Source: Verrucomicrobiota bacterium (GTDB lineage Bacteria > Verrucomicrobiota > Verrucomicrobiia > Limisphaerales > AAA164-E04). From it: a stretch of DNA of 64,000 bases. The DNA lies in NCBI GenBank assembly GCA_047947115.1, contig CP170459.1:4512001-4576000 (forward strand). The letters are read 5' to 3'. Below, one piece after another: positions 1-64,000 of the stretch. A program made the position numbers and the translations under genes. The notes beneath the pieces were generated by a model. The model was not told the origin of the DNA and did not search any database. It was given only the letters and a program-made list of their open reading frames with translations. Positions within the stretch are counted from its first letter, which is position 1; each line of letters begins with the position of its first letter.

Positions 1-2
1 TT

Positions 3-2480
3 GGCGTCCATGAATCCATCCCCATTTACCTCCGTGATGTGGCCAGCATTGAAGATACCGGAGAAGAACCAAGCCAATACGTTTTCTTCGGCCATGGAAA
101 AGCATCCGGGCAGCAGGAAGGCGAATTTCCTGCCGTCACCATCAGCATCGCAAAGCAACCGGGCGCCAACGCCATCACCGTGGCTGAGGACGTTCTCAAG
201 CGCGTGGAATCATTGAAAGGCCACATCCTTCCGTCCGATCTTGAATGGACCATCACTCGTCACTACGGAGAAACCGCTGCAGAAAAATCCAACGAATTGC
301 TGTTCCACATGGGTATTGCTGTGGTGAGTGTTTCCCTGTTGATCCTTTTCGCACTTGGCAAACGGGAATCACTGATCGTTGCCATCGCCATTCCGTCCAC
401 TCTCGCGCTGACTTTGCTGGTCTTCTACCTCTATGGCTATACTCTCAACCGCATCACTCTCTTTGCCCTGATTTTTTCCATTGGCATTTTGGTGGACGAC
501 GCGATCGTGGTGGTAGAAAACATCGTTCGCCATCGCCACCTCAAGGGAAACAATCGACGCTCCCTGATGCAGATTGCCGTGGAAGCTGTCGGCGAAGTGG
601 GTAACCCGACTATTCTGGCAACCTTTGCAGTGATCTTCGCAGGACTGCCCATGGCTTTTGTCGGAGGTTTGATGGGACCTTACATGCGCCCGATTCCGGT
701 TGGCGCAGGAGCTGCCATGTTTTTCTCCCTCCTGATCGCCTTCATCGTGACACCCTGGGCGGCGGTCAGGGTGTTGGGCAAATCCCATGCAGCCCATTCC
801 CCCTCCCCGCATGATGGGTCGCACGCGAAAGAAGATTTCCTGACTCGCATGTATCGGGCCTTCATGAACCCGCTTATTGAGAAAGCTCCTTGGAGATGGG
901 CATTTCTGGTGCTGATCACCGGGATGCTACTGGCTTCCATGGCGCTTGTCGGCATCGGCTGGGTGCAGGTCAAGATGCTGCCGTTTGACAACAAGAGCGA
1001 ATTGCAAGTGATTCTAAACATGCCGGAAGGCAGCACACTTGAGCACACGGCAAACGTCACGCTCGAAATGGCCGAAGCCATCCGTGAGGTGCCGGAAGTC
1101 AACGATTACCAAACCTACATCGGCACAGCCGCTCCCTTCAACTTCAATGGCCTCGTGCGACACTATTTTCTTCGGACAGGTTCTCACACGGCGGACATCC
1201 AGATAAACCTCGTGAACAAACACGATCGCAAGGCCCAAAGCCATGACATTGCCAAACGCATACGGAATCTGATCGCTCCCATCGCCCAGCAATACGATGT
1301 CAGTCTCACGGTGGCGGAAGTACCGCCAGGCCCACCGGTCCTTCAGACCCTTGTTGCGGAGATCTATGGTCCGGACGAAGACACTCGACGTCTCCTCGCC
1401 CGGCAAGTCAAAGACATATTCGAAAGCACGGACGGCGTTGTCGACGTTGACTGGTATGTGGAAGCCGATCAAACGAAACTAACTTTTGAAGTCGACAAAG
1501 AAAAAGCCGCACTGCACGGATTGACCGTTTCAGACATCGAACAAACCCTGCAAACAGCGATATCCGGAACTCCCGCAGGATTGCTTCACGATCCAGCTTC
1601 CAGAGAGTCTGTCAACCTGCTGCTGGAAATTCCGGATGCATACACCACCTCCATCGAAGACCTCGGAGCCATCAAAATTCGTTCCCGGTTCCATGCGTCC
1701 GTGGGCAAGGAACCAGTGCTGGTCCCCTTGGCCGAACTGGTCACCATCCGCACCACCACCGCCGATAAAAGCATCTACCACAAAAACATGATGCCCGTAA
1801 CTTATGTAACAGCGGATGTGGCCGGAGCTATTGAAAGTCCCGTCTATGCCATCTTTGAGATCAATCAGGCATTAAGAAAATTAAACGTGCAACAACCCAC
1901 CGCAGGACAAGACGCAACCCTCCGCATCCTGAATGCCTCCATGCCCGAAACCGATGTCACCCCTTCAATGAAATGGGACGGCGAATGGCACATCACTCTG
2001 GAAGTCTTCCGTGATCTGGGGCTCGCCTTTGCTGCTGTGCTGGTGTTGATCTACGTCCTGATGGTCGGCTGGTTCAAATCCTTCCTCACCCCGCTCATCG
2101 TCATGATCGCCATCCCCTTTTCCCTTGTCGGCATCATGCCCGCGCATGGCTTCATGGGTGCTTTTTTCAGCGCTACGTCCATGATCGGATTCATGGCCGG
2201 AGGCGGCATCGTTGTGCGTAACTCCATCATCCTGGTCGATTTCATCGAACAACGCATCCGGGAAGGCATGCCCATCGCCAAGGCAGTCGTGGACGCCGGA
2301 GCTGTTCGCTTCCGTCCCATGATGCTGACGGCCATGGCGGTGGTTGTGGGCGCAGGAGTGATCCTGTTCGACCCGATCTTCCAGGGATTGGCCATCACTT
2401 TAATGGCAGGAGAAATCGCCTCCCTCTTCATCAGCCGCATGGCAGTGCCGGTGCTCTATTACATGGCGAATAAATCGTAA
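3..2480 (+). CDS. RND efflux transporter permease (AcrB/CzcA family), 5'-truncated by the window edge
   Basis: Frame open from position 3. Motifs [27 protein letters not shown] and RFRPMMLT, plus many TM segments. Confidence 0.93.
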
Positions 2481-2557
2481 CCCTCCCCACTTTCAAACTG
2501 ATTTAAGATCGCCACTATACATTGCTTGTTTCACGTCTTGAGATTAGGATCTCTGGC

Positions 2558-4437
2558 ATGATCAGGATGGGTTCAATTCTACGACTGGCATGCTTGTCAG
2601 CTTGGTGCAGCACCTCAACGCTGCCACAAATCTTTTCACCTTCTGTCGTGATCAATGAGCTGCACTATGATGATGTCCCCAAGACATCACGCGGCGAATT
2701 TGTCGAGTTGTTCAACGCGGGCACGCTGACTGTGGATCTGTCCGAATGGCGTCTTGCTGGTGTCGGCAATTATTCGTTCCCAGCAGGCACGAATTTGGAA
2801 CCCGGTCAATTTTTGGTCGTGGCGGAAGATTCCCGGACCTTGAGAACCAAATACAGGATCCGCACTACGCATCAATACACTGGCGGATTGGACAATGATG
2901 GCGACAATCTCCGACTGTTTGATTCAGAAGGCAATCTGGTCGATCAAGTCGAGTATCAATCCGGCTATCCATGGCCGACAGCGGCTCGAGGCAAGGGTGT
3001 CTCTATGGAATTGCTGAACCCCTCACTCGACAACAATCTGGGAGGATCCTGGCGATCATCCGAAACACCGACTCCTGGCACCCAAAACACAGTTCTCACC
3101 CTGAATATTCCACCGCAAACCAGGCAGGTTAACCACCGACCACTGCAACCTTCGTCAGGAGAAGATGTCCATATCACAGTCAAAGTCACGGATCCAGACG
3201 GAGTCAAGCAAGTCACTTTAAGTTACCAATTGGTTGAACCCGGCCAATACATTCGCAAAAGCGACCGTTCCTATGAAAGCCAATGGACCGAAATCCCCAT
3301 GCATGACACCGGTGAGGATGGAGATGCAATGGCCGCCGACGCTGTTTATCATGTCAAACTACCTGCGTCACTGCATCGTCACCGCCTTTTGGTTCGTTAT
3401 CGCATTACCGCCGAGGATACACGGGGAAATTGGGTGACTATTCCTTATGCGGATGATGAGAGCCCCAATTTTGCCTATTTCGTGTATGACGGAGTACCTG
3501 CCTGGTCGGGTAGCTTGAGGCCGAGAGTTTCGCCAGGATTGGATTTTTCACAGGACATGATGGCTCAATCCATGCCTGTTTACCATCTCATCGCACGCCA
3601 GACCGACGTGGAAAACAGCCAATACAACCGCACGTATGACGGTCGTCGAATGTCAGGAACCCTGGTCTATGATGGAATCGTCTATGACCACATCCAGTTC
3701 TACAACCGAGGAGAAGCTTCGACCTATGTCAGCGGAAAAAACAAATGGCGATTCAAATTCAATTCCACACACGATTTTGCCAGTCGTGACAACTACGGAC
3801 AAAGATACCGAGCCAATTGGAAAACCCTCAATCTCAATGCCTGCGCATCACCCTGGGTGGCCTCCAACCGGGGCATGGCTGGATTGGACGAAGCAGTTCC
3901 ACACCGGCTCTACCAACTGGCAGGGGTAACCAGTTCAAACACGCACTGGATCCAGTTTCGCATCATCGACAATGAAGAAGAAGCACCCCCCGATCAATAC
4001 GAAGGAGACCTGTTGGGCCTATACCTGGCCATTGAACATCCGGACAGCCGTTTCCTGGAAGAGCGTCGTCTGCCGGATCGCAGCACCTACGAAATCGCCA
4101 GCAACCAAGGCAATAAGAAAAACCAGGGACCGGATCAACCTCTTGATCAATCAGACTGGGACACCTTTTGGAGCCTAAGCAATCGGCTCAACACCGTCGA
4201 ATGGTGGCAATCAAACTTTGATCTCCGCAGTTTCTACGGCTTTCGGGCCATCAATCGAGCCACCGGTAATGTCGATCTACGTGACGGAGCCAACTATTAC
4301 ATGTTTCAACACGCCAATGAACAATGGACTCCCCTACCCTGGGACCTGGACATGATGTATGCGCCGATCAAACACGTATGGAGTGGTGTTATCCGAGCCG
4401 ATCGTTGCCTGGATCACGAAGCCATCCGCATCGGTTT
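2558..4437 (+). pseudogene. N-terminal half of a lamin-tail-domain/CotH kinase-like protein, interrupted by the integrated element
   Basis: LTD motif VVINELHY..EFVELFNAG and CotH-like NYYMF..PWDLD. Coding character is lost after ..EAIRIG at attL; the ORF-track tail to 4576 is element-derived. Confidence 0.88.
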
Positions 4438-4446
4438 ACAAAACCG
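4432..4446. repeat. attL core CGGTTTACAAAACCG
   Basis: 14/15 identical to 26838-26852. Followed by GTGCTCTACC, the reverse complement of the tRNA D-arm segment GGTAGAGCAC. Confidence 0.9.
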
Positions 4447-4585
4447 GTGCTCTACCCGATGCGAGATTTTACATAAGTCATTCAAAAAGATGCAAACAAC
4501 ACAAATACAGCATTTAAAGCTCTGGATACATGTCGCAAGGTTTGCGAACATGAACGAACGCAAACGCAATTATTGACACTTTTAA

Positions 4586-4604
4586 CGTCAATACAATGTC
4601 AATG
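4586..4604. repeat. Putative integrase arm-type site (left), CGTCAATACAATGTCAATG
   Basis: 17/19 identical to 26741-26759; tandem GTCAAT motifs. Confidence 0.6.
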
Positions 4605-4687
4605 GAATAAGGCCCTTTCAGCCGGCAACCATGGCTGGTTATAGGGTTGTTTGGGCTATTTCGCTATAGGGTGGGCCAAAAACCGTA

Positions 4688-5131
4688 TCAAGTCACATCA
4701 CACCCAGAGTTTTCGTGAGAGTTCAGAATCGCGGTCACAGAGTTGACCTGAATCAACTTGTTCTGCTGTCCATGTGCCCGAGCCAAGCCTCCAATGACCC
4801 GCTCTGCTCGCTTGGAGAGCATTTCCAGTGCGCGTTCCCGCTTCAGAATGCTATCAATGCGACGCGGTATCGGCATACGACGGATCCAGTGTAGCGTCTC
4901 CATGACATCCGTGGACATGATCCGCTCGTATTCGGTAGGTAGCTGGTTGTCGTCCAGGTCATCGCCACACTGTCGATCCAGTCCCTCAGGGCCATCCCAC
5001 ATGTAGCGGCGCTTCCACTCGCGGACGGTGCCGGGCTTGATGTCCAAAAGAGCGCCTATCTCGTGCGATGATTTTCCTGCTTCAACGAGCTCCTTGGCTT
5101 GTCGTCTTATGTCCAGGGGTAGAGAAGACAT
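4688..5131 (-). CDS. HTH protein, terminase small subunit-like
   Basis: N-terminal HTH AKELVEAGKSSHEIGALLDIKPGTVREWKRRYMW resembles TerS/gpP-type HTHs. Helical C-terminus. Last gene of the element. Confidence 0.55.
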   Translation of the reverse strand: MSSLPLDIRRQAKELVEAGKSSHEIGALLDIKPGTVREWKRRYMWDGPEGLDRQCGDDLDDNQLPTEYERIMSTDVMETLHWIRRMPIPRRIDSILKRERALEMLSKRAERVIGGLARAHGQQNKLIQVNSVTAILNSHENSGCDVT

Positions 5132-5272
5132 GCTGAAAGCATATCGAATATTGGATCGAAACTCAACACTGTATCGTTATAGTTTTGAACAATGGTCTAA
5201 GCTCCACTAGCACTGGGAGCAGAAACGGCTCCCCCACACCTTGCGTTCCAGCGTCCCAGAGCTATGCCAGTC

Positions 5273-7680
5273 CTGACCATCCCCACGCGGGTGGGGAGAA
5301 CTCTGTATGCGGGGTGAACTGGCAGGCCCATGTCGGACCATCCCCACGCGGGTGGGGAGAACTATTTGCGCAATTTCGCGCTCCCCCACTTTGCCGGACC
5401 ATCCCCACGCGGGTGGGGAGAACTTTCGAGTGACAAAAGCGCGAAAGCCTAAAGCCGGACCATCCCCACGCGGGTGGGGAGAACTACCAACCAAACCCAG
5501 CGTTTGATTGGCAGCCCGGACCATCCCCACGCGGGTGGGGAGAACAAAAAATCGTTTTCCAGCTTCGCCAATAGCGCCGGACCATCCCCACGCGGGTGGG
5601 GAGAACGAATCATGCCATCGGAAATATCCGCTTTTTTCCGGACCATCCCCACGCGGGTGGGGAGAACGCGCTTTGGACGTTGTCGAATTGGTATCTCCCC
5701 GGACCATCCCCACGCGGGTGGGGAGAACCGCTTAGGAAAGCCTCTTGTGCCTTGGGATCTCGGACCATCCCCACGCGGGTGGGGAGAACGCATTGGCTGG
5801 CGCAGTCTGGCGCTTGTGGCTCGGACCATCCCCACGCGGGTGGGGAGAACTCAAGACCAAAATCCAAAACAAGCTTGACCTCCGGACCATCCCCACGCGG
5901 GTGGGGAGAACGCGCTTTGGACGTTGTCGAATTGGTATCTCCCCGGACCATCCCCACGCGGGTGGGGAGAACACAAATAACATCCGTAATCATAGCGCAA
6001 TGGCCGGACCATCCCCACGCGGGTGGGGAGAACAAAGGCGCGGCTCACCACTGCGCTCCTCAATGCGGACCATCCCCACGCGGGTGGGGAGAACTCAAGG
6101 GCATCCTTGTCTGCTTCACCCATGTTCGGACCATCCCCACGCGGGTGGGGAGAACTCAAGGGCATCCTTGTCTGCTTCACCCATGTTCGGACCATCCCCA
6201 CGCGGGTGGGGAGAACTTTTTCCGGTGGTATCAACGCGCATACGGCGGCGGACCATCCCCACGCGGGTGGGGAGAACCAATCAGTTTGCTGCCAGCGATA
6301 GCTTTTGTGCGGACCATCCCCACGCGGGTGGGGAGAACCACGGCACCTGCACTGTATTTCAATGGAACGTCGGACCATCCCCACGCGGGTGGGGAGAACT
6401 GTATGGCAGCGTAAGAGGCTGCATTCCTGAGCGGACCATCCCCACGCGGGTGGGGAGAACAAGTCCGCAGTGCGAGTTGGTGACGACATCCTCGGACCAT
6501 CCCCACGCGGGTGGGGAGAACATTGGTCCGGTTGGTGACCTCCGGGATGATAACGGACCATCCCCACGCGGGTGGGGAGAACGCGTTCGCTCGTTTAGTT
6601 TCAACCAGTTGGCTCGGACCATCCCCACGCGGGTGGGGAGAACCTTTTAGAGATTCCGGCAGCGGTGACAAAACCTGGACCATCCCCACGCGGGTGGGGA
6701 GAACAACAAGCGCAACAAGCAACGCCATAAGATTTTCGGACCATCCCCACGCGGGTGGGGAGAACTTGTGGCAATCCTGATAAGATCCTCCGATTGTCGG
6801 ACCATCCCCACGCGGGTGGGGAGAACTGTTTGTCCGGAGCGTTGCAAGGTCACATCATCGGACCATCCCCACGCGGGTGGGGAGAACCTCGTTTGTCTCT
6901 GTCTCTCGATCGGTACATGCGGACCATCCCCACGCGGGTGGGGAGAACCAGCGGGGAACACGTCACCCAAAGCTGGGTCACGGACCATCCCCACGCGGGT
7001 GGGGAGAACGCGATGCAGGGAGTAACCAAGTGCGCGTTGAACGGACCATCCCCACGCGGGTGGGGAGAACCTCGATTTTTGACCGTAGACGTGCAGGCAT
7101 ACCGGACCATCCCCACGCGGGTGGGGAGAACGGAGCATGTGACCAGACCAAATTGCTGAATGACGGACCATCCCCACGCGGGTGGGGAGAACTGCACGCT
7201 GAAGCTGGGCGCCGCGAATAATAACGGACCATCCCCACGCGGGTGGGGAGAACTTCAGCCATTGCGCGAATTCGTCACGCTACGCCGGACCATCCCCACG
7301 CGGGTGGGGAGAACACAGGCGCCAGCCGTTTGCTTTCGTTTCGCCGCGGACCATCCCCACGCGGGTGGGGAGAACAACACTGCAAACCCGCATTGAAGAA
7401 GCAAGCGCGGACCATCCCCACGCGGGTGGGGAGAACTGTTCTGTCTTGCTGATTATGCGCCAGTTGTGCGGACCATCCCCACGCGGGTGGGGAGAACACA
7501 ACCGCATCATAAATCTGCGCAGTGGGTGGCGGACCATCCCCACGCGGGTGGGGAGAACCTCGTCGGCCCATTCGGCGCTTGGTTCGTAGTCGGACCATCC
7601 CCACGCGGGTGGGGAGAACACCCAGCTATCGCCAGGAAGAAAGCCAACGTGCGGACCATCCCCACGCGGGTGGGGAGAAC
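5273..7680 (-). CRISPR. Type I-E CRISPR array: 40 repeats of 29 bp (GTTCTCCCCACCCGCGTGGGGATGGTCCG on minus strand), 39 spacers of 32 bp
   Basis: Strict 61-bp period from 5273 to 7652; palindromic I-E-type repeat. The degenerate terminal repeat at 5273 and cas2 adjacent at the other end give the orientation. Confidence 0.99.
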
Positions 7681-7729
7681 TCTGGATTATCAACAGGTTA
7701 GAGGCGAAGAAACGAGCTTTTTCTAGTTT
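7681..7729 (-). promoter_or_regulatory. Short CRISPR leader with IHF consensus site TATCAACAGGTTA (7688-7700)
   Basis: Exact match to WATCAANNNNTTR, 7 bp from the first repeat. Confidence 0.75.
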
Positions 7730-8029
7730 TCAGAAGGGGCAATTTTCCCCGTCAACCCAGTCTTCAGCGACCAGTTGAAGGCCGCTCATCAGAGTATCGC
7801 GTCGATCTGGATTACCCCAGCGCTCGATTCGAAAACCCTGAGTATTGGGTTCGGAGGTGATGATAAGAAGGCTCATGCCGGAGGCGTTGCGTTTGACATA
7901 TTCGAGGACCTTATCTCGAGTGCGACGATTCACCGTGCCAACAAACACATTTGGTCTGGGTTCAATAAACCAGCGTTTGAGCATCCCCCGAATGGCGGGT
8001 AGAGTGTCGTTGGCAATGAGAACGGTCAT
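7730..8029 (-). CDS. cas2: Type I-E Cas2
   Basis: [33 protein letters not shown]; follows cas1. Confidence 0.95.
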
Positions 8030-8038
8030 AAACAGAGA

Positions 8039-8926
8039 TCAAGAAATGGCGGACGGCGGACGAGTGTCGGCCTGTTGAGGAGCAGCCTCTTCCGTCTCAA
8101 ACAAACGTGCAAGATCCCTGGGGAGTTGTTGCAGGATGCGTTCCCTTTCGACATGTTGTTTGAGCAGTTTACGGACCAGCTCCCCATCGTCAGACGGGTC
8201 TTGTCGTGAGGCTAAAAAAGCGGCTGGAATACTCGTGCGATGTTTATATAGATCGGCAACGTCGTATATAAAAGGCAAGGTGCCAGCATCGTGAATGAAC
8301 CCAAGACTTGGCAGATAGCCAAGCGATGTCACTACTGCGGCGCATAGGGCGTAGAGGCTTGCATTTGCAGCAGAAAGAGCCCTATTGATGCCATCAGCAA
8401 GATGCCAGTTTCGGCGATCATAATTTCTACCTTTCCATGTGACACCATGTTGTCTACCAAATTCCGAGTAAAGAGCGCGAACACGGAGACCTTCCATGCC
8501 GCGTAATTCCTTGACGGTTTTTCCGGTTACATCAACATCGGGAAAACGCATTTGAAACATCGCCCGGGCAATCCGCGTGCGACGTCTTTTATCTGCCCAC
8601 GTCTCGGCGTGCAGCCGAGGCATGTCATTAGTGTGATTTGGAGCCAAACCAAAGGCGTAGAAACGCATCGACTCTCCCCCTGTCCAACACAATGGTGTGT
8701 TACTTTCCGCGCAAGCCTTAACGGCGGCATGAGTTACTGTCGTACCAGGTCCAAGTAACAATGCAGAAACAGTGGCAACAGGGATCCTACAGAGAGTACG
8801 GTCCGCACCGATCCATTTCACGCTAGAATCATCGACCTCCAAGCGTCCGTGCTCGAGATAAAGCGGCGTCCATCGATCCTTGGCTGGAGCGAGCGTTTCC
8901 AAAGGCGGACGTTCAAATAGAGGCAT
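8039..8926 (-). CDS. cas1: Type I-E Cas1
   Basis: LLGPGTTVTHAA, LRGMEGLRVR, LGFIH..FIYDVADLYK. Confidence 0.97.
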   Translation of the reverse strand: MPLFERPPLETLAPAKDRWTPLYLEHGRLEVDDSSVKWIGADRTLCRIPVATVSALLLGPGTTVTHAAVKACAESNTPLCWTGGESMRFYAFGLAPNHTNDMPRLHAETWADKRRRTRIARAMFQMRFPDVDVTGKTVKELRGMEGLRVRALYSEFGRQHGVTWKGRNYDRRNWHLADGINRALSAANASLYALCAAVVTSLGYLPSLGFIHDAGTLPFIYDVADLYKHRTSIPAAFLASRQDPSDDGELVRKLLKQHVERERILQQLPRDLARLFETEEAAPQQADTRPPSAIS

Positions 8927-8940
8927 CAGTCGGAAACGAT

Positions 8941-9651
8941 TTAAGGGTTTTTATTGATTGATTTGGATACGCGTCTGATCCAACGCGGTGTATGCCGTTC
9001 TCCAATGGGGCGACCGAAACCGATGGGATAATCCTCTATCATGTCTGCGCCATGATCGCCGGGTTCAGTTTCAACGACGTGATCAAAATCTCCCAACACA
9101 TGTTTGGTGGACAAACCAGCACGTTCCAACAAATCCTCCCAAACCTCTGAGCGCGGCCCCGGTCCGGCAGCAAGCACAGGACTGGCGGGCACACAAGATT
9201 TGCGCCCCAACCAAATGCCCCATTTGGGATCACTCAGGGCGTTTGCGATTTCAACCAACACAGCTACCGGGCCATCAAGCAACACACCGAAACGGGCGTC
9301 GAGCAAGTAGTGTCGATAAGTCAAGACGGTGGCATCAACCGCAACTTTGCCGCTGGCGCGGCGAATACCTGTAACCGTGTGGTAGTCCTCCAACCGTCGC
9401 ATGGGGAGAGATCGGTTTTGGCAGCTTGTTCGCATTAACGTCACCGTTGTTAATTGTAGTGAAGCAAAGCATTTCATGTGGTTCGCTTCCTCAGTGCCAT
9501 GTTTGTCGATCCCCATGGCTGCGGCGATAAGGCCAAGCACACCACTGCGAGTTGGGTGCAAAGCAGTTGTCCGACGGCCGAAACGCGAAGCATGTCCCCA
9601 CGATTGCATGGGACCGTCCAGTAACAACGCTAGACAGACATCAGATGACAT
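8941..9651 (-). CDS. cas5e: Type I-E Cas5 (CasD)
   Basis: GPMQSWG..PTRSGVLGLIAAAMG, DYHTV, RHYLLDA, LGRKSC. Start trimmed to MSSDV. Confidence 0.95.
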   Translation of the reverse strand: MSSDVCLALLLDGPMQSWGHASRFGRRTTALHPTRSGVLGLIAAAMGIDKHGTEEANHMKCFASLQLTTVTLMRTSCQNRSLPMRRLEDYHTVTGIRRASGKVAVDATVLTYRHYLLDARFGVLLDGPVAVLVEIANALSDPKWGIWLGRKSCVPASPVLAAGPGPRSEVWEDLLERAGLSTKHVLGDFDHVVETEPGDHGADMIEDYPIGFGRPIGERHTPRWIRRVSKSINKNP

Positions 9652-10720
9652 TCTGTGTAAGGGCCTCACAAAAGGCGTTAAGGTTGATATCTGGTAGAAT
9701 GACCTCAGCATCACAGGTAATGTCCCAGGTCTCTTTAAGTTTGGTGTGATGAGCTTTCAGTGCCTCCACCGAAGCTTCCAGCAGGCCGCTCTTAGCACGG
9801 ACCGGCGATTCGAAGGCATTGACTAATTGTAAGGGTTGACCAGTAGACTTGTAAATTCCTAGCACAAAACCGGGTCGCGTGTTGGCATTCATGGAATTTT
9901 TCCGCGCGCCGGGGACAGCTTCCAGAGTGGCACGAATGAAACCATCCACTACCTTGCGTCGCTCTTCAACTGACAACTTTGCCAAATGTGCTTCGTCAGC
10001 AAGGAGGCCGAGGTTCACTGCAGCATATCGATAATAAACAGCGGAGGAGAACTCCAGTGTACCGATCATCCCCGCACCAGCATCATCTTCCTTGGGCTTT
10101 GCATCGTCCAAGGCGGAATAGAAGTCGAGATCGCTGTCCGCCAAGTGGGTGGAAAGAGCGTGGCTGTACATGGCCGCTCCTTCCAGTGTGAGCGAGGGTA
10201 AACTGGCAACCATGCGTCCAAAAAGAGCGATGTCGGCGCCATCGACAAGCCCCGCTTTTTTGCATAGTTTGTCGAGATTCTTCTCATAGTCCTTGGCTTT
10301 TGGGTTGGACCTTACTAACTCGGCAACCTGTTGCGCGACGGAATCGATCTCTGAAGGCGCGAGAAAGATCAACGTACCTACCTGAGGAATTCGTCCGTCC
10401 TTGACGGACTTGGTGTCGATTTTGGCCAATTTGTCAGCAATATTGACAGCATGTTCGGCAGCTACTTTATCATCAGTAATACCGTGCTTCTGTAAGGCAT
10501 CCATCAGCGGCTGTACAATGAGCTTGGTGCGACTACCGTTGAATTTTGCATCCGGAAGATTGGCCTGAGCGTATTCGCGAATCGCTCGCTTTAACGACTG
10601 ACTGGAAATCCGAGCGCGGTTGACACCACCGAACACGGCGGCTTTAGGAGATCCCACGTCATCTCGATTAAGGCAAGAAACGGGGAAAGACTGGAGGATG
10701 TGCAATTCAATGAGTTTCAT
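9641..10720 (-). CDS. cas7e: Type I-E Cas7 (CasC/Cse4)
   Basis: LNRDDVGSPK..RARISSQSLKRAIR, DIALFGRM. Confidence 0.97.
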   Translation of the reverse strand: MKLIELHILQSFPVSCLNRDDVGSPKAAVFGGVNRARISSQSLKRAIREYAQANLPDAKFNGSRTKLIVQPLMDALQKHGITDDKVAAEHAVNIADKLAKIDTKSVKDGRIPQVGTLIFLAPSEIDSVAQQVAELVRSNPKAKDYEKNLDKLCKKAGLVDGADIALFGRMVASLPSLTLEGAAMYSHALSTHLADSDLDFYSALDDAKPKEDDAGAGMIGTLEFSSAVYYRYAAVNLGLLADEAHLAKLSVEERRKVVDGFIRATLEAVPGARKNSMNANTRPGFVLGIYKSTGQPLQLVNAFESPVRAKSGLLEASVEALKAHHTKLKETWDITCDAEVILPDINLNAFCEALTQNVI

Positions 10721-10753
10721 ATTCTGTTTTGTATCGATTAAATATTATCTTGA

Positions 10754-11422
10754 TCAAAGGTTGAGAGGAGCCAGAACAAGCAGTCCAAATCCAAACGCCT
10801 TGGCCGAACCGATACCGGTTGCAACTGCTTCGCGGAACTGTAACGAATCCGTAACAGTCAATTCTCCTTGAAATTCGACGGCATTGTGCGTGCCATGCGT
10901 GTGGGCGTCCTTGTGAAAGAACTCGCGACCACGCGGGATGGTGCGAAGTGAATCCCTGTTTAGGGCGAATCCGGCTACTTCAGCTTTGCGGTGAAGCCAC
11001 GCGATAAGGTCTCCACGCTTGGTAATGGCAAGACGACGACCATTTTTTGTACGTTCACCCGCTTTGTTCGATCGAACCTTGCGCGTGGGATTGGCCAATA
11101 AGCTGAAACGGTAGGAAGAATGCTCGAAAAAGGCGTCCGGAATGGGTTTCGTCCCAAAGCTATCAGTCGGGCACCAGTCAGGCTTACGCGGAATGTTCCG
11201 CGAAAGGATCAAAACCTGAAAGCACAAATCCTTCCGGTCCACCCGCGTGAGGAAATCACGGGGCTGTCTGTCTGTTCCACCAAATGCAAGCCAGATCTTC
11301 TGGTGCCAATCGTAGGTATCCCGGATGCGAAGCAAACGGATAGCATCCTCATAAGAGACTAGGATCTGAGTTAGATGCAGCGCCTCGACAGCAACAGTCG
11401 AAGGAGTTGTAGCGGTAATCAT
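10754..11422 (-). CDS. cas6e: Type I-E Cas6e (CasE/Cse3)
   Basis: YDWHQKIW, FSLLANPT, C-terminal G-loop GIGSAKAFGFGLL. Confidence 0.96.
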   Translation of the reverse strand: MITATTPSTVAVEALHLTQILVSYEDAIRLLRIRDTYDWHQKIWLAFGGTDRQPRDFLTRVDRKDLCFQVLILSRNIPRKPDWCPTDSFGTKPIPDAFFEHSSYRFSLLANPTRKVRSNKAGERTKNGRRLAITKRGDLIAWLHRKAEVAGFALNRDSLRTIPRGREFFHKDAHTHGTHNAVEFQGELTVTDSLQFREAVATGIGSAKAFGFGLLVLAPLNL

Positions 11423-11973
11423 ATGTTAGCTAGTTGGATGGGATTTTCTGGGGTAGCGGCGTCTGCGGTATCGATTCCGGAACGCCAGAAGGAACGAGCC
11501 CATTGCACGCGAATATCGTCTGCATACCAGCGCCAGTTCCAAAGGTCGGCGAAGAGCGATTCGTAATTCACGCCTATACCTTTACCTGAGGCAAGACGTA
11601 TCCATGAACGCAATTGCTCCACGAGGTCGGAGGGCTCACCAGAAACGATAAGTCGTCGGAAGCGCCGCTCGTAGCTCTCGGGTAGTGCATTATCGGGCGA
11701 GTGAGCGATCGCAATCGCGCGGCACGTATCACCAAAGTTGCGCACATTGGATCCTTCAGGATGTGTTGCAAACAGCGCAGCAATATCAACGTGCACGGAT
11801 TCACCAGGCTGTCCAATACTTCCGCCGAGGCCGACGACCACAGGCCAGGCATTGACGACGGTGGAGCGGCTGAGACCGCGACGCAATGCCGCCATCTTAC
11901 CGCGGTTGTTTTGAATGCGGCGAAGTCTTGCAACGAAGTCAGCAGCACGCTCACTAGGCTTGATTTTGCTCAT
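11419..11973 (-). CDS. cse2: Type I-E Cas11 (Cse2/CasB)
   Basis: GKMAALRR, ERRFRRL, VNYESLFADLWNW..WARSFW. Confidence 0.92.
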   Translation of the reverse strand: MSKIKPSERAADFVARLRRIQNNRGKMAALRRGLSRSTVVNAWPVVVGLGGSIGQPGESVHVDIAALFATHPEGSNVRNFGDTCRAIAIAHSPDNALPESYERRFRRLIVSGEPSDLVEQLRSWIRLASGKGIGVNYESLFADLWNWRWYADDIRVQWARSFWRSGIDTADAATPENPIQLANI

Positions 11974-13450
11974 ACAAATTTCCTTTCTTGTTTTTGGCGA
12001 TTTTGGGTTTTGGGACAGCATTCAGGCGTCTCAGTCCAAGGGCATAGGCCTGAATCTGGCGAGGCGTCTGGCGTGGACAGGATTGTTGATAGGCCTCAAG
12101 TGCGGCGGAGCGGACTGCTTTCCCCCAACCCGATTCAGGGAGTTCCTCGTCAATAGTGAATTCACGAGCAACATCAAACAGTTCAGGAAGACTTTGCTCG
12201 GTGATGGTCCAGAAGTGTTGACGAGCTTTGTTATAAGCCGGAGAAAGCACTTCGAGTTGCGAGGCGTAGACTTTCACTGCTTGAATCAGGATAGATTCTG
12301 CGATCTCGGCGTATTTAACGCCTCGTTCGTAAGCAAGGCGCCCGGGCGTGTCGAGCATTGAACGCGGTATGCGATATTGAGCTTCCACGACATCTTCGAT
12401 CTTAGCCTTGTCCGTAACCAATGCCCCCACCCAAAGGCCCACTTCCGAGAAAGTTACTTCGTGGGATAGCGCCAAAGGGCCTGATATCGAATCGCCGGAA
12501 GACCGTCGACGAATTGTTACGGGAGCCAATTGGCGCCAGAGACTTCGGTCTGTCGAGGCAGGCATCAATCCGTAATCATCCTTCTTTTGGATAATCGTGG
12601 CAGTTGCTTCGCGATAGGTAGGAAAGATCGGATAATCCAGTCCGTTGGCTAGAAGCATCTTGTTTCCGTCCTCGGCCAAACAGACGAAGCGAGTGAGAGG
12701 GACCAAGCGCCCCAGATATGAGGAAGAGGCGTTTTCTAAGGCTGATTGATCAGCGGCGTCAATAGGGGGACAATCCCATATAGGCTTTCCAAATCTCGAA
12801 TAAACATCTCCAACTATCGCCTTGGTCAACAAATTCAAATGGATGGTATCTAATAGGGAATCGCCAAGCAACAACGCATGGAGCATGCTGGAAGATACAC
12901 ATGGAGCGTGGTTACTAGATCCTTTTCCGAGAGTATCTTTACCATGCCACTTCGCAACGCCAATACGCCCCCCGGGAGAAAAACACTGAAATGTCAGTAG
13001 ATTGAGAGCAGCGCGAGAAGCGGAGACCGATCTGTTATCCCCGGCAGAATTGTCGAAAAGAGTCGAGTTGTTACCTGTAGCGAGTGAGAGATCAAGCTTG
13101 GTGGATGAGTTCCCCTCATCTGTATCCTTGCTAGGCTTGAGATTTGAAACCTGCAGAAACCTTTCACTGTCACCGAACAAGTCGAATTTAGTTTTCCTAT
13201 TCTCCAAATACTCCTTCACTAGAGGTTGGATACTTTGCAAGCAATCCTCCCAATCCTCTTCATCCTGAGGACCATCTAATGCGGCCTGTGATATACAAAT
13301 TAACAGACGCATGAGAGCAATGCGTTCGTGTGGTTTCACGGCAAGGTCCCGGAGCTCGTGGGCTTGCGCGAACATCTCTTGCAAGCTGTAAAGCATGCTC
13401 TTGCCGTTATGGCAAACGGCTGGGATCCACGGATCACTGGTCAAATTCAT
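11954..13450 (-). CDS. cse1: Type I-E Cas8e (Cse1/CasA)
   Basis: MNLTSDPWIP start, FDLFG..RFLQ; position between cas3 and cse2. Confidence 0.93.
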   Translation of the reverse strand: MNLTSDPWIPAVCHNGKSMLYSLQEMFAQAHELRDLAVKPHERIALMRLLICISQAALDGPQDEEDWEDCLQSIQPLVKEYLENRKTKFDLFGDSERFLQVSNLKPSKDTDEGNSSTKLDLSLATGNNSTLFDNSAGDNRSVSASRAALNLLTFQCFSPGGRIGVAKWHGKDTLGKGSSNHAPCVSSSMLHALLLGDSLLDTIHLNLLTKAIVGDVYSRFGKPIWDCPPIDAADQSALENASSSYLGRLVPLTRFVCLAEDGNKMLLANGLDYPIFPTYREATATIIQKKDDYGLMPASTDRSLWRQLAPVTIRRRSSGDSISGPLALSHEVTFSEVGLWVGALVTDKAKIEDVVEAQYRIPRSMLDTPGRLAYERGVKYAEIAESILIQAVKVYASQLEVLSPAYNKARQHFWTITEQSLPELFDVAREFTIDEELPESGWGKAVRSAALEAYQQSCPRQTPRQIQAYALGLRRLNAVPKPKIAKNKKGNLYEQNQA

Positions 13451-16067
13451 CGTCGTCTTCACTCCAGGGTTCAGGTTCAGTATGTGGGCGGGTCTTGGCG
13501 GAATGATCGACGAAAACGCCGAAGTCCGGGTGATAGGATGTTGAAGATTTTTCCTCGCCAAAAATGAGATAACCATCGTCAGCCATGCATGCGACTACAG
13601 CATCGTGAGAAACGTGCTCCGTCAACCAGTGTGGACATTGCGCGTCTGACGGCACCAACCACTTGGGTACACGTACGAACCATCTGTGAAGGAACCGGGC
13701 AGCATGGATGCTCCACTCGAAATCGGAAATATTCAAGGTGGATTGTTTGGTGTCCAATGCAGTGAGTCTCCACTGATTAGACGGAAGTTGTTCGATGGAT
13801 TGAAGGATTACCAGAGGGACAGTAGGAGGCCCTTTACGTCGAGTTAGCACTCCATCGTCGTCCGCATTGAGCATGGGAAGGCCTAAAACACGCATGGCAG
13901 ATTCCGCATTGAGGGCGAGCTTTCTTTTCTCAGTCTCCATCATTTCGTACAGTTCAGACCAGCCACATGGTTCATCGTCGGCAGGAAGGGCGTAAGTAGC
14001 TTCAAGGACTTCACGGATTTGAACAGGCACAATAATCTTCGAACGACCTTGCCAGACCTGAGCGCTACGAAGGAGCACATAGGGGGCGTAAACTCTGCCG
14101 CTTCGACCGAGGGCGATTCTCAGCATCTTTGAATTCGCGTCCTCGTCAAGTTGGGGGAGCCGAATCCAAAATTCTGGCTCTTCGGCAGTGCGCTGCCCAA
14201 GCGGACGTTCGTGACGCCAAAGCCGCCCCATACGCTGAACTATCATGTCAGTGGGAGCCAGATCGGACACAATAAAATCGAGATCAATGTCGACACTTTG
14301 TTCGACAACCTGCGTAGCGATCAAGATGGACCCCGGGCCGTCTGATGAACGGTTTTTACCCAGGTGATTCAACCAGTCCTTTTCCAACTCCTGTCTTCGT
14401 TCGAAAGGAAAGCGAGCATGCAGCAAACCTAATTTCACATCCCCCTCTCGCATCTCATCTTTCAGTGCACGAAAGCCCTGTTGTGCTTCTATGACCGTGT
14501 TGCGGATCCAAAGGACATGCTGACCAGCTTCGGCACGGTCGATGAGTTCTTCAAGGACAGTTTCCGTTGAAATTTCCCCAACATGAATTTTAATGGGATA
14601 TGACTTGATCCATTCCGGCTCATGATATTTCACCCCCCCACCCGGAACCGCCTCGGTGACGAGAGGATAAGCGTCAGGGCTTCCAGATTCTGAGCAGCCA
14701 GCGGATGCCAATAGCTCTCGCCTCCTTTGGGTGGTGAGTGTGGCACTGAGAATGATGACAGAGCAGCCGAGATGCAAAAGTTCACGAACCAAGGCACACA
14801 CTAGTGTGCCAGTATAAACGTCGTAGGAATGAATCTCGTCGAGAATCACCACTTTACCTGCAAGACCGAACCTGCGGACAAAGAAATGCTTGACTGTCAC
14901 CATGCTTTGTAAAGCTTGATCGATCGTTCCAACACCGTAAGGCGCAAGAAGTGCTTGCTTACCAGACGCAAACCATGATCGAGCTTCACGAAGTTCATCT
15001 GCAGGATCTTCACCGTCTTTAGGGTTACTAAAACTATAATGAGCTTGTCTAAGCTTTATAACTGGAGTTACTTCTAGCCAAGCATGACTATGAGCAAGGC
15101 GAAGGTGTGCGGTGTCCTCGATTACGTTTTCAAGAAAATCTGCAACACGCAAGTGAATGCGATTACTGGTTACCTGAGTAGGTAAGGCAAAGTAAAATCC
15201 ATGGTGGTGGCCGGCATTAATCCACTTTTGAGCAACATGAAGGGCGGCCTCGGTTTTACCGCACCCCATCGGGGCTTCAACAATGACGATGCCTGGCTTG
15301 GTGACAGCAACACATTGCTGAACCGAATTCGGCTCGAATCCGGGCGAAATCTTTGATGAAAATGCTTTATCGAATGCAGTAAGCCGCAATTTTCCTCCAG
15401 GCCAGCCTATGACTGCCAGCGCTCTCTTTGCCTGCTTTCGAGCCTGCGACAAAGACACACCACGTTCAGATGAAAAAAATTCTTCATTTGAACCAATCCA
15501 GTCAGCAACCGTAATCAATCCGGCCAACAACCAAAGATCGGAATGGTATCGACTGAATCGTTTACTAGGTGCTTCGGCTGGAAGCGGCCCGAATATCTGA
15601 ATCAATTCTGCAGCAACAGCTTGACGGTGAACCGACGCCCAATCGCCGGCAGCTTCGAATTCGAACCTGGCGTTTCGTCCCTTAGGCCGGCCATGGTGCG
15701 CTCCGACGGCAGCGGCCCAAAGATGGGCCTTGGAAGGCTTGAGCAGAGTTTGAAGAAAAACCTGGCTGACAAGCGCGTGATCCGAAACTGATGCGGTGGC
15801 CATTCTCCTGATGGACTCGTCGAGCTCGACTGGAAACCGCCACTTAGCACATTTCATTTGAAACCCAAGCGTGATTTTCCCAATGTCATGCAGTGCCGCC
15901 AAAATTGAAGCCCCCTCAGAAAATTCCCTTTTCACGTTCTCTGGTAATAAGGAAAGGAAAGCTTCCGCCACGAACCCAACATTTACGCAATGGTCAAAGA
16001 CAGACAAACCCGGTTCTCCAGAGGGAGTTGTCTTTGCCCAGAACTGATTATAATTAAGCTGGTTCAT
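13434..16067 (-). CDS. cas3: Cas3 HD nuclease-helicase
   Basis: HDIGK, HHG, ADWIGS, APMGCGKTEAA, DEIH, SAT, TQVVEQSVDID, QRMGRLWRH. Confidence 0.97.
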   Translation of the reverse strand: MNQLNYNQFWAKTTPSGEPGLSVFDHCVNVGFVAEAFLSLLPENVKREFSEGASILAALHDIGKITLGFQMKCAKWRFPVELDESIRRMATASVSDHALVSQVFLQTLLKPSKAHLWAAAVGAHHGRPKGRNARFEFEAAGDWASVHRQAVAAELIQIFGPLPAEAPSKRFSRYHSDLWLLAGLITVADWIGSNEEFFSSERGVSLSQARKQAKRALAVIGWPGGKLRLTAFDKAFSSKISPGFEPNSVQQCVAVTKPGIVIVEAPMGCGKTEAALHVAQKWINAGHHHGFYFALPTQVTSNRIHLRVADFLENVIEDTAHLRLAHSHAWLEVTPVIKLRQAHYSFSNPKDGEDPADELREARSWFASGKQALLAPYGVGTIDQALQSMVTVKHFFVRRFGLAGKVVILDEIHSYDVYTGTLVCALVRELLHLGCSVIILSATLTTQRRRELLASAGCSESGSPDAYPLVTEAVPGGGVKYHEPEWIKSYPIKIHVGEISTETVLEELIDRAEAGQHVLWIRNTVIEAQQGFRALKDEMREGDVKLGLLHARFPFERRQELEKDWLNHLGKNRSSDGPGSILIATQVVEQSVDIDLDFIVSDLAPTDMIVQRMGRLWRHERPLGQRTAEEPEFWIRLPQLDEDANSKMLRIALGRSGRVYAPYVLLRSAQVWQGRSKIIVPVQIREVLEATYALPADDEPCGWSELYEMMETEKRKLALNAESAMRVLGLPMLNADDDGVLTRRKGPPTVPLVILQSIEQLPSNQWRLTALDTKQSTLNISDFEWSIHAARFLHRWFVRVPKWLVPSDAQCPHWLTEHVSHDAVVACMADDGYLIFGEEKSSTSYHPDFGVFVDHSAKTRPHTEPEPWSEDDDEFDQ

Positions 16068-16288
16068 TAGCTCGAAAGGTCGTTAGATTTTCTTTTTCCA
16101 ACAAGATTTTTTTGTTAATTAATTCGGGCTAAGTTTTAAACAAACATAGAGCTCGTTTGTCGTCAACACAAACAAACAGACCGATCAGATATTCACGATC
16201 ATTTCTAGGCTTCATACAAGTCTATCTCGGAAATCGAGCTTGCACCAAAAATCTTTAAACAGATTCAAAAAAAAAATTCTTCGTCCGG

Positions 16289-17413
16289 TTAGCGGATCCA
16301 ACAAACCTCCCCAAATCCGCAAGGAGATCTTACCATAGACCCAGATTCCAACACCCAAAGTAACTCCTGCTCAGGAGCGCGATCGGGTATTGAGCCATAA
16401 CCATCTGTAAAATACACCAGCAAGGCATCATCATGGTCGGGATGTTCCATCTCCTTGAAAAATGGTCTGAAATCAGTTCCTCCGCCCCCTTTGGGCAGCA
16501 AGGCCTCTTGATCCTCCAGATCATACGGGCCATGCAGTTCGGTGTCAGCGTAGTAAATTAACAGGTCCAAGTGGGGGTATGAAGCAACAATGCCACGTAG
16601 TTCTGCCATGAATTTTCCCAGGTCTTGGGGGCTTATCGACCCACTGGTGTCGATGCAAACCCGGACCTTGAGGCTCTCTCCCTGCAGGTCCTCGAGGTAG
16701 AGACCGGAACCGATGAAACGACGATCGAATCCATCAAAATCGACTTGGCTACTGGCAAGAAACCGCCAGAGGAGGGTGCGCCAGTCGAGCGACGGTTCCA
16801 GAGCTTCATCCACCGCCCGAAGAAGACCTGCGGGCAGTTGTCCAAAAGCGTCTTCCCCTGTGAGCATGCGGGCCCGTGAAAAAGCCGATGCCCAGAATGT
16901 TCTTTGTTCGCGTTCTTCTGAGGCGTCATCGATTCCTGCACCGTCATGGTTTGAACGGGTCCGAACCAGGTCGTGCCATTCAGCACTGAGGGTGTAGGGC
17001 TTGCTGTATGTGCTGAGTCGATCATAGGCTTCCTCAACTTCAAGATCTTTGAGCCTGAAATCTTCTATAGGGCTGAAGGGCAACTCCAGATCCTTTATCT
17101 CACGGACCATTCCGTTGATGACAATGTCAGCGGCGATATTCCATTGTTCGGGATCCCTTTGTCCGCACCTTGAGGAGTGGCGGAGGGCAGCGTGAAGTAT
17201 CTCATGCACCATGACGCCATCGAGTTCTCGGGCATTGATGGAACAGACAAATTGAGGATTGAACCTGATCCATTTACCATTGGTGCACGCCGTGGGTATT
17301 GCCTCATCCAAATGGTGATCGATGAACAGTGCCAGAGCTCCAAAGAATGGTTGACGGGCTCGTAGTCTCACGAGAGATCCTTCCAGCCGCAGGGTTGCTT
17401 CTTCAGTGCTCAT
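16289..17413 (-). CDS. Predicted HEXXH metallopeptidase + vWA-like domain protein (DUF2201-like)
   Basis: HEILH zincin motif, WNIAADIVIN, MIDAS DTSGS, GGGGTDFRP, YFTDG. Confidence 0.85.
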   Translation of the reverse strand: MSTEEATLRLEGSLVRLRARQPFFGALALFIDHHLDEAIPTACTNGKWIRFNPQFVCSINARELDGVMVHEILHAALRHSSRCGQRDPEQWNIAADIVINGMVREIKDLELPFSPIEDFRLKDLEVEEAYDRLSTYSKPYTLSAEWHDLVRTRSNHDGAGIDDASEEREQRTFWASAFSRARMLTGEDAFGQLPAGLLRAVDEALEPSLDWRTLLWRFLASSQVDFDGFDRRFIGSGLYLEDLQGESLKVRVCIDTSGSISPQDLGKFMAELRGIVASYPHLDLLIYYADTELHGPYDLEDQEALLPKGGGGTDFRPFFKEMEHPDHDDALLVYFTDGYGSIPDRAPEQELLWVLESGSMVRSPCGFGEVCWIR

Positions 17414-18405
17414 GCGGCTTGCAACAGGTGTTTGAGAAACGGTTTAAGTTTGGGTTCATTGGCCAGTATGGTGGCCAGTTCTCCAAGTTGCCCGTTGCTT
17501 TTTGCTCTCGAATAAACGACGTGGATAAAAAGTTGACACCACTCAGGTTTTGCCTGACTGACCAGCCACGAGAAAGCAAAACGGATGGCCTCTGACTCAG
17601 TCGCGCGATGCCCTAGTCCAAGAGTCAGCGCATACCGCTGTGAAGGCTCATTCGGAAAGTCGATTTTTGCGCCACAACCGTTCAGGATGTGCTCAAGATT
17701 AGGCAAGTCCTGATAGACCTTTAGAAAGGATTCAAACTCTAGAGCGGTTCCATCACCCACGGCTGCCGTTATTGGGCTGCCTATAGTGTGCAACTCTGAA
17801 GCCATTTGCCATGTGCGCGGGGACGGCCATGCGGAGTTTTTAGTATCCAACTGGTGCAGGAGTTCAGGTCGATAATTGATGAATGCAAGAACTTGTTCAT
17901 GAATGCCATTGTCAATTGCCCAATGTCTGAAACTTGTCAGATCGGGCTCCACTTCAAAGTGCAGGAATCGGTTGGCCAAAGGAGCTGGCATCTGGTGAAC
18001 CGAAGCACGATCTTCTCTTCGATTGCCAGCAGCCCAGATCACCCAGCCATCGGGCACGCTGTAGCTGCCGACTTTACGATCCAAAATCAATTGCTGTGCG
18101 ATGCCCTGAATGGCCGGAGGAGCCAAGTTGATTTCATCCAGAAATAATATCCCTTTACCCTCTTGTGGCAGGAATTCCGGTGGGAGCCAACGCGCCGTCT
18201 CACCGGAAGCCACAGGCAATCCCCGCAGATCAGTAGGCGCTAGTTGGCTGAGACGCAGGTCGATGATCTCGAGATCTTGTTGCCTTGCTAAATCTGCGAC
18301 AATGGAAGATTTACCAATGCCAGGAGGTCCCCAGATCATCACCGAACGATGGATCTTGTGTTCAAGTAGTTTAGTAAGTTGTTGATGAAGTTGGGTGGGT
18401 GTCAT
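17410..18405 (-). CDS. MoxR-like AAA+ ATPase
   Basis: Walker A GPPGIGKS, Walker B LFLDE, AAGN, LANRF. Overlaps both neighbours by 4 bp. Confidence 0.9.
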   Translation of the reverse strand: MTPTQLHQQLTKLLEHKIHRSVMIWGPPGIGKSSIVADLARQQDLEIIDLRLSQLAPTDLRGLPVASGETARWLPPEFLPQEGKGILFLDEINLAPPAIQGIAQQLILDRKVGSYSVPDGWVIWAAGNRREDRASVHQMPAPLANRFLHFEVEPDLTSFRHWAIDNGIHEQVLAFINYRPELLHQLDTKNSAWPSPRTWQMASELHTIGSPITAAVGDGTALEFESFLKVYQDLPNLEHILNGCGAKIDFPNEPSQRYALTLGLGHRATESEAIRFAFSWLVSQAKPEWCQLFIHVVYSRAKSNGQLGELATILANEPKLKPFLKHLLQAA

Positions 18406-20555
18406 GCCTTGGTTGGGTAAGGGTTTTCGGTCTCAAACTGAAGATTATCTCTAACAGCCGCACGAACAAGCGGGTGGCGATCCCGGGAAAGCCCATCACG
18501 CAGGTAGGGGTGTAGGCTCGGCTCCAAAGCGGTAACCGCCCTGACAAACCAGTGTTTGTCCCGGGTCAGGATCCGGTGTCGGATTCGGTCCTTGCGGTCC
18601 CAAAGGGCTAGGCAGGATCTATACCAGGGGTTGCGGCTGTAGAGCAGATCATCGGCTCCCTTGTTTGCCTGCTCCAGAAAATGGTCGCGTGCCGGGCATT
18701 CTGCTGACTGTAGGAAGCCGCTGATGGTGGCCTTCTGGATCAGAGGCTCGGGGTCCTTCATCAATCGGTTTAAGGCCTGGGGGCTAGTCCAAGGATCATT
18801 AGCAAGCAACCACCGCAAGGCGGGGTGTTCATCTTTCAACAATGCAGACTCGAACTTTTTGAAAAACGTAGGATACCGTTTGAGTTCGCTGGCCCGCTCC
18901 CAAAGCACCAATTTGGCAGCTTGCTCACGAATGGCAACCTCCTTAACCGCAAAAAGCGGCAACGAGTCTTGAAAACATTGCCAGGTCCGTTTGCTGAGGA
19001 CCTCCAGTGCGACCTCAGGCACTGGGTCCTTGACCAGCTGGCTGAGGTCCTCCCCGCTGATCCTCCAGTCCCGACAGATCTTCTTACGAATCTCAGGATC
19101 AGGATCACGGGTTAATTCGGAAAGGGTGTGGGCATAATGCTCTCCGCGATAGCGTGTGTGACTATGTGCCAGATAGTAATCGGCCACGGCATGACGGACC
19201 GAGCTGTCAGGGTCTTTGACAAGCTGAGGCCTCAGTGAGGAAGCCGGTCGCCCTGGCAGCCTGGCAGCAGCGGCCCTGAGCCTGGGGTCTTCGTGTCGGG
19301 CTGCCTTACCAACCAGGAAGGAATGGGCTGATGGATGAACCAGTGGGATCAGCTCATCAGCGGTTTTGGTCTTGATCAGCTCTTTGGCAACCTCCCTGCT
19401 AGGCTTTGGATTATCGAAAAGCGCCTGACGGATGGTGCCACCAAGGCCCCATAAGCGCTTCTCGGTTGTCCTGGAAAGGCCTTCCTTTCGCGCCAAAGCC
19501 TCGAACCAAGAGGACCGGAACCCTTTACCTATCAATTCCTCCACAGTCTCCTCAACAGCCTGATCGTCGATAGGCCATTCTAGTTTTATCTGCTCCCAAG
19601 CGGCTTGGCTGACGGACGGCTGGGAGTGGCGCGTCATCCGCCATAAAAAACGTGAATCAGTTCGCCAGTTTTGGGCCACGATTAAGGCGACTTGTGGCGC
19701 CTCTTCAAATGCCTGGTCGATCATTCGATACAAAAGGTCACGGGAACGTCCTTCCAGGCCACTGCGTCGCCAATCACGACACAGGGCAAAACTCACAAAA
19801 AACTCGGGCTTTTCGTGCTCAAGGGCATATTCAAACATGTCATCCTGTGCATAATCCTGAGCTAAATTGAGCGCTCGAATGCATAAATGTGGGTTGTGTT
19901 GAAGTTTGCGAGCAATTGCCAATACATCACCAACGACCTCGTTGGGTTTCTTGATGAAACGTTCTGCATACGGATGATCGGAGTCAGGATTTTGCCAAAG
20001 CGAACCGAGAGTGATCCGATGGTTACTGAGGTTTTTTATTACCCCCTTACCGACATCGAAGGAGGAATCCTTCAGGAATGGGACCAGGTGCGATGCTGGA
20101 AGCTTCTCTGCCGCTTTTTTGCGTACATTTTTGGACGGGTCACTAGCCAGTGCCGCCACATAATCTTCAACCAAGGCCGGCTTTCTGCTCAATAATCTGC
20201 CTAGTAAGCTCCATTTACCCATGCTTTGCCACTCAAGAAAATCCTCACAATCTTCGAGCCGCTGCGCTTCGGTGATGTAACTTTCAAGCACTTTCGTATC
20301 TTTTCTGTGGATCAGGTAAGTGTACAAACTCAGACGACAAACGTCCGGTAAAAGTCCATGTAAGGATTTTCCCTCGTTCAAAGACTTCAATGCCAAGATA
20401 GGATTATCCAACATGGCCTGGGGTTGGTCTATCCAAAGATTGATCAGCTCTTCCCATGGAGTTGATGGATTCAGAGCACGTCCCCCGGCTGCTTCGCAGG
20501 TATACGAGGACGTTTTTGGTTCTGACGCTCGGTTGTTTTGACCAACATCATTCAT
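18402..20555 (-). CDS. HEAT / leucine-rich-variant repeat protein
   Basis: NPSTP..L..P..LDNP N-terminus; repeated L..DP...VR..vA units. Confidence 0.8.
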   Translation of the reverse strand: MNDVGQNNRASEPKTSSYTCEAAGGRALNPSTPWEELINLWIDQPQAMLDNPILALKSLNEGKSLHGLLPDVCRLSLYTYLIHRKDTKVLESYITEAQRLEDCEDFLEWQSMGKWSLLGRLLSRKPALVEDYVAALASDPSKNVRKKAAEKLPASHLVPFLKDSSFDVGKGVIKNLSNHRITLGSLWQNPDSDHPYAERFIKKPNEVVGDVLAIARKLQHNPHLCIRALNLAQDYAQDDMFEYALEHEKPEFFVSFALCRDWRRSGLEGRSRDLLYRMIDQAFEEAPQVALIVAQNWRTDSRFLWRMTRHSQPSVSQAAWEQIKLEWPIDDQAVEETVEELIGKGFRSSWFEALARKEGLSRTTEKRLWGLGGTIRQALFDNPKPSREVAKELIKTKTADELIPLVHPSAHSFLVGKAARHEDPRLRAAAARLPGRPASSLRPQLVKDPDSSVRHAVADYYLAHSHTRYRGEHYAHTLSELTRDPDPEIRKKICRDWRISGEDLSQLVKDPVPEVALEVLSKRTWQCFQDSLPLFAVKEVAIREQAAKLVLWERASELKRYPTFFKKFESALLKDEHPALRWLLANDPWTSPQALNRLMKDPEPLIQKATISGFLQSAECPARDHFLEQANKGADDLLYSRNPWYRSCLALWDRKDRIRHRILTRDKHWFVRAVTALEPSLHPYLRDGLSRDRHPLVRAAVRDNLQFETENPYPTKA

Positions 20556-20579
20556 ACGATGGTAATTTAGTGGATGGGG

Positions 20580-20598
20580 TAGGACAAAAACTGTCCTA
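20580..20598. promoter_or_regulatory. Inverted repeat TAGGACA-N5-TGTCCTA, operator-like
   Basis: Perfect 7-bp arms, 25 bp upstream of the HEAT gene start. Confidence 0.5.
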
Positions 20599-20606
20599 GG
20601 CTTGTA

Positions 20607-20774
20607 TTAAATGGATTTATTGTCTTCATCTAAAGTCTCTGGGGGTTTGTTGTTGTTGTCGTCTTCGCTGGTTTTTTCATGATAGGCTTTCCAAACCTCA
20701 TCAGGAATTAGGGTCAGTGCGCTTCCTGCTTCCAGGTAAAGCTCACGCAAAGAGTCGTCTTTAGAATCAGGCAT
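20607..20774 (-). CDS. Small acidic hypothetical protein (55 aa)
   Basis: ATG overlaps the upstream stop (ATGCCTGA). Confidence 0.45.
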   Translation of the reverse strand: MPDSKDDSLRELYLEAGSALTLIPDEVWKAYHEKTSEDDNNNKPPETLDEDNKSI

Positions 20775-21009
20775 TTTGGACCCCTTCTTTTGAATTCGAA
20801 ACAACATTTTTCCAACCGTCACGAAGCAATGAATTCCGTTTCTGGTGGGCCTTGGTGCGGGATTTTGTGTGGAGATTCACTCGGAACCGTTCCTGTCGGA
20901 ATCCATCCTTAATCGCCCAGAAGTGGCACCACCAGGTGCCGTGATTTTGGAATAGGTGATGGTCGGGATTATTTTTCCGAACCCGCACCGAAAGACTCCA
21001 GCTACTCAT
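20767..21009 (-). CDS. Small basic protein resembling a three-stranded DNA-binding (integrase arm-like) domain
   Basis: NPDHHLFQNHGTWW..ERFRVNLHTK..KAHQKRN pattern; coupled to both neighbours. Confidence 0.65.
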   Translation of the reverse strand: MSSWSLSVRVRKNNPDHHLFQNHGTWWCHFWAIKDGFRQERFRVNLHTKSRTKAHQKRNSLLRDGWKNVVSNSKEGVQNA

Positions 21010-21190
21010 TGTTCGCCTCCTTCGGTTGATGATTGCATGTCTGGCCTGTCTCGACTACCCGAGGAATCCTGCGGATGGGGATCACGATGAGTTGCTCACC
21101 GTCTTTCAAGAAGGAGCTTTTGCCCTCTATGTTGATTTGATCAGGCTGACGCGATGACGCGTTACCTGTCGTTTGTTTTTTGTCTGTCAT
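21002..21190 (-). CDS. Small hypothetical protein (62 aa), first ORF after the riboswitch
   Basis: Starts ~45 nt after the terminator; stop overlaps the next ATG. Confidence 0.45.
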   Translation of the reverse strand: MTDKKQTTGNASSRQPDQINIEGKSSFLKDGEQLIVIPIRRIPRVVETGQTCNHQPKEANNE

Positions 21191-21233
21191 GGCTCAATGT
21201 TTTTTCTGGTTTCATTGGCCACCAGGATCTGGA

Positions 21234-21272
21234 AATACAAAAGACCCGCACTCCAATCAGGAACGCGGGTCT
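21234..21272 (-). terminator. Intrinsic terminator (riboswitch expression platform)
   Basis: Minus strand AGACCCGCGTTCC-TGATT-GGAGTGCGGGTCT followed by TTTGTATT. Confidence 0.85.
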
Positions 21273-21282
21273 AAAATCCGGA

Positions 21283-21400
21283 GGAGACTTACTTTCCACT
21301 CAATTGAGTGGCTCATCCGATACTTTTCAGTATCGAAGGCACCTTGGCTCTCCCAGCCAGGTTGCCAGGTCTTGCAACTTGCAGGACCGTTCCTGATGAC
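21283..21400 (-). ncRNA. SAM riboswitch aptamer, SAM-I/IV variant
   Basis: P1 TCATC/GATGA; P2 GGTC..GACC; P3 GGCAACC..GGTGCC core; P4 CGATACT-GAAA-AGTATCG; P5 CCACTC-AATT-GAGTGG; L3 GGAGA complementary to 3' TCTCC (PK-2). Confidence 0.88.
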
Positions 21401-21406
21401 GACTTC

Positions 21407-21435
21407 AACCTACATCATGCAGATGTGTTCGACAA
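21407..21435 (-). promoter_or_regulatory. Putative sigma70 promoter for the riboswitch, TTGTCG-N17-TAGGTT
   Basis: 17-bp spacing; predicted +1 falls at the first aptamer base (~21400). Confidence 0.55.
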
Positions 21436-21456
21436 TACTGTTTTGTGTCATAAAAC

Positions 21457-21774
21457 TTAGTCGGACGAGTCTGGTTCGCCAATCAAACACCAGATCCCTT
21501 CTTCCCGTATGGTTTTAAGAACTTCGTCCAGAGCCTCCTGATCGGTATCAAAGGGATCATCCCAGACGGTCGAATTATCGTATTCGTCTTCAACCTCAAG
21601 TATCCATTTGCCTTCTCCGTCTCCGTAAATTTTAACGGAAACAGAGTCGTCGCCAATGCTGATGACTTGGCACAATGGAGAATACACGAGCTCAAAATCG
21701 TCGTCGCCTCCCTCGATTTCAAAAGTTGGTCTGATCATTTTCAATGAATCTAACCAACGGGGCGTTCCAGTCAA
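21457..21774 (-). CDS. Small acidic hypothetical protein
   Basis: 105-aa D/E-rich ORF, WILEVEDE..STVWDDPFDTDQEAL. Start uncertain. Confidence 0.65.
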   Translation of the reverse strand: MTGTPRWLDSLKMIRPTFEIEGGDDDFELVYSPLCQVISIGDDSVSVKIYGDGEGKWILEVEDEYDNSTVWDDPFDTDQEALDEVLKTIREEGIWCLIGEPDSSD

Positions 21775-21844
21775 CTCCGCTCAGAGTTGATCGGATGGCT
21801 GTCGCTGGGTGTATTCCGGCGTCTACTTTTTACCTGTGCGTTTT

Positions 21845-21970
21845 ACTGCAACTGGTTTCCTGCACTGCAGAACAGTAATAAACCTGCCAGTTACTGCAAC
21901 TGCAAACCCTAAAGGGTTTTTGCAGTATGCAGTTAACCTGGCTTTAGCTTTTTCACTGCAACGCTGCAGT
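21845..21970. repeat. Putative replication origin: clustered ACTGCA/TGCAGT iterons around a central palindrome
   Basis: About nine (A)CTGCA/TGCAGT copies in both orientations at the 3' end of the helicase gene, centred on AAACCCT-AA-AGGGTTT. Confidence 0.65.
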
Positions 21971-23005
21971 AGTCCAGATACGAGTCTTAGGTTCCTTGGT
22001 CACTGAACCATCATGCTCAAGCTGCTTGAGCAAATTGTGAAAAGTACGTTCGCTCATTCCTGTCTCTTCTCTGGCAAGCTTGAGCCAGTCCTTTGTTTTG
22101 CAACCTGAAACCGGCAACAACTCAAGCAATTGCTCTGATGAATACTTCTTGCTTGCTCCTGCCTTGGTCTTCAGATCAGAAGGATCGAAGTCAACTCTTG
22201 TACAAACAGGATGACTCCAGCTTATCACGAAGCTTTCAACACTCGGATGATTACGCAGGACCAAGTCCACAGTGAAACAATCCTCTTCCTTGTGCTTGGT
22301 CATTGTCACCAGTGCATCCGGATCTCGAGCAAATACACCACTGCCTGAGAATCGATCCATTTGTTCCTTGCCGGCTTGGTTGCCCTTGGAAAAATGGTGA
22401 GCACTGATGACGGCGGCACCGGTCTGGTTGGCTATGTCATCAATTATGTTCAAAAACTCCGCTATTTCCCCGGCGGCGTTTTCATTCCTACCGGCCATGA
22501 TCTTGTAAAGCGGATCAAGGATAATGGCCCCATACTTCATCGGAGCTGCCCGGCTGCATATGGCTTCTCTGATGGTCGTAATATCGGGATTGTGACCGCG
22601 CAAGCCCCAGTAGTCGATGTTCTCCATTCCACCATCGGGATATTTTGCGACAACACCTTTGATCGATTGATCAATATTGTCCATGCGCTCCATGAAAAAC
22701 GAAGTGAGCAGTTCCATATTGACATACAAAACGCGGCACTTGTTAGTTTTAAAATCCAACCAGCTTCCGCCTGAAGCCAGTGCATGTGCAAGTTGCATCA
22801 GGATCCAAGTCTTGTTGGATTTGGATCCACCGCCAATGATCATTTTGCAACCGGCGTGTAACACCCCATCAATCAATTCCGCGGGCTTCTCGCGATCCTG
22901 CGGATTCAATTGACTGAGGGGTGTTATTTCCGGCAGATCATTGCCTTGCGCCAAGGCAAGATCCAGTGGATCCAGAATTAATTGTTCGGCATCCATCGTT
23001 CGCAT
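21953..23005 (-). CDS. RepA/AAA_25-type replicative helicase with probable C-terminal wHTH
   Basis: GGGSKSNKT, VLYVNME, IILDPLYK, HHFSKG, SGSGVFARDPD. Confidence 0.88.
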   Translation of the reverse strand: MRTMDAEQLILDPLDLALAQGNDLPEITPLSQLNPQDREKPAELIDGVLHAGCKMIIGGGSKSNKTWILMQLAHALASGGSWLDFKTNKCRVLYVNMELLTSFFMERMDNIDQSIKGVVAKYPDGGMENIDYWGLRGHNPDITTIREAICSRAAPMKYGAIILDPLYKIMAGRNENAAGEIAEFLNIIDDIANQTGAAVISAHHFSKGNQAGKEQMDRFSGSGVFARDPDALVTMTKHKEEDCFTVDLVLRNHPSVESFVISWSHPVCTRVDFDPSDLKTKAGASKKYSSEQLLELLPVSGCKTKDWLKLAREETGMSERTFHNLLKQLEHDGSVTKEPKTRIWTTAALQ

Positions 23006-23997
23006 AGGTCTCCATGTTGGCTCCAGTAATCATAAAGGTCGTTCACCCCTTTAAATGGCGACAATTCGTATACCTCCACTGAAGAGCACCCTGCATCAAG
23101 TAACTGTTTTTTCCAGCGGGATGCCGCTCGCCTTCCAGCTTCGTCATCATGTCCGAAGATCCTAATCACTTTGCCCTTGAAAAAAGGAAGCACGGCCTCA
23201 TGTATGAGTGAAGAGCTGCCAAGCATGCCCACGGGTGCACAATTAGGTTCTGGCTGTTCGGTCTGGATGATGTGATGTGCAATCAGGAAATCCGGAATTC
23301 CCTCAACCAAGGCTATGTTCCTGAACTTTGATGCCTCCACAATACCAACGGGCCAGCTTTTCCGACTACCGGGCTCGGCCTTGCTTTTAATTCCTGCTGG
23401 AAATGGCTTGTTGTCCAGCCGCCGTGCCTCAATGACGTTCCCTGTTTTGTCGCATACGTAGTAGCATTCGTTCTTGCACTTAAGAACGCCGCGCTCCGAA
23501 GCCCAGAGCAGTCCCTGCAGACCGTAAGGCCTCTCATGAGCCATTTGCTGCAGAATCTGCCTAGAGGGCTTCAGAAGGCCGCGACCTTGCTCGTATGCCT
23601 CTGCATCCAGAAACATTTTGGGATCCAAGTTAACCGGTTGATCCTTGGTCCTGCGCAAAGGGCGGATCCGCTTTGGTGGGGCAACCTTAGCCAGGGTTCT
23701 GTATATGTCCAACACCTTGGCAAAATCTTTGTGCCGATCGAAACCGTGAACAGTGGCAATGAATTGAAGTTCATCTCCAACAAGTCCTGTTCCGTGGTCT
23801 TTGAACAACCAATTGGTCTCAACTTGATAAATCCCAAAACTTGGATTCTTATCGTCCCTGAAGGGTGAAGAACATGATTTTTTGGCATAATCGCCGAAAT
23901 CCATTGCTTCCATCAGATCTGGGAGTGGAAGCGCTTGTTTGAGTTGTTTAATTTGACTCTGCACCTTGGCAGGAGTTTGAACTTTTAATTGTTTCAT
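22978..23997 (-). CDS. DnaG-like primase (degenerate CHC2 zinc finger + Toprim)
   Basis: SCSSPFRDDKNPSF..FKDHGTG..GD; Toprim LVEGIPD and GHDDEAG. Start trimmed to the ATGA overlap. Confidence 0.82.
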   Translation of the reverse strand: MKQLKVQTPAKVQSQIKQLKQALPLPDLMEAMDFGDYAKKSCSSPFRDDKNPSFGIYQVETNWLFKDHGTGLVGDELQFIATVHGFDRHKDFAKVLDIYRTLAKVAPPKRIRPLRRTKDQPVNLDPKMFLDAEAYEQGRGLLKPSRQILQQMAHERPYGLQGLLWASERGVLKCKNECYYVCDKTGNVIEARRLDNKPFPAGIKSKAEPGSRKSWPVGIVEASKFRNIALVEGIPDFLIAHHIIQTEQPEPNCAPVGMLGSSSLIHEAVLPFFKGKVIRIFGHDDEAGRRAASRWKKQLLDAGCSSVEVYELSPFKGVNDLYDYWSQHGDLCERWMPNN

Positions 23998-24404
23998 AAA
24001 TTTGAGTTGGGAGAGTACACACCCTCCCCAATTGATAAGTTTTCTGTTAATGGTTTGATTTCCACTACCTTGGCCATGGTTTGACCTTCGGCCTCGAAAT
24101 GCGCTACTTTCAGTTGGCATTTCTTTCCCTTGAGCTTCATTAGATCGAACTCGTTGTGAAGTTCCTCTGGACCTACCCATGCAGATAGATCCTTTAGCAG
24201 ATTGCTTTTGGGATGCAGGGTTGCGTTATAGGATTTCCTGATCTGAAGCGTCTCTGATGAGTCTTCAGGGACGATCAACCATGTGAAACGGACGAGGTGC
24301 TTGTTGCCATATTCAGTAGGCACAAAGCCTCTGTCCACGATCTCGGAGCAAATTGCCCGATGCCATCCCTCTTGGGGCAGTTGTCTAAGTAATTTTAACT
24401 TCAT
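23994..24404 (-). CDS. Phage-type ssDNA-binding / replication protein (OB-fold-like)
   Basis: PQEGWHRAIC..VDRG..KSNLLKDLSAW..LKGKKCQLKV; directly upstream of the primase. Confidence 0.6.
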   Translation of the reverse strand: MKLKLLRQLPQEGWHRAICSEIVDRGFVPTEYGNKHLVRFTWLIVPEDSSETLQIRKSYNATLHPKSNLLKDLSAWVGPEELHNEFDLMKLKGKKCQLKVAHFEAEGQTMAKVVEIKPLTENLSIGEGVYSPNSNL

Positions 24405-24506
24405 GATTTTATGGGTGTTCGTGTGCCTAAATGCACAGGAAATTGGTTTGTGACGGAAAATCTCAAGGCACAGATATCCATCCAGACACCCCGAAAAGGG
24501 GGTGCC

Positions 24507-24824
24507 CTACTTGCTAATCTGTTGTGTTGGATTTTTTGTTGGGGGGTGGGGGGTGTTCCTCCTGACGGCTTTGATTTCGAGCAAATTCAAGGCTTGCTTG
24601 ACACTATCTGGGTCGAAGCGAACGCACCTTTTGCCGAGGCGGGTCACCGGAATCTTTTTGGCATCTACCAACTTTTCGAGTTGGCGAATTGAGATTTGAA
24701 GCTGGGCGGCTAGCTGCCGCTTGTTGAGATAGGAATTACCATACCAGGTTGAATTGACAAAGTCGCTGCAATTTGCGCTATTGTTTCCCAATTGTGTGTC
24801 TCGTGCAGGAGTGTTCGTATCCAT
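24507..24824 (-). CDS. Excisionase/AlpA-like HTH protein
   Basis: YLNKRQLAAQLQISIRQLEKLVDAKKIPVTRLGKRCVRF. Confidence 0.8.
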   Translation of the reverse strand: MDTNTPARDTQLGNNSANCSDFVNSTWYGNSYLNKRQLAAQLQISIRQLEKLVDAKKIPVTRLGKRCVRFDPDSVKQALNLLEIKAVRRNTPHPPTKNPTQQISK

Positions 24825-24855
24825 GTGGACAACCTGTCCGACGTTTGAGGAAATG

Positions 24856-25518
24856 TCATCTGGACAATTTTGGATCCAAGTTTGTCCAACTCGCATCTAG
24901 TATAAATTGAAAACCTTTACGGCGAAACCCTCTTATTATTGGCCCTCTAGTTACGTGGTTGTATCGAATTAGCCCCAGTCTCTGAACTGCTTTCCGGTAG
25001 TTTTGCTCATCACACGTATGTCCGCTTATTTTTGAAAGGTGATAGGCTCCATCATCGTCTGTCATCATCCATAAAAACCCATTCACCCAAAACTGTAGAA
25101 TTCCAAACTCGATTTTGAACGTTTTTTTACTAATGCGTCTGGTGTATCTTCGGTGAGCAGTATGGATTTTTTGAAAAAACTCAGAATCCCCATTGAGTGC
25201 CTTCTCTAGGATATGATAAGCGAAGAACTTCAATGCAGCGTCAAGCTGGCCGAGTGAAATTAAACCAAAAAACGCTTCATCTTTTTTCGTGTCACTCTTT
25301 GTTATATCCTTTTGGCTCTTTGAGAGCCCAAAAGCTTTCCGTTGATATGCATGGACCTTTTCTTTCCAATTTTTGTGAACTTTGTCAAAGCCTTCGATTT
25401 TCGTTGTTTTCCTAAAAAAATCTTCTAGCCCGTTATCCAACTGCCATTTTTTACCTAGCTGTTGTCCAACACCTGCCAGTAACTCATCCCACTCGTCTAG
25501 TTGGTATGATTTTTCCAT
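24856..25518 (-). CDS. Hypothetical protein, possible element regulator
   Basis: ATG overlaps the integrase stop (TAATG); lies between integrase and xis-like gene. Confidence 0.6.
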   Translation of the reverse strand: MEKSYQLDEWDELLAGVGQQLGKKWQLDNGLEDFFRKTTKIEGFDKVHKNWKEKVHAYQRKAFGLSKSQKDITKSDTKKDEAFFGLISLGQLDAALKFFAYHILEKALNGDSEFFQKIHTAHRRYTRRISKKTFKIEFGILQFWVNGFLWMMTDDDGAYHLSKISGHTCDEQNYRKAVQRLGLIRYNHVTRGPIIRGFRRKGFQFILDASWTNLDPKLSR

Positions 25519-26711
25519 TAACTTCCTTTTAAGTGACTCAGTTCTCTTCGTAGGTCTAGGACCGAGTTTTGTGGATCTGGTAAACATTCCTTTAATTGAG
25601 GAAAGGCAACTTCTGATCGGATACTCCAGTAGGCTTCGGATTTATCCTTAGTTACCAGTTCCCGGTAATGCTGGTAAAGCATCGCCGTATCAGAGTGCCC
25701 CAGTTCCATGGCGGTTCGTTTTGGGTCATTGAACATCGCATAGTGGTATGAAGCAAAGGAATGGCGGAAGTCGTTCTTCCTTGCCCGTCCGATCCCAAGT
25801 TCTTGCCACGCTGCATTTAATAGTCGTCTCAAGTTTGGAGGCTTCACTTTCCCACTCCGATTGCCTTGGGCAAATAGCCATGATTGGAGGTTCGGTTGGA
25901 TCTCAACCAAGCGTCTTCTTGAGGTTTTGGCATTGGCTGCTTTGATTTCAATGTAGCCGGATTCCAGGTCAACCTCATCCCAGTTTAGCTTATCCAGTTC
26001 GGCGATCCTTAGGCCAGCGAATGCTGCGATAGCCAGGTAGGAATGGATCTTGGGATCCGCAACTGACAACAACTTTCTTAGTTGCTCTGGCGTCAGTATC
26101 TTGATGGGATCTGGTTTGGCTTTGACTTTCTCGATTCTGGAGACTGGGTTCTCAGCAACAAAGCCGTGCTTCAAGGCATGGGTGAAAAGTCCGTTCAGGA
26201 CTGTCCTGAAGTTGTTCATGCTCTGTGCGCTCAGTCCAAGGCTATGAATCCAATGGTCGATCTCCGAAGCTTTGATGGTTGCAGCAATTTTCTTTTGGAA
26301 AGCCTCATTAAATCGGCCTAATCTGTAGCTCAAATCTTTGAGGTATCGTTCACTGTTTTGTTTTCGAGATTTGGTGCCCAGATAATCTGCAATCAGATCG
26401 GAAACAGTGCAGCTGTTCTTGGAGCTTTCCAGGTGGGATAGGTAAAAGTTGACGGCTTCAGAAAGTGTGGCTTTGAAGGGCTTGAGGCGATCATCACATT
26501 GGACTGCTTCAAGACGTAACTGGTCGCTGATTGCGAAGGCTTTGTTGCCGAGGTTTTCAAGTTCGATTAAGATTTGATCCCTGCGAGTATTCGCCTCTTT
26601 TTTGGTTTTGAAGAATTCGCGGGTGCGCTTGCCATCCTTTGGGTAGCCGACGACCCATTTTGAAGTAGGAGAATGCTTGTAAGGTTTGACAGAAACTTTC
26701 GGCGAGCCCAT
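25518..26711 (-). CDS. int: Tyrosine recombinase/integrase
   Basis: AGLRIAEL, AKT, NDFRHSFASY, LGHSD..HY catalytic motifs; adjacent to attR. Confidence 0.95.
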   Translation of the reverse strand: MGSPKVSVKPYKHSPTSKWVVGYPKDGKRTREFFKTKKEANTRRDQILIELENLGNKAFAISDQLRLEAVQCDDRLKPFKATLSEAVNFYLSHLESSKNSCTVSDLIADYLGTKSRKQNSERYLKDLSYRLGRFNEAFQKKIAATIKASEIDHWIHSLGLSAQSMNNFRTVLNGLFTHALKHGFVAENPVSRIEKVKAKPDPIKILTPEQLRKLLSVADPKIHSYLAIAAFAGLRIAELDKLNWDEVDLESGYIEIKAANAKTSRRRLVEIQPNLQSWLFAQGNRSGKVKPPNLRRLLNAAWQELGIGRARKNDFRHSFASYHYAMFNDPKRTAMELGHSDTAMLYQHYRELVTKDKSEAYWSIRSEVAFPQLKECLPDPQNSVLDLRRELSHLKGS

Positions 26712-26740
26712 GCGTTTAAGTTCGCATATGAGCGTTTTTG

Positions 26741-26759
26741 CGTCAATAAAAAGTCAATG
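26741..26759. repeat. Putative integrase arm-type site (right), CGTCAATAAAAAGTCAATG
   Basis: Direct repeat of 4586-4604. Confidence 0.6.
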
Positions 26760-26803
26760 TTTCGGCACTAAGCTTGAGCATTGTGTGTAAGTCGTTGAAG
26801 GAG

Positions 26804-26852
26804 TGGAGCCAGCTGTCGGGGTCGAACCGACGACCGACGGTTTTCAAAACCG
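26804..26852 (-). other. tRNA-Thr-like 3' fragment and attR core (CGGTTTTCAAAACCG, 26838-26852); not a complete tRNA
   Basis: Minus strand ACCGT-CGGTC-GTCGG-TTCGACC-CCGAC-AGCTGGC-T-CCA = variable loop, T-arm, 3' acceptor strand and CCA. Confidence 0.88.
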
Positions 26853-28440
26853 ATGCCGCGAATTGCTCGATCTTTTGTTTTCTGACATCAAGCGTCATGG
26901 AGGCCAGGCCGCACAATTGGTTCAAGAACTTTCACAGATTGTGAACCCGGACCAATGGCCACTGACCATGGTTGATGTGGATGAAACCATGTGGAGTTCC
27001 CATCCGAAAACAAGTGGTTCCCACCGTGGCCCCTGGTATCGACTGTCCGTCAATGAAACCAGACTTGCCAGCAGCTACCGCAGAAATATTCCGACCCCCG
27101 ATCATGAAGGATTTCAGCAACGTATCATCGAGTATATGTTCAACACGCGGCCAGACGGAAGTTTTCGAGTCAACGATGCGATCGAGGATGGTTATGGTTA
27201 CGGATATCTATCTCAAGAAGCTTCGGCATCGGGCATTCCGAACCGTCCCGACATATCCTATGCAGGAGAACCCGGCTTTCCGGTTGACGGTTTGGCTTTT
27301 AACAGCAGCACCTTCGTCAACCCGAGAGATCCTAGCGGATTTGCCCGGATGGAATGGAGAATAGGAGAAGTGTCCAATCCGGAAACCGAAAACTACGTCC
27401 CCGGCACACCCTGGATTTATGAGATCGAACCTCTCTGGCACAGCGATCCCATGACAACTTTTTCAGAGACTATGGCCATCCCGCCGGACCAGCTCAAACC
27501 GGGACACACTTACCGCGCGAGAGTGCGACACGTCAACACAGAGGGGCATGCCAGTCATTGGTCACTACCATTGGAATTTGTCGCCTCGGCACCGGATTTG
27601 ACCTTGTTTCGGAACGGATTGGTCATCAGTGAAATCATGTATCACCCAGCTGGGGATTCCACGGCCGAATACATTGAACTTCACAATATCGGCGAAGCCA
27701 CTCTCTCCCTGAGTGGCTTCCGTTTCACGAAGGGAATCGATTTCGATTTCCCCGATGACACTGAAATAGAGCCAGGAGGATACCTGTTGATCACAGGCGA
27801 CCGGCAAGCCTTTGAAAGAGTGTATGGGCCAAACCTACCCATAGTCGGGGAATGGGAACAAGGGGACCGGTTGAGCAACGCCGGAGAAAACATCAAGCTC
27901 TCCTACGGGGCAGGCATCCCCATCATCGACTTCACGTATGAAACAGAAGCCCCCTGGCCAACCGCTCCCGACGGAAAGGGTTCATCTCTGCAACTTGCCA
28001 ACCTCCGTTCTGGCTTGGATCACACCAATCCCGCGCAATGGAAAGCAAGCATTCAACCAGGAGGCACGCCGGGCAAAAGCAATGGTAACTCTCTTGAAGA
28101 TTGGCTGACGTCTTATGGGATTATCGAATCCAATCTCGAAGAAGATCCGGACAATGACGGTCTGCCTTCGTTACTGGAATATAGTCTGGGAAGCAACCCA
28201 AACGTTGCCGATGTTTCATCCATCATGACCATCACATACACCGAGGCAAATGTCACGCTAGCCACCCGAGTTGATCTCGGAGCCACCGATGTGGAGGTGT
28301 CTGCACAATTTTCCACCAACCTGAAAGCCTGGGAAACAATCAATAGCCCGGCCATCAATCCCACCAGTCCGACCGAACTGAAATGGACCGCCCCAACCCA
28401 CCCGAAGGGATTCTTCCGCCTTCAAGCCACTCGACGTTAA
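26844..28440 (+). pseudogene. C-terminal half of the interrupted CotH/lamin-tail protein
   Basis: FQNRCRELLDLLF continues in frame from IRIG; second LTD (LVISEIMYHP..EYIELHN); DPDNDG..LEY..GSNP tail. Confidence 0.88.
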
Positions 28441-28731
28441 CGGTCCGAATGATCAGGAAATCATCACATTTCTTTTCACTTCCGCCAACACCCGGTTGTT
28501 CTTTGGCCAGATCAAACGGATGGCAACAATCATTGCGCTTACACGATGGAAACACCTGGCACTTCCCCCTTGCATTTTTAAGTCTGGAAATCTTTTCTGG
28601 GAAGTTCAGAAAGGTCTTGAGCCCCAAGGTCTGACCTAAATATTGATTGAATCCTGTCTTCCATGCTCAAACCTAAGCGGGGTGTAACCGAGTTGATGAC
28701 TCGGTCGTCTACTTCAGGAAAATCAGACACC

Positions 28732-30090
28732 ATGAAAACATTTCAACACTTTACCAAAACGTCGCTGAGCGCCTGCTTGTTGACCTTTTTATTTGTATCC
28801 CTGCATGCGCAACGAGCATCTCAGGAAGATACTACCCGAGAAGGGATGGTGGGAAATTTCAATCGATCAGCTCCTGCCATCGGTGAGAAAATCCCTTTCC
28901 TCGAAGGCGTTGACGCGAATGGAAACCCTTGGAACACTGATCAATTAAAAGGCCGGCATACTGTGCTGGTGTTCGGTTGTCTCACGTGACCACCTTTTCT
29001 ACGTAACGTCCCCAGTTTGGAGACTGTCCATCACGACTATACCCCAAAAGGTGTTCAATTTTTCTACATTTACAAAGCATTGGCGCATCCGGAACACAAC
29101 GGATACGTCACGCCATTGAACTTGGAAGAACGATTGATGCACGTCCGTGAGGCTGAGCGGACGCTGGGTTCCAAAATCCCGTGGATCTGCGATTCCATGG
29201 AGAACACACTCAAGCATAACCTGGGGAACGCCCCCAATTCGGAATTTCTGATGGATCCGGATGGCGTGATCCTCAAACGCAGGGCCTGGAGTGATCCGGA
29301 TACGTTGCGAAACGATCTGGCGGAAATCTTCGGCCCCGCAAATCCACCCACCCTGGTTTCCGACTTGAACATGCCGACCGAACCTCCTCCCAGAACTGTC
29401 GCTAAGGGCATTGTACCACGAATTGAACGTCCATTCGATCCGATGCAACCAGTGAAAGTGACCGCCAAAGCCAACGCCGGAAACCAACAGTTTTACGTCA
29501 AACTGAGAGCCGAAGCGACCCAGGACCTGTTGCGACGGGGAACCGGACAGCTCTATATCGGATTTTTCATGGACCCGCTCCATCATGTCCATTGGAATAA
29601 CCTGACCGAACCTTTGCGATATCAATTGACTCTGCCTCAAGGAGTCCAGGCGACCCCTTCAGCGGGTTCCGCACCATCAGTTGAATATCCAGCCGACGCT
29701 GACCCTCGGGAATTCCTGATCGAAATCATCAGCCCATCGGACCGGCGGCAAACAACCTTCGATATCACCATTGACTACTTTGCCTGCGATGATCAGGACA
29801 CTTTTTGTGTCCCTGTTCGACAGACCTTTGAAGTCACCCTCGAAGCCGACAGAGACGCAGGACGCATCATGCAACGATCCGGTGCCTCACAAGGGACACG
29901 ATTCAGCCGAGACAGGAATCAAGGTTTCTATCCACCCTGGTTCGGTCAACTGGACATCAACCAGGATCGATCCATTGATTTCGAAGAACTGGAACAAGTT
30001 CCCTCGATTCTTGGGGCTTTGGACACCAATCAAGATGGCGTGGTCAGCCGTCAGGAATTCCGCAGGTGGATGATGACACAACCAGACTGA
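28732..30090 (+). CDS. Probable selenoprotein: signal peptide, deiodinase/thioredoxin-like CxxU, DsbD-N-like domain, EF-hands (UGA at 28987-28989)
   Basis: Two same-frame ORFs joined across TGA read VLVFGCLT(U)PPF..YIYKALAHP; a hairpin follows the UGA. Confidence 0.8.
29006..29027 (+). promoter_or_regulatory. Candidate bacterial SECIS hairpin
   Basis: ACGTCCCCA-GTT-TGGAGACTGT; apical G lies 25 nt after the UGA. Confidence 0.5.
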
Positions 30091-30992
30091 ATTGTCGGCT
30101 TTCAATGCTTTTAAGAGTGGAGCATGTTGAGTGCATGAATCAGATGAGAGCCATGATTGAGACCATCCGGTTGAATCGCCAGTGCTGGGGTCTGACCATG
30201 GTTTCGATGGCATCCATCATCTTGAGCGGAGCGATGGTTGGAGAATCCGGCAAGCAGGTTGAACCAAAAGCAATGTATGTCCAGGCTTCGGACAGCAATG
30301 CCATCCTACTGAGCTTCCGAAAACCGGAAAAAACCATTCAGAAACCCGCACCCGTTACCTTCACTCCCCTCTTTTATGCCATTCAATCATCCAAATGGCC
30401 CAATGGGTTTATCCCCATCTATCAAACACAGGATAAGAAGACCAAGGAATGGAAACTCAGTGGCCGACTGAGTCACGGAAAAGAAAACTTCACCGATCCA
30501 CTCTTCTTTGCGCTTCCCCCCAATTTAAAGGAAGGCATGGTATCCGGCAGATGGTCATGCGAAGCCAAACACCGGGATGGAAGCGTTGATTTCCTGCATT
30601 GGGAGATGGGACAGGACGGCGAAACGATCTTCGGACGCTTTGACCAGGATACCGATTATCGATTTGCTTGGTTCATCGGAGGCACAATCCTCGATAACAA
30701 ACTACGCTTTAAAGCCGAATACATTGATGCCACATACGAGCTGGAAGGTTCCCTGTCAACGCACATGATCAGAATGGAGGGAACCTGGAAACATACCGAA
30801 GACTCGGACGGAGGGACTTGGACCGCGGAGCCGGCCTTTGCAATCGAATTGGCGCATTCGCACTGGAAGCGCGTCAATTTATATCAAGAAATCTCCCCCA
30901 CAACGGGAAAACAAATCCTCAGCATTGATTCACCGTTTTCAGATATGTCCCGGATACTTTGCCAGGTCTGGCTCCCCAAAAAGGAGCTTTGA
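30066..30992 (+). CDS. Hypothetical, probably exported protein (true start likely near 30198)
   Basis: 308-aa ORF with a hydrophobic segment near the N-terminus; no recognised motif. Confidence 0.6.
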   Translation: MDDDTTRLNCRLSMLLRVEHVECMNQMRAMIETIRLNRQCWGLTMVSMASIILSGAMVGESGKQVEPKAMYVQASDSNAILLSFRKPEKTIQKPAPVTFTPLFYAIQSSKWPNGFIPIYQTQDKKTKEWKLSGRLSHGKENFTDPLFFALPPNLKEGMVSGRWSCEAKHRDGSVDFLHWEMGQDGETIFGRFDQDTDYRFAWFIGGTILDNKLRFKAEYIDATYELEGSLSTHMIRMEGTWKHTEDSDGGTWTAEPAFAIELAHSHWKRVNLYQEISPTTGKQILSIDSPFSDMSRILCQVWLPKKEL

Positions 30993-31014
30993 CCTGACCA
31001 GAGCATCGACTTGC

Positions 31015-32703
31015 TTAAGCAGTCTTATCTTCCTTTTCCTTGAAGAAAAAGCCAACGATCACCAGCACGATGAAAGCGATCAGGGCCATCTTGCCGAAAG
31101 CATAACTGTTGTCACCAATCTTAAGACTGGTTGTCCAGGCTTTCCAGGCCGCAGCAGGAGCCATGATCAGAAAGGCAAGTCCCATGAGACCGTTCCAGAT
31201 CAGACGATTGATGCCGGTGGGCACGTGATTTCCAAGCACTTTGCGGGAATTCATCATGAGAAGAAATGTCAGATAAGCGATCGGAATCAGAACAAATCCA
31301 AAAACAGAAGTTGGCACCGCCAGATAAGCGCTGGATTCGCTGGTCCATAACAATGGCCATAAAATACCAGTGATTGGAATCAAGGTACCGAGGCGATGAG
31401 TGATGCCTCCGTGCTCCTTGCCCAGAGCTTCACATACGCAAAACCCGGAAATCAACATGAGGATGGAGATGGTCGAGATGGCCATCGCCAGCACACCAAA
31501 TCCAAAGACGTAGTTGGCAACCACATCACTCCCGTTAAACAGCGATTTCAAGGAGCCGGCCAAATCGCCAGTTCCACGTTTGATCAGCATGGCCGCAATT
31601 TGCTTTTCCGCATCGGCCACAGCCACATCCTGGAGGCCTTCGCTTTGCGCTCGCTTATCGATCATTTTGCTGTAATCACCGTATTTGCCACTTTGTTCGT
31701 TGACTACGACAGTGGCTCCGGTCTCATCCAGGAGTCCGGTGAAAGGTTTACCGTGAAACTGAGATGCGGCGGCGATCACAATACAGGAAGTCGCCAACAC
31801 AAACGGAATGACCATGCCCGTTGCCAGATCAAAAATGGCGAGCCCACGAAACTTCCGGTTCCATTTCTTGGCCAACAGGGAAAAGGGCAACAGAAAGGTC
31901 ATGTTGATCCCTACCGCAGTTGCGGCCGCGGCAATCATGATGTCACGTTGCAAGGTCAGGATTTCGGCCTGCCAAAAGCTCCTGGCGGCATCCGAGGGTA
32001 TGGCATCCAGAAATGTCCTGTACTGGGAGGAAGGTTCACTTAACAAAGACAATTTCGGCACAAACCCGCTAATGATTGCTCCCCAATCCACGTTGCCGGA
32101 AATCGCAATGGTTACCCCCATGAAGGAAAGTACAATCAAGGCGACCATGACCTTGAGGATCATTTCATAAACTTTGATGCCTTTTCCCTTCCCCCCGTAA
32201 CTCAAGGTGATGGGAATCACGATGAACATGAGCAGGATGGTGATCATGAACTTGGTGCCGTCTTCCCCTTTGGAGTCGGCGAAAGCACCGGCAAAAAGAT
32301 TGTTGGTGATGGCGCCATAAGCCAGGGAATACTGGGGCAACACCCAGACAATATTCGCCAGCAGCGAAGCAGCCAGCCAACCCCAGGCCAAGACAGGATT
32401 GATGTGCCGACGGATGTTGGTGAAAGGAGACGTTTCTGTGGACAAGGTCACGTAGCTGATAGCGCAAAGCATGGTGACCCCGAAAAACATGGCCAGCCAC
32501 TGGACCCATAACATTTCGTAGCCGCCGATGACACCCAGAAACAGACCACTGGCCAGTGAACCGCCGCCCAGAGTGATGGCGCTTTGAAGCCATCCGGGAC
32601 CGGACAGACGAACAAACACCCTTGCCTTGTCAACGGCACCTTTGCCCTGCACTGAATCCAGCAGATCCTTCTCCAATTCAAATCGATCCTTATTTGCGCT
32701 CAT
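31015..32703 (-). CDS. NRAMP-family divalent metal transporter-like protein
   Basis: GPGWLQSAITLGGGS, AVGINMTFL, ~11 TM segments. Confidence 0.8.
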   Translation of the reverse strand: MSANKDRFELEKDLLDSVQGKGAVDKARVFVRLSGPGWLQSAITLGGGSLASGLFLGVIGGYEMLWVQWLAMFFGVTMLCAISYVTLSTETSPFTNIRRHINPVLAWGWLAASLLANIVWVLPQYSLAYGAITNNLFAGAFADSKGEDGTKFMITILLMFIVIPITLSYGGKGKGIKVYEMILKVMVALIVLSFMGVTIAISGNVDWGAIISGFVPKLSLLSEPSSQYRTFLDAIPSDAARSFWQAEILTLQRDIMIAAAATAVGINMTFLLPFSLLAKKWNRKFRGLAIFDLATGMVIPFVLATSCIVIAAASQFHGKPFTGLLDETGATVVVNEQSGKYGDYSKMIDKRAQSEGLQDVAVADAEKQIAAMLIKRGTGDLAGSLKSLFNGSDVVANYVFGFGVLAMAISTISILMLISGFCVCEALGKEHGGITHRLGTLIPITGILWPLLWTSESSAYLAVPTSVFGFVLIPIAYLTFLLMMNSRKVLGNHVPTGINRLIWNGLMGLAFLIMAPAAAWKAWTTSLKIGDNSYAFGKMALIAFIVLVIVGFFFKEKEDKTA

Positions 32704-32865
32704 GATAGTTCATGCGTATTGACTCCCTGACGACCGCATACAGCGGCCGGCAACACTGGGTTGACTAGGAAATTCGGGGGTCATGATGATGAATTCCGCA
32801 TGAAATGCAAAAGAAAATGCATCGATACATTGCATTTCACTTGGGTAGCTCGATAGATTGGCGCC

Positions 32866-34413
32866 ATGACGATGAATAAAGGCAGAGTTTACCTGGTGGG
32901 AGCCGGACCGGGAGACAAAGGGTTGATCACGGTTAAAGGCGCCCGATTGATATCGGAGGCCGATTGCATCATTTATGATGCATTGGCAAACCCCGAATTG
33001 CTTCAATACGCCAAAGCGGATGCAGAAATCATTTTTGGCGGCAAGAAGCCGAATTCCCATTCCATGTCTCAGGAAATCCTGAATGAGTTGTTGGTCTCCA
33101 AGGCCAAAGAAGGGAAAACCGTGGTGCGGCTCAAAGGTGGTGATCCCTACGTTTTTGGCCGAGGTGGCGAGGAGGGACTTGCTTTGCGCGAGGCGGATAT
33201 TCATTTTGAAATGGTTCCCGGGATCAGTTCCGTATCGGCTGTTCCTGCCTATGCAGGTATTCCTCTGACACATCGCAAACTTTCATCCAGTTTCAGCGTG
33301 TTCACCGGAAGATCAAATCCCGATCAAAAAATGCCCGATTACCCATGGGAAACCATCGCCCGCACCCCTGGGACCAAGGTGTTACTGATGTGTGTGGAGC
33401 GGTTTCAGGACATTGCCCAGGCATTGATGGATCACGGGCTCAGCAAGGAAACACCCGCAGCCATGATCAGCTGGGGCACTTATGGACGCCAGAAATCCGT
33501 ATCAGGAAACCTCGCATCATTGGGGGAACTCGCTCAGAAATCCGGCATCGTGTCTCCATCCATCGCCATCATCGGCGAGGTTGTCAGGCTGCGCGAACAT
33601 TTAAACTGGTTTGAACGCAAACCCTTGTTTGGCCGCCGTATTGTAGTGACACGACCTGTCTCGGCTTCGGATGCACTCTACAATCGATTGAGCGAGCTGG
33701 GGGCGGAAATCATGTCCGTCCCGACCATTCGCAGCAATACCCCCACCCGATCACGTGAACTGGTCGAATGCATCCTGGGAATTGGGGAATATGACTGGAT
33801 CGTATTTACCAGTGCACGCGGTGTGGAAGCGTTCTTCGCGGCGTTCTTTAAGGCGTTTAACGATATCCGGTCCCTTGGCAATCTCAGAATAGCCGCTGTC
33901 GGACCGGCAACTGCCAAAAAACTGCAGGACCTGCACCTGGTAGTCGATGCTGTTCCCGCCAGTTTCAAAGCAGATCAGATCACGAACGCCATTCAGGAAC
34001 ACGAAAGCATCGATAACATCCGCATCCTGCTGGCTCGCGCCGAAGTGGCCAACATGGATTTGCCAAAGGAATTGGAATCCAAGGGAGCCATCGTGGATGA
34101 TGTCGCCTGTTACCGCACCATCGCCGAAACAGAAGATCAATTTGGAATGGGTGAAAAGCTCCAAAACGACGGAGCAGACTGGTTGACATTCGCCAGCGGG
34201 TCAGCTGTCGAATCGTTCCACGATCGATTCGATCTTCCTGACCTGCTGGAAACCTATCCGGACATGAAAGTGGCCAGCATCGGCCCGGAAACCACCAAAG
34301 TGCTGAAGGATCTTGGAGTGCCTCCCACCCTGGAAGCAGGCCAGCATACGGGAGTGGGACTGGCGCATACCATTGCAGAATACGAATTACGATCAACCGC
34401 TGAAGATCATTAG
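32866..34413 (+). CDS. cobA: Uroporphyrinogen-III C-methyltransferase/synthase fusion (CobA-HemD)
   Basis: VYLVGAGPGD, RLKGGDPYVFGRGGEE, then WIVFTS, AVGPATA, SIGPET. Confidence 0.95.
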   Translation: MTMNKGRVYLVGAGPGDKGLITVKGARLISEADCIIYDALANPELLQYAKADAEIIFGGKKPNSHSMSQEILNELLVSKAKEGKTVVRLKGGDPYVFGRGGEEGLALREADIHFEMVPGISSVSAVPAYAGIPLTHRKLSSSFSVFTGRSNPDQKMPDYPWETIARTPGTKVLLMCVERFQDIAQALMDHGLSKETPAAMISWGTYGRQKSVSGNLASLGELAQKSGIVSPSIAIIGEVVRLREHLNWFERKPLFGRRIVVTRPVSASDALYNRLSELGAEIMSVPTIRSNTPTRSRELVECILGIGEYDWIVFTSARGVEAFFAAFFKAFNDIRSLGNLRIAAVGPATAKKLQDLHLVVDAVPASFKADQITNAIQEHESIDNIRILLARAEVANMDLPKELESKGAIVDDVACYRTIAETEDQFGMGEKLQNDGADWLTFASGSAVESFHDRFDLPDLLETYPDMKVASIGPETTKVLKDLGVPPTLEAGQHTGVGLAHTIAEYELRSTAEDH

Positions 34414-35564
34414 CGTGGCACAGGGCGTTGCTGATGCATCCAATGGGCGTAGTATTGGATTTCCTTCTGAAGCATTTCTTTCAATGGATAGGCATTCGGC
34501 AAAGGACGGGGAGCCTCATGGGACAGCAGGTCGTTGCAACGTGAGGCCCAATTTTCAGTGGATGCGCCCAGTGACAATTTCCCCTGAGGAAACATGGTGC
34601 TCAGGATTTCCCCCACCCCACCGTGATCAAGCCCAACACAGCGTTTCCCCATGCAAAGCGGCTCCAGTATGGTTCGGCCAAAAGATTCGGGTTTGTTGGA
34701 GAGGGAAAAAACAAGATCAGACAGAGCATAGATCTCTTTCATGTCAGAACGGTGTCCGGTCCAAACGATGGCGTCTTCAAGCCCCATCGATTGAATCCGC
34801 CCTTTCATTTCATCGACATACCCTTGCTGTTTCGATTCCCAACCACCCACGATCATACCCAGGATATCGGGATGTTGCTTCCGCAATTGCGCGATTAATT
34901 CAACAAAATCAATATGTCCTTTTCGACGTGTGATACGCCCCGGCAAGGTCAGCAGACGTGCATTGCGGGTTTGAGGAAAGGATGTGTACCATTCCTGCAA
35001 CCAATCCGATCCGGGCTTGAATCCTGATGGAAAAGCATTGTTATCCACGCCCCGATAAATGACGGCAACTTTGTCCGGATCAAGTTTCGGATAATGTTGA
35101 AGCACATAAGACCTGGCGGTGTCCGACACGGCAATGACTTGTTCACCTCGTGTCATGATACGGCTGTAGGCATTGACGGAATTAAGGCCATGCACAGTGG
35201 TGACAAAAACGGGACGAGAGGATTTCGGCATGCAGCGCCACGCCCAAAAAGCAATCCAAGCCGGCATCCTGGAACGCGCATGGAGGATGTCCACTTTCTG
35301 CTCACGACAGAGCCGAATCAAGGCAGGAACAAAACGAAGCGTGAGCGGGGTTTTCTTTCCGATGGGCCATTGGATATGACTGGCCCCGCCTGATTCCAGT
35401 TCATCAACCAGACGCCCCCCCTGGGAAATCACCAGTGATTTCCACCCCGTGTCCACCAAAGCGTTGGAAATCTCCAACGTGCCCCTTTCCACACCACCCG
35501 ATTGCAAATCGGGAAGTAATTGAAGCACCGTTCCGGAAGTTGTGGCTGCTTTATCCGTCATCAT
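34410..35564 (-). CDS. Glycosyltransferase family 4
   Basis: GGVERGT, HARSRMPAW, PGRITRRKG, PESFGRT. Confidence 0.9.
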   Translation of the reverse strand: MMTDKAATTSGTVLQLLPDLQSGGVERGTLEISNALVDTGWKSLVISQGGRLVDELESGGASHIQWPIGKKTPLTLRFVPALIRLCREQKVDILHARSRMPAWIAFWAWRCMPKSSRPVFVTTVHGLNSVNAYSRIMTRGEQVIAVSDTARSYVLQHYPKLDPDKVAVIYRGVDNNAFPSGFKPGSDWLQEWYTSFPQTRNARLLTLPGRITRRKGHIDFVELIAQLRKQHPDILGMIVGGWESKQQGYVDEMKGRIQSMGLEDAIVWTGHRSDMKEIYALSDLVFSLSNKPESFGRTILEPLCMGKRCVGLDHGGVGEILSTMFPQGKLSLGASTENWASRCNDLLSHEAPRPLPNAYPLKEMLQKEIQYYAHWMHQQRPVPR

Positions 35565-36523
35565 TCGGGGAATCCTTCGTTCAAAGGCGACGAAGGAAGT
35601 CCGCCGACATTTGGAAACCAATGATCCAGCACCCAGTCGGCAACGCGTTGTGATTCTGCCAAGGGACTTGAGGGTGGAGCCAAAGGTTCTCCCAGCTTCC
35701 AATTGGCAAAGGAAGTGATCATGCCGGACTGGATCAGGGATTTCACACCCTGCCGCAACTTGCCCTCTCCAGCCCAATCCACCTCCAGCATCCCGGTGGC
35801 GGCTCCGGATGTGAGCGATTCATAGAGCATCGAAACACTGTCGCCACTTGCCCAAACCTGTCCACACCGGGCCAATTGTGCGGCCACCCATCCGGAAGGC
35901 GTTTCGGCGGCCGGAATGACACTCAAGTTGTCTGCGGGCCTCAATAAATCGAGAAAAGTGTCCGGGGTGCGACGGGATGTGGTCAAGGTCCACTGTGTGT
36001 TTCGGGTCGATTGGAGGATCCCGTTTATTTGTTCCACTATGGCTGGATCATTCCAGTGGACATGTCTGCAAGGCCCGCCGACGAGGATCAGACCTTGCGA
36101 CGCAGATTGGTTTGCGGATCGTTCGACAGGGTTCAGGACACCGCGAACCTGCATAATCCCTTTCCTATCCCGAACTCCGTCATGTTCGGGAACCACACAC
36201 AGATCAAACCATGCAGCTGGCAGACTGGGTTGCATCATGAGGATCGATCTTCCCCCGAATTTCCGGCGGGCGCGCAACAGCATGGTGTGGGTTAAATGAC
36301 CGGCACCGAGTATCAAATCAGGACGATTTGCAATGACCACTTCCCTGGACCAGGCACGTCGCCACCGGAGACGAGGAAGCCAGCCATTGGGCACTTTCCA
36401 CTCTTTGATAGAGCATGGGACACGCTTTTCCAAAGCCCGAATGAGTCCCAATGTTTGATTTTCATGACCGGGTTTTCCGTCCATGAAGCGCCAAATATGG
36501 ATCTCTGTTCGGGGATCTGGCAT
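35561..36523 (-). CDS. ELM1-family (GT-associated) protein
   Basis: DGKPGHENQ, PEHD, TTSRRTP, DSVSMLYE. Confidence 0.85.
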   Translation of the reverse strand: MPDPRTEIHIWRFMDGKPGHENQTLGLIRALEKRVPCSIKEWKVPNGWLPRLRWRRAWSREVVIANRPDLILGAGHLTHTMLLRARRKFGGRSILMMQPSLPAAWFDLCVVPEHDGVRDRKGIMQVRGVLNPVERSANQSASQGLILVGGPCRHVHWNDPAIVEQINGILQSTRNTQWTLTTSRRTPDTFLDLLRPADNLSVIPAAETPSGWVAAQLARCGQVWASGDSVSMLYESLTSGAATGMLEVDWAGEGKLRQGVKSLIQSGMITSFANWKLGEPLAPPSSPLAESQRVADWVLDHWFPNVGGLPSSPLNEGFPE

Positions 36524-36556
36524 GGCTGACAGGGAAATCGGATCACTTGGAAACCA

Positions 36557-37597
36557 TTACCCCTGAGCAAGGGATTCCAGCTGCGCGGCAGCTTTGCCGG
36601 AACTGATAATATCCTGCGCAAGTTCCCAGCCATCGGACATGGATTCACATTTTCCGGCCACAAACAAAGCAGCAGCGGCATTCAACAACACCGCATCCAG
36701 TTTGGGACCGGTCAATTTTCCGGAAAGCACCTGTCTGACCAGCTCGGCATTTTCCTGAGCATCTCCACCTGCCAAATCAGTGATGCTTGCCCTGCCGATC
36801 GGGAATGAGTCCGGGTTCCAGGTGGATTCATGAAAAGCACGATCCTGATAAAACTCAGCCACGTGATTGGCTCCCACTGTGGACAATTCATCGAGAAAAC
36901 CTCCGTTCCCGACTTCCCCATTCACTACCATTCCCCTGGCAACACCAAGGGACTGCAACACTTTGCCCAGTTTTCCGCAGATTTCAGGTTTAGGCACACC
37001 GATGAGTTGTGCAGTGGGCTTCAAAGGGTTCAGGAGAGGGCCGAGGAAATTGAAAATGGTTCGTTGTCCATTGGCAGCGCACAGTTTTCGAGCTGGAACG
37101 ATGTGCTTGAAAGCGGGGTGATAGTGAGGAGCGAACAAAAAAACAAATCCGTGGTCCTTCAGACATTGAGCGGCCCTTTCAGGACTCAGATCAACCGGAA
37201 TCCCCAAAGCCTCCAGAACATCCGCGCTTCCGGATTTCGAAGTGACCGCGCGGTTGCCATGCTTGGCAACGAACACCCCCGCGGCAGAGGCAAGAATCGC
37301 CACAGTCGTGGAAATGTTGAAGGTGTTCTGGTGGTCCCCCCCCGTTCCGCACACATCCAGAATCACTGAATGACGCACATCGGGATCGAGTTCAGGCGTC
37401 ACGGCCATGTTTCTTAATGAAGAAGCGAACTGGGCAATTTCCTCCACTGTTTCCCCTTTTCCAGCCAGGGCGGTTAAAAAGGCCGCCTTGATCTCCACGG
37501 AGATATCCTCCGAAATCATGGCATCCACCGCTGATTGGATCTCTTCTTGCTGAAGATGGGTCCCTTGTTTCAAAGATTCTGTCAATGCCTGCAACAT
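36557..37597 (-). CDS. trpD: Anthranilate phosphoribosyltransferase
   Basis: DVCGTGGD..TFNIST, AKHGNR, SGSADVLEALG, FNFLGPLLNP. Confidence 0.97.
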   Translation of the reverse strand: MLQALTESLKQGTHLQQEEIQSAVDAMISEDISVEIKAAFLTALAGKGETVEEIAQFASSLRNMAVTPELDPDVRHSVILDVCGTGGDHQNTFNISTTVAILASAAGVFVAKHGNRAVTSKSGSADVLEALGIPVDLSPERAAQCLKDHGFVFLFAPHYHPAFKHIVPARKLCAANGQRTIFNFLGPLLNPLKPTAQLIGVPKPEICGKLGKVLQSLGVARGMVVNGEVGNGGFLDELSTVGANHVAEFYQDRAFHESTWNPDSFPIGRASITDLAGGDAQENAELVRQVLSGKLTGPKLDAVLLNAAAALFVAGKCESMSDGWELAQDIISSGKAAAQLESLAQG

Positions 37598-37715
37598 AAG
37601 AGGACTATATGCAAAAGCGACCGATACCGAAAGCCGAAAGCTATCGCCCGTTCAGACCATTGTTTTCAGAGTACGGACATTGCGAAACCTCATTCGAACC
37701 TTTAGGATAACGGCC

Positions 37716-40700
37716 ATGAAACACGGGATGTTTATGACAGTCATCAAGCTGATGGTCGGGGTGTTCACCCTGATAGCTTTCCACCCTTTTCCAAGTCAAG
37801 CCGCCTCACCCGATCCACAGGAACTGGCCTACATCGAAAATGCCAGGCAACTGACTCTGGCTGGCAGGAGAAGTGGCGAGGGATATTTTTCCAAGGACGG
37901 CACCCAATTGGTATTCCAGTCAGAAAGAGATACAAGCAACCCTTTCTTTCAAATCTTTAACCTGGACCTGACAACGGGAGATATTCACCGGGTCTCCCCT
38001 GGAACCGGCAAGACGACCTGCTCGTATTATCATCCTGACGGAAAACGCATCCTGTTCGCGTCCACTCACCACGACCCCAAAGCCATTGAAAAGCAAAAGG
38101 AAGAACTGGAGATGCGGGCCAGTGGTCAGGAGCGCCGATATGCCTGGGATTACGACGATACCATGGACATATTCTTGGCAAACAAGGATGGTTCCGATGT
38201 GCAACCATTGACTCGCGAGAGAGGTTACGATGCGGAAGGTTCCTTTTCGCCAGATGGTAAATGGATTGCGTTTTGTTCGTTCCGGCATGCCTTTCCGCTG
38301 AATCAACTGAGCCAGGAAGATCAGAAACGCTACGAAATCGATCCCTCTTACTTTGGAGACATTTACATCATGAAATCGGATGGATCGGATGTCAAACGAC
38401 TGACGAACCACCCCGGCTACGATGGAGGTCCATTTTTTTCACCGGATGGAAAACGCATTGTCTGGCGTCGATTCGACAAGGAAGGCGTCAATGCAGACAT
38501 CATGACCATGAATCTGGATGGTGGCGATGTGCGACAAATCACAAAAGATTTCGGCATGGCCTGGGCTCCTTATTTCTATCCGTCAAATGAATACATCATC
38601 TTCACCACCAATAAGGAAGGTTTTTCGAATTTCGAGCTGTATGTGGTGGACCGGTTGGGTTACCGAGAGCCTGTGCGAGTGTCGTTCACAGACGGATTCG
38701 ATGGTTTGCCGGTTTTTTCTCCTGATGGGAACCATCTGGTCTGGACCTCCAACCGATATGCGCAAAACCCTGGCAGCAAAGATAAAGGACAACTTTTCAT
38801 GGCAAATTGGAACCATGAAGCGGTAAGAGCAGCATTGAGACGTTCTCCGGTCCGACAGGCAGAAACCCAAAAAGCAACCCAGAAATCGGTAAAGCGCGCA
38901 AGCGATTATGGGGATATACCAGTACTTGAAGGAGGACCTGGAAGAGATCCGGGAAGGGCAATTGAAAGGAAAGAATCAACGCTCTCTCCTCAGATCACCG
39001 AAAAAGATCTTCAGCAACACGTGCGTTATCTTGCTTCTGATGAACTGGAAGGTCGACTCACCGGAGAAAAAGGAGCGCGCATGGCTGCGGAGTACATCGC
39101 CAAATCACTCAAAGAGATCGGAATCCAACCCTATGACAACCAGGAAGGCTTCTACCAGTCATTTGAATTCTCGGCAGGTGTCGAGGTCGATGAGAGCGGC
39201 ACCTTCTTCCGGTTTGAAACATCGAATTCTGCTGCGGAATCCAATCAGGCTGCACAAGTTTTGTCTGTGCAGGACCATTTCAGCCCTTTGGCATTCTCGG
39301 AAAACGGTCAGTTTAAGGGAGACATTGTCTTTGCCGGTTACGGATTAAAAGTCCCTGGAGAAGGTGCGGAAGGCTACAATTCCTATGCAGGATTGAACGT
39401 ATCGAACAAAGTGGCCATGGTCCTGCGCTATGTACCTGAAGGTGTTGACAACGAACGAAGAGCCTTATTGAACCGGTATTCGTCCCTTCGCTACAAAGCT
39501 CTGATTGCACGCGAATTGGGAGCAAGTGGTTTATTGGTGGTCACCGGCCCGAACTCACCGAATTCAGGGAAACTCATCCCACTTCAATCCGATCAAAGCC
39601 TCGGAAATTCCGGCATACTCGCAGGCAGTATCACGGAAGCATTGGCCGATCAATTGCTGGCCGGCACCGGCAAAACCCTGAAAGTGCTTCAAGATGGTCT
39701 CGATCAGGAGAACCCGCATGCTGTGGGGACCTTGGAAATTCCCGAGACAATGGTTGAATTCGCAGTAAAACTCAATCGCATACGAAAGGCGGACCGTAAT
39801 GTGATCGGCTTGTTGCATCCACCCCACTCTTCCTCCTCCGCCAAGGAGTATATCGTGCTGGGGGCGCATTATGATCATCTAGGTTATGGGGAGCATGGTG
39901 GTTTTCAGGTCAAGGGTGAAGAAAATCAAATCCACAACGGAGCCGACGATAACGCGTCGGGTGTGGCCGCCGTGCTTGAGCTGGCAGGAGCGGTGAAGCA
40001 ATTCTTCACCCAATCGCCTGAGAAAGTGGAACGCGGAGTGATTTTCGCCTTTTGGTCGGGTGAGGAACTTGGATTGATCGGCTCTTCACATTTTGCCAAC
40101 CATCCTCCACTTCCATTGAACTCGATGAAGGCTTATCTCAATTTCGACATGGTTGGCCGATTGCGAGACAACAAATTGACGCTGCAGGGATTAGGTTCAT
40201 CTGCCGATTGGAAGATGTTGATTGAAAAACGCAACATTTTGGCGGGATTTCAACTATCCCTTCAGGAAGATCCGTATCTACCAACGGACACGACTGCTTT
40301 TTACCCCAAGGAGATCCCAGTGTTGTCCTTTTTCACCGGAAGTCACGACGAATATCATCGTCCGGGAGATGATTTTGTAACGCTGAACTGGAATGGTTTA
40401 CAACGAATCAGTTCCTTTGCAAAAAGCATGGTTCTGGATCTGGTCAACCGCGACAATGCCCCCCTGCAATACAGCAAAGTGGCACCCAGCAAACAGCAAA
40501 GCAACCGGGACACCTTGCGAGTATACCTGGGCACCATTCCCGACTACACCACAGAAGTTGTTGGTGTTAAACTGACTGGAGTTCGATCCGGGGGACCTGC
40601 GGACAAGGCGGGCTTGAAGCCGGATGATGTCATTACTTCACTGGCGGGACAACCCATCAAGAACATTTACGATTACACATATGCTTTGGACGCGATCAAG

Positions 40701-40781
40701 ATTGGCGAATCCACAGAGATAAGCGTCCTTCGTTCCGGCAAGCCGTTGACACTGAAAATTATCCCCACAGCGCGACCTTGA
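37716..40781 (+). CDS. M28 peptidase with TolB/PD40 repeats, PA and PDZ domains
   Basis: FSPDG repeats; GAHYDHLG, GADDNASG, SGEELGLIGS, NFDMVGR; C-terminal PDZ. Start approximate. Confidence 0.92.
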   Translation: MKHGMFMTVIKLMVGVFTLIAFHPFPSQAASPDPQELAYIENARQLTLAGRRSGEGYFSKDGTQLVFQSERDTSNPFFQIFNLDLTTGDIHRVSPGTGKTTCSYYHPDGKRILFASTHHDPKAIEKQKEELEMRASGQERRYAWDYDDTMDIFLANKDGSDVQPLTRERGYDAEGSFSPDGKWIAFCSFRHAFPLNQLSQEDQKRYEIDPSYFGDIYIMKSDGSDVKRLTNHPGYDGGPFFSPDGKRIVWRRFDKEGVNADIMTMNLDGGDVRQITKDFGMAWAPYFYPSNEYIIFTTNKEGFSNFELYVVDRLGYREPVRVSFTDGFDGLPVFSPDGNHLVWTSNRYAQNPGSKDKGQLFMANWNHEAVRAALRRSPVRQAETQKATQKSVKRASDYGDIPVLEGGPGRDPGRAIERKESTLSPQITEKDLQQHVRYLASDELEGRLTGEKGARMAAEYIAKSLKEIGIQPYDNQEGFYQSFEFSAGVEVDESGTFFRFETSNSAAESNQAAQVLSVQDHFSPLAFSENGQFKGDIVFAGYGLKVPGEGAEGYNSYAGLNVSNKVAMVLRYVPEGVDNERRALLNRYSSLRYKALIARELGASGLLVVTGPNSPNSGKLIPLQSDQSLGNSGILAGSITEALADQLLAGTGKTLKVLQDGLDQENPHAVGTLEIPETMVEFAVKLNRIRKADRNVIGLLHPPHSSSSAKEYIVLGAHYDHLGYGEHGGFQVKGEENQIHNGADDNASGVAAVLELAGAVKQFFTQSPEKVERGVIFAFWSGEELGLIGSSHFANHPPLPLNSMKAYLNFDMVGRLRDNKLTLQGLGSSADWKMLIEKRNILAGFQLSLQEDPYLPTDTTAFYPKEIPVLSFFTGSHDEYHRPGDDFVTLNWNGLQRISSFAKSMVLDLVNRDNAPLQYSKVAPSKQQSNRDTLRVYLGTIPDYTTEVVGVKLTGVRSGGPADKAGLKPDDVITSLAGQPIKNIYDYTYALDAIKIGESTEISVLRSGKPLTLKIIPTARP

Positions 40782-41008
40782 CAAAATGGAAGGCATGCAT
40801 CCTGCATGCATCCTTCGGGAGGAGGAATAAAGCCCAAAATGAATTGCACTCAACTGCATTCGCAATTCATTTGATTCCCTCCTATGGGTGAAGTAATTTG
40901 AACGGCATCTTCGAGCCTGTAATTCGCCTTCAAACAAATGGGTTGGACTGTGTATAAGTCGATTCTTTTACGAATTGACGGGGGCGAAGCCTGCCCTTGT
41001 ATTTTGAA

Positions 41009-42058
41009 ATGAATGCTCAACGAATAATGGTCACGGGAGGATCCGGGTTTATTGGCTCGAATTTAATCCGTCATCTTCTCAAACAATCCGATGTCGAGAG
41101 GGTGGTGAATCTGGACGCCCTCACCTATGCCGGTAACCCTGAAAACCTTTCCGATCTGAGTGAAAAGGATCGCTACTTTTTCCAGGAAGGCCGCATCCAG
41201 GATCGAGCTCTGGTGAAACGATTGCTCAAGGAACATCGCATTACCCACGTCATGAATCTGGCGGCAGAGTCCCATGTCGACCGATCCATTGAGGGGCCCG
41301 ATGCCTTCATCCAAACAAACATCGTCGGAACCTTTGAATGCCTGGAAGCTTGTCGAGAAATCAAAAAGGAAGACAACACAGAAATTCGATTCATTCATAT
41401 CTCAACGGATGAGGTTTATGGAAGCCTGGGGCACGAAGGCAAGTTCACGGAACAAACACCTTATGCCCCAAACTCGCCCTACGCCGCCAGCAAGGCTTCT
41501 TCGGACATGATCGTGCGCGCATATCACAAAACCTACGGGATGCCTTGCCTGATCACCAACTGTTCGAACAATTACGGACCTTATCAATTCCCTGAAAAAC
41601 TGATCCCACTGGTCACCCTTCGTGCCACCAGAAATGCATCCCTGCCTGTTTATGGAAAGGGAGAAAACGTCCGGGACTGGTTGTATGTTTCGGATCACGC
41701 CGAGGCACTGCACCTCGTTGCAAGAAACGGCAAAACGGGAGAAACCTATAACATCGGCGGCGATCAGGAGGTTCAAAACATCGAATTGGTTCATCGAATT
41801 TGCGAAATCCTTGACCACCTCAAACCACGAACCGACGGAGCACCGCATTCGGATCTCATCGAATTTGTAAAGGACCGTCCGGGCCACGATTTCAGATACG
41901 CCATCGACGCTTCAAAGCTGAAATCGGAACTCGGATGGAAACCAAAGCACGATGTGCAGAGCGGATTGGAATCAACGGTCAAATGGTATCTCAATCACTC
42001 AGGCTGGTGTGATTCCGTTTTGAAGCGAGGATACGAACTCCAAAGGCTGGGTTTGTAG
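41009..42058 (+). CDS. rfbB: dTDP-glucose 4,6-dehydratase
   Basis: [36 protein letters not shown]. Confidence 0.97.
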
Positions 42059-42077
42059 TAGAGCAACATTTTTAATC

Positions 42078-42965
42078 ATGGAACCAAGCAAACAACGAAA
42101 AGGCATCATTTTGGCGGGAGGGGCTGGAACTCGACTGCACCCGGCGACCTTGTCCATCTCCAAGCAACTTCTGCCCATTTACGACAAACCCATGATTTAT
42201 TACCCGCTCAGCACGCTGATGCTTGCCGGGATCAGGGACATACTGGTCATTTCAACTCCGAGGGACCTGCCGCATTTCAAACAACTGCTGGGTGACGGAA
42301 ATCAATGGGGTTTAAGTTTTGAATATGCCGAGCAACCTTCCCCTGATGGAATTGCGCAAGCATTCCTAATTGGTGAGTCATTCCTGAACGGCGCTCCCTG
42401 CTCCCTCGTGCTGGGTGACAACATCTTCTACGGACATCAACTCACAAAGGATTTGCTGGAGGCAAACAGTCAACAGGAAGGAGCCACCGTTTTTGCCTAT
42501 CGCGTCAACGATCCCGAAAGATACGGAGTGGTCGAATTTGGGCCAGACAATAAAGCACACAAACTCATTGAAAAACCGAAATCCTACATATCCTCCTACG
42601 CGGTCACCGGCCTTTATTTTTATGACCAAACAGTAGTGGAAAGAACACGTCAATTGAAGCCATCCGCCCGGGGGGAACTCGAAATCACAGATCTCAACAA
42701 CTCCTATCTGGATTCCGGAATCCTGAACGTGCTGGCATTCGGTCGTGGCGCGGCCTGGTTGGATACGGGCACGCACGATTCCTTGCTGGAAGCCGGGCAA
42801 TTTGTCGCCACCATCGAAAAACGTCAGGGCCTCAAAGTAGGGTGCCCCGAGGAAATTGCATGGCGCAAAGGGTGGATCGATGACCAGGCTTTGTTTGCGC
42901 TGACACGACATTATAAAAACAACGCTTACGGCAAGTACCTCCAGACCTTGATGGAGCACAGATAG
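42078..42965 (+). CDS. rfbA: Glucose-1-phosphate thymidylyltransferase
   Basis: [37 protein letters not shown]. Confidence 0.98.
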
Positions 42966-43024
42966 CAACCGCCGCATCCTCTGCTCCTACGATCCAAGAT
43001 CACCCAACCAGGCTCCCACAGATC

Positions 43025-43600
43025 ATGCCATTTGAATTTGTAAAATCCGCCTTGGACGGAGTCGTTTTGATACAACCCAAACGGTTCGGCGATGCTCGAG
43101 GTTCATTCGAGGAATGCTACCATCGAAGGGACTTTGAGGCACAAGGGATCCATGTTGACTTTGTACAGGACAACACTTCCTTTTCGATCAAGGGTACGAT
43201 CCGGGGATTGCATTTCCAAAAGGCGCCGCATGGTCAGGCTAAACTGCTCAAAGTTTTGAACGGTCGCGTTCTGGATGTCGCGGTGGATATTCGTGAGCAT
43301 TCGGCAACTTTCGGTAAGCATATTGCCATTGAGTTAAGTGCCGAATCCGGCAACATGGTTTATATCCCGGAAGGATTTGCACACGGGTTTTCGGTTTTGT
43401 CAGAAACCGCCATCGTACATTACAAGACGAGCAATTATTATCATCCCCAGGCGGAGGGCGGTATTTTTTATCGAGATCCCGAACTGGCCATTGATTGGAA
43501 AACCGATGCACCACTCGTTTCCCCCAAAGACGAGGCATTGCCGTTGCTCAATACGATCAGGATCCAACCCATACAAAAGGATATTCCCACCCAGGCATGA
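43025..43600 (+). CDS. rfbC: dTDP-4-dehydrorhamnose 3,5-epimerase
   Basis: DARGSF, FVQDN, RGLHFQ, GFAHGF. Confidence 0.97.
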   Translation: MPFEFVKSALDGVVLIQPKRFGDARGSFEECYHRRDFEAQGIHVDFVQDNTSFSIKGTIRGLHFQKAPHGQAKLLKVLNGRVLDVAVDIREHSATFGKHIAIELSAESGNMVYIPEGFAHGFSVLSETAIVHYKTSNYYHPQAEGGIFYRDPELAIDWKTDAPLVSPKDEALPLLNTIRIQPIQKDIPTQA

Positions 43601-44454
43601 AGATTGCAGTAACAGGAGCAGGAGGACAGCTTGGCGGGGCTTTTCACGATTATCTGAGCAGGAAAAACTTCAAATTCAGATCCTTTTCACGGGCCGAGTG
43701 GGACATCTGTTCATCACAACAAACAGAGAAATGGCTGAAAAACGACGCGTTTGACCTGCTCATCAATTGCGCTGCCTACACGGACGTCGAGAAAGCTGAA
43801 TCAGACGCTGCGGCCTGTTTCGCTATCAATGCGGAAGGCCCCGGCACATTGGCGCAAGCATGCGCACAAACCAATACCACCCTCGTGCATTTCAGCACGG
43901 ACTATGTCTTTGATGGCAACCAGGGATCAGCTTACCGGGAAGATGATCCCACAAATCCCATCAATGTATACGGGGAAAGCAAACTTCAGGGAGAAACAAT
44001 CATCAGAAAAATCAAGTGCCCCTATTTTATTTTCAGGGTCAGCTGGCTGTTCGGAGGAAAGGGCGCAGGTTTTTTGTCCAAGGTTCGTCAGTGGATGAGA
44101 CAAACAACCTCTCTCCGAATTACCGACGGTGAAATTTCAAGCCCCACGTATTGTCATCACGTTCCGGATGCGGTTTTTCCGGTGATTCAGGGCGCAAAGA
44201 AGGGCTCCACTTTCCACCTGGCCAACCAGGGCTGTTGTTCTCGTTTTGAGTGGGTCAAACATTATCTTGAATCGCTGCCGGACCAAAGCATCCATATTGA
44301 ACGCGCATCCGGTGATGCATTTCAGACGCAGGCAAAAAGACCCAACAACTCTTCTTTGAACATTGAGAAGGTATCGTCATTCCTTCCAAAGCCCATGCCA
44401 AACTGGATGGAAGCCACCACCGAGTATGCATCCTTGGAGCTCTCTCCAGGCTGA
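43597..44454 (+). CDS. rfbD: dTDP-4-dehydrorhamnose reductase
   Basis: TGAGGQLG, AAYTDV, STDYVFDG, YGESK. Confidence 0.96.
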   Translation: MKIAVTGAGGQLGGAFHDYLSRKNFKFRSFSRAEWDICSSQQTEKWLKNDAFDLLINCAAYTDVEKAESDAAACFAINAEGPGTLAQACAQTNTTLVHFSTDYVFDGNQGSAYREDDPTNPINVYGESKLQGETIIRKIKCPYFIFRVSWLFGGKGAGFLSKVRQWMRQTTSLRITDGEISSPTYCHHVPDAVFPVIQGAKKGSTFHLANQGCCSRFEWVKHYLESLPDQSIHIERASGDAFQTQAKRPNNSSLNIEKVSSFLPKPMPNWMEATTEYASLELSPG

Positions 44455-44486
44455 ACCATAGCTTGCAAAAGGAACACCCTCTCAGC

Positions 44487-45515
44487 ATGAAGTTTCACAT
44501 TCTGGAAACATTAAGAAGTGAGATATGTCATTACGCTTCGCCGGAATTGATGATCACTTCCAGGGGGAATCAAGTTTGCGTTCACCGTTCAAATGATTCC
44601 TTTCGTGTTTCACTCCCCTTGCCCGTAAAGCAAAGGTTTCTGGGGACGGCCCGTTTGACTCGCAGATTGTTCAGACTGGACAAATGCAATGTCGTTCCAA
44701 CCCGGAACGGAATGGTCATCATTTATCAAGGCAAAGTTTATCATTATGATTTCTCCAGTCATGCACTGAAGCAGACATTGACGCTGAAAAACTGCCGCAA
44801 TGTGCTCCACCAATCCATCACCGTCATGGATGAGCAGACGGTCCTGTTCGGGGAATACGGCAACATTGCCACCCGAAATGAAGTCCCCGTCTATAAAAGT
44901 CAGGACGGCGGCAGGACTTGGTCAGTTGTTTTCATGTTTCCGGCAGGAAAAATCAGGCACGTGCATGGATGTTACTATGATTCGTTTGAAGAAAAAATCT
45001 GGACGTTAACGGGTGATTTCAAAGGTGAATGTTATGCATTGTGTTCGGATCTGGATTTCAAACAGGTAGAATGGATCGTCAACGGATCACAGGAATACCG
45101 GGCATGCAACTTGTTTTTCAATGAAGATGCCGTGCATTGGGTTATGGATTCCGAATTAGAACGCAGTCATCACAATCGACTTGATCGCAAGACGCGTGTG
45201 ATCAGCCGCAAGCATCCCTTCCCGGGCCCCGTCTGGTATATCAAAGCACTGGAGGATGGTTACCACCTGGCGGCCACTACACAGGAAACCGGGCCGGGCG
45301 TGATCGATGACAAGGCTCATTTGATGGTTTCCCGGAACCTCCAGGATTGGGAAGACGTCTATCACTTTGAAAAGGATTTGTTTCCCAAAAGATACTTCAA
45401 GGCGGGGGTGATTGGTTTTGCAGACAGTCCACAAAGCAGTGATTCGTTTTATCTTTTTGGAGAGGCTCTGCGGGGTCTTGATGGAAAAACGCTCCGGTGC
45501 TTCATATCGAGCTGA
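44487..45515 (+). CDS. Hypothetical beta-propeller/BNR-like protein
   Basis: Asp-box SQDGGRTW, FGEY, RHVH, TGD. Confidence 0.65.
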   Translation: MKFHILETLRSEICHYASPELMITSRGNQVCVHRSNDSFRVSLPLPVKQRFLGTARLTRRLFRLDKCNVVPTRNGMVIIYQGKVYHYDFSSHALKQTLTLKNCRNVLHQSITVMDEQTVLFGEYGNIATRNEVPVYKSQDGGRTWSVVFMFPAGKIRHVHGCYYDSFEEKIWTLTGDFKGECYALCSDLDFKQVEWIVNGSQEYRACNLFFNEDAVHWVMDSELERSHHNRLDRKTRVISRKHPFPGPVWYIKALEDGYHLAATTQETGPGVIDDKAHLMVSRNLQDWEDVYHFEKDLFPKRYFKAGVIGFADSPQSSDSFYLFGEALRGLDGKTLRCFISS

Positions 45516-45516
45516 C

Positions 45517-46125
45517 ATGGTTTCTCAAGTGAATCAAACATTGATCCATTCTTTGTGGAAAGATCTTTCTGAAAAGGAATTCGACCACGCAAGCGATTCA
45601 TTCAAATGCCTGGCCCAACTGGAAGAGAGCTTCGCCTTTTACAATCTCGGAGATCCGCCCGGATATTCCATCGATACCAAAAGGACCCACGCGAATTTTT
45701 TGAACACGGTGACACCCAGTTTCAAAAACCTGACGGAAGACATCCTTTTGGAACTTCGACTGAATATTTCTCAGAAACAGGATGCCCCGAAGACTGGCGT
45801 GTGGACTGAGAAATTATTGCGGTTTTCTGAGCTTAACATGTCACGTTTGAAGACTCGATTGAATGAAAAAATCAAGGACCACCTGCGCATTCGGGTTTTC
45901 GGTTTGCAATGGGTATGCCTCTTTCTGGATGAACATTTTCGAACGGGCGATTACCGCTTTCTGAACACCGCCTTGAAGATGCAGGATCTGGGATGGCTTT
46001 ATAGTGATAAAATGTTACCAAACGAAATAAGAAGACATCCCACCCATCACCCTGTCCCCCTGCTGCAGTTCCGCATCTTGCTCAACACGGCATTCGCTTT
46101 GTCCAGAATCAATCAACGTGGCTAA
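45517..46125 (+). CDS. Hypothetical protein
   Basis: Operonic spacing; DYRFLNTALK motif. Confidence 0.6.
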   Translation: MVSQVNQTLIHSLWKDLSEKEFDHASDSFKCLAQLEESFAFYNLGDPPGYSIDTKRTHANFLNTVTPSFKNLTEDILLELRLNISQKQDAPKTGVWTEKLLRFSELNMSRLKTRLNEKIKDHLRIRVFGLQWVCLFLDEHFRTGDYRFLNTALKMQDLGWLYSDKMLPNEIRRHPTHHPVPLLQFRILLNTAFALSRINQRG

Positions 46126-46918
46126 ACCTTTCAACATCGTCCTGCTTGCCCCCAGTCGTTACAGTCTGATCACGATATGTGTCACCGAACTGCTCAGACG
46201 ATCCGGGGCCAATATCGGCGGAATTTTTGTGCGTCGCCTGTTCAACTCCAATCGATTTGTCTCGGAATTCAGAAGAGACGGCACTCGGTTGTTGCGAAAA
46301 ATCTGGAAGAAACTGATCCTGAGAAAAACGGCCTACACCCGGCAACATCATGAAACCATCAAGGGTTTCATGGAAAAGGAACAGATTGACTATTCGCATC
46401 TGGGTGAATTCAAGCAACGTTTTGACATCCCGGTTCACTACTGCAAAACTTTGAATGATACGGAAGTGGTGCAAGGGCTCAAAGACACTCAACCGGACAT
46501 CGTTGTTTTCACTGGAGGAGGATTGATCCGGGAGGCAACCCTCAACGCATCAGGACACGGGATATTGAATTGTCACATGGGCATCCTGCCGAGATTTCGA
46601 GGCATGGATGTGGTCGAATGGCCCATCCTGGAGAACCGCTTGAATGAAATCGGAGTCACAGTGCATTTCATGGACAAGGGGATCGACACAGGCGACATCC
46701 TTTCCATTCACAAGATCCCCCCCACCGCGAATGAGAGTGTTGCCCAATTGAGAGAGCGGTTTGAACCGATCATGTGCCGTCAACTTGTCCGGACTTGTTT
46801 GGATTTTCTGAATGGCAATCTGGAAAGAAAACCGCAAGCACCGGAAGAAGGGAAACAATATTTCATGATGCACCCCCGATTGCTGGAGGTGGCGAAACGT
46901 TCCCTCTTATCAAGATGA
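46118..46918 (+). CDS. Formyltransferase-family protein
   Basis: LNCHMGILPRFRG, GVTVHFMDKGIDTGDI. Confidence 0.88.
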   Translation: MAKPFNIVLLAPSRYSLITICVTELLRRSGANIGGIFVRRLFNSNRFVSEFRRDGTRLLRKIWKKLILRKTAYTRQHHETIKGFMEKEQIDYSHLGEFKQRFDIPVHYCKTLNDTEVVQGLKDTQPDIVVFTGGGLIREATLNASGHGILNCHMGILPRFRGMDVVEWPILENRLNEIGVTVHFMDKGIDTGDILSIHKIPPTANESVAQLRERFEPIMCRQLVRTCLDFLNGNLERKPQAPEEGKQYFMMHPRLLEVAKRSLLSR

Positions 46919-46934
46919 CGAGATCGGCGTCTGA

Positions 46935-47972
46935 ATGGCCTCCACTGATTACCTCAAAACTCGTTTGAACACCGGCAAAGAACACAAACCCATGGCAAGA
47001 CATGTCATCATCATTGTTGCTTACAAAGGAGATGAATGGCTTCCGGACTGCATTCAAAGCCTGGTGGAATCTACAAACCAAAAGCTGGATGTCTTGTTGG
47101 TAGACAATGCCTTCAATGAAACCCTCTATCAGGGCAAGCTCGGTCACCACACTCTTCAAGTCGTCAAGACTCCGAAGCCCATGGGGTTTGCCGAAGCCAA
47201 CAATTTTGCGCTACGATACGTTCCTGAAGAGACAAAAACTGTCTGTTTTCTAAATCAGGACACCATCAGCACTTCGGGATGGTTGGATCGTTGCCTTGAA
47301 GTATTGGATCAGAACGACACCATTGGGGCTGTATCCCCCATGTTGCGATCCTATGACGGAAAAGGCTGGGACATGACATTCGTCGATATTCTGAAACAGC
47401 AGCCAGATTTCAGCGATGAATGGCTGAACGTGGATAAGGATTGTCCAGCTTCTCAACAGACAGTCCTGGAACTTCCCGCCACAGCCATGATCGTCAAGTG
47501 GCCTTTGTTGTTGAAATCGGGTCCGTTTGACCCCTTGTTTGGCAGCTATTATGAGGACTTTGATCTGTGCCTGCGCCTGCGTCAATGCGGTGCATCACTG
47601 GCCATCTGTCCCGACGCGTTTGTACAACATTTCTCCGGGTCGGTCTCCCAATCAAAGGATGCCCAACTCCGCAGGGCACGCTGGGTATTGCGCAACAGGG
47701 TGATTTACCGGCTTCGCCAGGGCGGCTCATCCCGTCTGGAACCGTTTATGAAACACTTTGTTCTGGCATTTCCAAGACACTTTCTCCGTGCCTGCATCGG
47801 CAGGAAAGGTTCCAACCCGGTGAGTGCTGTCTCAAAGGCTTTTTTGGATTTAATTCAAATCCTGCCGCGACTCATTTCGGATCAAACGGACAAACAGAAA
47901 TGGCAGGCCTTTCTGGATGAATTCCAGTGGAATCAAACCAAAACAAAACAGGCACCTTCTAAACCATCGTGA
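46935..47972 (+). CDS. Glycosyltransferase family 2
   Basis: VDNA, GFAEANN, FLNQD, YYEDFDLCLR. Confidence 0.9.
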   Translation: MASTDYLKTRLNTGKEHKPMARHVIIIVAYKGDEWLPDCIQSLVESTNQKLDVLLVDNAFNETLYQGKLGHHTLQVVKTPKPMGFAEANNFALRYVPEETKTVCFLNQDTISTSGWLDRCLEVLDQNDTIGAVSPMLRSYDGKGWDMTFVDILKQQPDFSDEWLNVDKDCPASQQTVLELPATAMIVKWPLLLKSGPFDPLFGSYYEDFDLCLRLRQCGASLAICPDAFVQHFSGSVSQSKDAQLRRARWVLRNRVIYRLRQGGSSRLEPFMKHFVLAFPRHFLRACIGRKGSNPVSAVSKAFLDLIQILPRLISDQTDKQKWQAFLDEFQWNQTKTKQAPSKPS

Positions 47973-49147
47973 ACATCCTGCACATCAACACTCATTCGAC
48001 CCGTAAAGGTGGAGCGGAAGTTTACCTGTTGGATGTTATCCAACGTTTGACCGCACGCGGGCATGCCTGTCACCTGGCGTATGCGCAAGATCGCCCTGAA
48101 GAACTCTTCTCATCCATTCGTCTGCCTTCCATTGGCAGAACCGGAGACTTTTCACCTGCCGACGACGCGCATCGTTTAAGCGAATTCATCAAAACAAGAG
48201 ATCCGGATTTGATTCATCTGCATGGGCTGTGGAATCTGGAAGTCATCAAACTGTGCCTCTCCATGAAACCCTGCCTGATGACGACACATGACTACAGGTG
48301 GTTGTGTCCGGATTCGAAGTTCTACTGGAAACGTTCCCAAACGGAATGTCCCAGAATCGCGGGATGGAGCTGTGCGGCCATGACATTGACCAAGAAATGC
48401 CTTACCCCGAGACCACTCCAAGCGCTGCGTCATTTGCGTCGAATCAATGGATTCAAAAAGCTACTTCCCCAACTTAAGGCGGTGATCTCCCCAAGCCGGG
48501 CTGCCGCTGCCAGAGTCAAGGCAGAAGGATATCCTGAATCAAACCTGCATGTGCTCCCCTACTACTGCGGCATGCCGAGCGCCAAATCTCCAAGACCTGT
48601 CCCAAAGTCAAAACGGATTTGTTTCATCGGCAGAATTGCCCCTTACAAGGGACTAGAATACTTTCTCAAAGCGCTTGCAGCGTTACCACAGGACGTAGAA
48701 GGTTGGATCATGGGAGATGTCACCGGAGCCAAAGGAAACCAGATCACTCAGGATGCGCAATCCTTGGGATGCGAACAAAAAATCAAATTGATTCCATGGG
48801 GTGACCAGAAAGGCGTCGAAGACGTGTTGAAACAGGTTTCAATATTGGTGTTCCCGTCCATCTGGCCGGAAACACTCGGAATCATCGGTCTGGAAGCCAT
48901 GGCCCAGGGCGTGCCTGTCATCGGCTGTGATATTGGAGGAGTCAGGGATTGGTTGAAACATGAAGAGACCGGTTTCCTGTGTTCTCCCAAATCAGATCGC
49001 CAAATAGCTGAATATGCAACCCGACTTTTTTCGAATGAGTCATTGATGATGAGCATGGGGCAACAATCCATCCATCACATCAGTCAACATTTCCAACCTG
49101 AAACACACCTGGGCAAATTGGTGGAAATATACACTAGCATCCCATAA
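47969..49147 (+). CDS. Glycosyltransferase family 4
   Basis: GGAEVY, GRIAPYKG, PETLGIIGLEAMA. Confidence 0.9.
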   Translation: MNILHINTHSTRKGGAEVYLLDVIQRLTARGHACHLAYAQDRPEELFSSIRLPSIGRTGDFSPADDAHRLSEFIKTRDPDLIHLHGLWNLEVIKLCLSMKPCLMTTHDYRWLCPDSKFYWKRSQTECPRIAGWSCAAMTLTKKCLTPRPLQALRHLRRINGFKKLLPQLKAVISPSRAAAARVKAEGYPESNLHVLPYYCGMPSAKSPRPVPKSKRICFIGRIAPYKGLEYFLKALAALPQDVEGWIMGDVTGAKGNQITQDAQSLGCEQKIKLIPWGDQKGVEDVLKQVSILVFPSIWPETLGIIGLEAMAQGVPVIGCDIGGVRDWLKHEETGFLCSPKSDRQIAEYATRLFSNESLMMSMGQQSIHHISQHFQPETHLGKLVEIYTSIP

Positions 49148-49272
49148 GGGAAGATAAAATGGCAAAAAGCACCATATTCCTAAGGTATTTGCCCCTTGCT
49201 ACAATTTTGACATTCTGATTTTTTGACCGGGTTTACTCTTTCCTGGGGATTTTTCTTCCTCTTTGGCTGGTG

Positions 49273-50579
49273 TGCTGTCCCATAGGATTTCATTCAATCC
49301 CTCAAAATCCTGGGAAATACGCCTGCTCTGGGCGCGCAAGGTTTCTAAAACTTCCGCCTGCTGTCCCACAGAGCATTTTCAAAAATCCGAACAGATCTAT
49401 GCGCGTCCATAACGACGCCCTCACCACTGCAAAGATCCGAGTGAAACTGTGTGTCCAAGCGCTCATCCAGCTCAGAAATCTCAGCAACACGTAAACCAGC
49501 AGCGCCGTCCATACTTGCCACTTGACTGCGTTTGCGGAGTGCCCCAGAAAGTCGGCTAGCTTGAGCGTCTGTTTGATTTGTTTGAAAAACACTTCAATCT
49601 GCCAACGGGCTTTGTAGAGATCACAGACGGTTTGCGCGCTCCACTCTCGGTTGTTGGTTACAAATATCATTTCACGCCATTTGCCATCAACCTCCACCCA
49701 TGCGGTGATTCTTCTGACAACCATTTCATTGTTGAGAACCACCAGTTCGTCTTTGATGATATCCCCGCTGGTTTCCTTTGTGTCGATCACTTCGCACACG
49801 GTTCTTTTCTTCCACCTACCCACCCACTGGACACCGCGTTTATCCAGATCCATCAGATGGTCGAAATCGTTATAAGCCCTGTCAAATATGATGATTTCGC
49901 CATCTTTCAACCCGGCACACAGCTCACGTGCGCGAAGGTTGTCGTTGTGTTTGGCTGTGTCCACAATGGCAAAACGTGGAAGCAAGCTTTCCATATCCAA
50001 ACGCATATGGGTTTTGGCGGCTGCTTTGCGACGCCGATGCTTGGCCCAATCCATACAGTTGGCGACCAGCTCAATGGTGGTGGAATCAATGATATGAATG
50101 TTTCGTTTGAACCGGAAAAGTCCCATGGGAAGTTTACCGCGAGAGAACTGAGGAAAACTGTTTTCCAAATGTTCGAGCACCCGCCAAAAAAGTTTTTCCG
50201 CCATATCAGCCGTGCGGCATTTATTGGCGTGAGAAAGCCCGTTTCGGCTTGGCGGCTTGGCGCCCCTGATTTGTGAAAGCTCACCGGAGTGGATCTGTAG
50301 ACTATCGCAAACGTCATTGAGTCCGATGCTGCGTGAGATTTGAGCAAAGATCATGGAGACGACGTGGCTCCAGGAAGAAAAACTGCGTGCTTTTCCTTCA
50401 GCTCCTGTTTCTCGGGAAATTTTTTTGACCAAATGGCCCGGAATAAGGTTGCAGATTGGCTTGAGAACGGTGAATTTGCTACGGGTTGGTTTTCTTTTTT
50501 TTGATTTCATCCCTGCTGAGTGGCAGGTTTCAAAACAGATTACCAGCCCTTTTTGCTTTCAACCTATGGGATGGCTGTG
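49273..50579 (-). mobile_element. IS4-family insertion sequence (ends approximate)
   Basis: Imperfect IRs GCTGTCCCATAGG (49274-49286) and CCTATGGGATGGC (50563-50575), 11/13 match; no clear target duplication. Confidence 0.8.
49302..50510 (-). CDS. IS4-family DDE transposase
   Basis: IDSTTI, FDRAY, YKARWQIEVFFK (YREK motif). Confidence 0.95.
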   Translation of the reverse strand: MKSKKRKPTRSKFTVLKPICNLIPGHLVKKISRETGAEGKARSFSSWSHVVSMIFAQISRSIGLNDVCDSLQIHSGELSQIRGAKPPSRNGLSHANKCRTADMAEKLFWRVLEHLENSFPQFSRGKLPMGLFRFKRNIHIIDSTTIELVANCMDWAKHRRRKAAAKTHMRLDMESLLPRFAIVDTAKHNDNLRARELCAGLKDGEIIIFDRAYNDFDHLMDLDKRGVQWVGRWKKRTVCEVIDTKETSGDIIKDELVVLNNEMVVRRITAWVEVDGKWREMIFVTNNREWSAQTVCDLYKARWQIEVFFKQIKQTLKLADFLGHSANAVKWQVWTALLVYVLLRFLSWMSAWTHSFTRIFAVVRASLWTRIDLFGFLKMLCGTAGGSFRNLARPEQAYFPGF

Positions 50580-50612
50580 GGAAATATACGAAAGCTGCCT
50601 CCCGACAAAATC

Positions 50613-51578
50613 ATGAAATATCTTATTACAGGTGGAGCGGGTTTTATAGGATCGCACCTTGCGGAATCGCTACTGAAACAAAATCACGAAGTCACCGTTC
50701 TGGATGACTTTTCAACCGGTTCGCATGACAACATCGCCAACCTGGAAGGTCACCCGCATTTTCAGTTGGTCGTGGGTGATGTGCGGGACCGAAACGGAAC
50801 GAAAGAACTGGTTAAAAACGCGGACAAGGTATTTCACCTCGCCTCTGCGGTGGGGGTGAAACTCATCATCGATCACCCTATAAAAACCATCGAGAACATC
50901 CTGGAAGGAGCATCCTCGATTTTTTCGGCCTGTGCGCGTTACCGTAAACCGGTGCTGACGTCTTCCACTTCCGAAGCCTATGGAAAATCAACCCAACTAC
51001 CATTTTCAGAGGATCAGGATCTGTTGATCGGCGCGCCCAACAAAAAGCGGTGGGCCTATGCCTGCTCCAAGGTCATGGACGAATTCCTCGCATTTGCCTA
51101 TTGGCACGAACAGCGACTCCCGATCATCAACGTCCGACTCTTCAATACCGTGGGACCAAGACAAACGGGCCAGTATGGAATGGTCATCCCAACCCTTGTG
51201 CGACAGGCGCTGAAACAAAATGACCTGACCGTGTTTGGTGATGGTAGTCAAAAACGCTGTTTCTGCCATGTCAAAGACGTTTGCGCCACACTCATCCAAC
51301 TCATTGAAAAACCTTCCGCATTCGGTCAGTTGTTCAACATAGGAAGCGATGAGGAAACAACCATCCTGGGCCTTGCAAAGAAAATCATTGCACTTGCCAA
51401 GAGTCCTTCCACAGTGCGGTTCGTTCCTTATGAGGAAGTTTATGGGGAGGGATTTGATGACATGCAACGACGGGTTCCGGATCTGACAAAGATCAAGGAA
51501 GAGATTGGATTTAAGCCTTCATACAATCTGGACCAAATACTGACAGACGTCATCGGGCACGAAAAGAAGAACGTGTAA
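50613..51578 (+). CDS. NAD-dependent nucleotide-sugar epimerase/dehydratase
   Basis: TGGAGFIGSHL, STSE, YACSK, RLFNTVGPRQ. Confidence 0.92.
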   Translation: MKYLITGGAGFIGSHLAESLLKQNHEVTVLDDFSTGSHDNIANLEGHPHFQLVVGDVRDRNGTKELVKNADKVFHLASAVGVKLIIDHPIKTIENILEGASSIFSACARYRKPVLTSSTSEAYGKSTQLPFSEDQDLLIGAPNKKRWAYACSKVMDEFLAFAYWHEQRLPIINVRLFNTVGPRQTGQYGMVIPTLVRQALKQNDLTVFGDGSQKRCFCHVKDVCATLIQLIEKPSAFGQLFNIGSDEETTILGLAKKIIALAKSPSTVRFVPYEEVYGEGFDDMQRRVPDLTKIKEEIGFKPSYNLDQILTDVIGHEKKNV

Positions 51579-51634
51579 CTTGAATCGACGGAGTATCATC
51601 AATACAACCGCCGTCTCAAACAGTCCTTCGCCAA

Positions 51635-52804
51635 ATGCAAGCACCCATTCCCAGAAAAACCAAAGTCGCGTTTTTCAATTTCTTCCATGGTGGCGGAATT
51701 GGACAATACACCCATGAACTGCTGAAACGCCTGCATGAGCGACCAGAACTGAGCGTCCAACTGTATTGTCCTCCCAACTTTCAGTGGCTCAAAGAAGCAA
51801 ATTATCCGGTGCGCCCGGTCCTTTTCCAATTGTCATCGCCGTATCCTTTGATACGGCGACTCAGGTTCTTGTTGGCACAATACCTGAGTCCGACCCGATT
51901 TTTACGAGCAGCCAGTCGCGAAGGCACGAGCATTCTTCATTTCTGCAATATCAATCACTTGAGTTATCCCTTTTGGGCTGGAAAATTTGAGAATGCAGGA
52001 TTTCGCACCGTATGCACGGCCCATGATGTAAAGCGAGGCAAAGCCATCTTGTGTCGCTCGTTCGAAACGGGACAATTGAAGTCATTTTATAGGGACTGCC
52101 AACTCATTTTTATTCACAGCAAATCCCAAGCGAAAACCCTGAAACAATTCGCCAACGTTCCGGAAAGGGTGATTCGCAACGTACCTCTGGGCCCCTTCCG
52201 GTTCGGTCTGGAAGACAGTGGATCACTTCCATCAGCCTACGACGGCACAAAAAGCACCGGGCTGTTTTTTGGAAACATACGAGATGAAAAGAATCTGGAC
52301 GGATTGTTGGAAGCGCTTGCCCTCGCTCATCCGGACACACGCCTGGTGGTCGCGGGCAGACCGGCGGGAGCAGGTCACCGCCCCATTGAATATTACCAAC
52401 AACTTGCTGAAAAACTGAACATCAGTCACCGCATCGAATGGCACATACGCTTTGTGCCGGACGGTGAGGTGGCTGGCTTTTTCCGATCATGCGACTGGGT
52501 GGCCTTGCCCTATCTGCCTGAGTTCAGTTCGCAAAGTGCGGTTTTCAATTCCGCCACCCATTATCACAAACCCATCCTGGCGACTCCTGCGCCCTCATTT
52601 GACGAGTTGATGCACGAGTATCATATTGGAGCTTTGACAAAGGGTTTTTCTCCATCGCATATCGCTGAGGGCATGAATCGAATCGGCGAACAATGTAAAA
52701 ATTCAGATCAATTCGGATTTGGAGCCTACTTGAAAGAACATACATGGGAAAGAAACGCTGAACTCACGACAAAGGCATACCTCGATCTACCGGGAATTCG
52801 TTAG
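51635..52804 (+). CDS. Glycosyltransferase family 4
   Basis: FFGNIRDEKN, LPY..SQSAV. Confidence 0.85.
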   Translation: MQAPIPRKTKVAFFNFFHGGGIGQYTHELLKRLHERPELSVQLYCPPNFQWLKEANYPVRPVLFQLSSPYPLIRRLRFLLAQYLSPTRFLRAASREGTSILHFCNINHLSYPFWAGKFENAGFRTVCTAHDVKRGKAILCRSFETGQLKSFYRDCQLIFIHSKSQAKTLKQFANVPERVIRNVPLGPFRFGLEDSGSLPSAYDGTKSTGLFFGNIRDEKNLDGLLEALALAHPDTRLVVAGRPAGAGHRPIEYYQQLAEKLNISHRIEWHIRFVPDGEVAGFFRSCDWVALPYLPEFSSQSAVFNSATHYHKPILATPAPSFDELMHEYHIGALTKGFSPSHIAEGMNRIGEQCKNSDQFGFGAYLKEHTWERNAELTTKAYLDLPGIR

Positions 52805-52808
52805 CACC

Positions 52809-53963
52809 ATGAAAGTTGCCGTCATCACCCCCATCCCTACGCCTTATCGAGACGCATTCTGGAATCATTTTTGCCAGCAGCCCGATCTCTCTCTTCACGT
52901 CATCTATTGCGCAAAAGGCAAGGCTGATCGCCCATGGAAAAGTGATTGGACCAAGCATTATACTTATTGCTTCCCGAAAGGTTTCAATCTCCTTTCATGG
53001 AAATCCAAGGATTCATCACTGTTTTTCAACCCGGGTACATTGACGCATCTGAATCAATCAAAACCCGACGTGATTTTGGTGAATGGCTACAATCATCTCA
53101 CCATGTGGATGACCATGATATGGGCTTTCATCAGGAAAACCCCCTTTCTGCTCATGTCGGAGACCAGAGGGCTACGTCCGGGCAGGAAAAAGGATCCCTT
53201 ACTCAAGGCTCTCCTTCTAAAATGGCTCGCAAAGCACTCATCAGGAGCTTTACCGACGGGCCAACAGGCTGAAAGCTATTTGTTGGATCACGGATGGAAC
53301 AAAGCATCACTGTTTCGCTTTCCAAATGTACCGGACATTGATTTTTTGATTTCGAAGGTGCATGAATTGAAACACCAAACCATGGAATTGCGGAGTAAGT
53401 GGAACATCAAAGAAGAGAAATTGGTTTTATGCGTAGGCCGTCTGATCAGGAAAAAACATGTGAACACAATCATTCAGGCTTTTTCGGAAATGGAGGTGCC
53501 CTTTCCTGTCAAGCTGATCGTTGCGGGAGATGGAGATCAACAACAATCATTAAAGGATCAATGCCAACGACTTGGAATAACGGATCGGGTCAGGTTTGTT
53601 GGTTTCCTGGAACCGGAAGAGATCCTGGAATGGCTGGCACTATCCGATCTGTTTGCCCTGGCTTCCAATGAAACATGGGGAGTGGCTCCTATTGAAGCCG
53701 CCGCCGCAGGAGCGCCCTTGCTGCTTTCCTGCGAGATAGGATCAGCCAACGAGCTGGCAGACATCTATCCCCAAACAAAGGTCATTGCAAGCAGGGATGC
53801 TAAAACCTGGAGTCAAGCCATCAAGGATTGCTTAATCAATCATGTTAAAAAGCATCCTAAAACTGCCGATAATAGCAGGATGTATCATTGGCATTTTGAT
53901 TCGTTGTCTCAAGGACTTTACAGGCACCTGAAACCGTTGATCGAGGTGTCATCATCGTGTTGA
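52809..53963 (+). CDS. Glycosyltransferase family 4
   Basis: PTPYR, VGRLIRKK, ETWGVAPIEA. Confidence 0.88.
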   Translation: MKVAVITPIPTPYRDAFWNHFCQQPDLSLHVIYCAKGKADRPWKSDWTKHYTYCFPKGFNLLSWKSKDSSLFFNPGTLTHLNQSKPDVILVNGYNHLTMWMTMIWAFIRKTPFLLMSETRGLRPGRKKDPLLKALLLKWLAKHSSGALPTGQQAESYLLDHGWNKASLFRFPNVPDIDFLISKVHELKHQTMELRSKWNIKEEKLVLCVGRLIRKKHVNTIIQAFSEMEVPFPVKLIVAGDGDQQQSLKDQCQRLGITDRVRFVGFLEPEEILEWLALSDLFALASNETWGVAPIEAAAAGAPLLLSCEIGSANELADIYPQTKVIASRDAKTWSQAIKDCLINHVKKHPKTADNSRMYHWHFDSLSQGLYRHLKPLIEVSSSC

Positions 53964-53980
53964 CTCGAGTATTTTAAGAT

Positions 53981-55252
53981 TTGAAACAGACAAATAAAAT
54001 TTGGTATCTGCTGGCTAGCTTCATCGTCATTGCGCCACTTTCCACGAGTTCCGATGCTTCAACGGCGATGAAAATGGCGCGAGCGGGCATTTCGCTTCTG
54101 GGATTCATTTTTTGTTATCAGACCAATCTGATTCAGCGGCTGAATCCCATAGCTAAATCCCTGTGGTCGTTCGCACTCCTTTTTGCGATATCGGCGCTTT
54201 GGAGTGATAAAATCGCCTGGGGATTGTTTAACAAAGGCCTGTTTTTACTAACGGCTACTCTGGGATTTGGTTCGGTCTATTCAGTCACATCAACGGAAGA
54301 TTTGCTGAAAAGACTGCGTCTTCTGGGTTTTGTTGCGGCATTTTCATCTCTCGGGCTTTTATATATGGTGGCAACGGCCCCTGCTGAAGAATTGGGAGGA
54401 AAACGACTCACAATTGGCGGCATGAACGCGAACATCATCGGAGCTTCTGCGGCTCCTCTTTTTTTGTTGTGCCTGTTCTTACTTTTGCGGCATCAAAAAA
54501 TGTTACACAGAGGCATCCATTTCTCAACTGCGATTGTCCTGCTGAGCATTATCATGGCCACAGGCAGCAGAGGGTCGTTCATGATGGTTGCTCTGGGATC
54601 CATTTTTATCATGCGTCCTGTCCTGAAGAAAAACATGTTCATGGCAACCTTCATCATTCTGATTCCAGTTGTTGTGTATTATCTATTCACCAAGACTTTA
54701 TCGGGCTCTCAAGCCCCTACAACGAGCGGGTTTGAACGCATCACTTCGACAGAGGATGGAACTCGATCAGCAGACACTCGAGCCCCTATTTGGGATTGGG
54801 CCATGAAACGATTCAAAAAATCCCCTGTTATTGGAGTGGGCTGGATACACTTTGGAAACAATTCAGCAAATGTACATAGTGTTTATATTCTCATTCTGGC
54901 AGAGTGTGGTTTGATAGGAGCCTTGCTCTTCTTCCTTGTCCTGATCAAACTTCCCAGCACTTTTTTAAGTCATTTGCAGATAACCGAAGATCACAGTGAT
55001 TCCTATGACCTGACCTTTTTTGCTGGGGGAGTGTTGGCGGCTCATCTGCTTCATGGAATGGTTGAGTCTTCAACGTTGTTTGGTTCTACGGTCAACTGCC
55101 TCTTTTTCGGTCTTGGGATAGGCATTCTTGATCGAGTTCTGGAACTTGATTCCTCACAGCCGGTTCTCGAAGAAAAACAAGAAAACCTGCACCCCTGGGC
55201 CTTCCAAAGGCAATTCCGCAATCGTCCTTCCAACACAAACGCTTCCACATGA
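53981..55252 (+). CDS. O-antigen ligase/polymerase (Wzy_C-like) membrane protein
   Basis: Many TM segments; TGSRG, R..IW, P..GVG, HSVY..LAE.G. Confidence 0.85.
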   Translation: MKQTNKIWYLLASFIVIAPLSTSSDASTAMKMARAGISLLGFIFCYQTNLIQRLNPIAKSLWSFALLFAISALWSDKIAWGLFNKGLFLLTATLGFGSVYSVTSTEDLLKRLRLLGFVAAFSSLGLLYMVATAPAEELGGKRLTIGGMNANIIGASAAPLFLLCLFLLLRHQKMLHRGIHFSTAIVLLSIIMATGSRGSFMMVALGSIFIMRPVLKKNMFMATFIILIPVVVYYLFTKTLSGSQAPTTSGFERITSTEDGTRSADTRAPIWDWAMKRFKKSPVIGVGWIHFGNNSANVHSVYILILAECGLIGALLFFLVLIKLPSTFLSHLQITEDHSDSYDLTFFAGGVLAAHLLHGMVESSTLFGSTVNCLFFGLGIGILDRVLELDSSQPVLEEKQENLHPWAFQRQFRNRPSNTNAST

Positions 55253-56454
55253 GAGTGCTTCACATCATCCACAGCGTTGACTTAAAGTCGGGGGGGCCTA
55301 GTCACGCATTGTTTTCATTGGTCAAATCCCAGGTGAAACTTGGTCTGGAAACTCATATATTCTGCACCGATCGTCAGGCCAGCGCGCACTGGGAACCAAG
55401 AGATTCTTTTTTAAATCAGGTTCAGTCCCTTTTGCCGGATGAAATCGGATCCTTGACCATGCTTCCAGCCATTGGCAAAAAGCGTCCATGGCTCCGTTAT
55501 GGATTCTCTTTTCAATGCAACAGTTCCTTACGTTCCTTTATGGAAGCACCTGCGACCCGACCTGATTTTGTGCATATTCATGGGCTTTTCAGCCAGATCA
55601 CTTCGGTTGCTGCTAAGTTGAGTCTTGAAAACAACATCCCACATGCCATTCGACTGACCGGGGCCCTGGATGATGTTCCATTATCTTTGGGGAACAGTTT
55701 CCTGAAGAAGTGTCATGTCCGCCTTAGCACCGTACCTGCGCTAAAACAAGCCTCGTTCGTACACACAACTTCCGAATCGGAAGCGGAGACGGCTTCAAAA
55801 TATGTGTCAAGAAGTCAGGTCAGGATCATTCCACTGGGGATCGAAATCCCAACCATCGATATCAACGAAGCAACGAGTGCCTTTCAAGAATCCTTTCCAC
55901 AGTTAAAGAACAAACCCTTTCTGTTGTGCTTGTCCCGCATTCATCCCAAAAAAAATCTGGAACTCACCATCAAAGCTTTCCACTGTTTTGCGGAGACCCA
56001 TCCGGACACTCACTTGGTCATTGCGGGTGAACACAACAGCTATCAGGAAAAACTTGCCCGATTAGCCAAGGATCTTGGTGTTGAGGAAAAGGTGCATTTT
56101 GTGGGTTTTCTAAAACAATCACTCAAATCGGGCGCCCTTTTTTCCGCATCGTCTTTCCTGCAGACTTCGATTCATGAAAATTTCGGGATTTCCATTTTGG
56201 AATCCATGGCCCATGGGCTGAAAGCCGTGGCCACACCGGGTGTGGCATCTGCCAAGTATTTAAAACCTGCGGATGCGGGATTGATCTCTGAGGAAAGACC
56301 TGAAGCTCTGGCTGAGGCCATACAGCAGGTGATGGCCCGAGGCGATTCCTCACGCAATGAATCGGTGCAATCATGGGTTCAGAAGAATATGTCCTGGGAT
56401 TCCATCGCAAAAATTCTTGAAGGCGTCTACAGCGAATATAGCAATGCCAGTTAG
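55249..56454 (+). CDS. Glycosyltransferase family 4
   Basis: GGPS, LSRIHPKKN, ENFGISILESMA. Confidence 0.9.
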   Translation: MRVLHIIHSVDLKSGGPSHALFSLVKSQVKLGLETHIFCTDRQASAHWEPRDSFLNQVQSLLPDEIGSLTMLPAIGKKRPWLRYGFSFQCNSSLRSFMEAPATRPDFVHIHGLFSQITSVAAKLSLENNIPHAIRLTGALDDVPLSLGNSFLKKCHVRLSTVPALKQASFVHTTSESEAETASKYVSRSQVRIIPLGIEIPTIDINEATSAFQESFPQLKNKPFLLCLSRIHPKKNLELTIKAFHCFAETHPDTHLVIAGEHNSYQEKLARLAKDLGVEEKVHFVGFLKQSLKSGALFSASSFLQTSIHENFGISILESMAHGLKAVATPGVASAKYLKPADAGLISEERPEALAEAIQQVMARGDSSRNESVQSWVQKNMSWDSIAKILEGVYSEYSNAS

Positions 56455-56495
56455 ACAAGAGCCCTTCACAAGCTCCATCCCCACTAATTCTTAGC

Positions 56496-57338
56496 ATGGA
56501 TATCACGGTCATCATCGCCGCCAAAAACGAGGAAGAAAACCTTCCAGAATGTCTGGATAGTGTGCGCTGGGCAAAACAGGTGTTGGTAGTTGATTCCGGA
56601 AGTACGGACGGAACCGAACGCATCACAAGGGAATACGGTGCCGAATACCATTTATTCCAATATGATGGCAAGTGGCCCAAAAAACGGAATTGGGCACTCA
56701 CGTCTGGTCTCGTGACTCAACCCTGGGTGTTGATATTGGATGCGGATGAACGTGTTTCGGACGCCCTAAAATCAGCCATGGAACTCGCCATCACCCGTAA
56801 GGACATCGACGGCTATTATCTGAAATGGAAATTCATGTTTCTCGGGCAGTGGATGAAACATTCCTGGAGTCATGGATGGATGCTGCGCCTATTCCGTCAT
56901 GGCAAGGGGGAGTATGAAAATCTGAACATGACCAACGAAGGCGGCTGGGATGCCGAAGTTCACGAGAATGTGGTGGTGGTGGGACCTTGTGCCAGGTTGG
57001 AACCGCTGCTCGATCATGATTCAAACAGTAGTCTTACCTACTGGATCAAGAAGCAAAACGAGTTTTCCACCTGGAATGCCGAACGAAGACGTCAACAATT
57101 GCGCCAGCCTGTCCCATCACTCGGTCATTTATTCTCAGGAGATCCCGTGAAGATTCGCAAATGGATGAAAAGCGTTTTCATCAGACTACCCGGCAAACCC
57201 TTATTGATGTTTCTTTGGCTCTACGTGATCAAAATGGGATTTATGGACGGACAGGCTGGATTTTATTTCTGTTGCCTGCGAGCCAGCCACGAACTGAACA
57301 TATGTGCCAAGTTGTTTGAAATGAAAAACGAGCATTGA
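56496..57338 (+). CDS. Glycosyltransferase family 2
   Basis: KNEEENL, VDSGSTD, LDADE, VHE. Confidence 0.92.
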   Translation: MDITVIIAAKNEEENLPECLDSVRWAKQVLVVDSGSTDGTERITREYGAEYHLFQYDGKWPKKRNWALTSGLVTQPWVLILDADERVSDALKSAMELAITRKDIDGYYLKWKFMFLGQWMKHSWSHGWMLRLFRHGKGEYENLNMTNEGGWDAEVHENVVVVGPCARLEPLLDHDSNSSLTYWIKKQNEFSTWNAERRRQQLRQPVPSLGHLFSGDPVKIRKWMKSVFIRLPGKPLLMFLWLYVIKMGFMDGQAGFYFCCLRASHELNICAKLFEMKNEH

Positions 57339-57360
57339 TGGAACCTGTAAGAGAGAACCA

Positions 57361-59010
57361 ATGAATCGTTATTTCCATACTCTAAAAAGATTGAAGTGGG
57401 AACAGGTTCTTTACCGGCTCAAATACAGGTTCCAACGCTGGACCCAACCTAAATCGCACGTGTCCGGCAAGATCAAACCACCTCCCCCCGGAACCTTTCA
57501 GGCGCTTCAAGCATACCAGGACTCGCTCGAGTGCGCTTTTGATGCTTCCAAACTGAAGCAAGGATGGTTCGAATTCATTCAAATTACAGAATCAACAAGT
57601 TTTCCACCTCGATGGGATTTCCCGTCGAAATACAAGCTATGGAGATATCAACTTCATTATTTCGACTGGATATGGGCTCTGGATTTTGAGGCGGCAAGGT
57701 GTTGTGTTCAGGATTGGATCCAACACTACCATTACAAATCGACCCGGGATGGATGGGAAGCCTACCCGACATCGTTGCGGCTCATCAATTGGAGCATGTT
57801 CTTTTTCGTGAAACACGCAGACCAGGTGCATCAGATGCCGTCATTTCAATCCGAACTATTGACCAGCATTCAAGTCCAGACAAACTGGCTCGAAACACGT
57901 TTGGAATATCATTTGATGGCAAACCATCTGTTTGAGAATGCGGCTGCATTGACACTGCTTGGCTGCCTGCTCGATGGCGACGATCCAGAACGATGGCAAA
58001 CCGGAGGACTCAAACTGCTGTTGCGTGAAATCAGGGAACAGGTACTTCCCGATGGCGGACATTACGAACGCTCTCCCATGTACCACCTGAGAATCCTGCA
58101 CATCCTGAAGTATATCGAATTAGCTCACGAAGGGATACCTGTTCCAATGATCGTCACTCAATCTGTCTCATCGACCAATGATGCATTCGGACTGATGTGC
58201 CATCCCGACCATAACATCGCCTTGTTCAACGATGCCGCTTTCGGCGTCTATCCCCTGCCCTTGGTCGACGAATCATTGAATGAACAATGTAACGGTGGTT
58301 GGCAATTGAAGCACTCCGGTTATTACGGATACAAGAATTGCCAGGGGGATTATGTCATTGTCGATGCAGGCGAGCTGGGGCCGGGTTATAATCCCGGCCA
58401 TGCCCATGCGGATATTTTTTCCTACGAACTCAGCTACGGTCATGAGCGACTCATCGTGGATTCAGGAAATTTTGATTATGAACCTGGCAGCATGCGCTCT
58501 TACTGCCGGTCTACGAAGGCGCATAACACCGTAGAAATTGACGATCAGGATCAGTGCCACCTATGGGGAACGTTTCGCGTTGCCGAAAGCGCATCGCCGC
58601 AGGATGTGAAGTTTCAAAAGTCGGACAACGGATTTGAACTCAGTGCCTGGCATGACGGCTACCAACGTTTCAAAGCCCGTGCCATTCACCAACGGAATAT
58701 TCAATTTACGGAATCGAACGGTTTGGTCGTAAAGGACCGCATCAGCGGGCGACTGCCAGTCAAAGCGGTATCACGCATTCACTTTCATCCAGACTGCAAA
58801 ATCAAATGGCTGACGGACAACTCCATTGAGATTTCAAAAGGAGCGGTCGCCTGCCAGATTCATTGGAAAACCAAAGCGAGGGCGTCGTTGGTAGATAGTT
58901 ATTATTGTCCGCGATTTAATGAATCGTTCCGCAATCAATGCCTCGCGTTGGAAAATTCCGGAAAGGCGATCAACATTGACTACACCATCGGGCCAAGGAT
59001 GAAGCGGTGA
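57361..59010 (+). CDS. Heparinase II/III-family protein
   Basis: ANHLFEN, DGGHYERSPMYH, GHAHAD, RSTKAHNT. Confidence 0.88.
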   Translation: MNRYFHTLKRLKWEQVLYRLKYRFQRWTQPKSHVSGKIKPPPPGTFQALQAYQDSLECAFDASKLKQGWFEFIQITESTSFPPRWDFPSKYKLWRYQLHYFDWIWALDFEAARCCVQDWIQHYHYKSTRDGWEAYPTSLRLINWSMFFFVKHADQVHQMPSFQSELLTSIQVQTNWLETRLEYHLMANHLFENAAALTLLGCLLDGDDPERWQTGGLKLLLREIREQVLPDGGHYERSPMYHLRILHILKYIELAHEGIPVPMIVTQSVSSTNDAFGLMCHPDHNIALFNDAAFGVYPLPLVDESLNEQCNGGWQLKHSGYYGYKNCQGDYVIVDAGELGPGYNPGHAHADIFSYELSYGHERLIVDSGNFDYEPGSMRSYCRSTKAHNTVEIDDQDQCHLWGTFRVAESASPQDVKFQKSDNGFELSAWHDGYQRFKARAIHQRNIQFTESNGLVVKDRISGRLPVKAVSRIHFHPDCKIKWLTDNSIEISKGAVACQIHWKTKARASLVDSYYCPRFNESFRNQCLALENSGKAINIDYTIGPRMKR

Positions 59011-60218
59011 ATATTCTTTTCCTATCTCACTACTATCCCCCTGAAGGAAACGCACCCGCGACTCGCACTTTCGAGCATACCCGTCGTTGGGCGGCTCAAG
59101 GGCATCAGGTCACCGTATTGACCTGCGCCCCCAATGTCCCACATGGAGACATCTATGAAGGTTATCGGAATGCCCTGTACCAGTGGGAAACCATTTCAAA
59201 GGTGAAAGTTTTGCGGGTCTGGACCTATCTGGCGGCCAACAAGGGAACCGGCAGGCGGTCATTCAACTACCTTTCCTATTGTATTTCAGCATTCTTGGCC
59301 GGCCTTTTATTACCGAAACCCGACGTGATCATTGCAACCACACCTCAGTTTTTCTGCGCCTGTGCCGGGGCGATGCTTTCCAAGGCAAGGAACATTCCCT
59401 TCTTGCTAGAGGTCAGGGACATCTGGCCGGATTCCATCATTGCGGTCAATGCGATCCGAAACAAAAGCATTTTAAAACTGATGTTTTGGATGGAACAACG
59501 GCTCTACCGATCGGCAGCCCACCTTGTAACGGTGGGCAGGGGTTACTTTGATGTGCTCAGAAGCAAAGGTGTGGCGGCGGACAGAATGAGCGTCATTCCG
59601 AACGGAGCAAACTTGGAACAGTTCCAGGTTTCTGAAACAAAAATTCACTCAATGCCCTACAAATGTTCGTTCATTGGCACGATCGGGATGGCAGCCAAGC
59701 TGGACGTCGTCATTGAGGCCGCCCAACGTCTCGATGAAATGGGGGAAAGGGATATCCAATTTGAACTGGTGGGCGATGGTGCAGACCTTGAGCGACTCAG
59801 GCAAAAGGCGAAAGAAGCGGGCGTGACCAGAATCTCGTTCACCGGTTTGGTCACCAAGCAGGAAGTATTGAGCCATTTGAACCGCACGAATGTTTGCCTC
59901 GTTCATCTGAAGCGGTCGGATTTGTTCAAAACCGTGCTCCCTTCAAAAATGTTCGAAGCCATGGCTTCCGGAACACCCATTCTCCTGGGTGTGCAAGGTG
60001 TCTCCGCGGACTTGATACAATCCGTGGGATGCGGGCTGACATTTCACCCAGAAGATCCGGTTGATCTCTGCGACAAGTTGATCCAGCTGAAAAACGACCC
60101 CCAGTCCACCCAAAACATGGGAAAAGCTGGGCGGGCTCATGTCGAACGTTTCTATGACAGGGATCAACTTGCTCAAGACTATCTGGAACTGATATCTGAT
60201 CTGATGATTCGAAATTGA
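59007..60218 (+). CDS. Glycosyltransferase family 4 (WbuB-like)
   Basis: YYPPE, EVRDIWP, PSKMFEAMASG. Confidence 0.9.
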   Translation: MNILFLSHYYPPEGNAPATRTFEHTRRWAAQGHQVTVLTCAPNVPHGDIYEGYRNALYQWETISKVKVLRVWTYLAANKGTGRRSFNYLSYCISAFLAGLLLPKPDVIIATTPQFFCACAGAMLSKARNIPFLLEVRDIWPDSIIAVNAIRNKSILKLMFWMEQRLYRSAAHLVTVGRGYFDVLRSKGVAADRMSVIPNGANLEQFQVSETKIHSMPYKCSFIGTIGMAAKLDVVIEAAQRLDEMGERDIQFELVGDGADLERLRQKAKEAGVTRISFTGLVTKQEVLSHLNRTNVCLVHLKRSDLFKTVLPSKMFEAMASGTPILLGVQGVSADLIQSVGCGLTFHPEDPVDLCDKLIQLKNDPQSTQNMGKAGRAHVERFYDRDQLAQDYLELISDLMIRN

Positions 60219-60271
60219 TAGTGATCCATTCTCATTTCCACACAGATCCGTCCCCGAACCAATAAAGCTTA

Positions 60272-61729
60272 ATGAGATTTAGCTCCTTCATCCTGTTCGT
60301 CGAAGCTATGGTGTTGTGCCTGTTTCTGACACCTTTGGTCAGAGCCATCGGTATTCGATTCGGGGTCATTGACCAACCGGACCAGTATCGCAAACTCCAC
60401 AAGAAACCTGTGGCACGGTGTGGAGGCATCAGCGTATTCCTCAGTTTTCTCATTCCCATTTGCCTGTTTATCTTTTTCGTTCAAAAAGACAGCATCCTCA
60501 ATCCAGATGACTACTATCGTGTATGGATCATCGTCATCGGGGGGGCCACTTCTGTATTGATGGGATTGGCGGACGACATCTGGGATTTACGCGCACGATG
60601 GAAACTTGTTTTTCAGTTCCTGATCGCCACCATGGCGTACTCGGGGGATTTGAGGATTGATAGTTTGTCAAATCCATTTGGAGGCACAATCTTCCTCGGG
60701 CCCTTCGGTTTTCCTGTCACGGTTTTCTGGTTCATGCTCTGTATGAATGCGATCAACCTCTTCGACGGTCTGGATGGCCTTGCTGCAGGGATTTCATTGT
60801 TCGTGAGTCTGACTCTGCTGGCTGTCAGCATGATTTTGAGGAATGATATTGGAATATTCGTCAGTTTATGCCTCTCAGGGGCTGTTTTGGGATTCCTTGT
60901 TTTCAATTTCAATCCGGCTTCAATTTTCCTGGGCGACTCGGGAAGCATGTTTCTGGGTTTTTCCATTGCAGCACTTAGTGTGATTTCAAGCGCCAAAACA
61001 GAAACAGTCACAGCCTTGTTCGTCCCGGCCATAACTCTGTTACTTCCTTTCTTTGACCTGGCAAGCGCTGCCCTGCGACGCTGGTCCAAATACCTCCCCA
61101 TCACAATGCCGGATGGAAAGCACCTTCACCACCGAATCATGTCATATGGATTCAGTGCGCGCAGAACGGTGGTCATTCTATACGGTGCCTGTATCCTACT
61201 CTGTGCTGGAGCCATTTTGTTACTGATATCATCACGCAGTACCACAAACTCCCTTATCCTGATAGGCATCGCTCTGATGTTTATCTTTGGGAATCAGGTT
61301 TTCAAAGTATTCGATGTCACTGAGGTCAAAGAAAGGATTTCACACGATCACAAACTGCACAGTTGGAGCAAACAAATGGCCATCAAGACAGCAACCGCCA
61401 CCACAAGCGCAAGGATGCAAAAAGATTTTGACGCCGCTTGGGACCACATTTCCACACTTTTTCCGGAATTTGAACTAAACCAAGTTTCCATTATTGACCA
61501 GAAGGCCCCCCCCATAGTCATTAAAGCTTGGAAGTCGGAGGAAATATCTCACAAGATTCATCAAAACGGAAAATCGAACCCTTCATGGTCGGTCAAATTT
61601 CCAGTGAAAACCAAGGATCCGAATCTTAAGTATGTCATGAAAGTCGCCGGTAGTGGCTCCATCCTGAGGATGAAAGCAGCCTTGTCGTTGTTGGAAACTC
61701 TCAAATCGAGCTTGGATGACCTGAAATAG
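60272..61729 (+). CDS. MraY/WecA-family polyprenyl-phosphate HexNAc-1-P transferase
   Basis: GLADD, NAINLFDGLDGLA, FLGDSGS, HLHH. Confidence 0.92.
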   Translation: MRFSSFILFVEAMVLCLFLTPLVRAIGIRFGVIDQPDQYRKLHKKPVARCGGISVFLSFLIPICLFIFFVQKDSILNPDDYYRVWIIVIGGATSVLMGLADDIWDLRARWKLVFQFLIATMAYSGDLRIDSLSNPFGGTIFLGPFGFPVTVFWFMLCMNAINLFDGLDGLAAGISLFVSLTLLAVSMILRNDIGIFVSLCLSGAVLGFLVFNFNPASIFLGDSGSMFLGFSIAALSVISSAKTETVTALFVPAITLLLPFFDLASAALRRWSKYLPITMPDGKHLHHRIMSYGFSARRTVVILYGACILLCAGAILLLISSRSTTNSLILIGIALMFIFGNQVFKVFDVTEVKERISHDHKLHSWSKQMAIKTATATTSARMQKDFDAAWDHISTLFPEFELNQVSIIDQKAPPIVIKAWKSEEISHKIHQNGKSNPSWSVKFPVKTKDPNLKYVMKVAGSGSILRMKAALSLLETLKSSLDDLK

Positions 61730-61762
61730 AACTATCTGTAACGCCTGTTATAACAGCTACTT

Positions 61763-63352
61763 TTGACAGCCCTACCCGCATTCAAATCAAACCGTTTGCC
61801 TCCCCAGGGAAACCATGAAGCATTTCCGACTGTTCTCACAAATCTGAATCGACTGTGGGTATTAGCGCTTCTACTGATTTCCTGCATCATCAGAAATCCT
61901 TTAGTCTGGAGTCAGGAGCAAAATACAGAAGGTAATATCACCCGATTGTCTGCAGGCACGAGCACTGGGGCAGCCGACGGTGATGCTCTCCATAGAGATA
62001 TGTTGCCACTGGTCATGACTGCGTCCACCGGCAGCGGTTTGGATGTAGGCCAACAGCCTTACCAAGTCGGAGTTATTTCGGTACGCCCATCGTATATACA
62101 AATTCTTTCTAAACAACTCTCTCCTTTATATCTCCGCCCATCCGATATGATCGGAGCCACGTTTAATCCTACAAAAGCCTTCCGGTATGGTCCGGCTGCC
62201 TTGTCACAACCATTGACGGTTGATCCGGATGACATGGAAATCAGCACTTTGACATTGTTTACGTTCAGAGGATTTAATTTCAACAAACCTAGTATCGAGA
62301 TTGGACTTGATTACGACACCAACAGTAACAATACATTGGGCCAAAACTCCGCCTCAAGCATTGCCCAGCTGTCAACAATCCGAATCCCTTTTACTTACGG
62401 GACAGTTCCTGGAGATTCAGCTTTCCTCATGCGACTGGATTACAAGCCAACCTACCGATTGCTGTTGTCTGGACCTGGTGGCAATGAAATAAACCATGAC
62501 TTGATCTTTCAAGCTGGAAAAGATTTGGGGCGTTTTGCGTTTTCTTTAAACAACCAAGGCACACTTTCATCCATTCCAATTCGTGAGCTTGCCGGTCGCA
62601 ACCGTGTTTTTGCCAACCGGACAAATTTGAGATCAGCTTATGATATGACAGGAAAATCGTTCATTGTATCCGAACTTGGCCATTCATTTTCGACTCGCAC
62701 TGTAGAAGGTGCTGGTAACATTTCAAACTTATCAAAATCACCAACCATTGTAGTCGATGATTTTGAAATATTGTATAATTATCAATTACAACCTAAAATT
62801 CTCCTCATTCCGGAATTTGAGATATCGCGGACGCAAATAGCTAATTCGATTGTTTGGACAAAAGCTGTTGCCCTCAGATCGGGGTATTTTCCAACGCGAA
62901 AACTGGCTTTCACCCCTTTGGCGGGTATCCAATTCCGTGACGCAAAGGGATCTAGCACTGAAATATCAACTTATTATGGCATTGAAATGGATTATTTGGT
63001 GCGTCCGAGAACGGTACTTGAGTTGGACCTTAGATCCGAAGTTCGGCCAAGCTTTGTGGATGAAGGGATATTCCTACGGGAGAACTCGATTGAATTTGGA
63101 ATACAAGAAGCATTGCTTCTAAGGTGGCTTCTCGAACTCAGATTCAATTATACACTCAGGACCCAGGATAGCTCGATCGCGACATCCGTGATAGACCAAA
63201 CAGATATCGGGATGGAATTTACAGTAGGCTATATGTTAACAAGGTTGTCATATATTGATCTTTCCGTGAATCGCTATCAGTTGAAAGACAACATTACAGG
63301 TTTTCTCAGTACCCGCCTAAATGTGCAATTTTCATATAATCGTGCATTTTAA
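61763..63352 (+). CDS. Outer-membrane beta-barrel protein of the polysaccharide locus (start uncertain)
   Basis: Signal-like N-terminus, amphipathic strands, C-terminal YNRAF. Confidence 0.65.
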   Translation: MTALPAFKSNRLPPQGNHEAFPTVLTNLNRLWVLALLLISCIIRNPLVWSQEQNTEGNITRLSAGTSTGAADGDALHRDMLPLVMTASTGSGLDVGQQPYQVGVISVRPSYIQILSKQLSPLYLRPSDMIGATFNPTKAFRYGPAALSQPLTVDPDDMEISTLTLFTFRGFNFNKPSIEIGLDYDTNSNNTLGQNSASSIAQLSTIRIPFTYGTVPGDSAFLMRLDYKPTYRLLLSGPGGNEINHDLIFQAGKDLGRFAFSLNNQGTLSSIPIRELAGRNRVFANRTNLRSAYDMTGKSFIVSELGHSFSTRTVEGAGNISNLSKSPTIVVDDFEILYNYQLQPKILLIPEFEISRTQIANSIVWTKAVALRSGYFPTRKLAFTPLAGIQFRDAKGSSTEISTYYGIEMDYLVRPRTVLELDLRSEVRPSFVDEGIFLRENSIEFGIQEALLLRWLLELRFNYTLRTQDSSIATSVIDQTDIGMEFTVGYMLTRLSYIDLSVNRYQLKDNITGFLSTRLNVQFSYNRAF

Positions 63353-63591
63353 TGCGCATGCACCCAGGCGCAACATTGCTTTTGCAATGCATCTCTATCA
63401 AGAATATTCTGTTTTTGAGTTGTTTGAAAACGATTCTCACAAGCAAGAATTCAAAAGAAGTCGTATCTTAATAATTCATTTCCAGCCTATTACCAAGTTT
63501 CCAGGGCCAACACATAATTACAGAATTCGTAATGGCAAGCTAATTGCTCTAGGATCAGTTAAAGGTAGCAACAGATTTAACCGATCAAAGT

Positions 63592-64000
63592 ATGAGTCAT
63601 TGGAAACAAACTATTAACAATAAAGCGTCAATGGAAACAACATGCACATTTGGAAAAGTGGCTGTGGCTCTTTGCGCCGCATTATTTTTAACGTCTGGAG
63701 CCCATGCCGGTGAAGCACAACTCCCAACTCGAAAATTTGACTACACCCCAGTATCCCTGCTCTCCGAAGGGCAAGCCAATGAGTCCAACACCATTGAATC
63801 AAACGATAACGACGCAACTAAGCGCGAGCCCTATTACCTGCGCACCGGGGATCAATTACTCTTGGAACTGACTAATCCTGGCTATGCTTTTAAGAATGAG
63901 GTCGTTGTAGACAATCAAGGAACGGTCAATCTCAATTTGCTGGGTTGGGTGAATTTAGAACAAAATACGGTTGAACAGGCCGAAAAGAAGCTGAGAGAGG
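63592..64000 (+). CDS. Polysaccharide export (Wza/Poly_export) protein, truncated at the window end
   Basis: My translation (absent from the ORF track): YYLRTGDQL..VVVDNQGTVNLNLLGWV..TVEQAEKKL. Confidence 0.8.
   Translation, partial: MSHWKQTINNKASMETTCTFGKVAVALCAALFLTSGAHAGEAQLPTRKFDYTPVSLLSEGQANESNTIESNDNDATKREPYYLRTGDQLLLELTNPGYAFKNEVVVDNQGTVNLNLLGWVNLEQNTVEQAEKKLRE

Follow-up and report, generated by a model that had tools for sequence, protein, structure and literature searches.

The present analysis reveals what is very probably a tRNA-Thr(UGU)-specific island that was inserted at a secondary site, an anticodon stem-loop look-alike in a CotH gene, in the genome of a verrucomicrobium (G000). 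The island occupies positions 4438..26843 (22,406 bp) of the window, i.e., the 64,000-nucleotide stretch that was analysed, and lies inside the gene of an LTD/CotH protein. A preliminary description had proposed a secondary-site integration into a mimic within a coding sequence, and this reading is supported by tRNA identity, by empty alleles, and by the location of related elements. In the mechanism that we propose, the 22.4-kb integrative island would be driven by a lambda-type (heterobivalent) tyrosine integrase, whose natural target would be the anticodon stem-loop of tRNA-Thr(UGU). Its attP would consist of a copy of tRNA positions 18-76 and about 17 nt of foreign tRNA 3′ flank, with ATTGAC-N5-ATTGAC arm sites on either side. 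In the source strain, the integrase would have recombined this attP with a secondary site inside the LTD/CotH gene, which would carry its CGGTTT and AAACCG arms by codon choice.

The 5′ part of the interrupted gene (2522..4437, plus strand, 638 codons in the ORF list) encodes LTD and CotH domains (Pfam, 1.5e-22 and 6.6e-15, respectively), and its frame reads on for 46 codons into the island up to a stop at 4576. The 3′ part, with a second LTD domain, lies at 26844..28440 on the plus strand and is in frame with 2522-4437 after island removal; taking out the 22,406 bp in silico thus restored the host frame. The attL core CGGTTTACAAAACCGGTGC (4432..4450) has the island bases at both mismatches (4438 A, 4447 G), and the attR core CGGTTTTCAAAACCGATGC (26838..26856) has the host bases (26844 T, 26853 A). 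On the plus strand, the two cores are equal at 17 of 19 positions, the differences being 4438/26844 (A/T) and 4447/26853 (G/A). At both junctions, each mismatched base segregates with its own arm, and no base was lost or gained. The insertion is a simple conservative event that split the LTD/CotH gene and left hybrid attL and attR without making a functional tRNA. It is recent and strain-specific, and it inactivates the LTD/CotH surface-protein gene. The span given earlier, 4428..26855, is borne out for the island and its junctions, although the shared core ends at 26856 and not at 26855; the tRNA-like boundary, too, has to be moved, as the tRNA-identical part (with CCA) terminates at 26804. 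ARAGORN detected no tRNA in the window, and Rfam gave a sub-threshold partial tRNA match at 26815-26867 on the minus strand (20.2 bits vs. a gathering score of 29).

The right end of the island (26804..26843, minus strand) is the 3′ 40 nt of tRNA-Thr(UGU), positions 37-76 including CCA. The identity is 40/40 to the genome's only tRNA-Thr(UGU) (G000:C1 c[3759130,3759204]), and BLAST stretches the match to 49 nt with one mismatch. The left end, on the P-arm side of attP (4438..4456, minus strand), corresponds together with the shared 4432-4437 to positions 17-41 of the same tRNA with the mismatch A27C. These two alignments are the comparison of attP with the host tRNA that had been suggested as a check, and the tRNA-like string read earlier from the joined element ends was reproduced exactly. 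The joined ends carry tRNA positions 18-76; the attP thus contains all of the tRNA downstream of the crossover, as that of a tRNA-targeting island does. The primary site itself, tRNA-Thr(UGU), is intact in G000, and its occupant is a 286-bp GIY-YIG cassette only, with no integrase-bearing island; this counts against the use of a secondary site.

The integrase gene (25518..26711, minus strand) encodes 397 aa and is full length compared with its G002 homologue (Pfam PF00589, 2.2e-13, 50.8 bits vs. a cut-off of 27.1, residues 205-352; phrog_1, 5.9e-42). Tyrosine recombinases share the catalytic residues R..(H/K)xxR..(H/W)..Y; inspection of the translation by eye against this motif found GLRIAE, DFRHSF, LGHSD, and a downstream Y. 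A small HTH_17 protein (24507..24896, minus strand; Pfam 21.5 bits, below the cut-off of 27) is a candidate excisionase of the AlpA-like kind and has 92% identity over 60 aa to its counterpart in the G002 element. Putative arm-type integrase sites, ATTGAC-N5-ATTGAC, lie on the minus strand at 4587..4603, where a third, inverted GTCAAT adjoins, and at 26742..26758 in the integrase-proximal arm, the latter being at the same place in G002, G012, L031, and L032. These are the only two exact matches in the window, one at each island end.

The location of related integrases was surveyed in 41 genomes, including G000, and four metagenome loci. Of the five closest integrases, which are 65-80% identical, four adjoin an intact tRNA-Thr(UGU), 40-60 nt downstream of it: G002 (77%), G019 (67%), L031 (80% over the 79 aa available), and L032 (67%). 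The same arm motif is present in the G002, L031, and L032 elements. The fifth, in G012 (L030), is 65% identical and cut to 180 aa, and a tRNA-Thr fragment is joined there to non-tRNA DNA; another off-target integration, a tandem junction, or decay may account for this. None of the five occupies the CotH gene. The question raised in the preliminary description, whether homologous integrases sit at tRNA-Thr, is thus answered in the affirmative. For the G002 and G019 elements, no distal att site was found up to the contig ends, so the crossover is not bounded from these primary-site relatives. A separate scan of genome contigs with the integrase returned a single relative.

The target in the CotH gene keeps both 6-bp stem arms, CGGTTT-N3-AAACCG, and is identical to the 15-bp tRNA core at 14 positions, which agrees with the one-base difference noted before; the mismatch is the third anticodon base. 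This stretch of the LTD/CotH gene encodes I-G-F-Q-N-R. Joining the host flanks gives the 11-1-11 palindrome that had been described. By simple arithmetic, a perfect palindrome with 11-bp arms is expected about once per genome and is therefore unremarkable alone; its match to attP is the remarkable part. After in silico removal of the island, the only exact match of the 15-bp attP core in the genome is tRNA-Thr(UGU). One-mismatch matches occur at four places, namely tRNA-Thr(CGU), the island repeat of tRNA-Thr(CGU), one unrelated site, and the CotH site, whereas about 0.5 such sites per genome are expected by chance (simple arithmetic). No non-tRNA match in the 6.08-Mb genome is closer to the core than the CotH site, the unrelated site being also one mismatch away. 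The pattern CGGTTT-N3-AAACCG occurs at 10 places: six tRNA genes or their island repeats, the two at attL and attR, and two others, whose central triplets agree with TGT at fewer positions than that of the CotH site.

The A/T mismatch had been assigned to element and host from the tRNA identity, and the orthologues uphold this assignment: T belongs to the host, where it is third in a Phe codon, and a Phe codon is kept there in 3/3 orthologues (TTT, TTT, TTC). The perfect arms of the CotH site are species-specific synonymous codon choices, with GGT here vs. GGA or another codon in related species. Thus, a decoy att site inside a gene can arise by synonymous codon choice.

The junctions as inherited bound the exchange to tRNA positions 37-42, partly outside the 7-nt loop. 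An overlap in the loop (32-38) is compatible with them only if a heteroduplex at position 36 segregated. The island was inserted in the orientation that leaves one rather than two mismatches in the 7-nt loop, and this modestly favors the loop as the place of crossover. We infer that the stem arms are recognized by the integrase and that the overlap region contains or adjoins the A/T mismatch. Excision from the CotH site would then probably be impaired, since the differences between attL and attR would fall within or beside the overlap; this expectation is drawn from the behavior of ICEBs1 secondary sites (PMC3715440).

Empty alleles, a further check that had been proposed, were found both in related genomes and in metagenomes. 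In the orthologues of G001, G007, and G021, the left and right flanks are contiguous with no indel, and the gene is uninterrupted; these are other species, with 66-80% DNA identity and without the perfect arms. The exact core pattern is absent from the orthologue loci L002-L004 because those species differ at the site, and the flanks were located by BLAST instead. Contigs more than 99% identical to the left flank were present in 4/4 metagenome runs (four studies) and cease to match at 4450, the end of the shared core. The continuation listed for the X4 and X6 contigs is the right host flank (window 26857-26886, 30/30), and the X4 contig with the empty allele has 21,369 nt at depth 24. Record 2 of X1 and record 10 of X2 have exactly two unlisted differences each, which fit the two variable core bases by count only. 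The unoccupied allele is thus that of the joined flanks, apart from the two variable core bases, known by these difference counts only. An exact search of the metagenome contigs with a 25-nt pattern of the right host flank gave no match; the empty allele came from the sequencing runs. In X4, cas genes identical to those of the island occur only in short contigs at depth 4-5, and the region 16.7-20 kb is present at about 95% identity near host depth. In the four runs, no contig covers the left arm of the island (4451-4674), so the occupied junction is known from the genome assembly only. All of this metagenome evidence consists of contigs, which show presence and not absence and give no occupancy frequency.

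The gap in contig coverage of the left arm bears on the possibility of an assembly artefact, in which an island that really resides at tRNA-Thr(UGU), or extrachromosomally, was misjoined via the 15-19 bp of shared sequence. That no metagenome contig bridges the occupied junctions would agree with such an error, but we consider it very improbable: the two junctions are reciprocal, as after a single conservative exchange, without base loss or gain, the genome is one 6.08-Mb contig, and elsewhere in it an intact tRNA-Thr(UGU) lies between other flanks. Furthermore, a 19-bp imperfect repeat should be too short to mislead long-read assembly. An equally slim chance is left to a regular, primary use of the CotH site by an integrase of switched specificity, with the tRNA-like attP as a relic. 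The perfect stem arms of the site and the difference of attP from the host tRNA at position 27 could be read in this way. However, attP has kept intact the last 40 nt of the tRNA and a further 17 nt of tRNA flank, although neither is of use at the CotH site. Integrases located at tRNA-Thr(UGU), moreover, share 65-80% identity with that of the island. Occupancy of the site was seen in 0/3 orthologous genes and 0/4 metagenome runs, and the codon choices that make its arms perfect are confined to this species.

The island might also be a programmed gene-interrupting element, a regulatory switch of the skin/sigK or active-lysogeny type that excises to restore the CotH gene. Precise excision would indeed give an intact frame, and the integrase and the candidate excisionase are both intact. 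Yet the empty allele seems to prevail in most of the natural population (in X4, depth 24 vs. 4-5 for the identical cas genes), the relatives use the tRNA, and the differences of attL and attR in or beside the overlap should hinder excision, judging by ICEBs1 secondary sites (PMC3715440). This explanation, too, is hardly credible. Misdirected integration of a tRNA-Thr(UGU)-specific island, therefore, remains the preferred reading.

The island carries a complete type I-E CRISPR-Cas system. Its array (5273..7680, minus strand) comprises 40 repeats of 29 nt with a 61-nt period and 39 spacers of 32 nt; no self-targeting spacer was found in the genome, where 5/39 spacers gave only 16-17-nt chance matches. 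The cas operon (7730..16067, minus strand) contains cas3, cas8e/cse1, cse2, cas6e, cas7, cas5, cas1, and cas2, all eight of which were identified by Pfam; PADLOC returned Cas3e (8e-171) and Cas8e (1e-68). Next to it, at 16289..20555 on the minus strand, lie genes for a DUF2201 metallopeptidase/VWA-like protein, a MoxR-type AAA ATPase, and a 717-aa HEAT-repeat protein, in which PADLOC recognized no defence system but only weak IetA P-loop matches. A replication module (21953..24180, minus strand) consists of CHC2/Toprim primase-like (22978-24180) and AAA_25 helicase-like (21953-23005) genes, and a second island, at 1.684-1.688 Mb of G000, matches 21218-24551 with 97% identity. At the left end, a module of about 580 bp (4675..5256) with an HTH/Terminase_5-like ORF (4688-5131, minus strand) has four further copies in the genome (82-90% identity), all of them within or at the border of islands flanked by a tRNA. 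No conjugation genes were found in the island. At 22 kb, the island is larger than typical PICIs. It otherwise resembles PICI-type primase-helicase satellites with defence cargo (PMC10111431) in its integrase, small HTH protein, primase and helicase, and defence system, and further in its terminase-small-subunit-like HTH gene and its lack of structural and conjugation genes. Only this gene content is suggestive of a PICI-like phage satellite.

Off-target integration of this kind is already known from ICEBs1 and lambda. Secondary att sites of lambda resemble the core, and an overlap mismatch yields heteroduplex junctions that segregate, so that attL and attR differ. Our island likewise integrated at a core-like site with differing attL and attR; unlike lambda, it has an integrase of another clade and a tRNA-derived core. 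Williams, in Nucleic Acids Res in 2002, reportedly distinguished an anticodon-loop sublocation class of tRNA-targeting integrases. As in this class, the attP of the island includes the anticodon stem and the rest of the tRNA up to, and past, its 3′ end, the presumed crossover lies between the two halves of the symmetric anticodon stem, and the integrase gene adjoins the tRNA 3′ end; the exchange as inherited, at 37-42, in contrast, falls partly outside the loop. The closest counterpart is ICEBs1 of Bacillus subtilis, described by Menard and Grossman 2013 (PMC3715440). It is specific for a tRNA gene, its attB is a stem-loop of 5-bp inverted repeats with a 7-bp spacer, and it enters protein genes at sites that resemble attB, in some cases with no more than two to three mismatches. 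Even with attB present, secondary integration occurs, about 1e-4 to 1e-3 times as often as integration at the primary site. Both elements are thus tRNA-gene-specific tyrosine-integrase elements that landed in a look-alike within a protein gene. Whereas the ICEBs1 events described there took place in the laboratory, mostly upon attB deletion, the present event is natural and left the primary site intact. Also unlike ICEBs1, the island is without conjugation genes, carries a primase-helicase module and CRISPR-Cas, and resides in a verrucomicrobium.

Our study provides a natural and fully reconstructable off-target case, with attP, primary and secondary attB, both hybrid junctions, and the wild empty allele, in the little-studied phylum Verrucomicrobia. 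The insertion placed a complete CRISPR-Cas I-E system inside an LTD/CotH gene. For annotation, it means that tRNA fragments in split genes can signal misdirected islands rather than tRNA pseudogenes. Furthermore, it indicates the probable requirements of the integrase within the anticodon stem-loop, as the arms were kept and one central base was tolerated. Two paralogous islands of G000, with integrases 49% and 35% identical, lie at tRNA-Ser(GCU) and tRNA-Thr(CGU), and their direct repeats begin at tRNA positions 28 and 22, respectively. These two tRNAs and tRNA-Thr(UGU) have the common stem ACGGT/ACCGT, in agreement with the preferred reading. Paralogues of 35-49% identity in one genome that sit at the same stem with differing anticodons (Thr-UGU, Thr-CGU, Ser-GCU) raise the speculative idea, which we hold to be rather unlikely, that this integrase clade reads the two stem arms only (CGGTTT/AAACCG), the three anticodon bases being matched to attP by DNA-DNA homology. 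If true, the insertion would show target switching in nature at its first step, and three altered bases in attP would suffice to redirect such islands from one tRNA to another or to coding sequences that bear the arms. The mismatched overlap would now keep the CRISPR-Cas island in place.

The island (4438-26843) interrupts a single host gene. ORF 2522-4576 and ORF 26803-28440 share one frame after deletion of 4438-26843 (22,406 bp), and the interrupted gene encodes a large protein that combines a CotH domain with Lamin-Tail domains; in the uninterrupted orthologue from a related genome (G007), the CotH match extends to just before the site. On the + strand, a 19-nt core occupies 4432-4450 at the left junction (attL), with its counterpart at 26838-26856 at the right junction (attR). 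The two agree at 17 of 19 positions, differing at 4438/26844 (A/T) and 4447/26853 (G/A). Both junctions read as the preliminary description of this DNA had claimed, and scripted joining of the island ends (attP) reproduced exactly the tRNA-like sequence that it had reported.

In the genome, a single contig of 6.08 Mb, ARAGORN found 50 tRNA genes, none of them within the window and only one of them tRNA-Thr(UGU) (c[3759130,3759204]). The alignment of attP with this host tRNA, which had been proposed as a check, supports the assignment. On the minus strand, 26804-26843 is identical to the tRNA 3′ end (40/40, positions 37-76 including CCA), a match that BLAST lengthened to 49 nt with one mismatch, and 4432-4456 matches positions 17-41 with a single mismatch, A27C. 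Neither junction yields a functional tRNA; attR gives a partial tRNA match below the Rfam threshold (20.2 bits versus 29). The 3′ flank of the genome's own tRNA-Thr(UGU) differs from the start of the island arm. Rather, attP reaches about 17 nt past the CCA into flanking sequence from the tRNA of another lineage, since the arm start is native flank elsewhere. A metagenome scan that combined the end of the tRNA with the initial 10 nt of the island arm returned four loci (L031-L034), among them an unoccupied tRNA-Thr(UGU) whose native 3′ flank is the island's arm start (L033) and a distal, decayed tRNA fragment that has this flank as well (L034).

After in silico deletion of the island, tRNA-Thr(UGU) is the only place in the whole genome that matches the 15-bp attP core exactly. 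One-mismatch matches number four: tRNA-Thr(CGU), the distal repeat of the tRNA-Thr(CGU) island, one unrelated site, and the site in the CotH gene. Genome-wide, 10 sites fit the pattern CGGTTT-N3-AAACCG; six are tRNA genes or their island repeats (Thr-CGU twice, Arg-CCU, Thr-UGU, Ser-GCU twice), two are attL and attR of the present island, and the remaining two have central triplets less like TGT than that of the CotH site. On these counts, the CotH site is the best non-tRNA look-alike in the genome. By our own arithmetic, the expected number of such look-alike sites per genome is about 0.4-0.5. For the 11-1-11 palindrome taken by itself the figure is about one, so what counts is the palindrome's match to attP.

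Empty alleles, which the preliminary description had suggested seeking in related genomes, were found in three of them: homologues of the left and right host flanks adjoin without indel in G001, G007, and G021 (80%, 75%, and 66% DNA identity, respectively). The orthologues code for I-G-F-(Q/K/R)-N-R-C at the site. Because the Phe codon is TTT, TTT, and TTC in the three, T at 26844 is the host base and A at 4438 the island base, as had been assigned earlier from the tRNA identity. The perfect left arm is a species-specific synonymous choice, since the GGT codon of the source genome is replaced by GGA or another codon in the three orthologue species. Evidence from the same species comes from public sequencing data: 20 runs from 13 studies (estuary, seawater, marsh) contain roughly half of the words sampled from window 3438-5437, and four runs from four studies were compared as contigs with window 1-20000. 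All four contain a >99% host-flank contig whose match stops at 4450, where the shared core ends (X1 record 2, X2 record 10, X4 record 17, X6 record 29). In X4, this empty-allele contig is 21,369 nt long at depth 24. The listed loose end in X4 and X6 is a 30-nt string copying window 26857-26886 exactly; in X1 and X2, each piece has exactly two unlisted differences, which would fit T and A at the two variable core positions.

The integrase (25518-26711, minus strand, PF00589) finds its best matches, among 41 genomes including the source, in G002 (a scaffold of Verrucomicrobia bacterium SCGC AAA164-E04; 77%), G019 (67%), and G012 (65%). Both G002 and G019 have an intact tRNA-Thr(UGU) just upstream of the integrase. 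In two of the metagenome loci, likewise, an intact tRNA-Thr(UGU) precedes the arm motif and then an integrase (80% over the available 79 aa in L031, 67% over 364 aa in L032). In G012 (C82, 6703-7385), non-tRNA DNA adjoins a tRNA-Thr fragment that begins near position 30; next come the arm motif and, beside a host gene, an integrase shortened to 180 aa. This remnant is a decayed relative or, possibly, a tandem junction or another off-target event. Thus, four of the five closest integrases sit at an intact tRNA-Thr(UGU), a location that the preliminary description had proposed checking, one belongs to the G012 remnant, and none is in the CotH gene. Together with the empty alleles and the rank of the target among look-alikes, this upholds the proposed secondary-site integration into a coding-sequence mimic. 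More distant homologues (27-49%) adjoin tRNA-Ser(GCU), Thr(CGU), Thr(UGU), Leu(CAA), Val, Pro, and a tmRNA gene. Two paralogues head islands in the source genome itself: a 45.8-kb island at tRNA-Ser(GCU) (3848254-3894103; 49% paralogue), with a perfect 66-nt direct repeat that starts at tRNA position 28 and includes the 3′ end, and a 9-kb island at tRNA-Thr(CGU) (4306-13472; 35% paralogue), with a perfect 55-nt direct repeat from tRNA position 22. The stem ACGGT/ACCGT and loop TT-NNN-AA are common to tRNA-Thr(UGU), Thr(CGU), and Ser(GCU).

The primary site, the genome's own tRNA-Thr(UGU) (locus 3758803-3759204, outside the window), is intact. After the tRNA comes a 286-bp insert that codes for an 83-aa GIY-YIG protein (Pfam 1.3e-17), and beyond this insert the 3′ part of the tRNA, position 36 through CCA, is repeated over 41 nt with one mismatch. 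The arrangement is either a very small insertion of the tRNA-duplicating type or what is left of an earlier element at the primary att site.

The 64-kb window contains exactly two copies of ATTGAC-N5-ATTGAC, both minus-strand, at 4587-4603 (146 bp inside the left island end) and 26742-26758 (85 bp inside the right end). The motif also follows the tRNA in G002, G012, L031, and L032, and we infer that these are putative arm-type binding sites of a heterobivalent integrase. On the tRNA-sense strand, positions 27 (attP C, target T) and 36 (attP T, target A) segregate with the left arms and position 43 with the right arms, which places the exchange, as inherited, within positions 37-42 (4432-4437 and 26838-26843). 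A 6-7-bp overlap located at positions 37-42 fits this pattern. The classical overlap in the 7-nt loop (32-38) also fits, given a heteroduplex at position 36; the island base in attL and the host base in attR would then reflect a daughter inheriting one continuous strand. Since the palindromic arms cannot set orientation, and the loop has one mismatch rather than two in the insert's actual orientation, the loop overlap is modestly favored.

Inward from the integrase end, the island carries an HTH_17 protein (candidate excisionase; 92% over 60 aa in G002), primase-like and AAA_25 helicase-like genes, genes for a HEAT-repeat protein, a MoxR-type ATPase, and a DUF2201 protein, a complete type I-E cas operon with a CRISPR array (5273-16067; 40 repeats, 39 spacers), and an HTH/Terminase_5-like gene within a 580-bp module (4675-5256). 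None of the 39 spacers matches the genome itself and none is self-targeting, and no structural phage or conjugation genes were recognized among the island genes. The island shares only its integrase and HTH_17 genes with the G002, G019, and G012 elements. In X4, the cas genes are 100% identical at depth 4-5 versus 24 for the host flank; therefore, only part of the population seems to carry them. Window 16676-20000 (DUF2201, MoxR, HEAT) is covered there at depth 18-23, near that of the host, with ~95% identity. As these genes have no second copy in the source genome, wild relatives may carry a variant island elsewhere, possibly at the tRNA.

The 580-bp module has four further copies in the genome (109713-110290, 150849-151418, 1700704-1701284, and 3893197-3893778; 82-90% identity), all inside or at the edge of tRNA-flanked islands with different integrases. 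Three lie ~240-260 bp from the island-bounding tRNA gene or tRNA-fragment repeat (Ser-CGA, Glu, Ser-GCU), and the fourth lies within the Ser-CGA island; in X4 and X6, the module has different surroundings, and a loose end precedes 4675. The primase-helicase region (21218-24551) is 97% identical to 1684419-1687747, part of a second, 19.7-kb island at tRNA-Glu, whose direct repeat is 31 nt of the T arm and whose far end carries a different integrase. Thus, the replication module is common to islands with different att specificities.

Look-alike-site integration by tRNA-specific elements is well documented. In ICEBs1 (PMC3715440), attB is a 17-bp stem-loop with 5-bp arms and a 7-bp spacer, and 15 secondary sites are described, nearly all in genes and some with only 2-3 mismatches. 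Even with attB present, the commonest of them was used roughly 1e-4 to 1e-3 times as often as the primary site, and excision was poor from all secondary sites tested (PMC3715440). The island displays the same phenomenon, with every partner site recoverable. The off-target phenomenon is thus already known, and the present case is another instance of it, a natural one in another phylum.

Follow-up and report, generated by a model that had tools for sequence, protein, structure and literature searches.

What kind of mobile DNA carries a complete type I-E CRISPR-Cas system inside a surface-protein gene of a marine Verrucomicrobiota bacterium is the question raised by this locus. The window is the whole 64,000-nt stretch analysed (contig CP170459.1, positions 4,512,001 to 4,576,000). 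The element measures 22,406 bp at window 4432-26852, is flanked by a 15-nt imperfect repeat (its extent being 4432-26837 plus the duplicated 15-nt core), and carries every one of its genes on the minus strand. A reading made from the sequence alone had described a helper-dependent phage satellite. Its account of an integrative element with a replication module and a type I-E system stands; the satellite and the helper dependence are not supported. What the evidence supports is an integrative element that is discrete, was inserted recently and brings both a replication module of its own and a full type I-E system, and the element is best described, with a probability of about 70%, as a cargo-carrying, integrative, probably self-replicating, tycheposon-like genomic island.

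Boundaries and insertion site

The features that define the two ends of the element are as follows.

2522..4431, plus strand: 5' part of the interrupted CotH/LTD gene, codons 1-636 (Pfam LTD and CotH)
4432..4446, no strand: left att core CGGTTTACAAAACCG, the tRNA-Thr(UGU) anticodon stem-loop in the minus-strand reading
4447..4456, minus strand: element-borne extension of the tRNA-Thr similarity, tRNA positions 17-26
4586..4604, plus strand: candidate arm-type recombinase site, CGTCAATA-N4-GTCAATG
26741..26759, plus strand: second copy of the arm motif, CGTCAATA-N5-GTCAATG
26804..26852, minus strand: element-borne 3' part of tRNA-Thr(UGU), positions 27-75 with CCA, including the right core CGGTTTTCAAAACCG
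26853..28440, plus strand: 3' part of the interrupted CotH/LTD gene, placed by an in-frame ortholog and by metagenome contigs that join it to 4402-4431

The att repeats of the sequence-only reading are real, and the ends it had placed at 4438 and 26843 fall within the 15-nt cores. The copies at 4432-4446 and 26838-26852 are identical at 14 of 15 positions and correspond to the stem-loop that holds the tRNA-Thr(UGU) anticodon. Similarity to tRNA positions 17-41 covers window 4432-4456 (96% over 25 nt), and the right end matches positions 27-75 of the genomic tRNA-Thr(tgt) gene (98% over 49 nt). Partial tRNA copies at the element ends are thus found together with a tyrosine recombinase directed to a tRNA site. 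The left chromosomal flank is not tRNA-like, and a search of the 6.08-Mb genome for the core, allowing one mismatch, gave only six sites. Judged from these alignments, the insertion site is a mimic (14/15) of the tRNA-Thr anticodon stem-loop within a CotH/LTD surface-protein gene. At the single core mismatch, the left copy has the tRNA/attP variant and the right copy the empty-site variant, a difference that fits one reciprocal crossover. The arm motif, which was picked by eye from these same ends, occurs only at the two listed sites in the 64-kb window (0.00 expected in shuffles).

In the proposed mechanism, the tyrosine integrase would recombine at the tRNA-Thr(UGU) anticodon loop, and the joined ends (attP) would form a tRNA-Thr look-alike spanning positions 17-75. 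The CotH/LTD mimic would be a secondary site used in the sequenced strain, with the gene split in frame.

The empty allele was observed directly. The CotH/LTD gene is uninterrupted in contigs from all four metagenome runs, which come from four studies, and in each run the contigs that match from 26838 rightwards continue to the left with the 30 letters of window 4402-4431. The empty-site contig from one of them (run X1) is 21,369 bp long and shows 22 differences in 3,163 nt. The ortholog in a same-genus genome is also uninterrupted, its 5' part running in frame into the right-hand part, with amino acid identities of 76% and 64% to the two CotH/LTD halves. Since the gene is intact in these four runs and in the same-genus genome, the element is a strain-specific insertion. 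The cas locus is likewise absent from the empty-site strains; its presence there without the backbone had been named in the sequence-only reading as an observation that would refute it. None of the metagenome contigs listed bridges the occupied junction in other samples, and the occupied state is therefore known from a single genome.

It must also be considered whether the element is stranded, having entered once at a poor secondary site and lost excision and transfer, so that its CRISPR-Cas system is effectively chromosomal. The one-base core difference and the non-tRNA-like left flank may hinder excision, a sibling island (E3, below) is visibly decayed, and neither a circular form nor the attP junction was seen among metagenome contigs. 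Against this, the open reading frames for the integrase, the xis-like protein, the initiator, the primase and the helicase are each intact, and 31 of 32 positions of the newest spacer (sp39) still agree with a phage contig. Both CotH frames flanking the element remain open, from which it follows that the insertion is recent, and the integrase of the element is found at about 99-100% identity in two further metagenome runs. A stranded island is accordingly rated as improbable.

Replication module and CRISPR-Cas cargo

From the integrase end, the element is composed of the following features.

25518..26711, minus strand: tyrosine integrase, 397 aa (Phage_integrase 2.2e-13; phrog_1 5.9e-42)
24856..25587, minus strand: 243-aa ORF adjoining the integrase gene, without family match
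24507..24896, minus strand: xis/AlpA-like HTH protein, 129 aa (HTH_17, TIGR01764)
23994..24404, minus strand: replication initiator, NGO0469 family (78.5 bits, cut-off 75)
22978..24180, minus strand: primase (weak CHC2/Toprim below cut-off; phrog_47 4e-11)
21953..23005, minus strand: AAA_25 helicase (1e-24)
21953..24404, minus strand: replication module of helicase, primase and initiator
~21842..21978, no strand: iteron-like cluster, candidate replication origin, overlapping the 3' end of the helicase gene and extending a little beyond it
20607..21774, minus strand: four small ORFs (71, 80, 62 and 105 aa)
16289..20555, minus strand: cargo trio of a HEAT-repeat protein (717 aa), a MoxR-type AAA ATPase (331 aa) and a DUF2201 protein (374 aa)
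7730..16067, minus strand: type I-E operon cas3-cse1-cse2-cas6e-cas7-cas5-cas1-cas2
7681..7729, minus strand: putative short leader in the cas2-array interval, read from the sequence
5274..7680, minus strand: CRISPR array, 40 repeats of 29 nt and 39 spacers of 32 nt (37 distinct)

Gene content, order and co-orientation agree with the sequence-only reading from the integrase gene through the terminal HTH gene. Two of its labels change, that of the TerS-like protein (below) and that of the ORF called SSB-like, which is the NGO0469-family replication initiator. The xis-like protein scores below threshold with both models (HTH_17, 21.5 bits against a cut-off of 27; TIGR01764, 23.4 bits against 28.8), and the 243-aa ORF has no family match in Pfam, PHROG or NCBIfam (best Atlas value at most 0.79). 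The iterons that had been noted are present as a cluster of CTGCA/TGCAG pentamers, with 9-11 per 136 nt, whereas 470 other windows average 0.3 and none exceeds 6. The cluster lies within a block that is shared with a sibling island, E2; an alignment of 3337 nt between window 21218-24551 and genome positions 1,684,419-1,687,747 shows 97.06% identity. The four small ORFs have no family match in Pfam, PHROG or NCBIfam, and two of them, of 105 and 80 aa, are also present in E2 (100% and 89% amino acid identity). The element presents the backbone expected of a satellite: an integrase with att sites, a primase, helicase, initiator and iteron cluster, and a sub-threshold xis/AlpA-like HTH protein. 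From this gene content, the excised form would replicate from the iteron cluster by means of its own initiator, primase and helicase.

The DUF2201 member of the cargo trio is metallopeptidase-like/VWA according to Pfam. The trio has PHROG matches (phrog_1297, 7.6e-84; phrog_1314, 1.7e-66), PADLOC returned only two weak IetA matches (E 2.5e-4 and 6.7e-4), and the trio has no paralogue in the host genome.

The type I-E system is complete, as had been claimed. Each of the eight cas genes exceeds the curated cut-off of at least one type I-E NCBIfam model (for example, Cas1e with 312 bits against 215.6, Cas7 with 278.7 against 178 and Cse1 with 135.2 against 70), and the same gene order occurs in six of six other Verrucomicrobiota I-E loci. 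From cas3 through the end of the array, the system occupies 10.8 of the 22.4 kb, which is indeed about half of the element. The array is of type I-E form, with a period fixed at 61 nt, and the degenerate repeat at 5274 places the leader end at 7680. No related array was found in same-genus and same-family genomes.

The expectation that the spacers are aimed at phages was upheld by IMG/VR matches with the correct PAM. Tailed-phage contigs contain matches to four distinct spacers at 31-32 of 32 positions: a phage portal gene is matched by sp14/sp15 (32/32), six contigs by sp28 (32/32), and further contigs by sp20 (31-32/32) and sp39 (31/32). Among the matches listed (24/32 or better), the PAM is AAG in 15 of 16 and AAA in the other, AAG being the canonical type I-E PAM. 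In one target phage, G671, a 50-nt stretch adjoining the phage's own integrase is identical to the 3' end of host tRNA-Arg(acg). The attP of this phage is thus identical to the host tRNA-Arg. By its gene content the system would provide ordinary antiphage adaptive immunity, with spacers acquired beside AAG PAMs from tailed phages of the host lineage, and transfer of the island would carry machinery and immune memory together.

Sibling islands and the terminal HTH gene

The search for relatives with different cargo, which had been suggested as a check, was productive. At least three siblings of the element lie at tRNA genes of the host genome, between repeats (31-66 nt) of tRNA-Glu, tRNA-Ser(cga) and tRNA-Ser(gct). 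They have the replication module and/or the terminal HTH gene in common with it and differ in cargo. The island family is therefore multi-copy in this genome. E2 lies at tRNA-Glu between direct repeats of 33 nt and is 19.7 kb long; its cargo comprises IS elements, a 1,968-aa adhesin-like protein and an OMP. It has 3.3 kb in common with the CRISPR-bearing element (E1) at 97%, and the integrases and cargo of the two are different. E4 has a family A DNA polymerase instead of the shared replication module, and its integrase is 49% identical to that of E1. E3, a composite island, is visibly decayed: only 136 aa remain of its integrase, and IS elements are numerous. Siblings that measure 45.8 and 49 kb bear surface-protein and metabolic cargo. 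Among 54 metagenome relatives recognised by the HTH gene, none has cas genes or an array within the DNA examined, and the CRISPR cargo may for this reason be a one-off capture.

Two features at the opposite end from the integrase are common to the family.

5132..5256, minus strand: non-coding block upstream of the HTH gene, conserved across five copies
4688..5131, minus strand: terminal HTH protein, 147 aa (Terminase_5/HTH_23, residues 7-53)

The HTH gene has five genome copies with 83-92% amino acid identity and is kept in all sibling islands, where its position is always approximately 250 bp from an island end or within the composite E3. In 17 of the 54 metagenome loci, a tRNA gene lies no more than about 350 bp beyond it. 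Column identity across the gene and its block is 0.89-0.96 and falls to about 0.6 on either side of that unit, which retains 82-90% nucleotide identity among islands that differ in integrase and tRNA target. If the islands share a function in transfer or regulation, the HTH gene and its upstream block would be the likeliest to provide it.

This unit is central to the possibility of a true phage satellite, either PICI-like or VEIME-like, which would be induced by a helper, use the HTH protein as its small terminase and have its CRISPR system transduced. The order of integrase, xis-like, primase/helicase and origin without structural genes is what such an element would show, the HTH protein matches the Terminase_5 HTH domain (3.6e-8), and conservation of the gene and block despite differing integrases and tRNA targets is predicted by helper-specific packaging. 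At 22.4 kb, the element would also fit the capsid of a target phage of roughly 38 kb (32.8 kb at 86% completeness). However, the match that had led to the TerS-like label is confined to the DNA-binding domain, where HTH_23 and an IS630 HTH fit equally, and an identity as TerS is not supported. A PDB profile search produced no TerS relative. An AlphaFold model of the protein was weak (pLDDT 65.7), and with it Foldseek retrieved no PDB entry at E ≤ 0.001; the highest-ranking rows, all weak, were sigma-4, LuxR-type and paired-domain folds. No relative was found among 50,697 phage records, nor in IMG/VR with the HTH protein alone, its 30-row alignment or the helicase. The HTH protein has no similarity to the TerS of the target phage G670, and no island protein has a relative in G671.

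The absence of capsid, tail and T4SS genes was confirmed, as no such family matched in any ORF scanned. The same holds for what a satellite should contain: packaging, capsid-remodelling and interference genes were not found in the 14 backbone and cargo ORFs (Pfam, PHROG), and neither were ppi/rpp, portal, head or terL genes in the element. A genome search with HK97 capsid, two terL and one relaxase family found nothing, and siblings of 45.8 and 49 kb are larger than typical satellites.

The comparison with described satellites is similar. The element resembles PICIs and SaPIs in its arrangement of integrase, AlpA/xis-like and primase/replicase genes, with an origin beside the replicase, att sites and no virion genes; unlike PICIs, as far as the available descriptions go, it is without a packaging or capsid-hijack gene and has no known helper. 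In SatelliteFinder, an integrase, xis and primase alone define an ambiguous 'Type C' PICI, and an element with only three core genes could be a defective PICI, a mobile element of another kind or a chance grouping of genes (Moura de Sousa et al. 2023, PMC10085698, in the part available; its main text contains 'CRISPR' twice). Marine VEIMEs carry an integrase, excisionase, AlpA, primase/helicase and sometimes terS (Eppley et al. 2022, PMC9618062). In the part of that paper available, capsids are reported to carry these elements, about 20% of which are also integrated in marine bacterioplankton genomes, Verrucomicrobia included, and the defence content named is restriction-modification, Abi-like and terS, not CRISPR-Cas. 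VEIMEs are defined by presence in virus particles, and the present element, known from a genome sequence, is compared with them by description. Taken together, a true satellite is considered unlikely. Equally doubtful is a broader proposal, in which this is the first recognised Verrucomicrobiota family of the tycheposon or satellite type, the HTH gene and block act as a packaging or export signal and CRISPR immunity travels via capsids or vesicles. If true, acquired immunity would be horizontally transmissible and carried by a self-replicating parasite of phages.

A conserved non-coding block beside a conserved DNA-binding gene at the island end, in an element without transfer genes of its own, might also suggest an integrative mobilisable element, one that a conjugative system would move in trans, with the HTH protein as an accessory of the relaxosome and the block as oriT. 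The sequence-only reading had itself set relaxase-mediated mobilisation against its satellite. A relaxase is absent from the element (Pfam, PHROG, NCBIfam), and PF03432, the sole relaxase family searched genome-wide, found nothing, leaving mobilisation highly implausible.

Relation to known islands

For the preferred reading of a tycheposon-like island, the closest known systems are Vibrio cholerae GI-24 and the cargo-carrying tycheposons. As described in the available part of PMC6360697 (2019), GI-24 is a 17-kb integrase-bearing island with attL and attR that is missing in some strains. It encodes a type I-E system, cas3-cas8e-cse2-cas6-cas7-cas5-cas1-cas2 followed by the array, with spacers that target local phages, and it excises whole, CRISPR included. 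The present element is alike in having a complete type I-E system with the same variant gene order on an integrase island that is absent from related strains. It differs from what is described there in its replication module ('primase' is absent from the main text of PMC6360697), in its tRNA-like site inside a gene rather than between two core genes, in a host of another phylum, and in being one of a family of multi-copy, modular islands in which a terminal HTH gene is conserved.

Because CRISPR-Cas on integrase islands has already been documented (Vibrio GI-24, VPI-6), the principle is not new. The present case adds a clean natural example from a little-studied marine phylum, with exact insertion via tRNA anticodon-loop mimicry within a coding gene. 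The same data show wild populations with the empty allele, an exchange of integrase, replication and cargo modules among sibling islands, and the phages at which the carried memory is aimed, one of them host-linked through its attP. The frequency with which adaptive immunity moves as cargo of small replicative islands, and the role of the conserved terminal HTH module in island transfer, are now testable.

Tycheposons are known from Prochlorococcus and other marine bacteria (Hackl et al., bioRxiv 10.1101/2020.12.28.424599). Compared with the available part of that text, the present family is similar in its tRNA-specific tyrosine integrases, partial tRNA end copies, excisionase, primase/helicase module and variable cargo, and in the occurrence of several strain-specific islands per genome at different tRNAs, with common modules and decayed or tandem copies; the likeness is one of architecture. 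Unlike the tycheposons described there, the element has CRISPR cargo (the word 'CRISPR' occurs 0 times in the available text), bears a terminal HTH gene that is not among the hallmark genes described, and is inserted in a protein-coding gene rather than at a tRNA. As in tycheposons, E1 and E2 have a replication module in common while differing in integrase and cargo.

Ends of the island and its insertion site

From its ends and gene content, the 22.4-kb island E1 (4432-26852) is a tRNA-type integrative island, predicted to be replicative, with CRISPR-Cas as cargo. A 15-nt core is common to both ends, with the sequence CGGTTTACAAAACCG at 4432-4446 and CGGTTTTCAAAACCG at 26838-26852. On the minus strand, each end matches part of tRNA-Thr(tgt): the right end (26804-26852) corresponds to positions 27-75, with 98% identity in 49 nt, and the left end (4432-4456) to positions 17-41, with 96% identity in 25 nt. 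Since both ends match this tRNA, an excised circle would hold a tRNA-Thr look-alike (positions 17-75) as attP, and the crossover would fall in the anticodon loop. The insertion site is nevertheless a CotH/LTD gene and not tRNA-Thr; both halves of the gene are still in frame. In the host genome, a single contig of 6.08 Mb of which the window covers 4,512,001-4,576,000, the core occurs with at most one mismatch at just six sites: tRNA-Thr(tgt), the two ends of E1, tRNA-Thr(cgt), a tRNA-Thr(cgt) repeat and one other. The motif CGTCAATA-N4/5-GTCAATG, found at 4586-4604 and 26741-26759 and nowhere else in the 64-kb window, is a candidate arm-type site; because it was selected by eye from the ends of E1 themselves, its shuffle statistic is too favourable.

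The region of the native tRNA-Thr(tgt) is genome c3,758,801-3,759,204 (locus L030, 2800-3210, minus strand). There the tRNA is followed by an insert of ~290 bp that resembles a small GIY-YIG nuclease gene (a label given by eye); beyond the insert, the 3' end of the tRNA is repeated over 41 nt, its T-loop mutated. The insert is either a mini-insertion or an island remnant at the presumed primary site of E1.

Logan contigs from four metagenome runs of four studies (marsh, seawater and two estuary) were placed on 22000-30000 of the window. In all four runs, a contig that fits rightwards from 26838 has a left loose end that matches the 30 letters of 4402-4431; in run X1 this empty-site contig is 21,369 bp long, with 22 differences in 3,163 nt. 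As these contigs join 4402-4431 to 26838, the CotH gene is intact in wild populations. Its ortholog is also unbroken in the same-genus genome G521, in which neither an HTH-family member nor a related CRISPR array was found. The empty site has a single core of the right-copy variant and the left core of E1 is the tRNA/attP variant, as a single reciprocal exchange on the 3' side of the variable base would leave them. The sequence-only reading had named a cas locus at this position without the backbone as a refutation; none was seen, and the whole 22.4 kb is either there or missing as one unit. In runs X3 and X5, short contigs (records 20, 21 and 26) carry the E1 integrase at ~99-100% identity. 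Among the matches listed for the four runs, no contig bridged the occupied junction, and some stretches of E1 had little or no contig cover in some runs.

Gene content and sibling islands

Every sizeable gene of 4432-26852 is on the minus strand. Families were assigned by Pfam, PHROGs and NCBIfam.

Features of E1 (window coordinates where given)
25518-26711, minus: tyrosine integrase
after the integrase, minus: 243-aa ORF without family match
minus: xis/AlpA-like HTH protein, 129 aa, scores below cut-offs
minus: NGO0469-family replication initiator, 136 aa, 78.5 bits (cut-off 75)
after the initiator, minus: CHC2/Toprim primase
minus: AAA_25 helicase (phrog_2597, 7e-62)
between helicase and HEAT-repeat protein, minus: four small ORFs
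16289-20555, minus: HEAT-repeat protein, MoxR-type AAA ATPase and DUF2201 protein (cargo trio)
minus: cas3-cse1-cse2-cas6e-cas7-cas5-cas1-cas2, all eight exceeding the cut-off of one or more type I-E NCBIfam models
5274-7680: CRISPR array, 40 repeats and 39 spacers
4688-5131, minus: HTH protein, 147 aa

The replication initiator is the ORF that had been labelled SSB-like, a label that its score replaces. CTGCA/TGCAG pentamers are clustered at 9-11 per 136 nt (mean 0.3 and maximum 6 in the remaining window) where the helicase gene ends (3') and in the DNA immediately downstream of it, making this a plausible candidate for an iteron origin. The 14 backbone and cargo ORFs gave no match to capsid, tail, terminase-large, portal, relaxase or T4SS families, and an Atlas search with the 243-aa ORF gave none above 0.79. 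With the helicase as query, the sole match in the genome-contig collection was one 3.4-kb single-cell contig of an uncultured Verrucomicrobia; no relative was found in IMG/VR.

The cargo trio is placed between the replication module and cas3. The MoxR-type ATPase and the DUF2201 protein, the latter described as metallopeptidase-like plus VWA, have strong phage-family matches (phrog_1297 at 7.6e-84 and phrog_1314 at 1.7e-66). PADLOC returned only two weak IetA matches to the AAA protein, the host genome holds no paralogues of the trio, and a full-text literature search for DUF2201 retrieved unrelated papers only. Possibly the trio is an as yet uncharacterised module for defence or counter-defence.

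A BLAST search of the host genome aligned 21218-24551 with genome 1,684,419-1,687,747 at 97.06% over 3,337 nt, a block that spans the origin, helicase, primase, initiator and the start of xis. Of the HTH gene together with the 125 bp upstream of it, the genome holds four further copies (82-90% nucleotide identity). These matches lie in three islands at tRNA genes.

Sibling islands of E1 in the host genome
E2, ~19.7 kb, bounded by a 33-nt tRNA-Glu repeat: the replication module of E1, another integrase, two IS transposases, a 1,968-aa adhesin-like protein and an OMP; HTH gene adjoining the tRNA
E3, 49 kb, bounded by a 31-nt tRNA-Ser(cga) repeat: the HTH gene in two copies, giant proteins, numerous IS elements and a truncated integrase of 136 aa
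E4, 45.8 kb, bounded by a 66-nt tRNA-Ser(gct) repeat: integrase 49% identical to that of E1, xis, family A DNA polymerase, sulfatase, kinase, photolyases, giant Ig/beta-helix proteins, IS elements and a terminal HTH gene

The suggested search for relatives with different cargo was thus fruitful, with E2, E3 and E4 sharing modules and carrying other genes. Integrases, att sites and replication modules are swapped among the islands; the HTH gene and its upstream block are conserved. Across the five copies, conservation per column is 0.84-0.98 over the gene and the 125-bp block and ~0.6 at the stop codon and past the block, a pattern in the alignment that speaks for a shared transfer or regulatory function. 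After circularisation, the HTH gene would sit just upstream of attP and int.

Among 401 genomes sampled across the phylum, the HTH family occurs in the host genome only, with its five copies. It is common in marine metagenomes, where 67 of 90 candidate proteins scored E ≤ 0.001, and a tRNA gene (Glu, Ser, Leu, Thr or Tyr) follows within ~350 bp at 17 of 54 loci. Neither a tblastn match to the Cas, cargo or replication proteins of E1 nor a CRISPR-like array was found in the 54 loci, many of which are on short contigs. One metagenome contig (L070, 2810-4379) has, in this order, an HTH-family gene, a complete tRNA-Thr(tgt) on the opposite strand and an integrase with 24% identity to that of E1, an arrangement that represents either tandem islands or an HTH-att-int junction.

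Five more integrases of the host genome, 27-34% identical to that of E1, adjoin tRNA or tmRNA genes. Their sites include genome 4,306-13,444, the vicinity of tRNA-SeC (2,340,712), two tRNA-Tyr genes (341,877 and 354,334) and the tmRNA gene (2,493,765); a partial repeat of tRNA-Thr(cgt) lies 9 kb from that gene. There seem to be many more tRNA-linked islands in this genome.

Comparison with phage satellites and other islands

The sequence-only reading had likened E1 to PICIs, a type of phage satellite. The backbone does resemble that of PICIs; however, the defining hijack module is missing. The terminal HTH protein had been called TerS-like, a label that rests on a 47-residue HTH match which HTH_23 fits equally well and that was dropped. 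An AlphaFold2 model from a 30-row alignment was weak (pLDDT = 65.7, pTM = 0.30) and Foldseek found nothing in the PDB at E ≤ 0.001, while a PDB profile search returned only HTH regulators and a designed repeat. No match to the protein was found by tblastn in 50,697 phage records; in IMG/VR, the protein gave one 17-residue match at chance level and the family alignment gave none. Nor does it resemble the TerS of a phage targeted by the spacers, and no E1 protein has a relative in the spacer-matched phage contig G671. Since HK97 capsid, TerL_ATPase, Terminase_6N and the PF03432 relaxase have no match in the host genome, no resident helper is evident.

That E1 is a phage satellite is therefore unlikely: the hijack module is absent, the HTH protein has no TerS relative by sequence or, with a weak model, by fold, and the sibling islands reach 46-49 kb with surface and metabolic genes. 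The idea is retained at this low level because the HTH gene and its upstream block are conserved despite the swaps of integrase, att site and replication module, suggesting a shared transfer or regulatory function. The SatelliteFinder authors say that elements with no more than int, AlpA and primase, their "Type C", may belong to other kinds of mobile element (PMC10085698).

An integrative island with CRISPR-Cas cargo, such as E1, has precedents. According to McDonald et al. 2019 (PMC6360697), GI-24 of V. cholerae is a 17-kb integrase island with att sites that excises as a unit and carries a type I-E system with the same gene order as in E1, and VPI-6 carries type I-F; thus CRISPR-Cas on an integrative island was already known. 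The backbone logic of E1 matches that of tycheposons, for which the preprint (bioRxiv 10.1101/2020.12.28.424599) describes tRNA-specific tyrosine integrases, partial tRNAs, an excisionase and primase/helicase, shared modules that connect PICI-like with cargo-carrying types, and copies in tandem or in decay; CRISPR is nowhere mentioned in that text. For VEIMEs, a published report shows marine encapsidation of such elements, some of them integrated in Verrucomicrobia genomes (PMC9618062). A full-text literature search, at the level of titles and abstract starts, returned no complete CRISPR-Cas system on a verified phage satellite, which is not proof of absence. Overall, the earlier observation holds and its interpretation survives in part.

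Origin of the CRISPR-Cas systems and their targets

Relatives of Cse1 occur in 38 of the 401 sampled genomes, the host included, with a best identity of 49%. In all six loci examined, cas6e precedes cas7, and neither the E1 backbone nor the HEAT/MoxR/DUF2201 trio is near any of them. The cas operon is thus a Verrucomicrobiota-type I-E system captured by the island. The host genome has no Cas1e paralogue. The closest operon in the phylum sample, that of genome G160 (Cse1 49%), starts beside tRNA-Leu(taa) (L101, 11870-11955) and, given this neighbour, may itself lie on a tRNA-linked island.

Outside the array, the spacers gave no alignment of at least 20 nt in the host genome, and none with INPHARED phages. 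PLSDB gave only arrays with related repeats, 380 other genomes of the class gave only related arrays or 23-33-nt matches that were repeat-located or at chance level, and 119 loci gathered in the analysis gave no match. The proposed search of IMG/VR was productive, matching tailed-phage contigs at up to 32/32 with AAG flanks. In exact scans, two of five spacers matched and three gave nothing. Spacer sp14 (= sp15) matches 32/32 in the 12.6-kb contig G670, inside a Mu-type portal gene beside terS, terL, protease, scaffold and major head genes, and sp28 matches 32/32 in six contigs. The matched records also contain matches to sp20 (31-32/32), the leader-proximal sp39 (31/32) and sp18 (27/32 and 24/32). 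The flank is AAG in 15 of the 16 spacer matches listed and AAA in one. Given these phage matches with AAG flanks, the E1 system appears to work as ordinary adaptive immunity against phages, its spacers having been acquired correctly.

The AAA flank belongs to a 32/32 protospacer of sp20 in an IMG/VR contig (L128, ~1775-1809), possibly a PAM escape variant. Two spacers are duplicated: sp7 = sp11 (5668-5699 = 5912-5943), with three spacers between, and the adjacent sp14 = sp15 (6095-6126 = 6156-6187), the pair with the perfect portal-gene match.

Contig G671 (32.8 kb, 86% complete by CheckV) encodes an integrase, Erf, an exonuclease, TerS, a portal and a major head protein, and by this predicted gene content is a temperate tailed phage. 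Beside its integrase, 50 nt are identical to the 3' end of the host tRNA-Arg(acg), which ties the phage to this host lineage.

A second CRISPR-Cas system of the host, type II-C, lies at genome 4,798,487-4,803,278, ~222 kb right of the window (L134, 5487-10278). It comprises cas9 (995 aa, TIGR01865 at 3e-190), cas1, cas2 and an array of 36-nt repeats and 30-nt spacers. Since a small serine recombinase, a 558-aa unknown ORF and yifB/comM truncated at 234 aa directly precede it, the locus may sit on an inserted element. Phage G671 shares two 30-nt matches at 100% with this locus, the first within the array and the second at the array edge.

Follow-up and report, generated by a model that had tools for sequence, protein, structure and literature searches.

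A conserved SAM-I/IV riboswitch leader ahead of three small genes and a probable HEAT, MoxR-type ATPase and metallopeptidase-vWA operon in Verrucomicrobiota

A SAM-I/IV riboswitch followed by three small overlapping genes was found on the minus strand of the window, the 64 kb stretch of DNA from a Verrucomicrobiota bacterium that was analysed here. The reading that we favour, with moderate confidence, is that these genes open a SAM-repressed operon, a lineage-specific version of a verrucomicrobial operon that may respond to a shortage of SAM. We infer this physiological role by sequence comparison: operons in sister lineages include a paralog of MetK, which makes a SAM-shortage response the most likely role.

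The riboswitch leader and its proposed switch

When the window was scanned with the Rfam covariance models, the sole match at gathering level was RF01725 (SAM-I/IV) at 21404..21280 on the minus strand, scoring 48.0 bits against a cut-off of 41.1 (E 9.8e-5). The initial annotation had placed a riboswitch ahead of three coupled ORFs of 62, 80 and 55 aa, and this arrangement was borne out both by the Rfam match and by the conservation of the ORFs. The features of the leader are as follows.

21407..21435, minus strand: possible sigma-70-like promoter (TTGTCG, 17 nt, TAGGTT), read by eye
21280..21404, minus strand: SAM-I/IV riboswitch aptamer (RF01725), 125 nt, 48.0 bits
21389..21398, minus strand: box 1, CAUCAGGAAC, the 5' strand of P1 with J1/2 and the proposed switching strand, complementary to boxes 2 and 3
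21233..21272, minus strand: intrinsic terminator with a 13-bp stem, 5-nt loop and T-run, from a terminator scan
21256..21264, minus strand: box 2, GUUCCUGAU, the 5' arm and loop of the terminator and the proposed antiterminator partner of box 1
21213..21226, minus strand: box 3, CCUGGUGGCCAAUG, 3' of the terminator, with box 1 or the bases before the ORF1 start codon as alternative predicted partners
21188..21199, minus strand: ORF1 start region, CAUUGAGCC and the AUG, the putative 3' strand of a start-codon-masking hairpin

The candidate promoter ends about 7 nt ahead of the aptamer and was too weak to be listed by a consensus promoter scan. In other loci the stretch of about 14 nt directly ahead of the aptamer is A+T-rich and otherwise unrelated. 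The aptamer would form the first part of the transcript.

In the cmscan alignment of the window aptamer the majority of the consensus positions agree. J1/2 departs from that consensus at two positions that are well conserved in Rfam (AGGAA for AAGAG), and AGGAA is invariant in all 19 of the leaders compared. Because of this deviation SAM is assumed as the ligand, and the window aptamer presumably binds it. Across the same 19 leaders, compensatory changes, on both sides, were seen at 19 of the 37 predicted pairs, the pairing of helix P1 was intact in 95 of 95 cells, and the terminator was kept with compensatory changes. The terminator hairpin proper (21272..21242) has 13 pairs, eight of them G-C, with the T-run next to it.

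Complementarity to box 1 was contiguous over 9–11 nt (9–10 nt for box 2) in all 17 leaders processed. Pairs between box 1 and box 2 were found in 175 of 190 cells, compared with 46–76 when the partner was slid, and pairs between box 1 and box 3 in 159 of 190. The core of the three boxes is invariant and covariation is confined to their edges, so the case for box pairing rests on complementarity; the outer pairs of box 3 covary in distant loci. The antiterminator formed by boxes 1 and 2 is present in the nascent-RNA fold, while the start-codon-masking hairpin is present in the minimum-energy fold of the entire leader. Analogous masking hairpins of different sequence are predicted in the distant leaders.

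These elements suggest the following switch. With SAM plentiful, P1 would close and sequester box 1, the 13-bp terminator would form and transcription would halt about 45 nt ahead of ORF1. In any transcripts that escaped, box 3 would pair just 5' of the ORF1 AUG and mask the start codon. With SAM scarce, box 1 would be free to pair with box 2 within the terminator, creating the antiterminator, or with box 3; the polymerase would continue and ORF1 would be translated, with ORF2 and ORF3 translated via coupling at the overlaps between the genes. As the platform is that of an OFF switch, the genes are expected to come on as SAM falls, and the sequence of the leader supports the earlier proposal that they are switched on at low SAM.

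The small genes and the genes downstream

The three small ORFs and the genes that follow them on the same strand are listed below.

21190..21002, minus strand: ORF1, 62 aa, with the core KDGEQxIVIPxxRxPR, from the ORF list and from homologues at the same position
21009..20767, minus strand: ORF2, 80 aa, integrase arm-like (beta-sheet plus helix) by its relatives, AlphaFold and Atlas; the most conserved gene of the module
20774..20607, minus strand: ORF3, 55 aa from the ATG at 20774 (71 aa from a GTG, 20822..20607), from the ORF list
20598..20575, minus strand: hairpin without a T-tail in the 51-nt gap ahead of the HEAT gene, from the terminator scan
20555..18402, minus strand: HEAT-repeat protein, 717 aa, a probable operon member (Pfam HEAT, HEAT_2)
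18405..17410, minus strand: AAA+ ATPase of the MoxR/midasin (AAA_5) kind, 331 aa (Pfam AAA_5, PF07728, E 2.6e-7)
17413..16289, minus strand: DUF2201 protein, a putative metallopeptidase with a vWA-like domain, 374 aa (PF13203, 117 bits; PF09967, 56.5 bits)
16067..13434, minus strand: cas3, after the DUF2201 gene

Neighbouring small ORFs overlap by 8 nt each, and the overlap of the ORF3 start with the ORF2 stop is repeated in the mapped loci. In 19 of 38 loci a homologue of ORF1 lies at the same position, and 30 of the 38 have a gene of the ORF3 family; the N-terminal core of ORF3 is conserved and its acidic tail variable. None of the three matched a Pfam family above threshold, and for ORF2 no Pfam or NCBIfam match was found at E ≤0.01.

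ORF2 has 19 close relatives of 66–96 aa. A profile search returned 641 matches, and the lowest-scoring ORF2-like matches in genomes sit in open frames of 354–499 aa. The AlphaFold model (pLDDT 84) shows a sheet of three to four strands lying against a C-terminal helix, and the Atlas neighbours of ORF2 are clusters labelled 'Integrase family protein' and Arm-DNA-binding. DUF6538 was matched by 12 of 27 distant relatives, in every case below the 27-bit cut-off (best 24.5 bits), and VIA-align gave weak rows, the best to DUF1488 (Z 5.6), with AP2 (6sy0) at Z 4.3 and lambda Int (1z1b) at Z 3.5. A Foldseek search of the PDB with ORF2 produced nothing at E ≤0.001, and BLASTP detected no similarity to the three integrases encoded by the same genome, arm regions included. 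Among the longer proteins none joined an ORF2-like domain to a tyrosine-recombinase catalytic domain, in a search that is weak by the tool's own note; one protein is an ORF2-like domain fused to the product of the 208-aa gene that precedes HEAT in the gene order given below. Overall, ORF2 looks like a small, stand-alone DNA-binding protein of the integrase arm type. It presumably binds DNA, in keeping with the earlier suggestion that one of the small ORFs is DNA-binding-like.

The AAA gene overlaps the stop of the HEAT gene by 4 nt, and the DUF2201 gene overlaps the stop of the AAA gene to the same extent. The best solved matches of the AAA protein are midasin AAA domains, and it matched the Pfam bpMoxR family (PF20030) only weakly; for the DUF2201 protein the search gave no solved relative. 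A vWA partner adjoins the AAA_5 ATPase gene, as in MoxR/vWA pairs.

The absence of a clear terminator before the HEAT gene, reported in the initial annotation, was confirmed. From 20607 to 20555, where HEAT starts, the scan gave no terminator-like site on the minus strand, and the hairpin without a T-tail is the only one in the gap. In contigs from four metatranscriptome runs, the HEAT gene was covered in all four. Contigs end at 20546–20590 in three of the runs, one contig (X15) covers 20600–20967, and another (X17, 21299..21081) crosses the terminator into ORF1; none in the four runs bridges the gap between ORF3 and the HEAT gene, in data that consist of contigs only and come from libraries that possibly include DNA. 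These contigs weigh neither for nor against read-through or a separate HEAT promoter. Read-through of transcription into the genes for the HEAT protein, the MoxR-type AAA+ ATPase and the metallopeptidase-vWA protein appears most likely.

Conservation, genomic setting and possible roles

When 35 related loci were scanned, the same riboswitch was found ahead of the ORF2 homologue in 20, with scores of 43.4–53.2 bits; 10 of the 15 loci lacking it have <300 nt of upstream sequence. The leader, aptamer, terminator and three ORFs are kept among loci whose ORF2 proteins are only 55–74% identical. The arrangement is not due to chance, since many independent loci have both the riboswitch and the small ORFs.

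The conserved gene order is ORF1-ORF2-ORF3-(208-aa gene)-HEAT-AAA-DUF2201. HEAT follows the small ORFs in eight of the 22 loci with at least 1.5 kb of downstream sequence. Wherever contigs reach, namely in the window, one other HEAT locus and one locus from the same genus, the AAA+ and metallopeptidase-vWA genes follow HEAT. The AAA and DUF2201 proteins of locus L005 are 78.9% and 74% identical, respectively, to those in the window, and locus L048 retains the riboswitch-HEAT-AAA-DUF2201 order and lacks ORF2. The 14 loci without HEAT include two with IS insertions (L003, L010) and five with host genes on the opposite strand (L019, L021, L025, L028, L032), amongst others. The proposed link of the riboswitch to the HEAT, AAA and vWA genes is strengthened by a gene order that is conserved in several lineages. 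The initial annotation had also pointed to cas3 on the same strand; this holds for the window, but at neither L005 nor L048, the other loci that extend that far, is the vWA gene followed by cas3.

Beyond these loci, 82 of the phylum's 401 genomes contained a member of the ORF2 superfamily, among them every one of the 28 sampled from one small-genome genus. A riboswitch was detectable at three of 29 loci of this phylum-wide superfamily, one of them above the cut-off, and the neighbouring genes are unrelated, e.g. RecA and FtsA. A structured leader in the small-genome genus was considered and dropped, as the sequence upstream of the ORF2-like genes gave no Rfam match and no consensus structure (-3.3 kcal/mol).

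A sister operon was found in five other verrucomicrobial genomes. It consists of an 80-aa (ORF2-like) gene followed by genes for a MoxR protein, a protein X, a peptidase-vWA protein and a divergent MetK paralog. The AAA and vWA proteins of the two operon types are distant homologues (pairwise E 3e-6 and 7e-7), and the window's version has no MetK paralog. Three of the five sister operons have a SAM riboswitch above the Rfam cut-off and one has a sub-threshold match. Upstream of the L047 operon SAM-I/IV scored 41.6 bits, the upstream match at L095 scored 42.9 bits, and that at L096, 31.9 bits, is below the cut-off. L097 has a SAM-I riboswitch (71.4 bits) and lacks ORF2, and no riboswitch was found upstream of the L094 operon. 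All five operons lie amid housekeeping genes, which include those for the acetolactate synthase small subunit, LexA, RNase HII, TrmD and a LysR regulator. With a MetK paralog at the end of the sister operon, SAM homeostasis is indicated at least as strongly as phage sensing.

In the SAM-shortage response that we favour, ORF2 would be the core regulated gene. A fall in SAM may lead to remodelling or proteolysis by a machine made up of the MoxR, vWA and peptidase components, with ORF2 acting as its DNA-binding regulator.

Defence triggered by phage infection, the idea put forward in the initial annotation, is an unlikely alternative, and nothing found here connects the element to SAM lyases of phages or to defence. 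A SAM lyase would lower SAM and open the riboswitch, the MoxR-vWA-peptidase set and HEAT protein would act as a defence or abortive-infection effector, and in the sister operons MetK would restore SAM for methylation-dependent immunity. The ON-at-low-SAM logic fits this, and a role as conflict systems has been proposed for MoxR-vWA sets. The settings are also island-like: the copy in the window is flanked by an integrase element and a type I-E CRISPR-Cas system, L006 is flanked by TIR-DUF4062 and nSTAND1-WD40 genes, and an EVE-AAA_5 (McrB-like) gene is directly downstream in L005. The module is patchily distributed, occurring in five of the 61 related genomes and twice in the window's own genome. 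However, the location of the window copy beside the integrase-primase-helicase element and CRISPR-Cas reflects its island position rather than a demonstrated functional link, the cas3 adjacency is not conserved, and the five MetK-paralog operons sit amid housekeeping genes. PADLOC 2.0 matched the HEAT, DUF2201, ORF1, ORF2 and ORF3 proteins to none of its families and gave only noise-level matches for the AAA protein, in the P-loop region (E 2.5e-4 or worse). No recognisable effector (nuclease, pore or NADase) is encoded, and no relatives of ORF2 were found in viral contigs, phage records or plasmids. Among the papers searched, none linked a SAM riboswitch with MoxR or with phage defence, and those on DUF2201 proved irrelevant, judged by title and abstract.

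A further alternative is control of a mobile element. A tyrosine integrase gene (26711..25518) adjoins a tRNA 3'-end-like fragment (approximately 26856..26804), and the G+C content is 0.43–0.49 over 20–27 kb compared with 0.50–0.54 on both sides. The module is located at the distal end of elements that carry an integrase and one of two kinds of replication module, a primase plus AAA_25 helicase type (the window, L003, L010 and L011) or a PolA-like type (L017 and L019). The same genome holds a second copy with an identical aptamer (G000:C1:1687562-1687686), 97% identical to the window from an HTH gene through the terminator and lacking ORF1, and a third element (L004) at whose end the first 63 nt of the riboswitch are present. 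The module clearly exemplifies a riboswitch unit that moves along with integrative elements or is found at their margin. Such an element could include the riboswitch and small ORFs, with ORF2, given its likeness to integrase arm domains, as a recombination directionality or copy-control factor that ties excision, integration or replication to host SAM. We consider this improbable. No integrase, primase or polymerase was found near many of the loci with the riboswitch and ORFs (L005, L006, L013, L028, L031/L032, L047, L048, L079-L081 and L095-L097), and the ORF2 superfamily extends to the 82 genomes of the phylum mentioned above. ORF2 is unlike the arm regions of the genome's three integrases. 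Direct and inverted searches gave no att repeats that would bound the element and place the module inside it, nor any downstream repeat of at least 11 nt from the tRNA fragment, and the module may lie within the element or outside it.

Quite doubtful, too, is a broader immune role, in which the riboswitch would be a SAM-depletion alarm. SAM lyases or another attack on the SAM supply would call up the MoxR-vWA-metallopeptidase machine with HEAT as its adaptor and, in the sister lineages, a divergent MetK able to make SAM when the housekeeping enzyme is blocked. The result would be a riboswitch-triggered immune or counter-counter-defence system on islands next to integrative elements and CRISPR-Cas. 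If the output were defence or SAM rescue under phage attack, RNA metabolite sensing would be linked to immunity.

The initial annotation had offered as its alternative a piece of the host's methionine regulon that was captured. Such a decaying relic, in which the ORFs behind the riboswitch fragment would be due to chance, is very improbable despite the three ORFs without a family, the loss of ORF1 in the second copy and the truncated riboswitch of L004, as the riboswitch-ORF association is old and conserved down to 55–74% ORF2 identity with compensatory RNA changes, and the host's riboswitch of this clan is SAM-I rather than SAM-I/IV. That single SAM-I riboswitch precedes a gene for a PLP-dependent enzyme, a sulfur/Met-type gene. 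In the survey of neighbourhoods of the 80-aa protein that had been suggested, met and SAM genes were absent from the window operon and from the flanks of every locus of its subfamily. Searches of the genome for SAM-II and SAM-V gave no match, a result of little weight as the controls were silent too.

Comparison with known systems

The regulation of methionine and SAM genes by SAM riboswitches is textbook knowledge. In the present survey RF01725 gave six matches in five of the 61 related genomes, and all lie ahead of one conserved module family, which encodes a putative DNA binder resembling an arm domain, an ATPase of the MoxR type and a peptidase-vWA protein, together with a HEAT protein in some cases and a MetK paralog in others. 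One genome has recruited a second class, SAM-I, to this operon. In the S-box (SAM-I) systems a riboswitch-terminator controls metK and met operons, and the ligand closes P1 so that the terminator forms. The OFF-switch logic predicted here is the same, with genes on at low SAM, and the likeness extends to the sister operon, which has a MetK paralog as its last gene and in L097 uses a true SAM-I aptamer. However, the proposed antiterminator takes the 5' strand of P1, whereas that of the S-box takes the 3' strand, and the operon opens with a small, putatively DNA-binding protein and a MoxR/vWA-peptidase pair, without MetK in the window.

A passage in Weinberg et al. (2010; PMC2864571) gives the SAM-I/IV class as 'several phyla, marine', typically metagenomic. 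The window riboswitch belongs to the same aptamer class by score, likewise lies in a 5' UTR and agrees with that passage in its marine origin. It differs from RF01725 in its J1/2, in a predicted platform that uses a single complementary box three times, for antiterminator, terminator and start-codon mask, and in preceding genes that are not recognisable as SAM or methionine genes. ORF2 resembles the arm domains of tyrosine integrases (lambda Int, Tn916 Int; Arm-DNA-bind, DUF6538) in its predicted sheet plus C-terminal helix, for which the fold matches are weak, and in its Atlas neighbourhood, but stands alone at about 80 aa and has its own invariant motif, NPxHHL...TWWCH.

The known pairs of MoxR AAA+ and vWA proteins include RavA-ViaA, CbbQ-CbbO and NorQ-NorD as well as the MoxR-vWA 'ternary' conflict systems. 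As in those pairs, an AAA_5 gene overlaps the gene for a vWA-domain protein here, with midasin AAA as the nearest solved relative. In contrast to them, a single protein (DUF2201) combines the vWA domain with a SprT-like metallopeptidase, a 717-aa HEAT protein or a MetK paralog takes the place of the partner, and the set appears to be under riboswitch control. An uncharacterised MoxR-vWA system thereby gains a probable input signal, low SAM, which makes its function directly testable.

A probable riboswitch-controlled operon beside a CRISPR-Cas locus

The window, G000:C1:4512001-4576000, comes from a host genome that is a single contig of 6.08 Mb, and its named relatives in public records are marine Verrucomicrobia. 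When the 64 kb were scanned against Rfam, a single family was found at gathering level, the SAM-I/IV riboswitch aptamer (48.0 bits, E 9.8e-5; cut-off 41.1), a family defined by Weinberg et al. 2010 (PMC2864571). The features of the locus are as follows.

21404..21280, minus strand: SAM-I/IV riboswitch aptamer (RF01725, Rfam)
21272..21242, minus strand: terminator hairpin of 13 bp with 8 G-C pairs, then a T-run; 8 bases past the aptamer
21190..21002, minus strand: ORF1, 62 aa (ORF call)
21009..20767, minus strand: ORF2, 80 aa (ORF call)
20774..20607, minus strand: ORF3, 55 aa from the ATG at 20774 (ORF call)
next gene past ORF3, after a 51-nt gap, minus strand: HEAT-repeat protein, 717 aa
overlapping the HEAT gene by 4 nt, minus strand: AAA_5 (MoxR/midasin-like) ATPase, 331 aa
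overlapping the AAA gene by 4 nt, minus strand: DUF2201 protein, 374 aa, a putative metallopeptidase plus vWA-like domain
5455-16067 including the array, minus strand: type I-E CRISPR-Cas (cas3, cse1, cse2, cas6e, cas7, cas5, cas1)
about 5455-7683: CRISPR array, 61-nt period
26711..25518, minus strand: tyrosine integrase, upstream of the riboswitch
upstream of the riboswitch, minus strand: HTH_17, primase-like and AAA_25 helicase-like genes and a 105-aa ORF

ORF1 and ORF2, and ORF2 and ORF3, overlap by 8 nt each, and the gap between ORF3 and the HEAT gene contains a hairpin without a T-tail on the minus strand. The riboswitch, three ORFs, gap and downstream genes had been described correctly in every particular in the initial annotation. 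cas3 and the complete type I-E cas operon start 221 nt past the DUF2201 gene; within the array, one unit is duplicated exactly, in 2.5 copies, at 6066-6217. The G+C content is 0.43-0.49 over 20-27 kb, compared with 0.50-0.54 on both sides.

A second RF01725 match was found in the host genome (copy 2), with an aptamer identical to that in the window. From the HTH gene through the terminator the copies share 97% identity, and they diverge directly past the T-run. Copy 2 lacks ORF1, and an ORF2 homologue (89% identical) comes directly, with IS transposases inserted immediately 3' of it. The integrase-HTH-primase-AAA_25 helicase element is present twice (window 21457-26711; copy 2, L003, G000:C1:1684419-1687747; 97% over 3.3 kb), and the two integrases are unrelated (31% identity over 105 aa). 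A third element, L004 (tRNA-Ser, integrase, PolA-like), has at its end only the first 63 nt of the riboswitch (97% identity; L004 10291-10353, G000:C1:3854290-3854352). Similarity stops abruptly within the aptamer, perhaps at the scar of a deletion or at a point of recombination. In the loci L017 and L019, a tRNA-integrase-PolA element has the riboswitch and small ORFs at its end, and its integrase shares 78% identity with that of the window. Repeat searches found no att repeats bounding the window's integrative element, of which the module is a possible cargo. A fragment resembling a tRNA 3' half (T-arm and acceptor end) was seen just upstream of the integrase, at about 26804-26856 on the minus strand, where neither ARAGORN nor Rfam called a tRNA. 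Two tRNA-like fragments (45-53 nt, 96% identity) lie 332 nt apart at G000:C1:3758798 and 3759130.

Conservation of the small ORFs and downstream genes

A search of 5.8 billion proteins gave 19 relatives of ORF2, of 66-96 aa, for which 3 genomic and 34 metagenomic DNA loci were fetched, one of them spurious. The initial annotation had proposed a survey of such neighbourhoods. The riboswitch was found upstream, on the same strand, in 20 of the 35 real loci scanned with Rfam (all except L038, from a divergent subgroup). The settings were mixed, some island-like and others ordinary. In ten of the 15 loci lacking the riboswitch, the sequence ahead of ORF2 is shorter than 300 nt, and the remaining five (L007, L034-L037) form the divergent subgroup, where ORF2 is abutted by another gene. 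With the window and copy 2 included, 22 riboswitch sequences were available, 19 of them distinct. Among 38 loci, made up of the window, copy 2 and 36 fetched ones, ORF1 homologues were present in 19 and an ORF3-family gene in 30. The overlap between ORF3 start and ORF2 stop seen in the window recurs in the loci mapped for gene order. The conserved cores of ORF1 (KDGEQxIVIPxxRxPR) and ORF3 (...LRxxYxxxGSxLTL.P.D...) indicate that all three ORFs are real genes and that ORF3 starts at the ATG. RNA-library contigs from two runs lack 3 bases at 20647, in the Asn-rich tail of ORF3, and the ORF3 homologue of L030 shows the same in-frame length difference.

Where at least 1.5 kb of sequence follows ORF2 (22 loci), a HEAT homologue (36-96% identity) was found in eight, directly past ORF3 or past a 208-aa gene. 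In L005 the AAA (78.9% identical) and DUF2201 (74%) genes are also present downstream. HEAT is missing from 14 loci, some with IS insertions (L003, L010) and others with opposite-strand host genes, and the riboswitch-less subgroup is among them. In L006, from a single-cell genome, the module carries a fragmented HEAT gene and is wedged among TIR-DUF4062, nSTAND1-WD40 and second nSTAND1 genes (1027-6858 and 9416-15707), a conflict-system-like arrangement. A search of 61 related genomes with RF01725 gave six matches in five genomes, including the host, all ahead of this module family. G006, from the same genus, has the riboswitch, an ORF1-like ORF, a 54-aa ORF, HEAT, AAA and DUF2201 genes, and no ORF2.

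A sister operon was found in G022, from the same taxonomic order, where the riboswitch is followed by an ORF2-like gene (40% identical), then by a MoxR AAA_5 gene, an ORF of 322 aa, a 500-aa DUF2201_N+vWA gene and a divergent S-adenosylmethionine synthetase. The canonical metK is at another place in this genome, and the two genes score 223 and 75 bits with the MetK C-terminal model. Searching 401 genomes of the class revealed four more such paralogs (46-65% identity, compared with about 30% for canonical MetK), all in a MoxR-X-vWA-MetK-paralog operon, three with an ORF2-like gene in front. A SAM-I/IV riboswitch lies upstream in L095 (42.9 bits) and a match below the cut-off in L096 (31.9 bits), and none was detectable upstream in L094. 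L097 has a canonical SAM-I riboswitch (71.4 bits; 5489-5602, G057:C57) directly 5' of a MoxR-peptidase/vWA-MetK-paralog operon that has no ORF2-like gene, which indicates recruitment of a second riboswitch class to this type of operon. Between the HEAT-type and MetK-paralog operons, the AAA proteins are distant homologues, and so are the vWA proteins. The HEAT-AAA-DUF2201 genes thus appear to belong to the module, and their link with it, drawn in the initial annotation, holds on sequence evidence. The strongest argument that the riboswitch would also control the MoxR-vWA genes is the presence of two SAM riboswitch classes before one operon type, with or without ORF2.

A predicted three-box expression platform

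In an alignment of 19 leaders, distant ones included, 19 of the 37 predicted pairs show compensatory changes, and P1 (UCAUC/GAUGA) pairs in 95 of 95 cells. Box 1, AUCAGGAACG, comprises the P1 5' strand and the start of J1/2, and is complementary both to box 2, CGUUCCUGAU, in the terminator 5' arm and loop, and to box 3, UCCUGGUGGC, directly past the T-run. Contiguous complementarity to box 1 extends over 9-10 bases for box 2 and 9-11 for box 3 in all 17 leaders processed. Box 1 pairs with box 2 in 175 of 190 alignment cells (46-76 when the partner is slid) and with box 3 in 159 of 190. The box core is invariant across leaders, so covariation is visible only at the edges; in the leader of L047, a sister-operon locus, the box-1 segment and its box-2 partner have changed together with pairing preserved.

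When the nascent RNA was folded up to the terminator loop, box 1 closed on box 2. In the full-leader fold, box 3 also lies in a hairpin with the bases immediately 5' of the ORF1 AUG, and distant leaders have a start-codon hairpin of the same kind with a different sequence. J1/2 is AGGAA here compared with AAGAG in the family consensus, and SAM binding is therefore assumed. From these pairings and folds we infer that, with SAM present, P1 would be closed and the terminator would form, while any RNA that escaped would have its ORF1 start codon masked. With SAM absent, box 1 would invade box 2 or box 3, and transcription and translation would go on. In an RNA library (X15), one low-depth contig (depth 2, side 30) connects 21243, immediately past the terminator stem, with 16429, near the DUF2201 3' end, with 20 other letters between. 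This junction would be a variant without ORF1 through most of DUF2201, and is too weak to build on.

ORF2 and the likely purpose of the module

None of the three ORFs has a match in Pfam, NCBIfam or PADLOC. A profile search with ORF2 against 1.84 billion representatives gave 641 proteins at E<=0.001 (96 at <=1e-10), and nearly all of the matches listed are of 56-140 aa and share the motif NPxHHLWxNxGTWW. DUF6538 was matched by 12 of 27 distant members, always below the cut-off. In the AlphaFold model (pLDDT 84, pTM 0.72) a long C-terminal helix comes after a small sheet, and structural matches are weak (AP2, Z 4.3; lambda Int N-terminus, Z 3.5). In the Atlas, ORF2 adjoins 76-aa Verrucomicrobial clusters auto-named 'Integrase family protein' (0.97), and the nearest Pfam-bearing clusters are Arm-DNA-bind_4, Integrase_DNA, Integrase_N_phage and Arm-DNA-bind_1 (0.93-0.94). 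We read ORF2 as a putative stand-alone arm-type DNA-binding protein, and at most as a candidate member of a curated arm family. One profile match, P0115 (290 aa, with a Pfam family for neither half), is an ORF2-like domain fused to a homologue of the 208-aa protein encoded after ORF3 in L005, L014, L016, L020, L027 and L028, which argues that the two products work together.

Of 401 genomes of the phylum, 82 have a member of the ORF2 superfamily, among them all 28 sampled in one genus with genomes of 2-3 Mb. Among 29 sampled loci of this wider superfamily, neighbouring genes are unrelated and three have a SAM-I/IV match, one above the cut-off. In the small-genome genus, a highly conserved non-coding stretch of ~200 nt lies 5' of the ORF2-like genes (L056, L061, L062, L065, L068-L074), for which neither an Rfam match nor a clear consensus fold was obtained.

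The element is, as far as sequence can indicate, a conserved, SAM-repressed operon, and induction on SAM depletion, as initially proposed, is upheld on this basis. SAM-shortage physiology appears the better-supported purpose, since all five MetK-paralog operons are in housekeeping surroundings. The sensing of phage anti-restriction (SAM lyase) by the module is an unlikely, minority possibility. Island-like settings are those of the window module, between an integrase element and CRISPR-Cas, of the modules at the integrase-element ends in L017 and L019, of the L006 module, between TIR-DUF4062 and nSTAND1-WD40 genes, and of the L005 module, with an EVE-AAA_5 gene downstream. PADLOC recognised nothing in the window operon, other loci are flanked by ordinary genes, and relatives were absent from viral contigs, phage records and plasmids when all three were searched. 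The same-strand cas3 noted in the initial annotation is present in the window, but does not follow the vWA gene in either of the two other loci that extend that far. A recent copy from the host regulon is ruled out, as the host's own SAM-clan riboswitch is a single SAM-I ahead of a PLP-dependent enzyme.

No paper was found that connects SAM riboswitches to MoxR or to defence, although the gene associations given for the class by Weinberg et al. 2010 may already include hypothetical genes. The riboswitch class and the kind of ATPase-vWA pair are known, and what appears to be new is the operon cargo and the predicted three-box platform.
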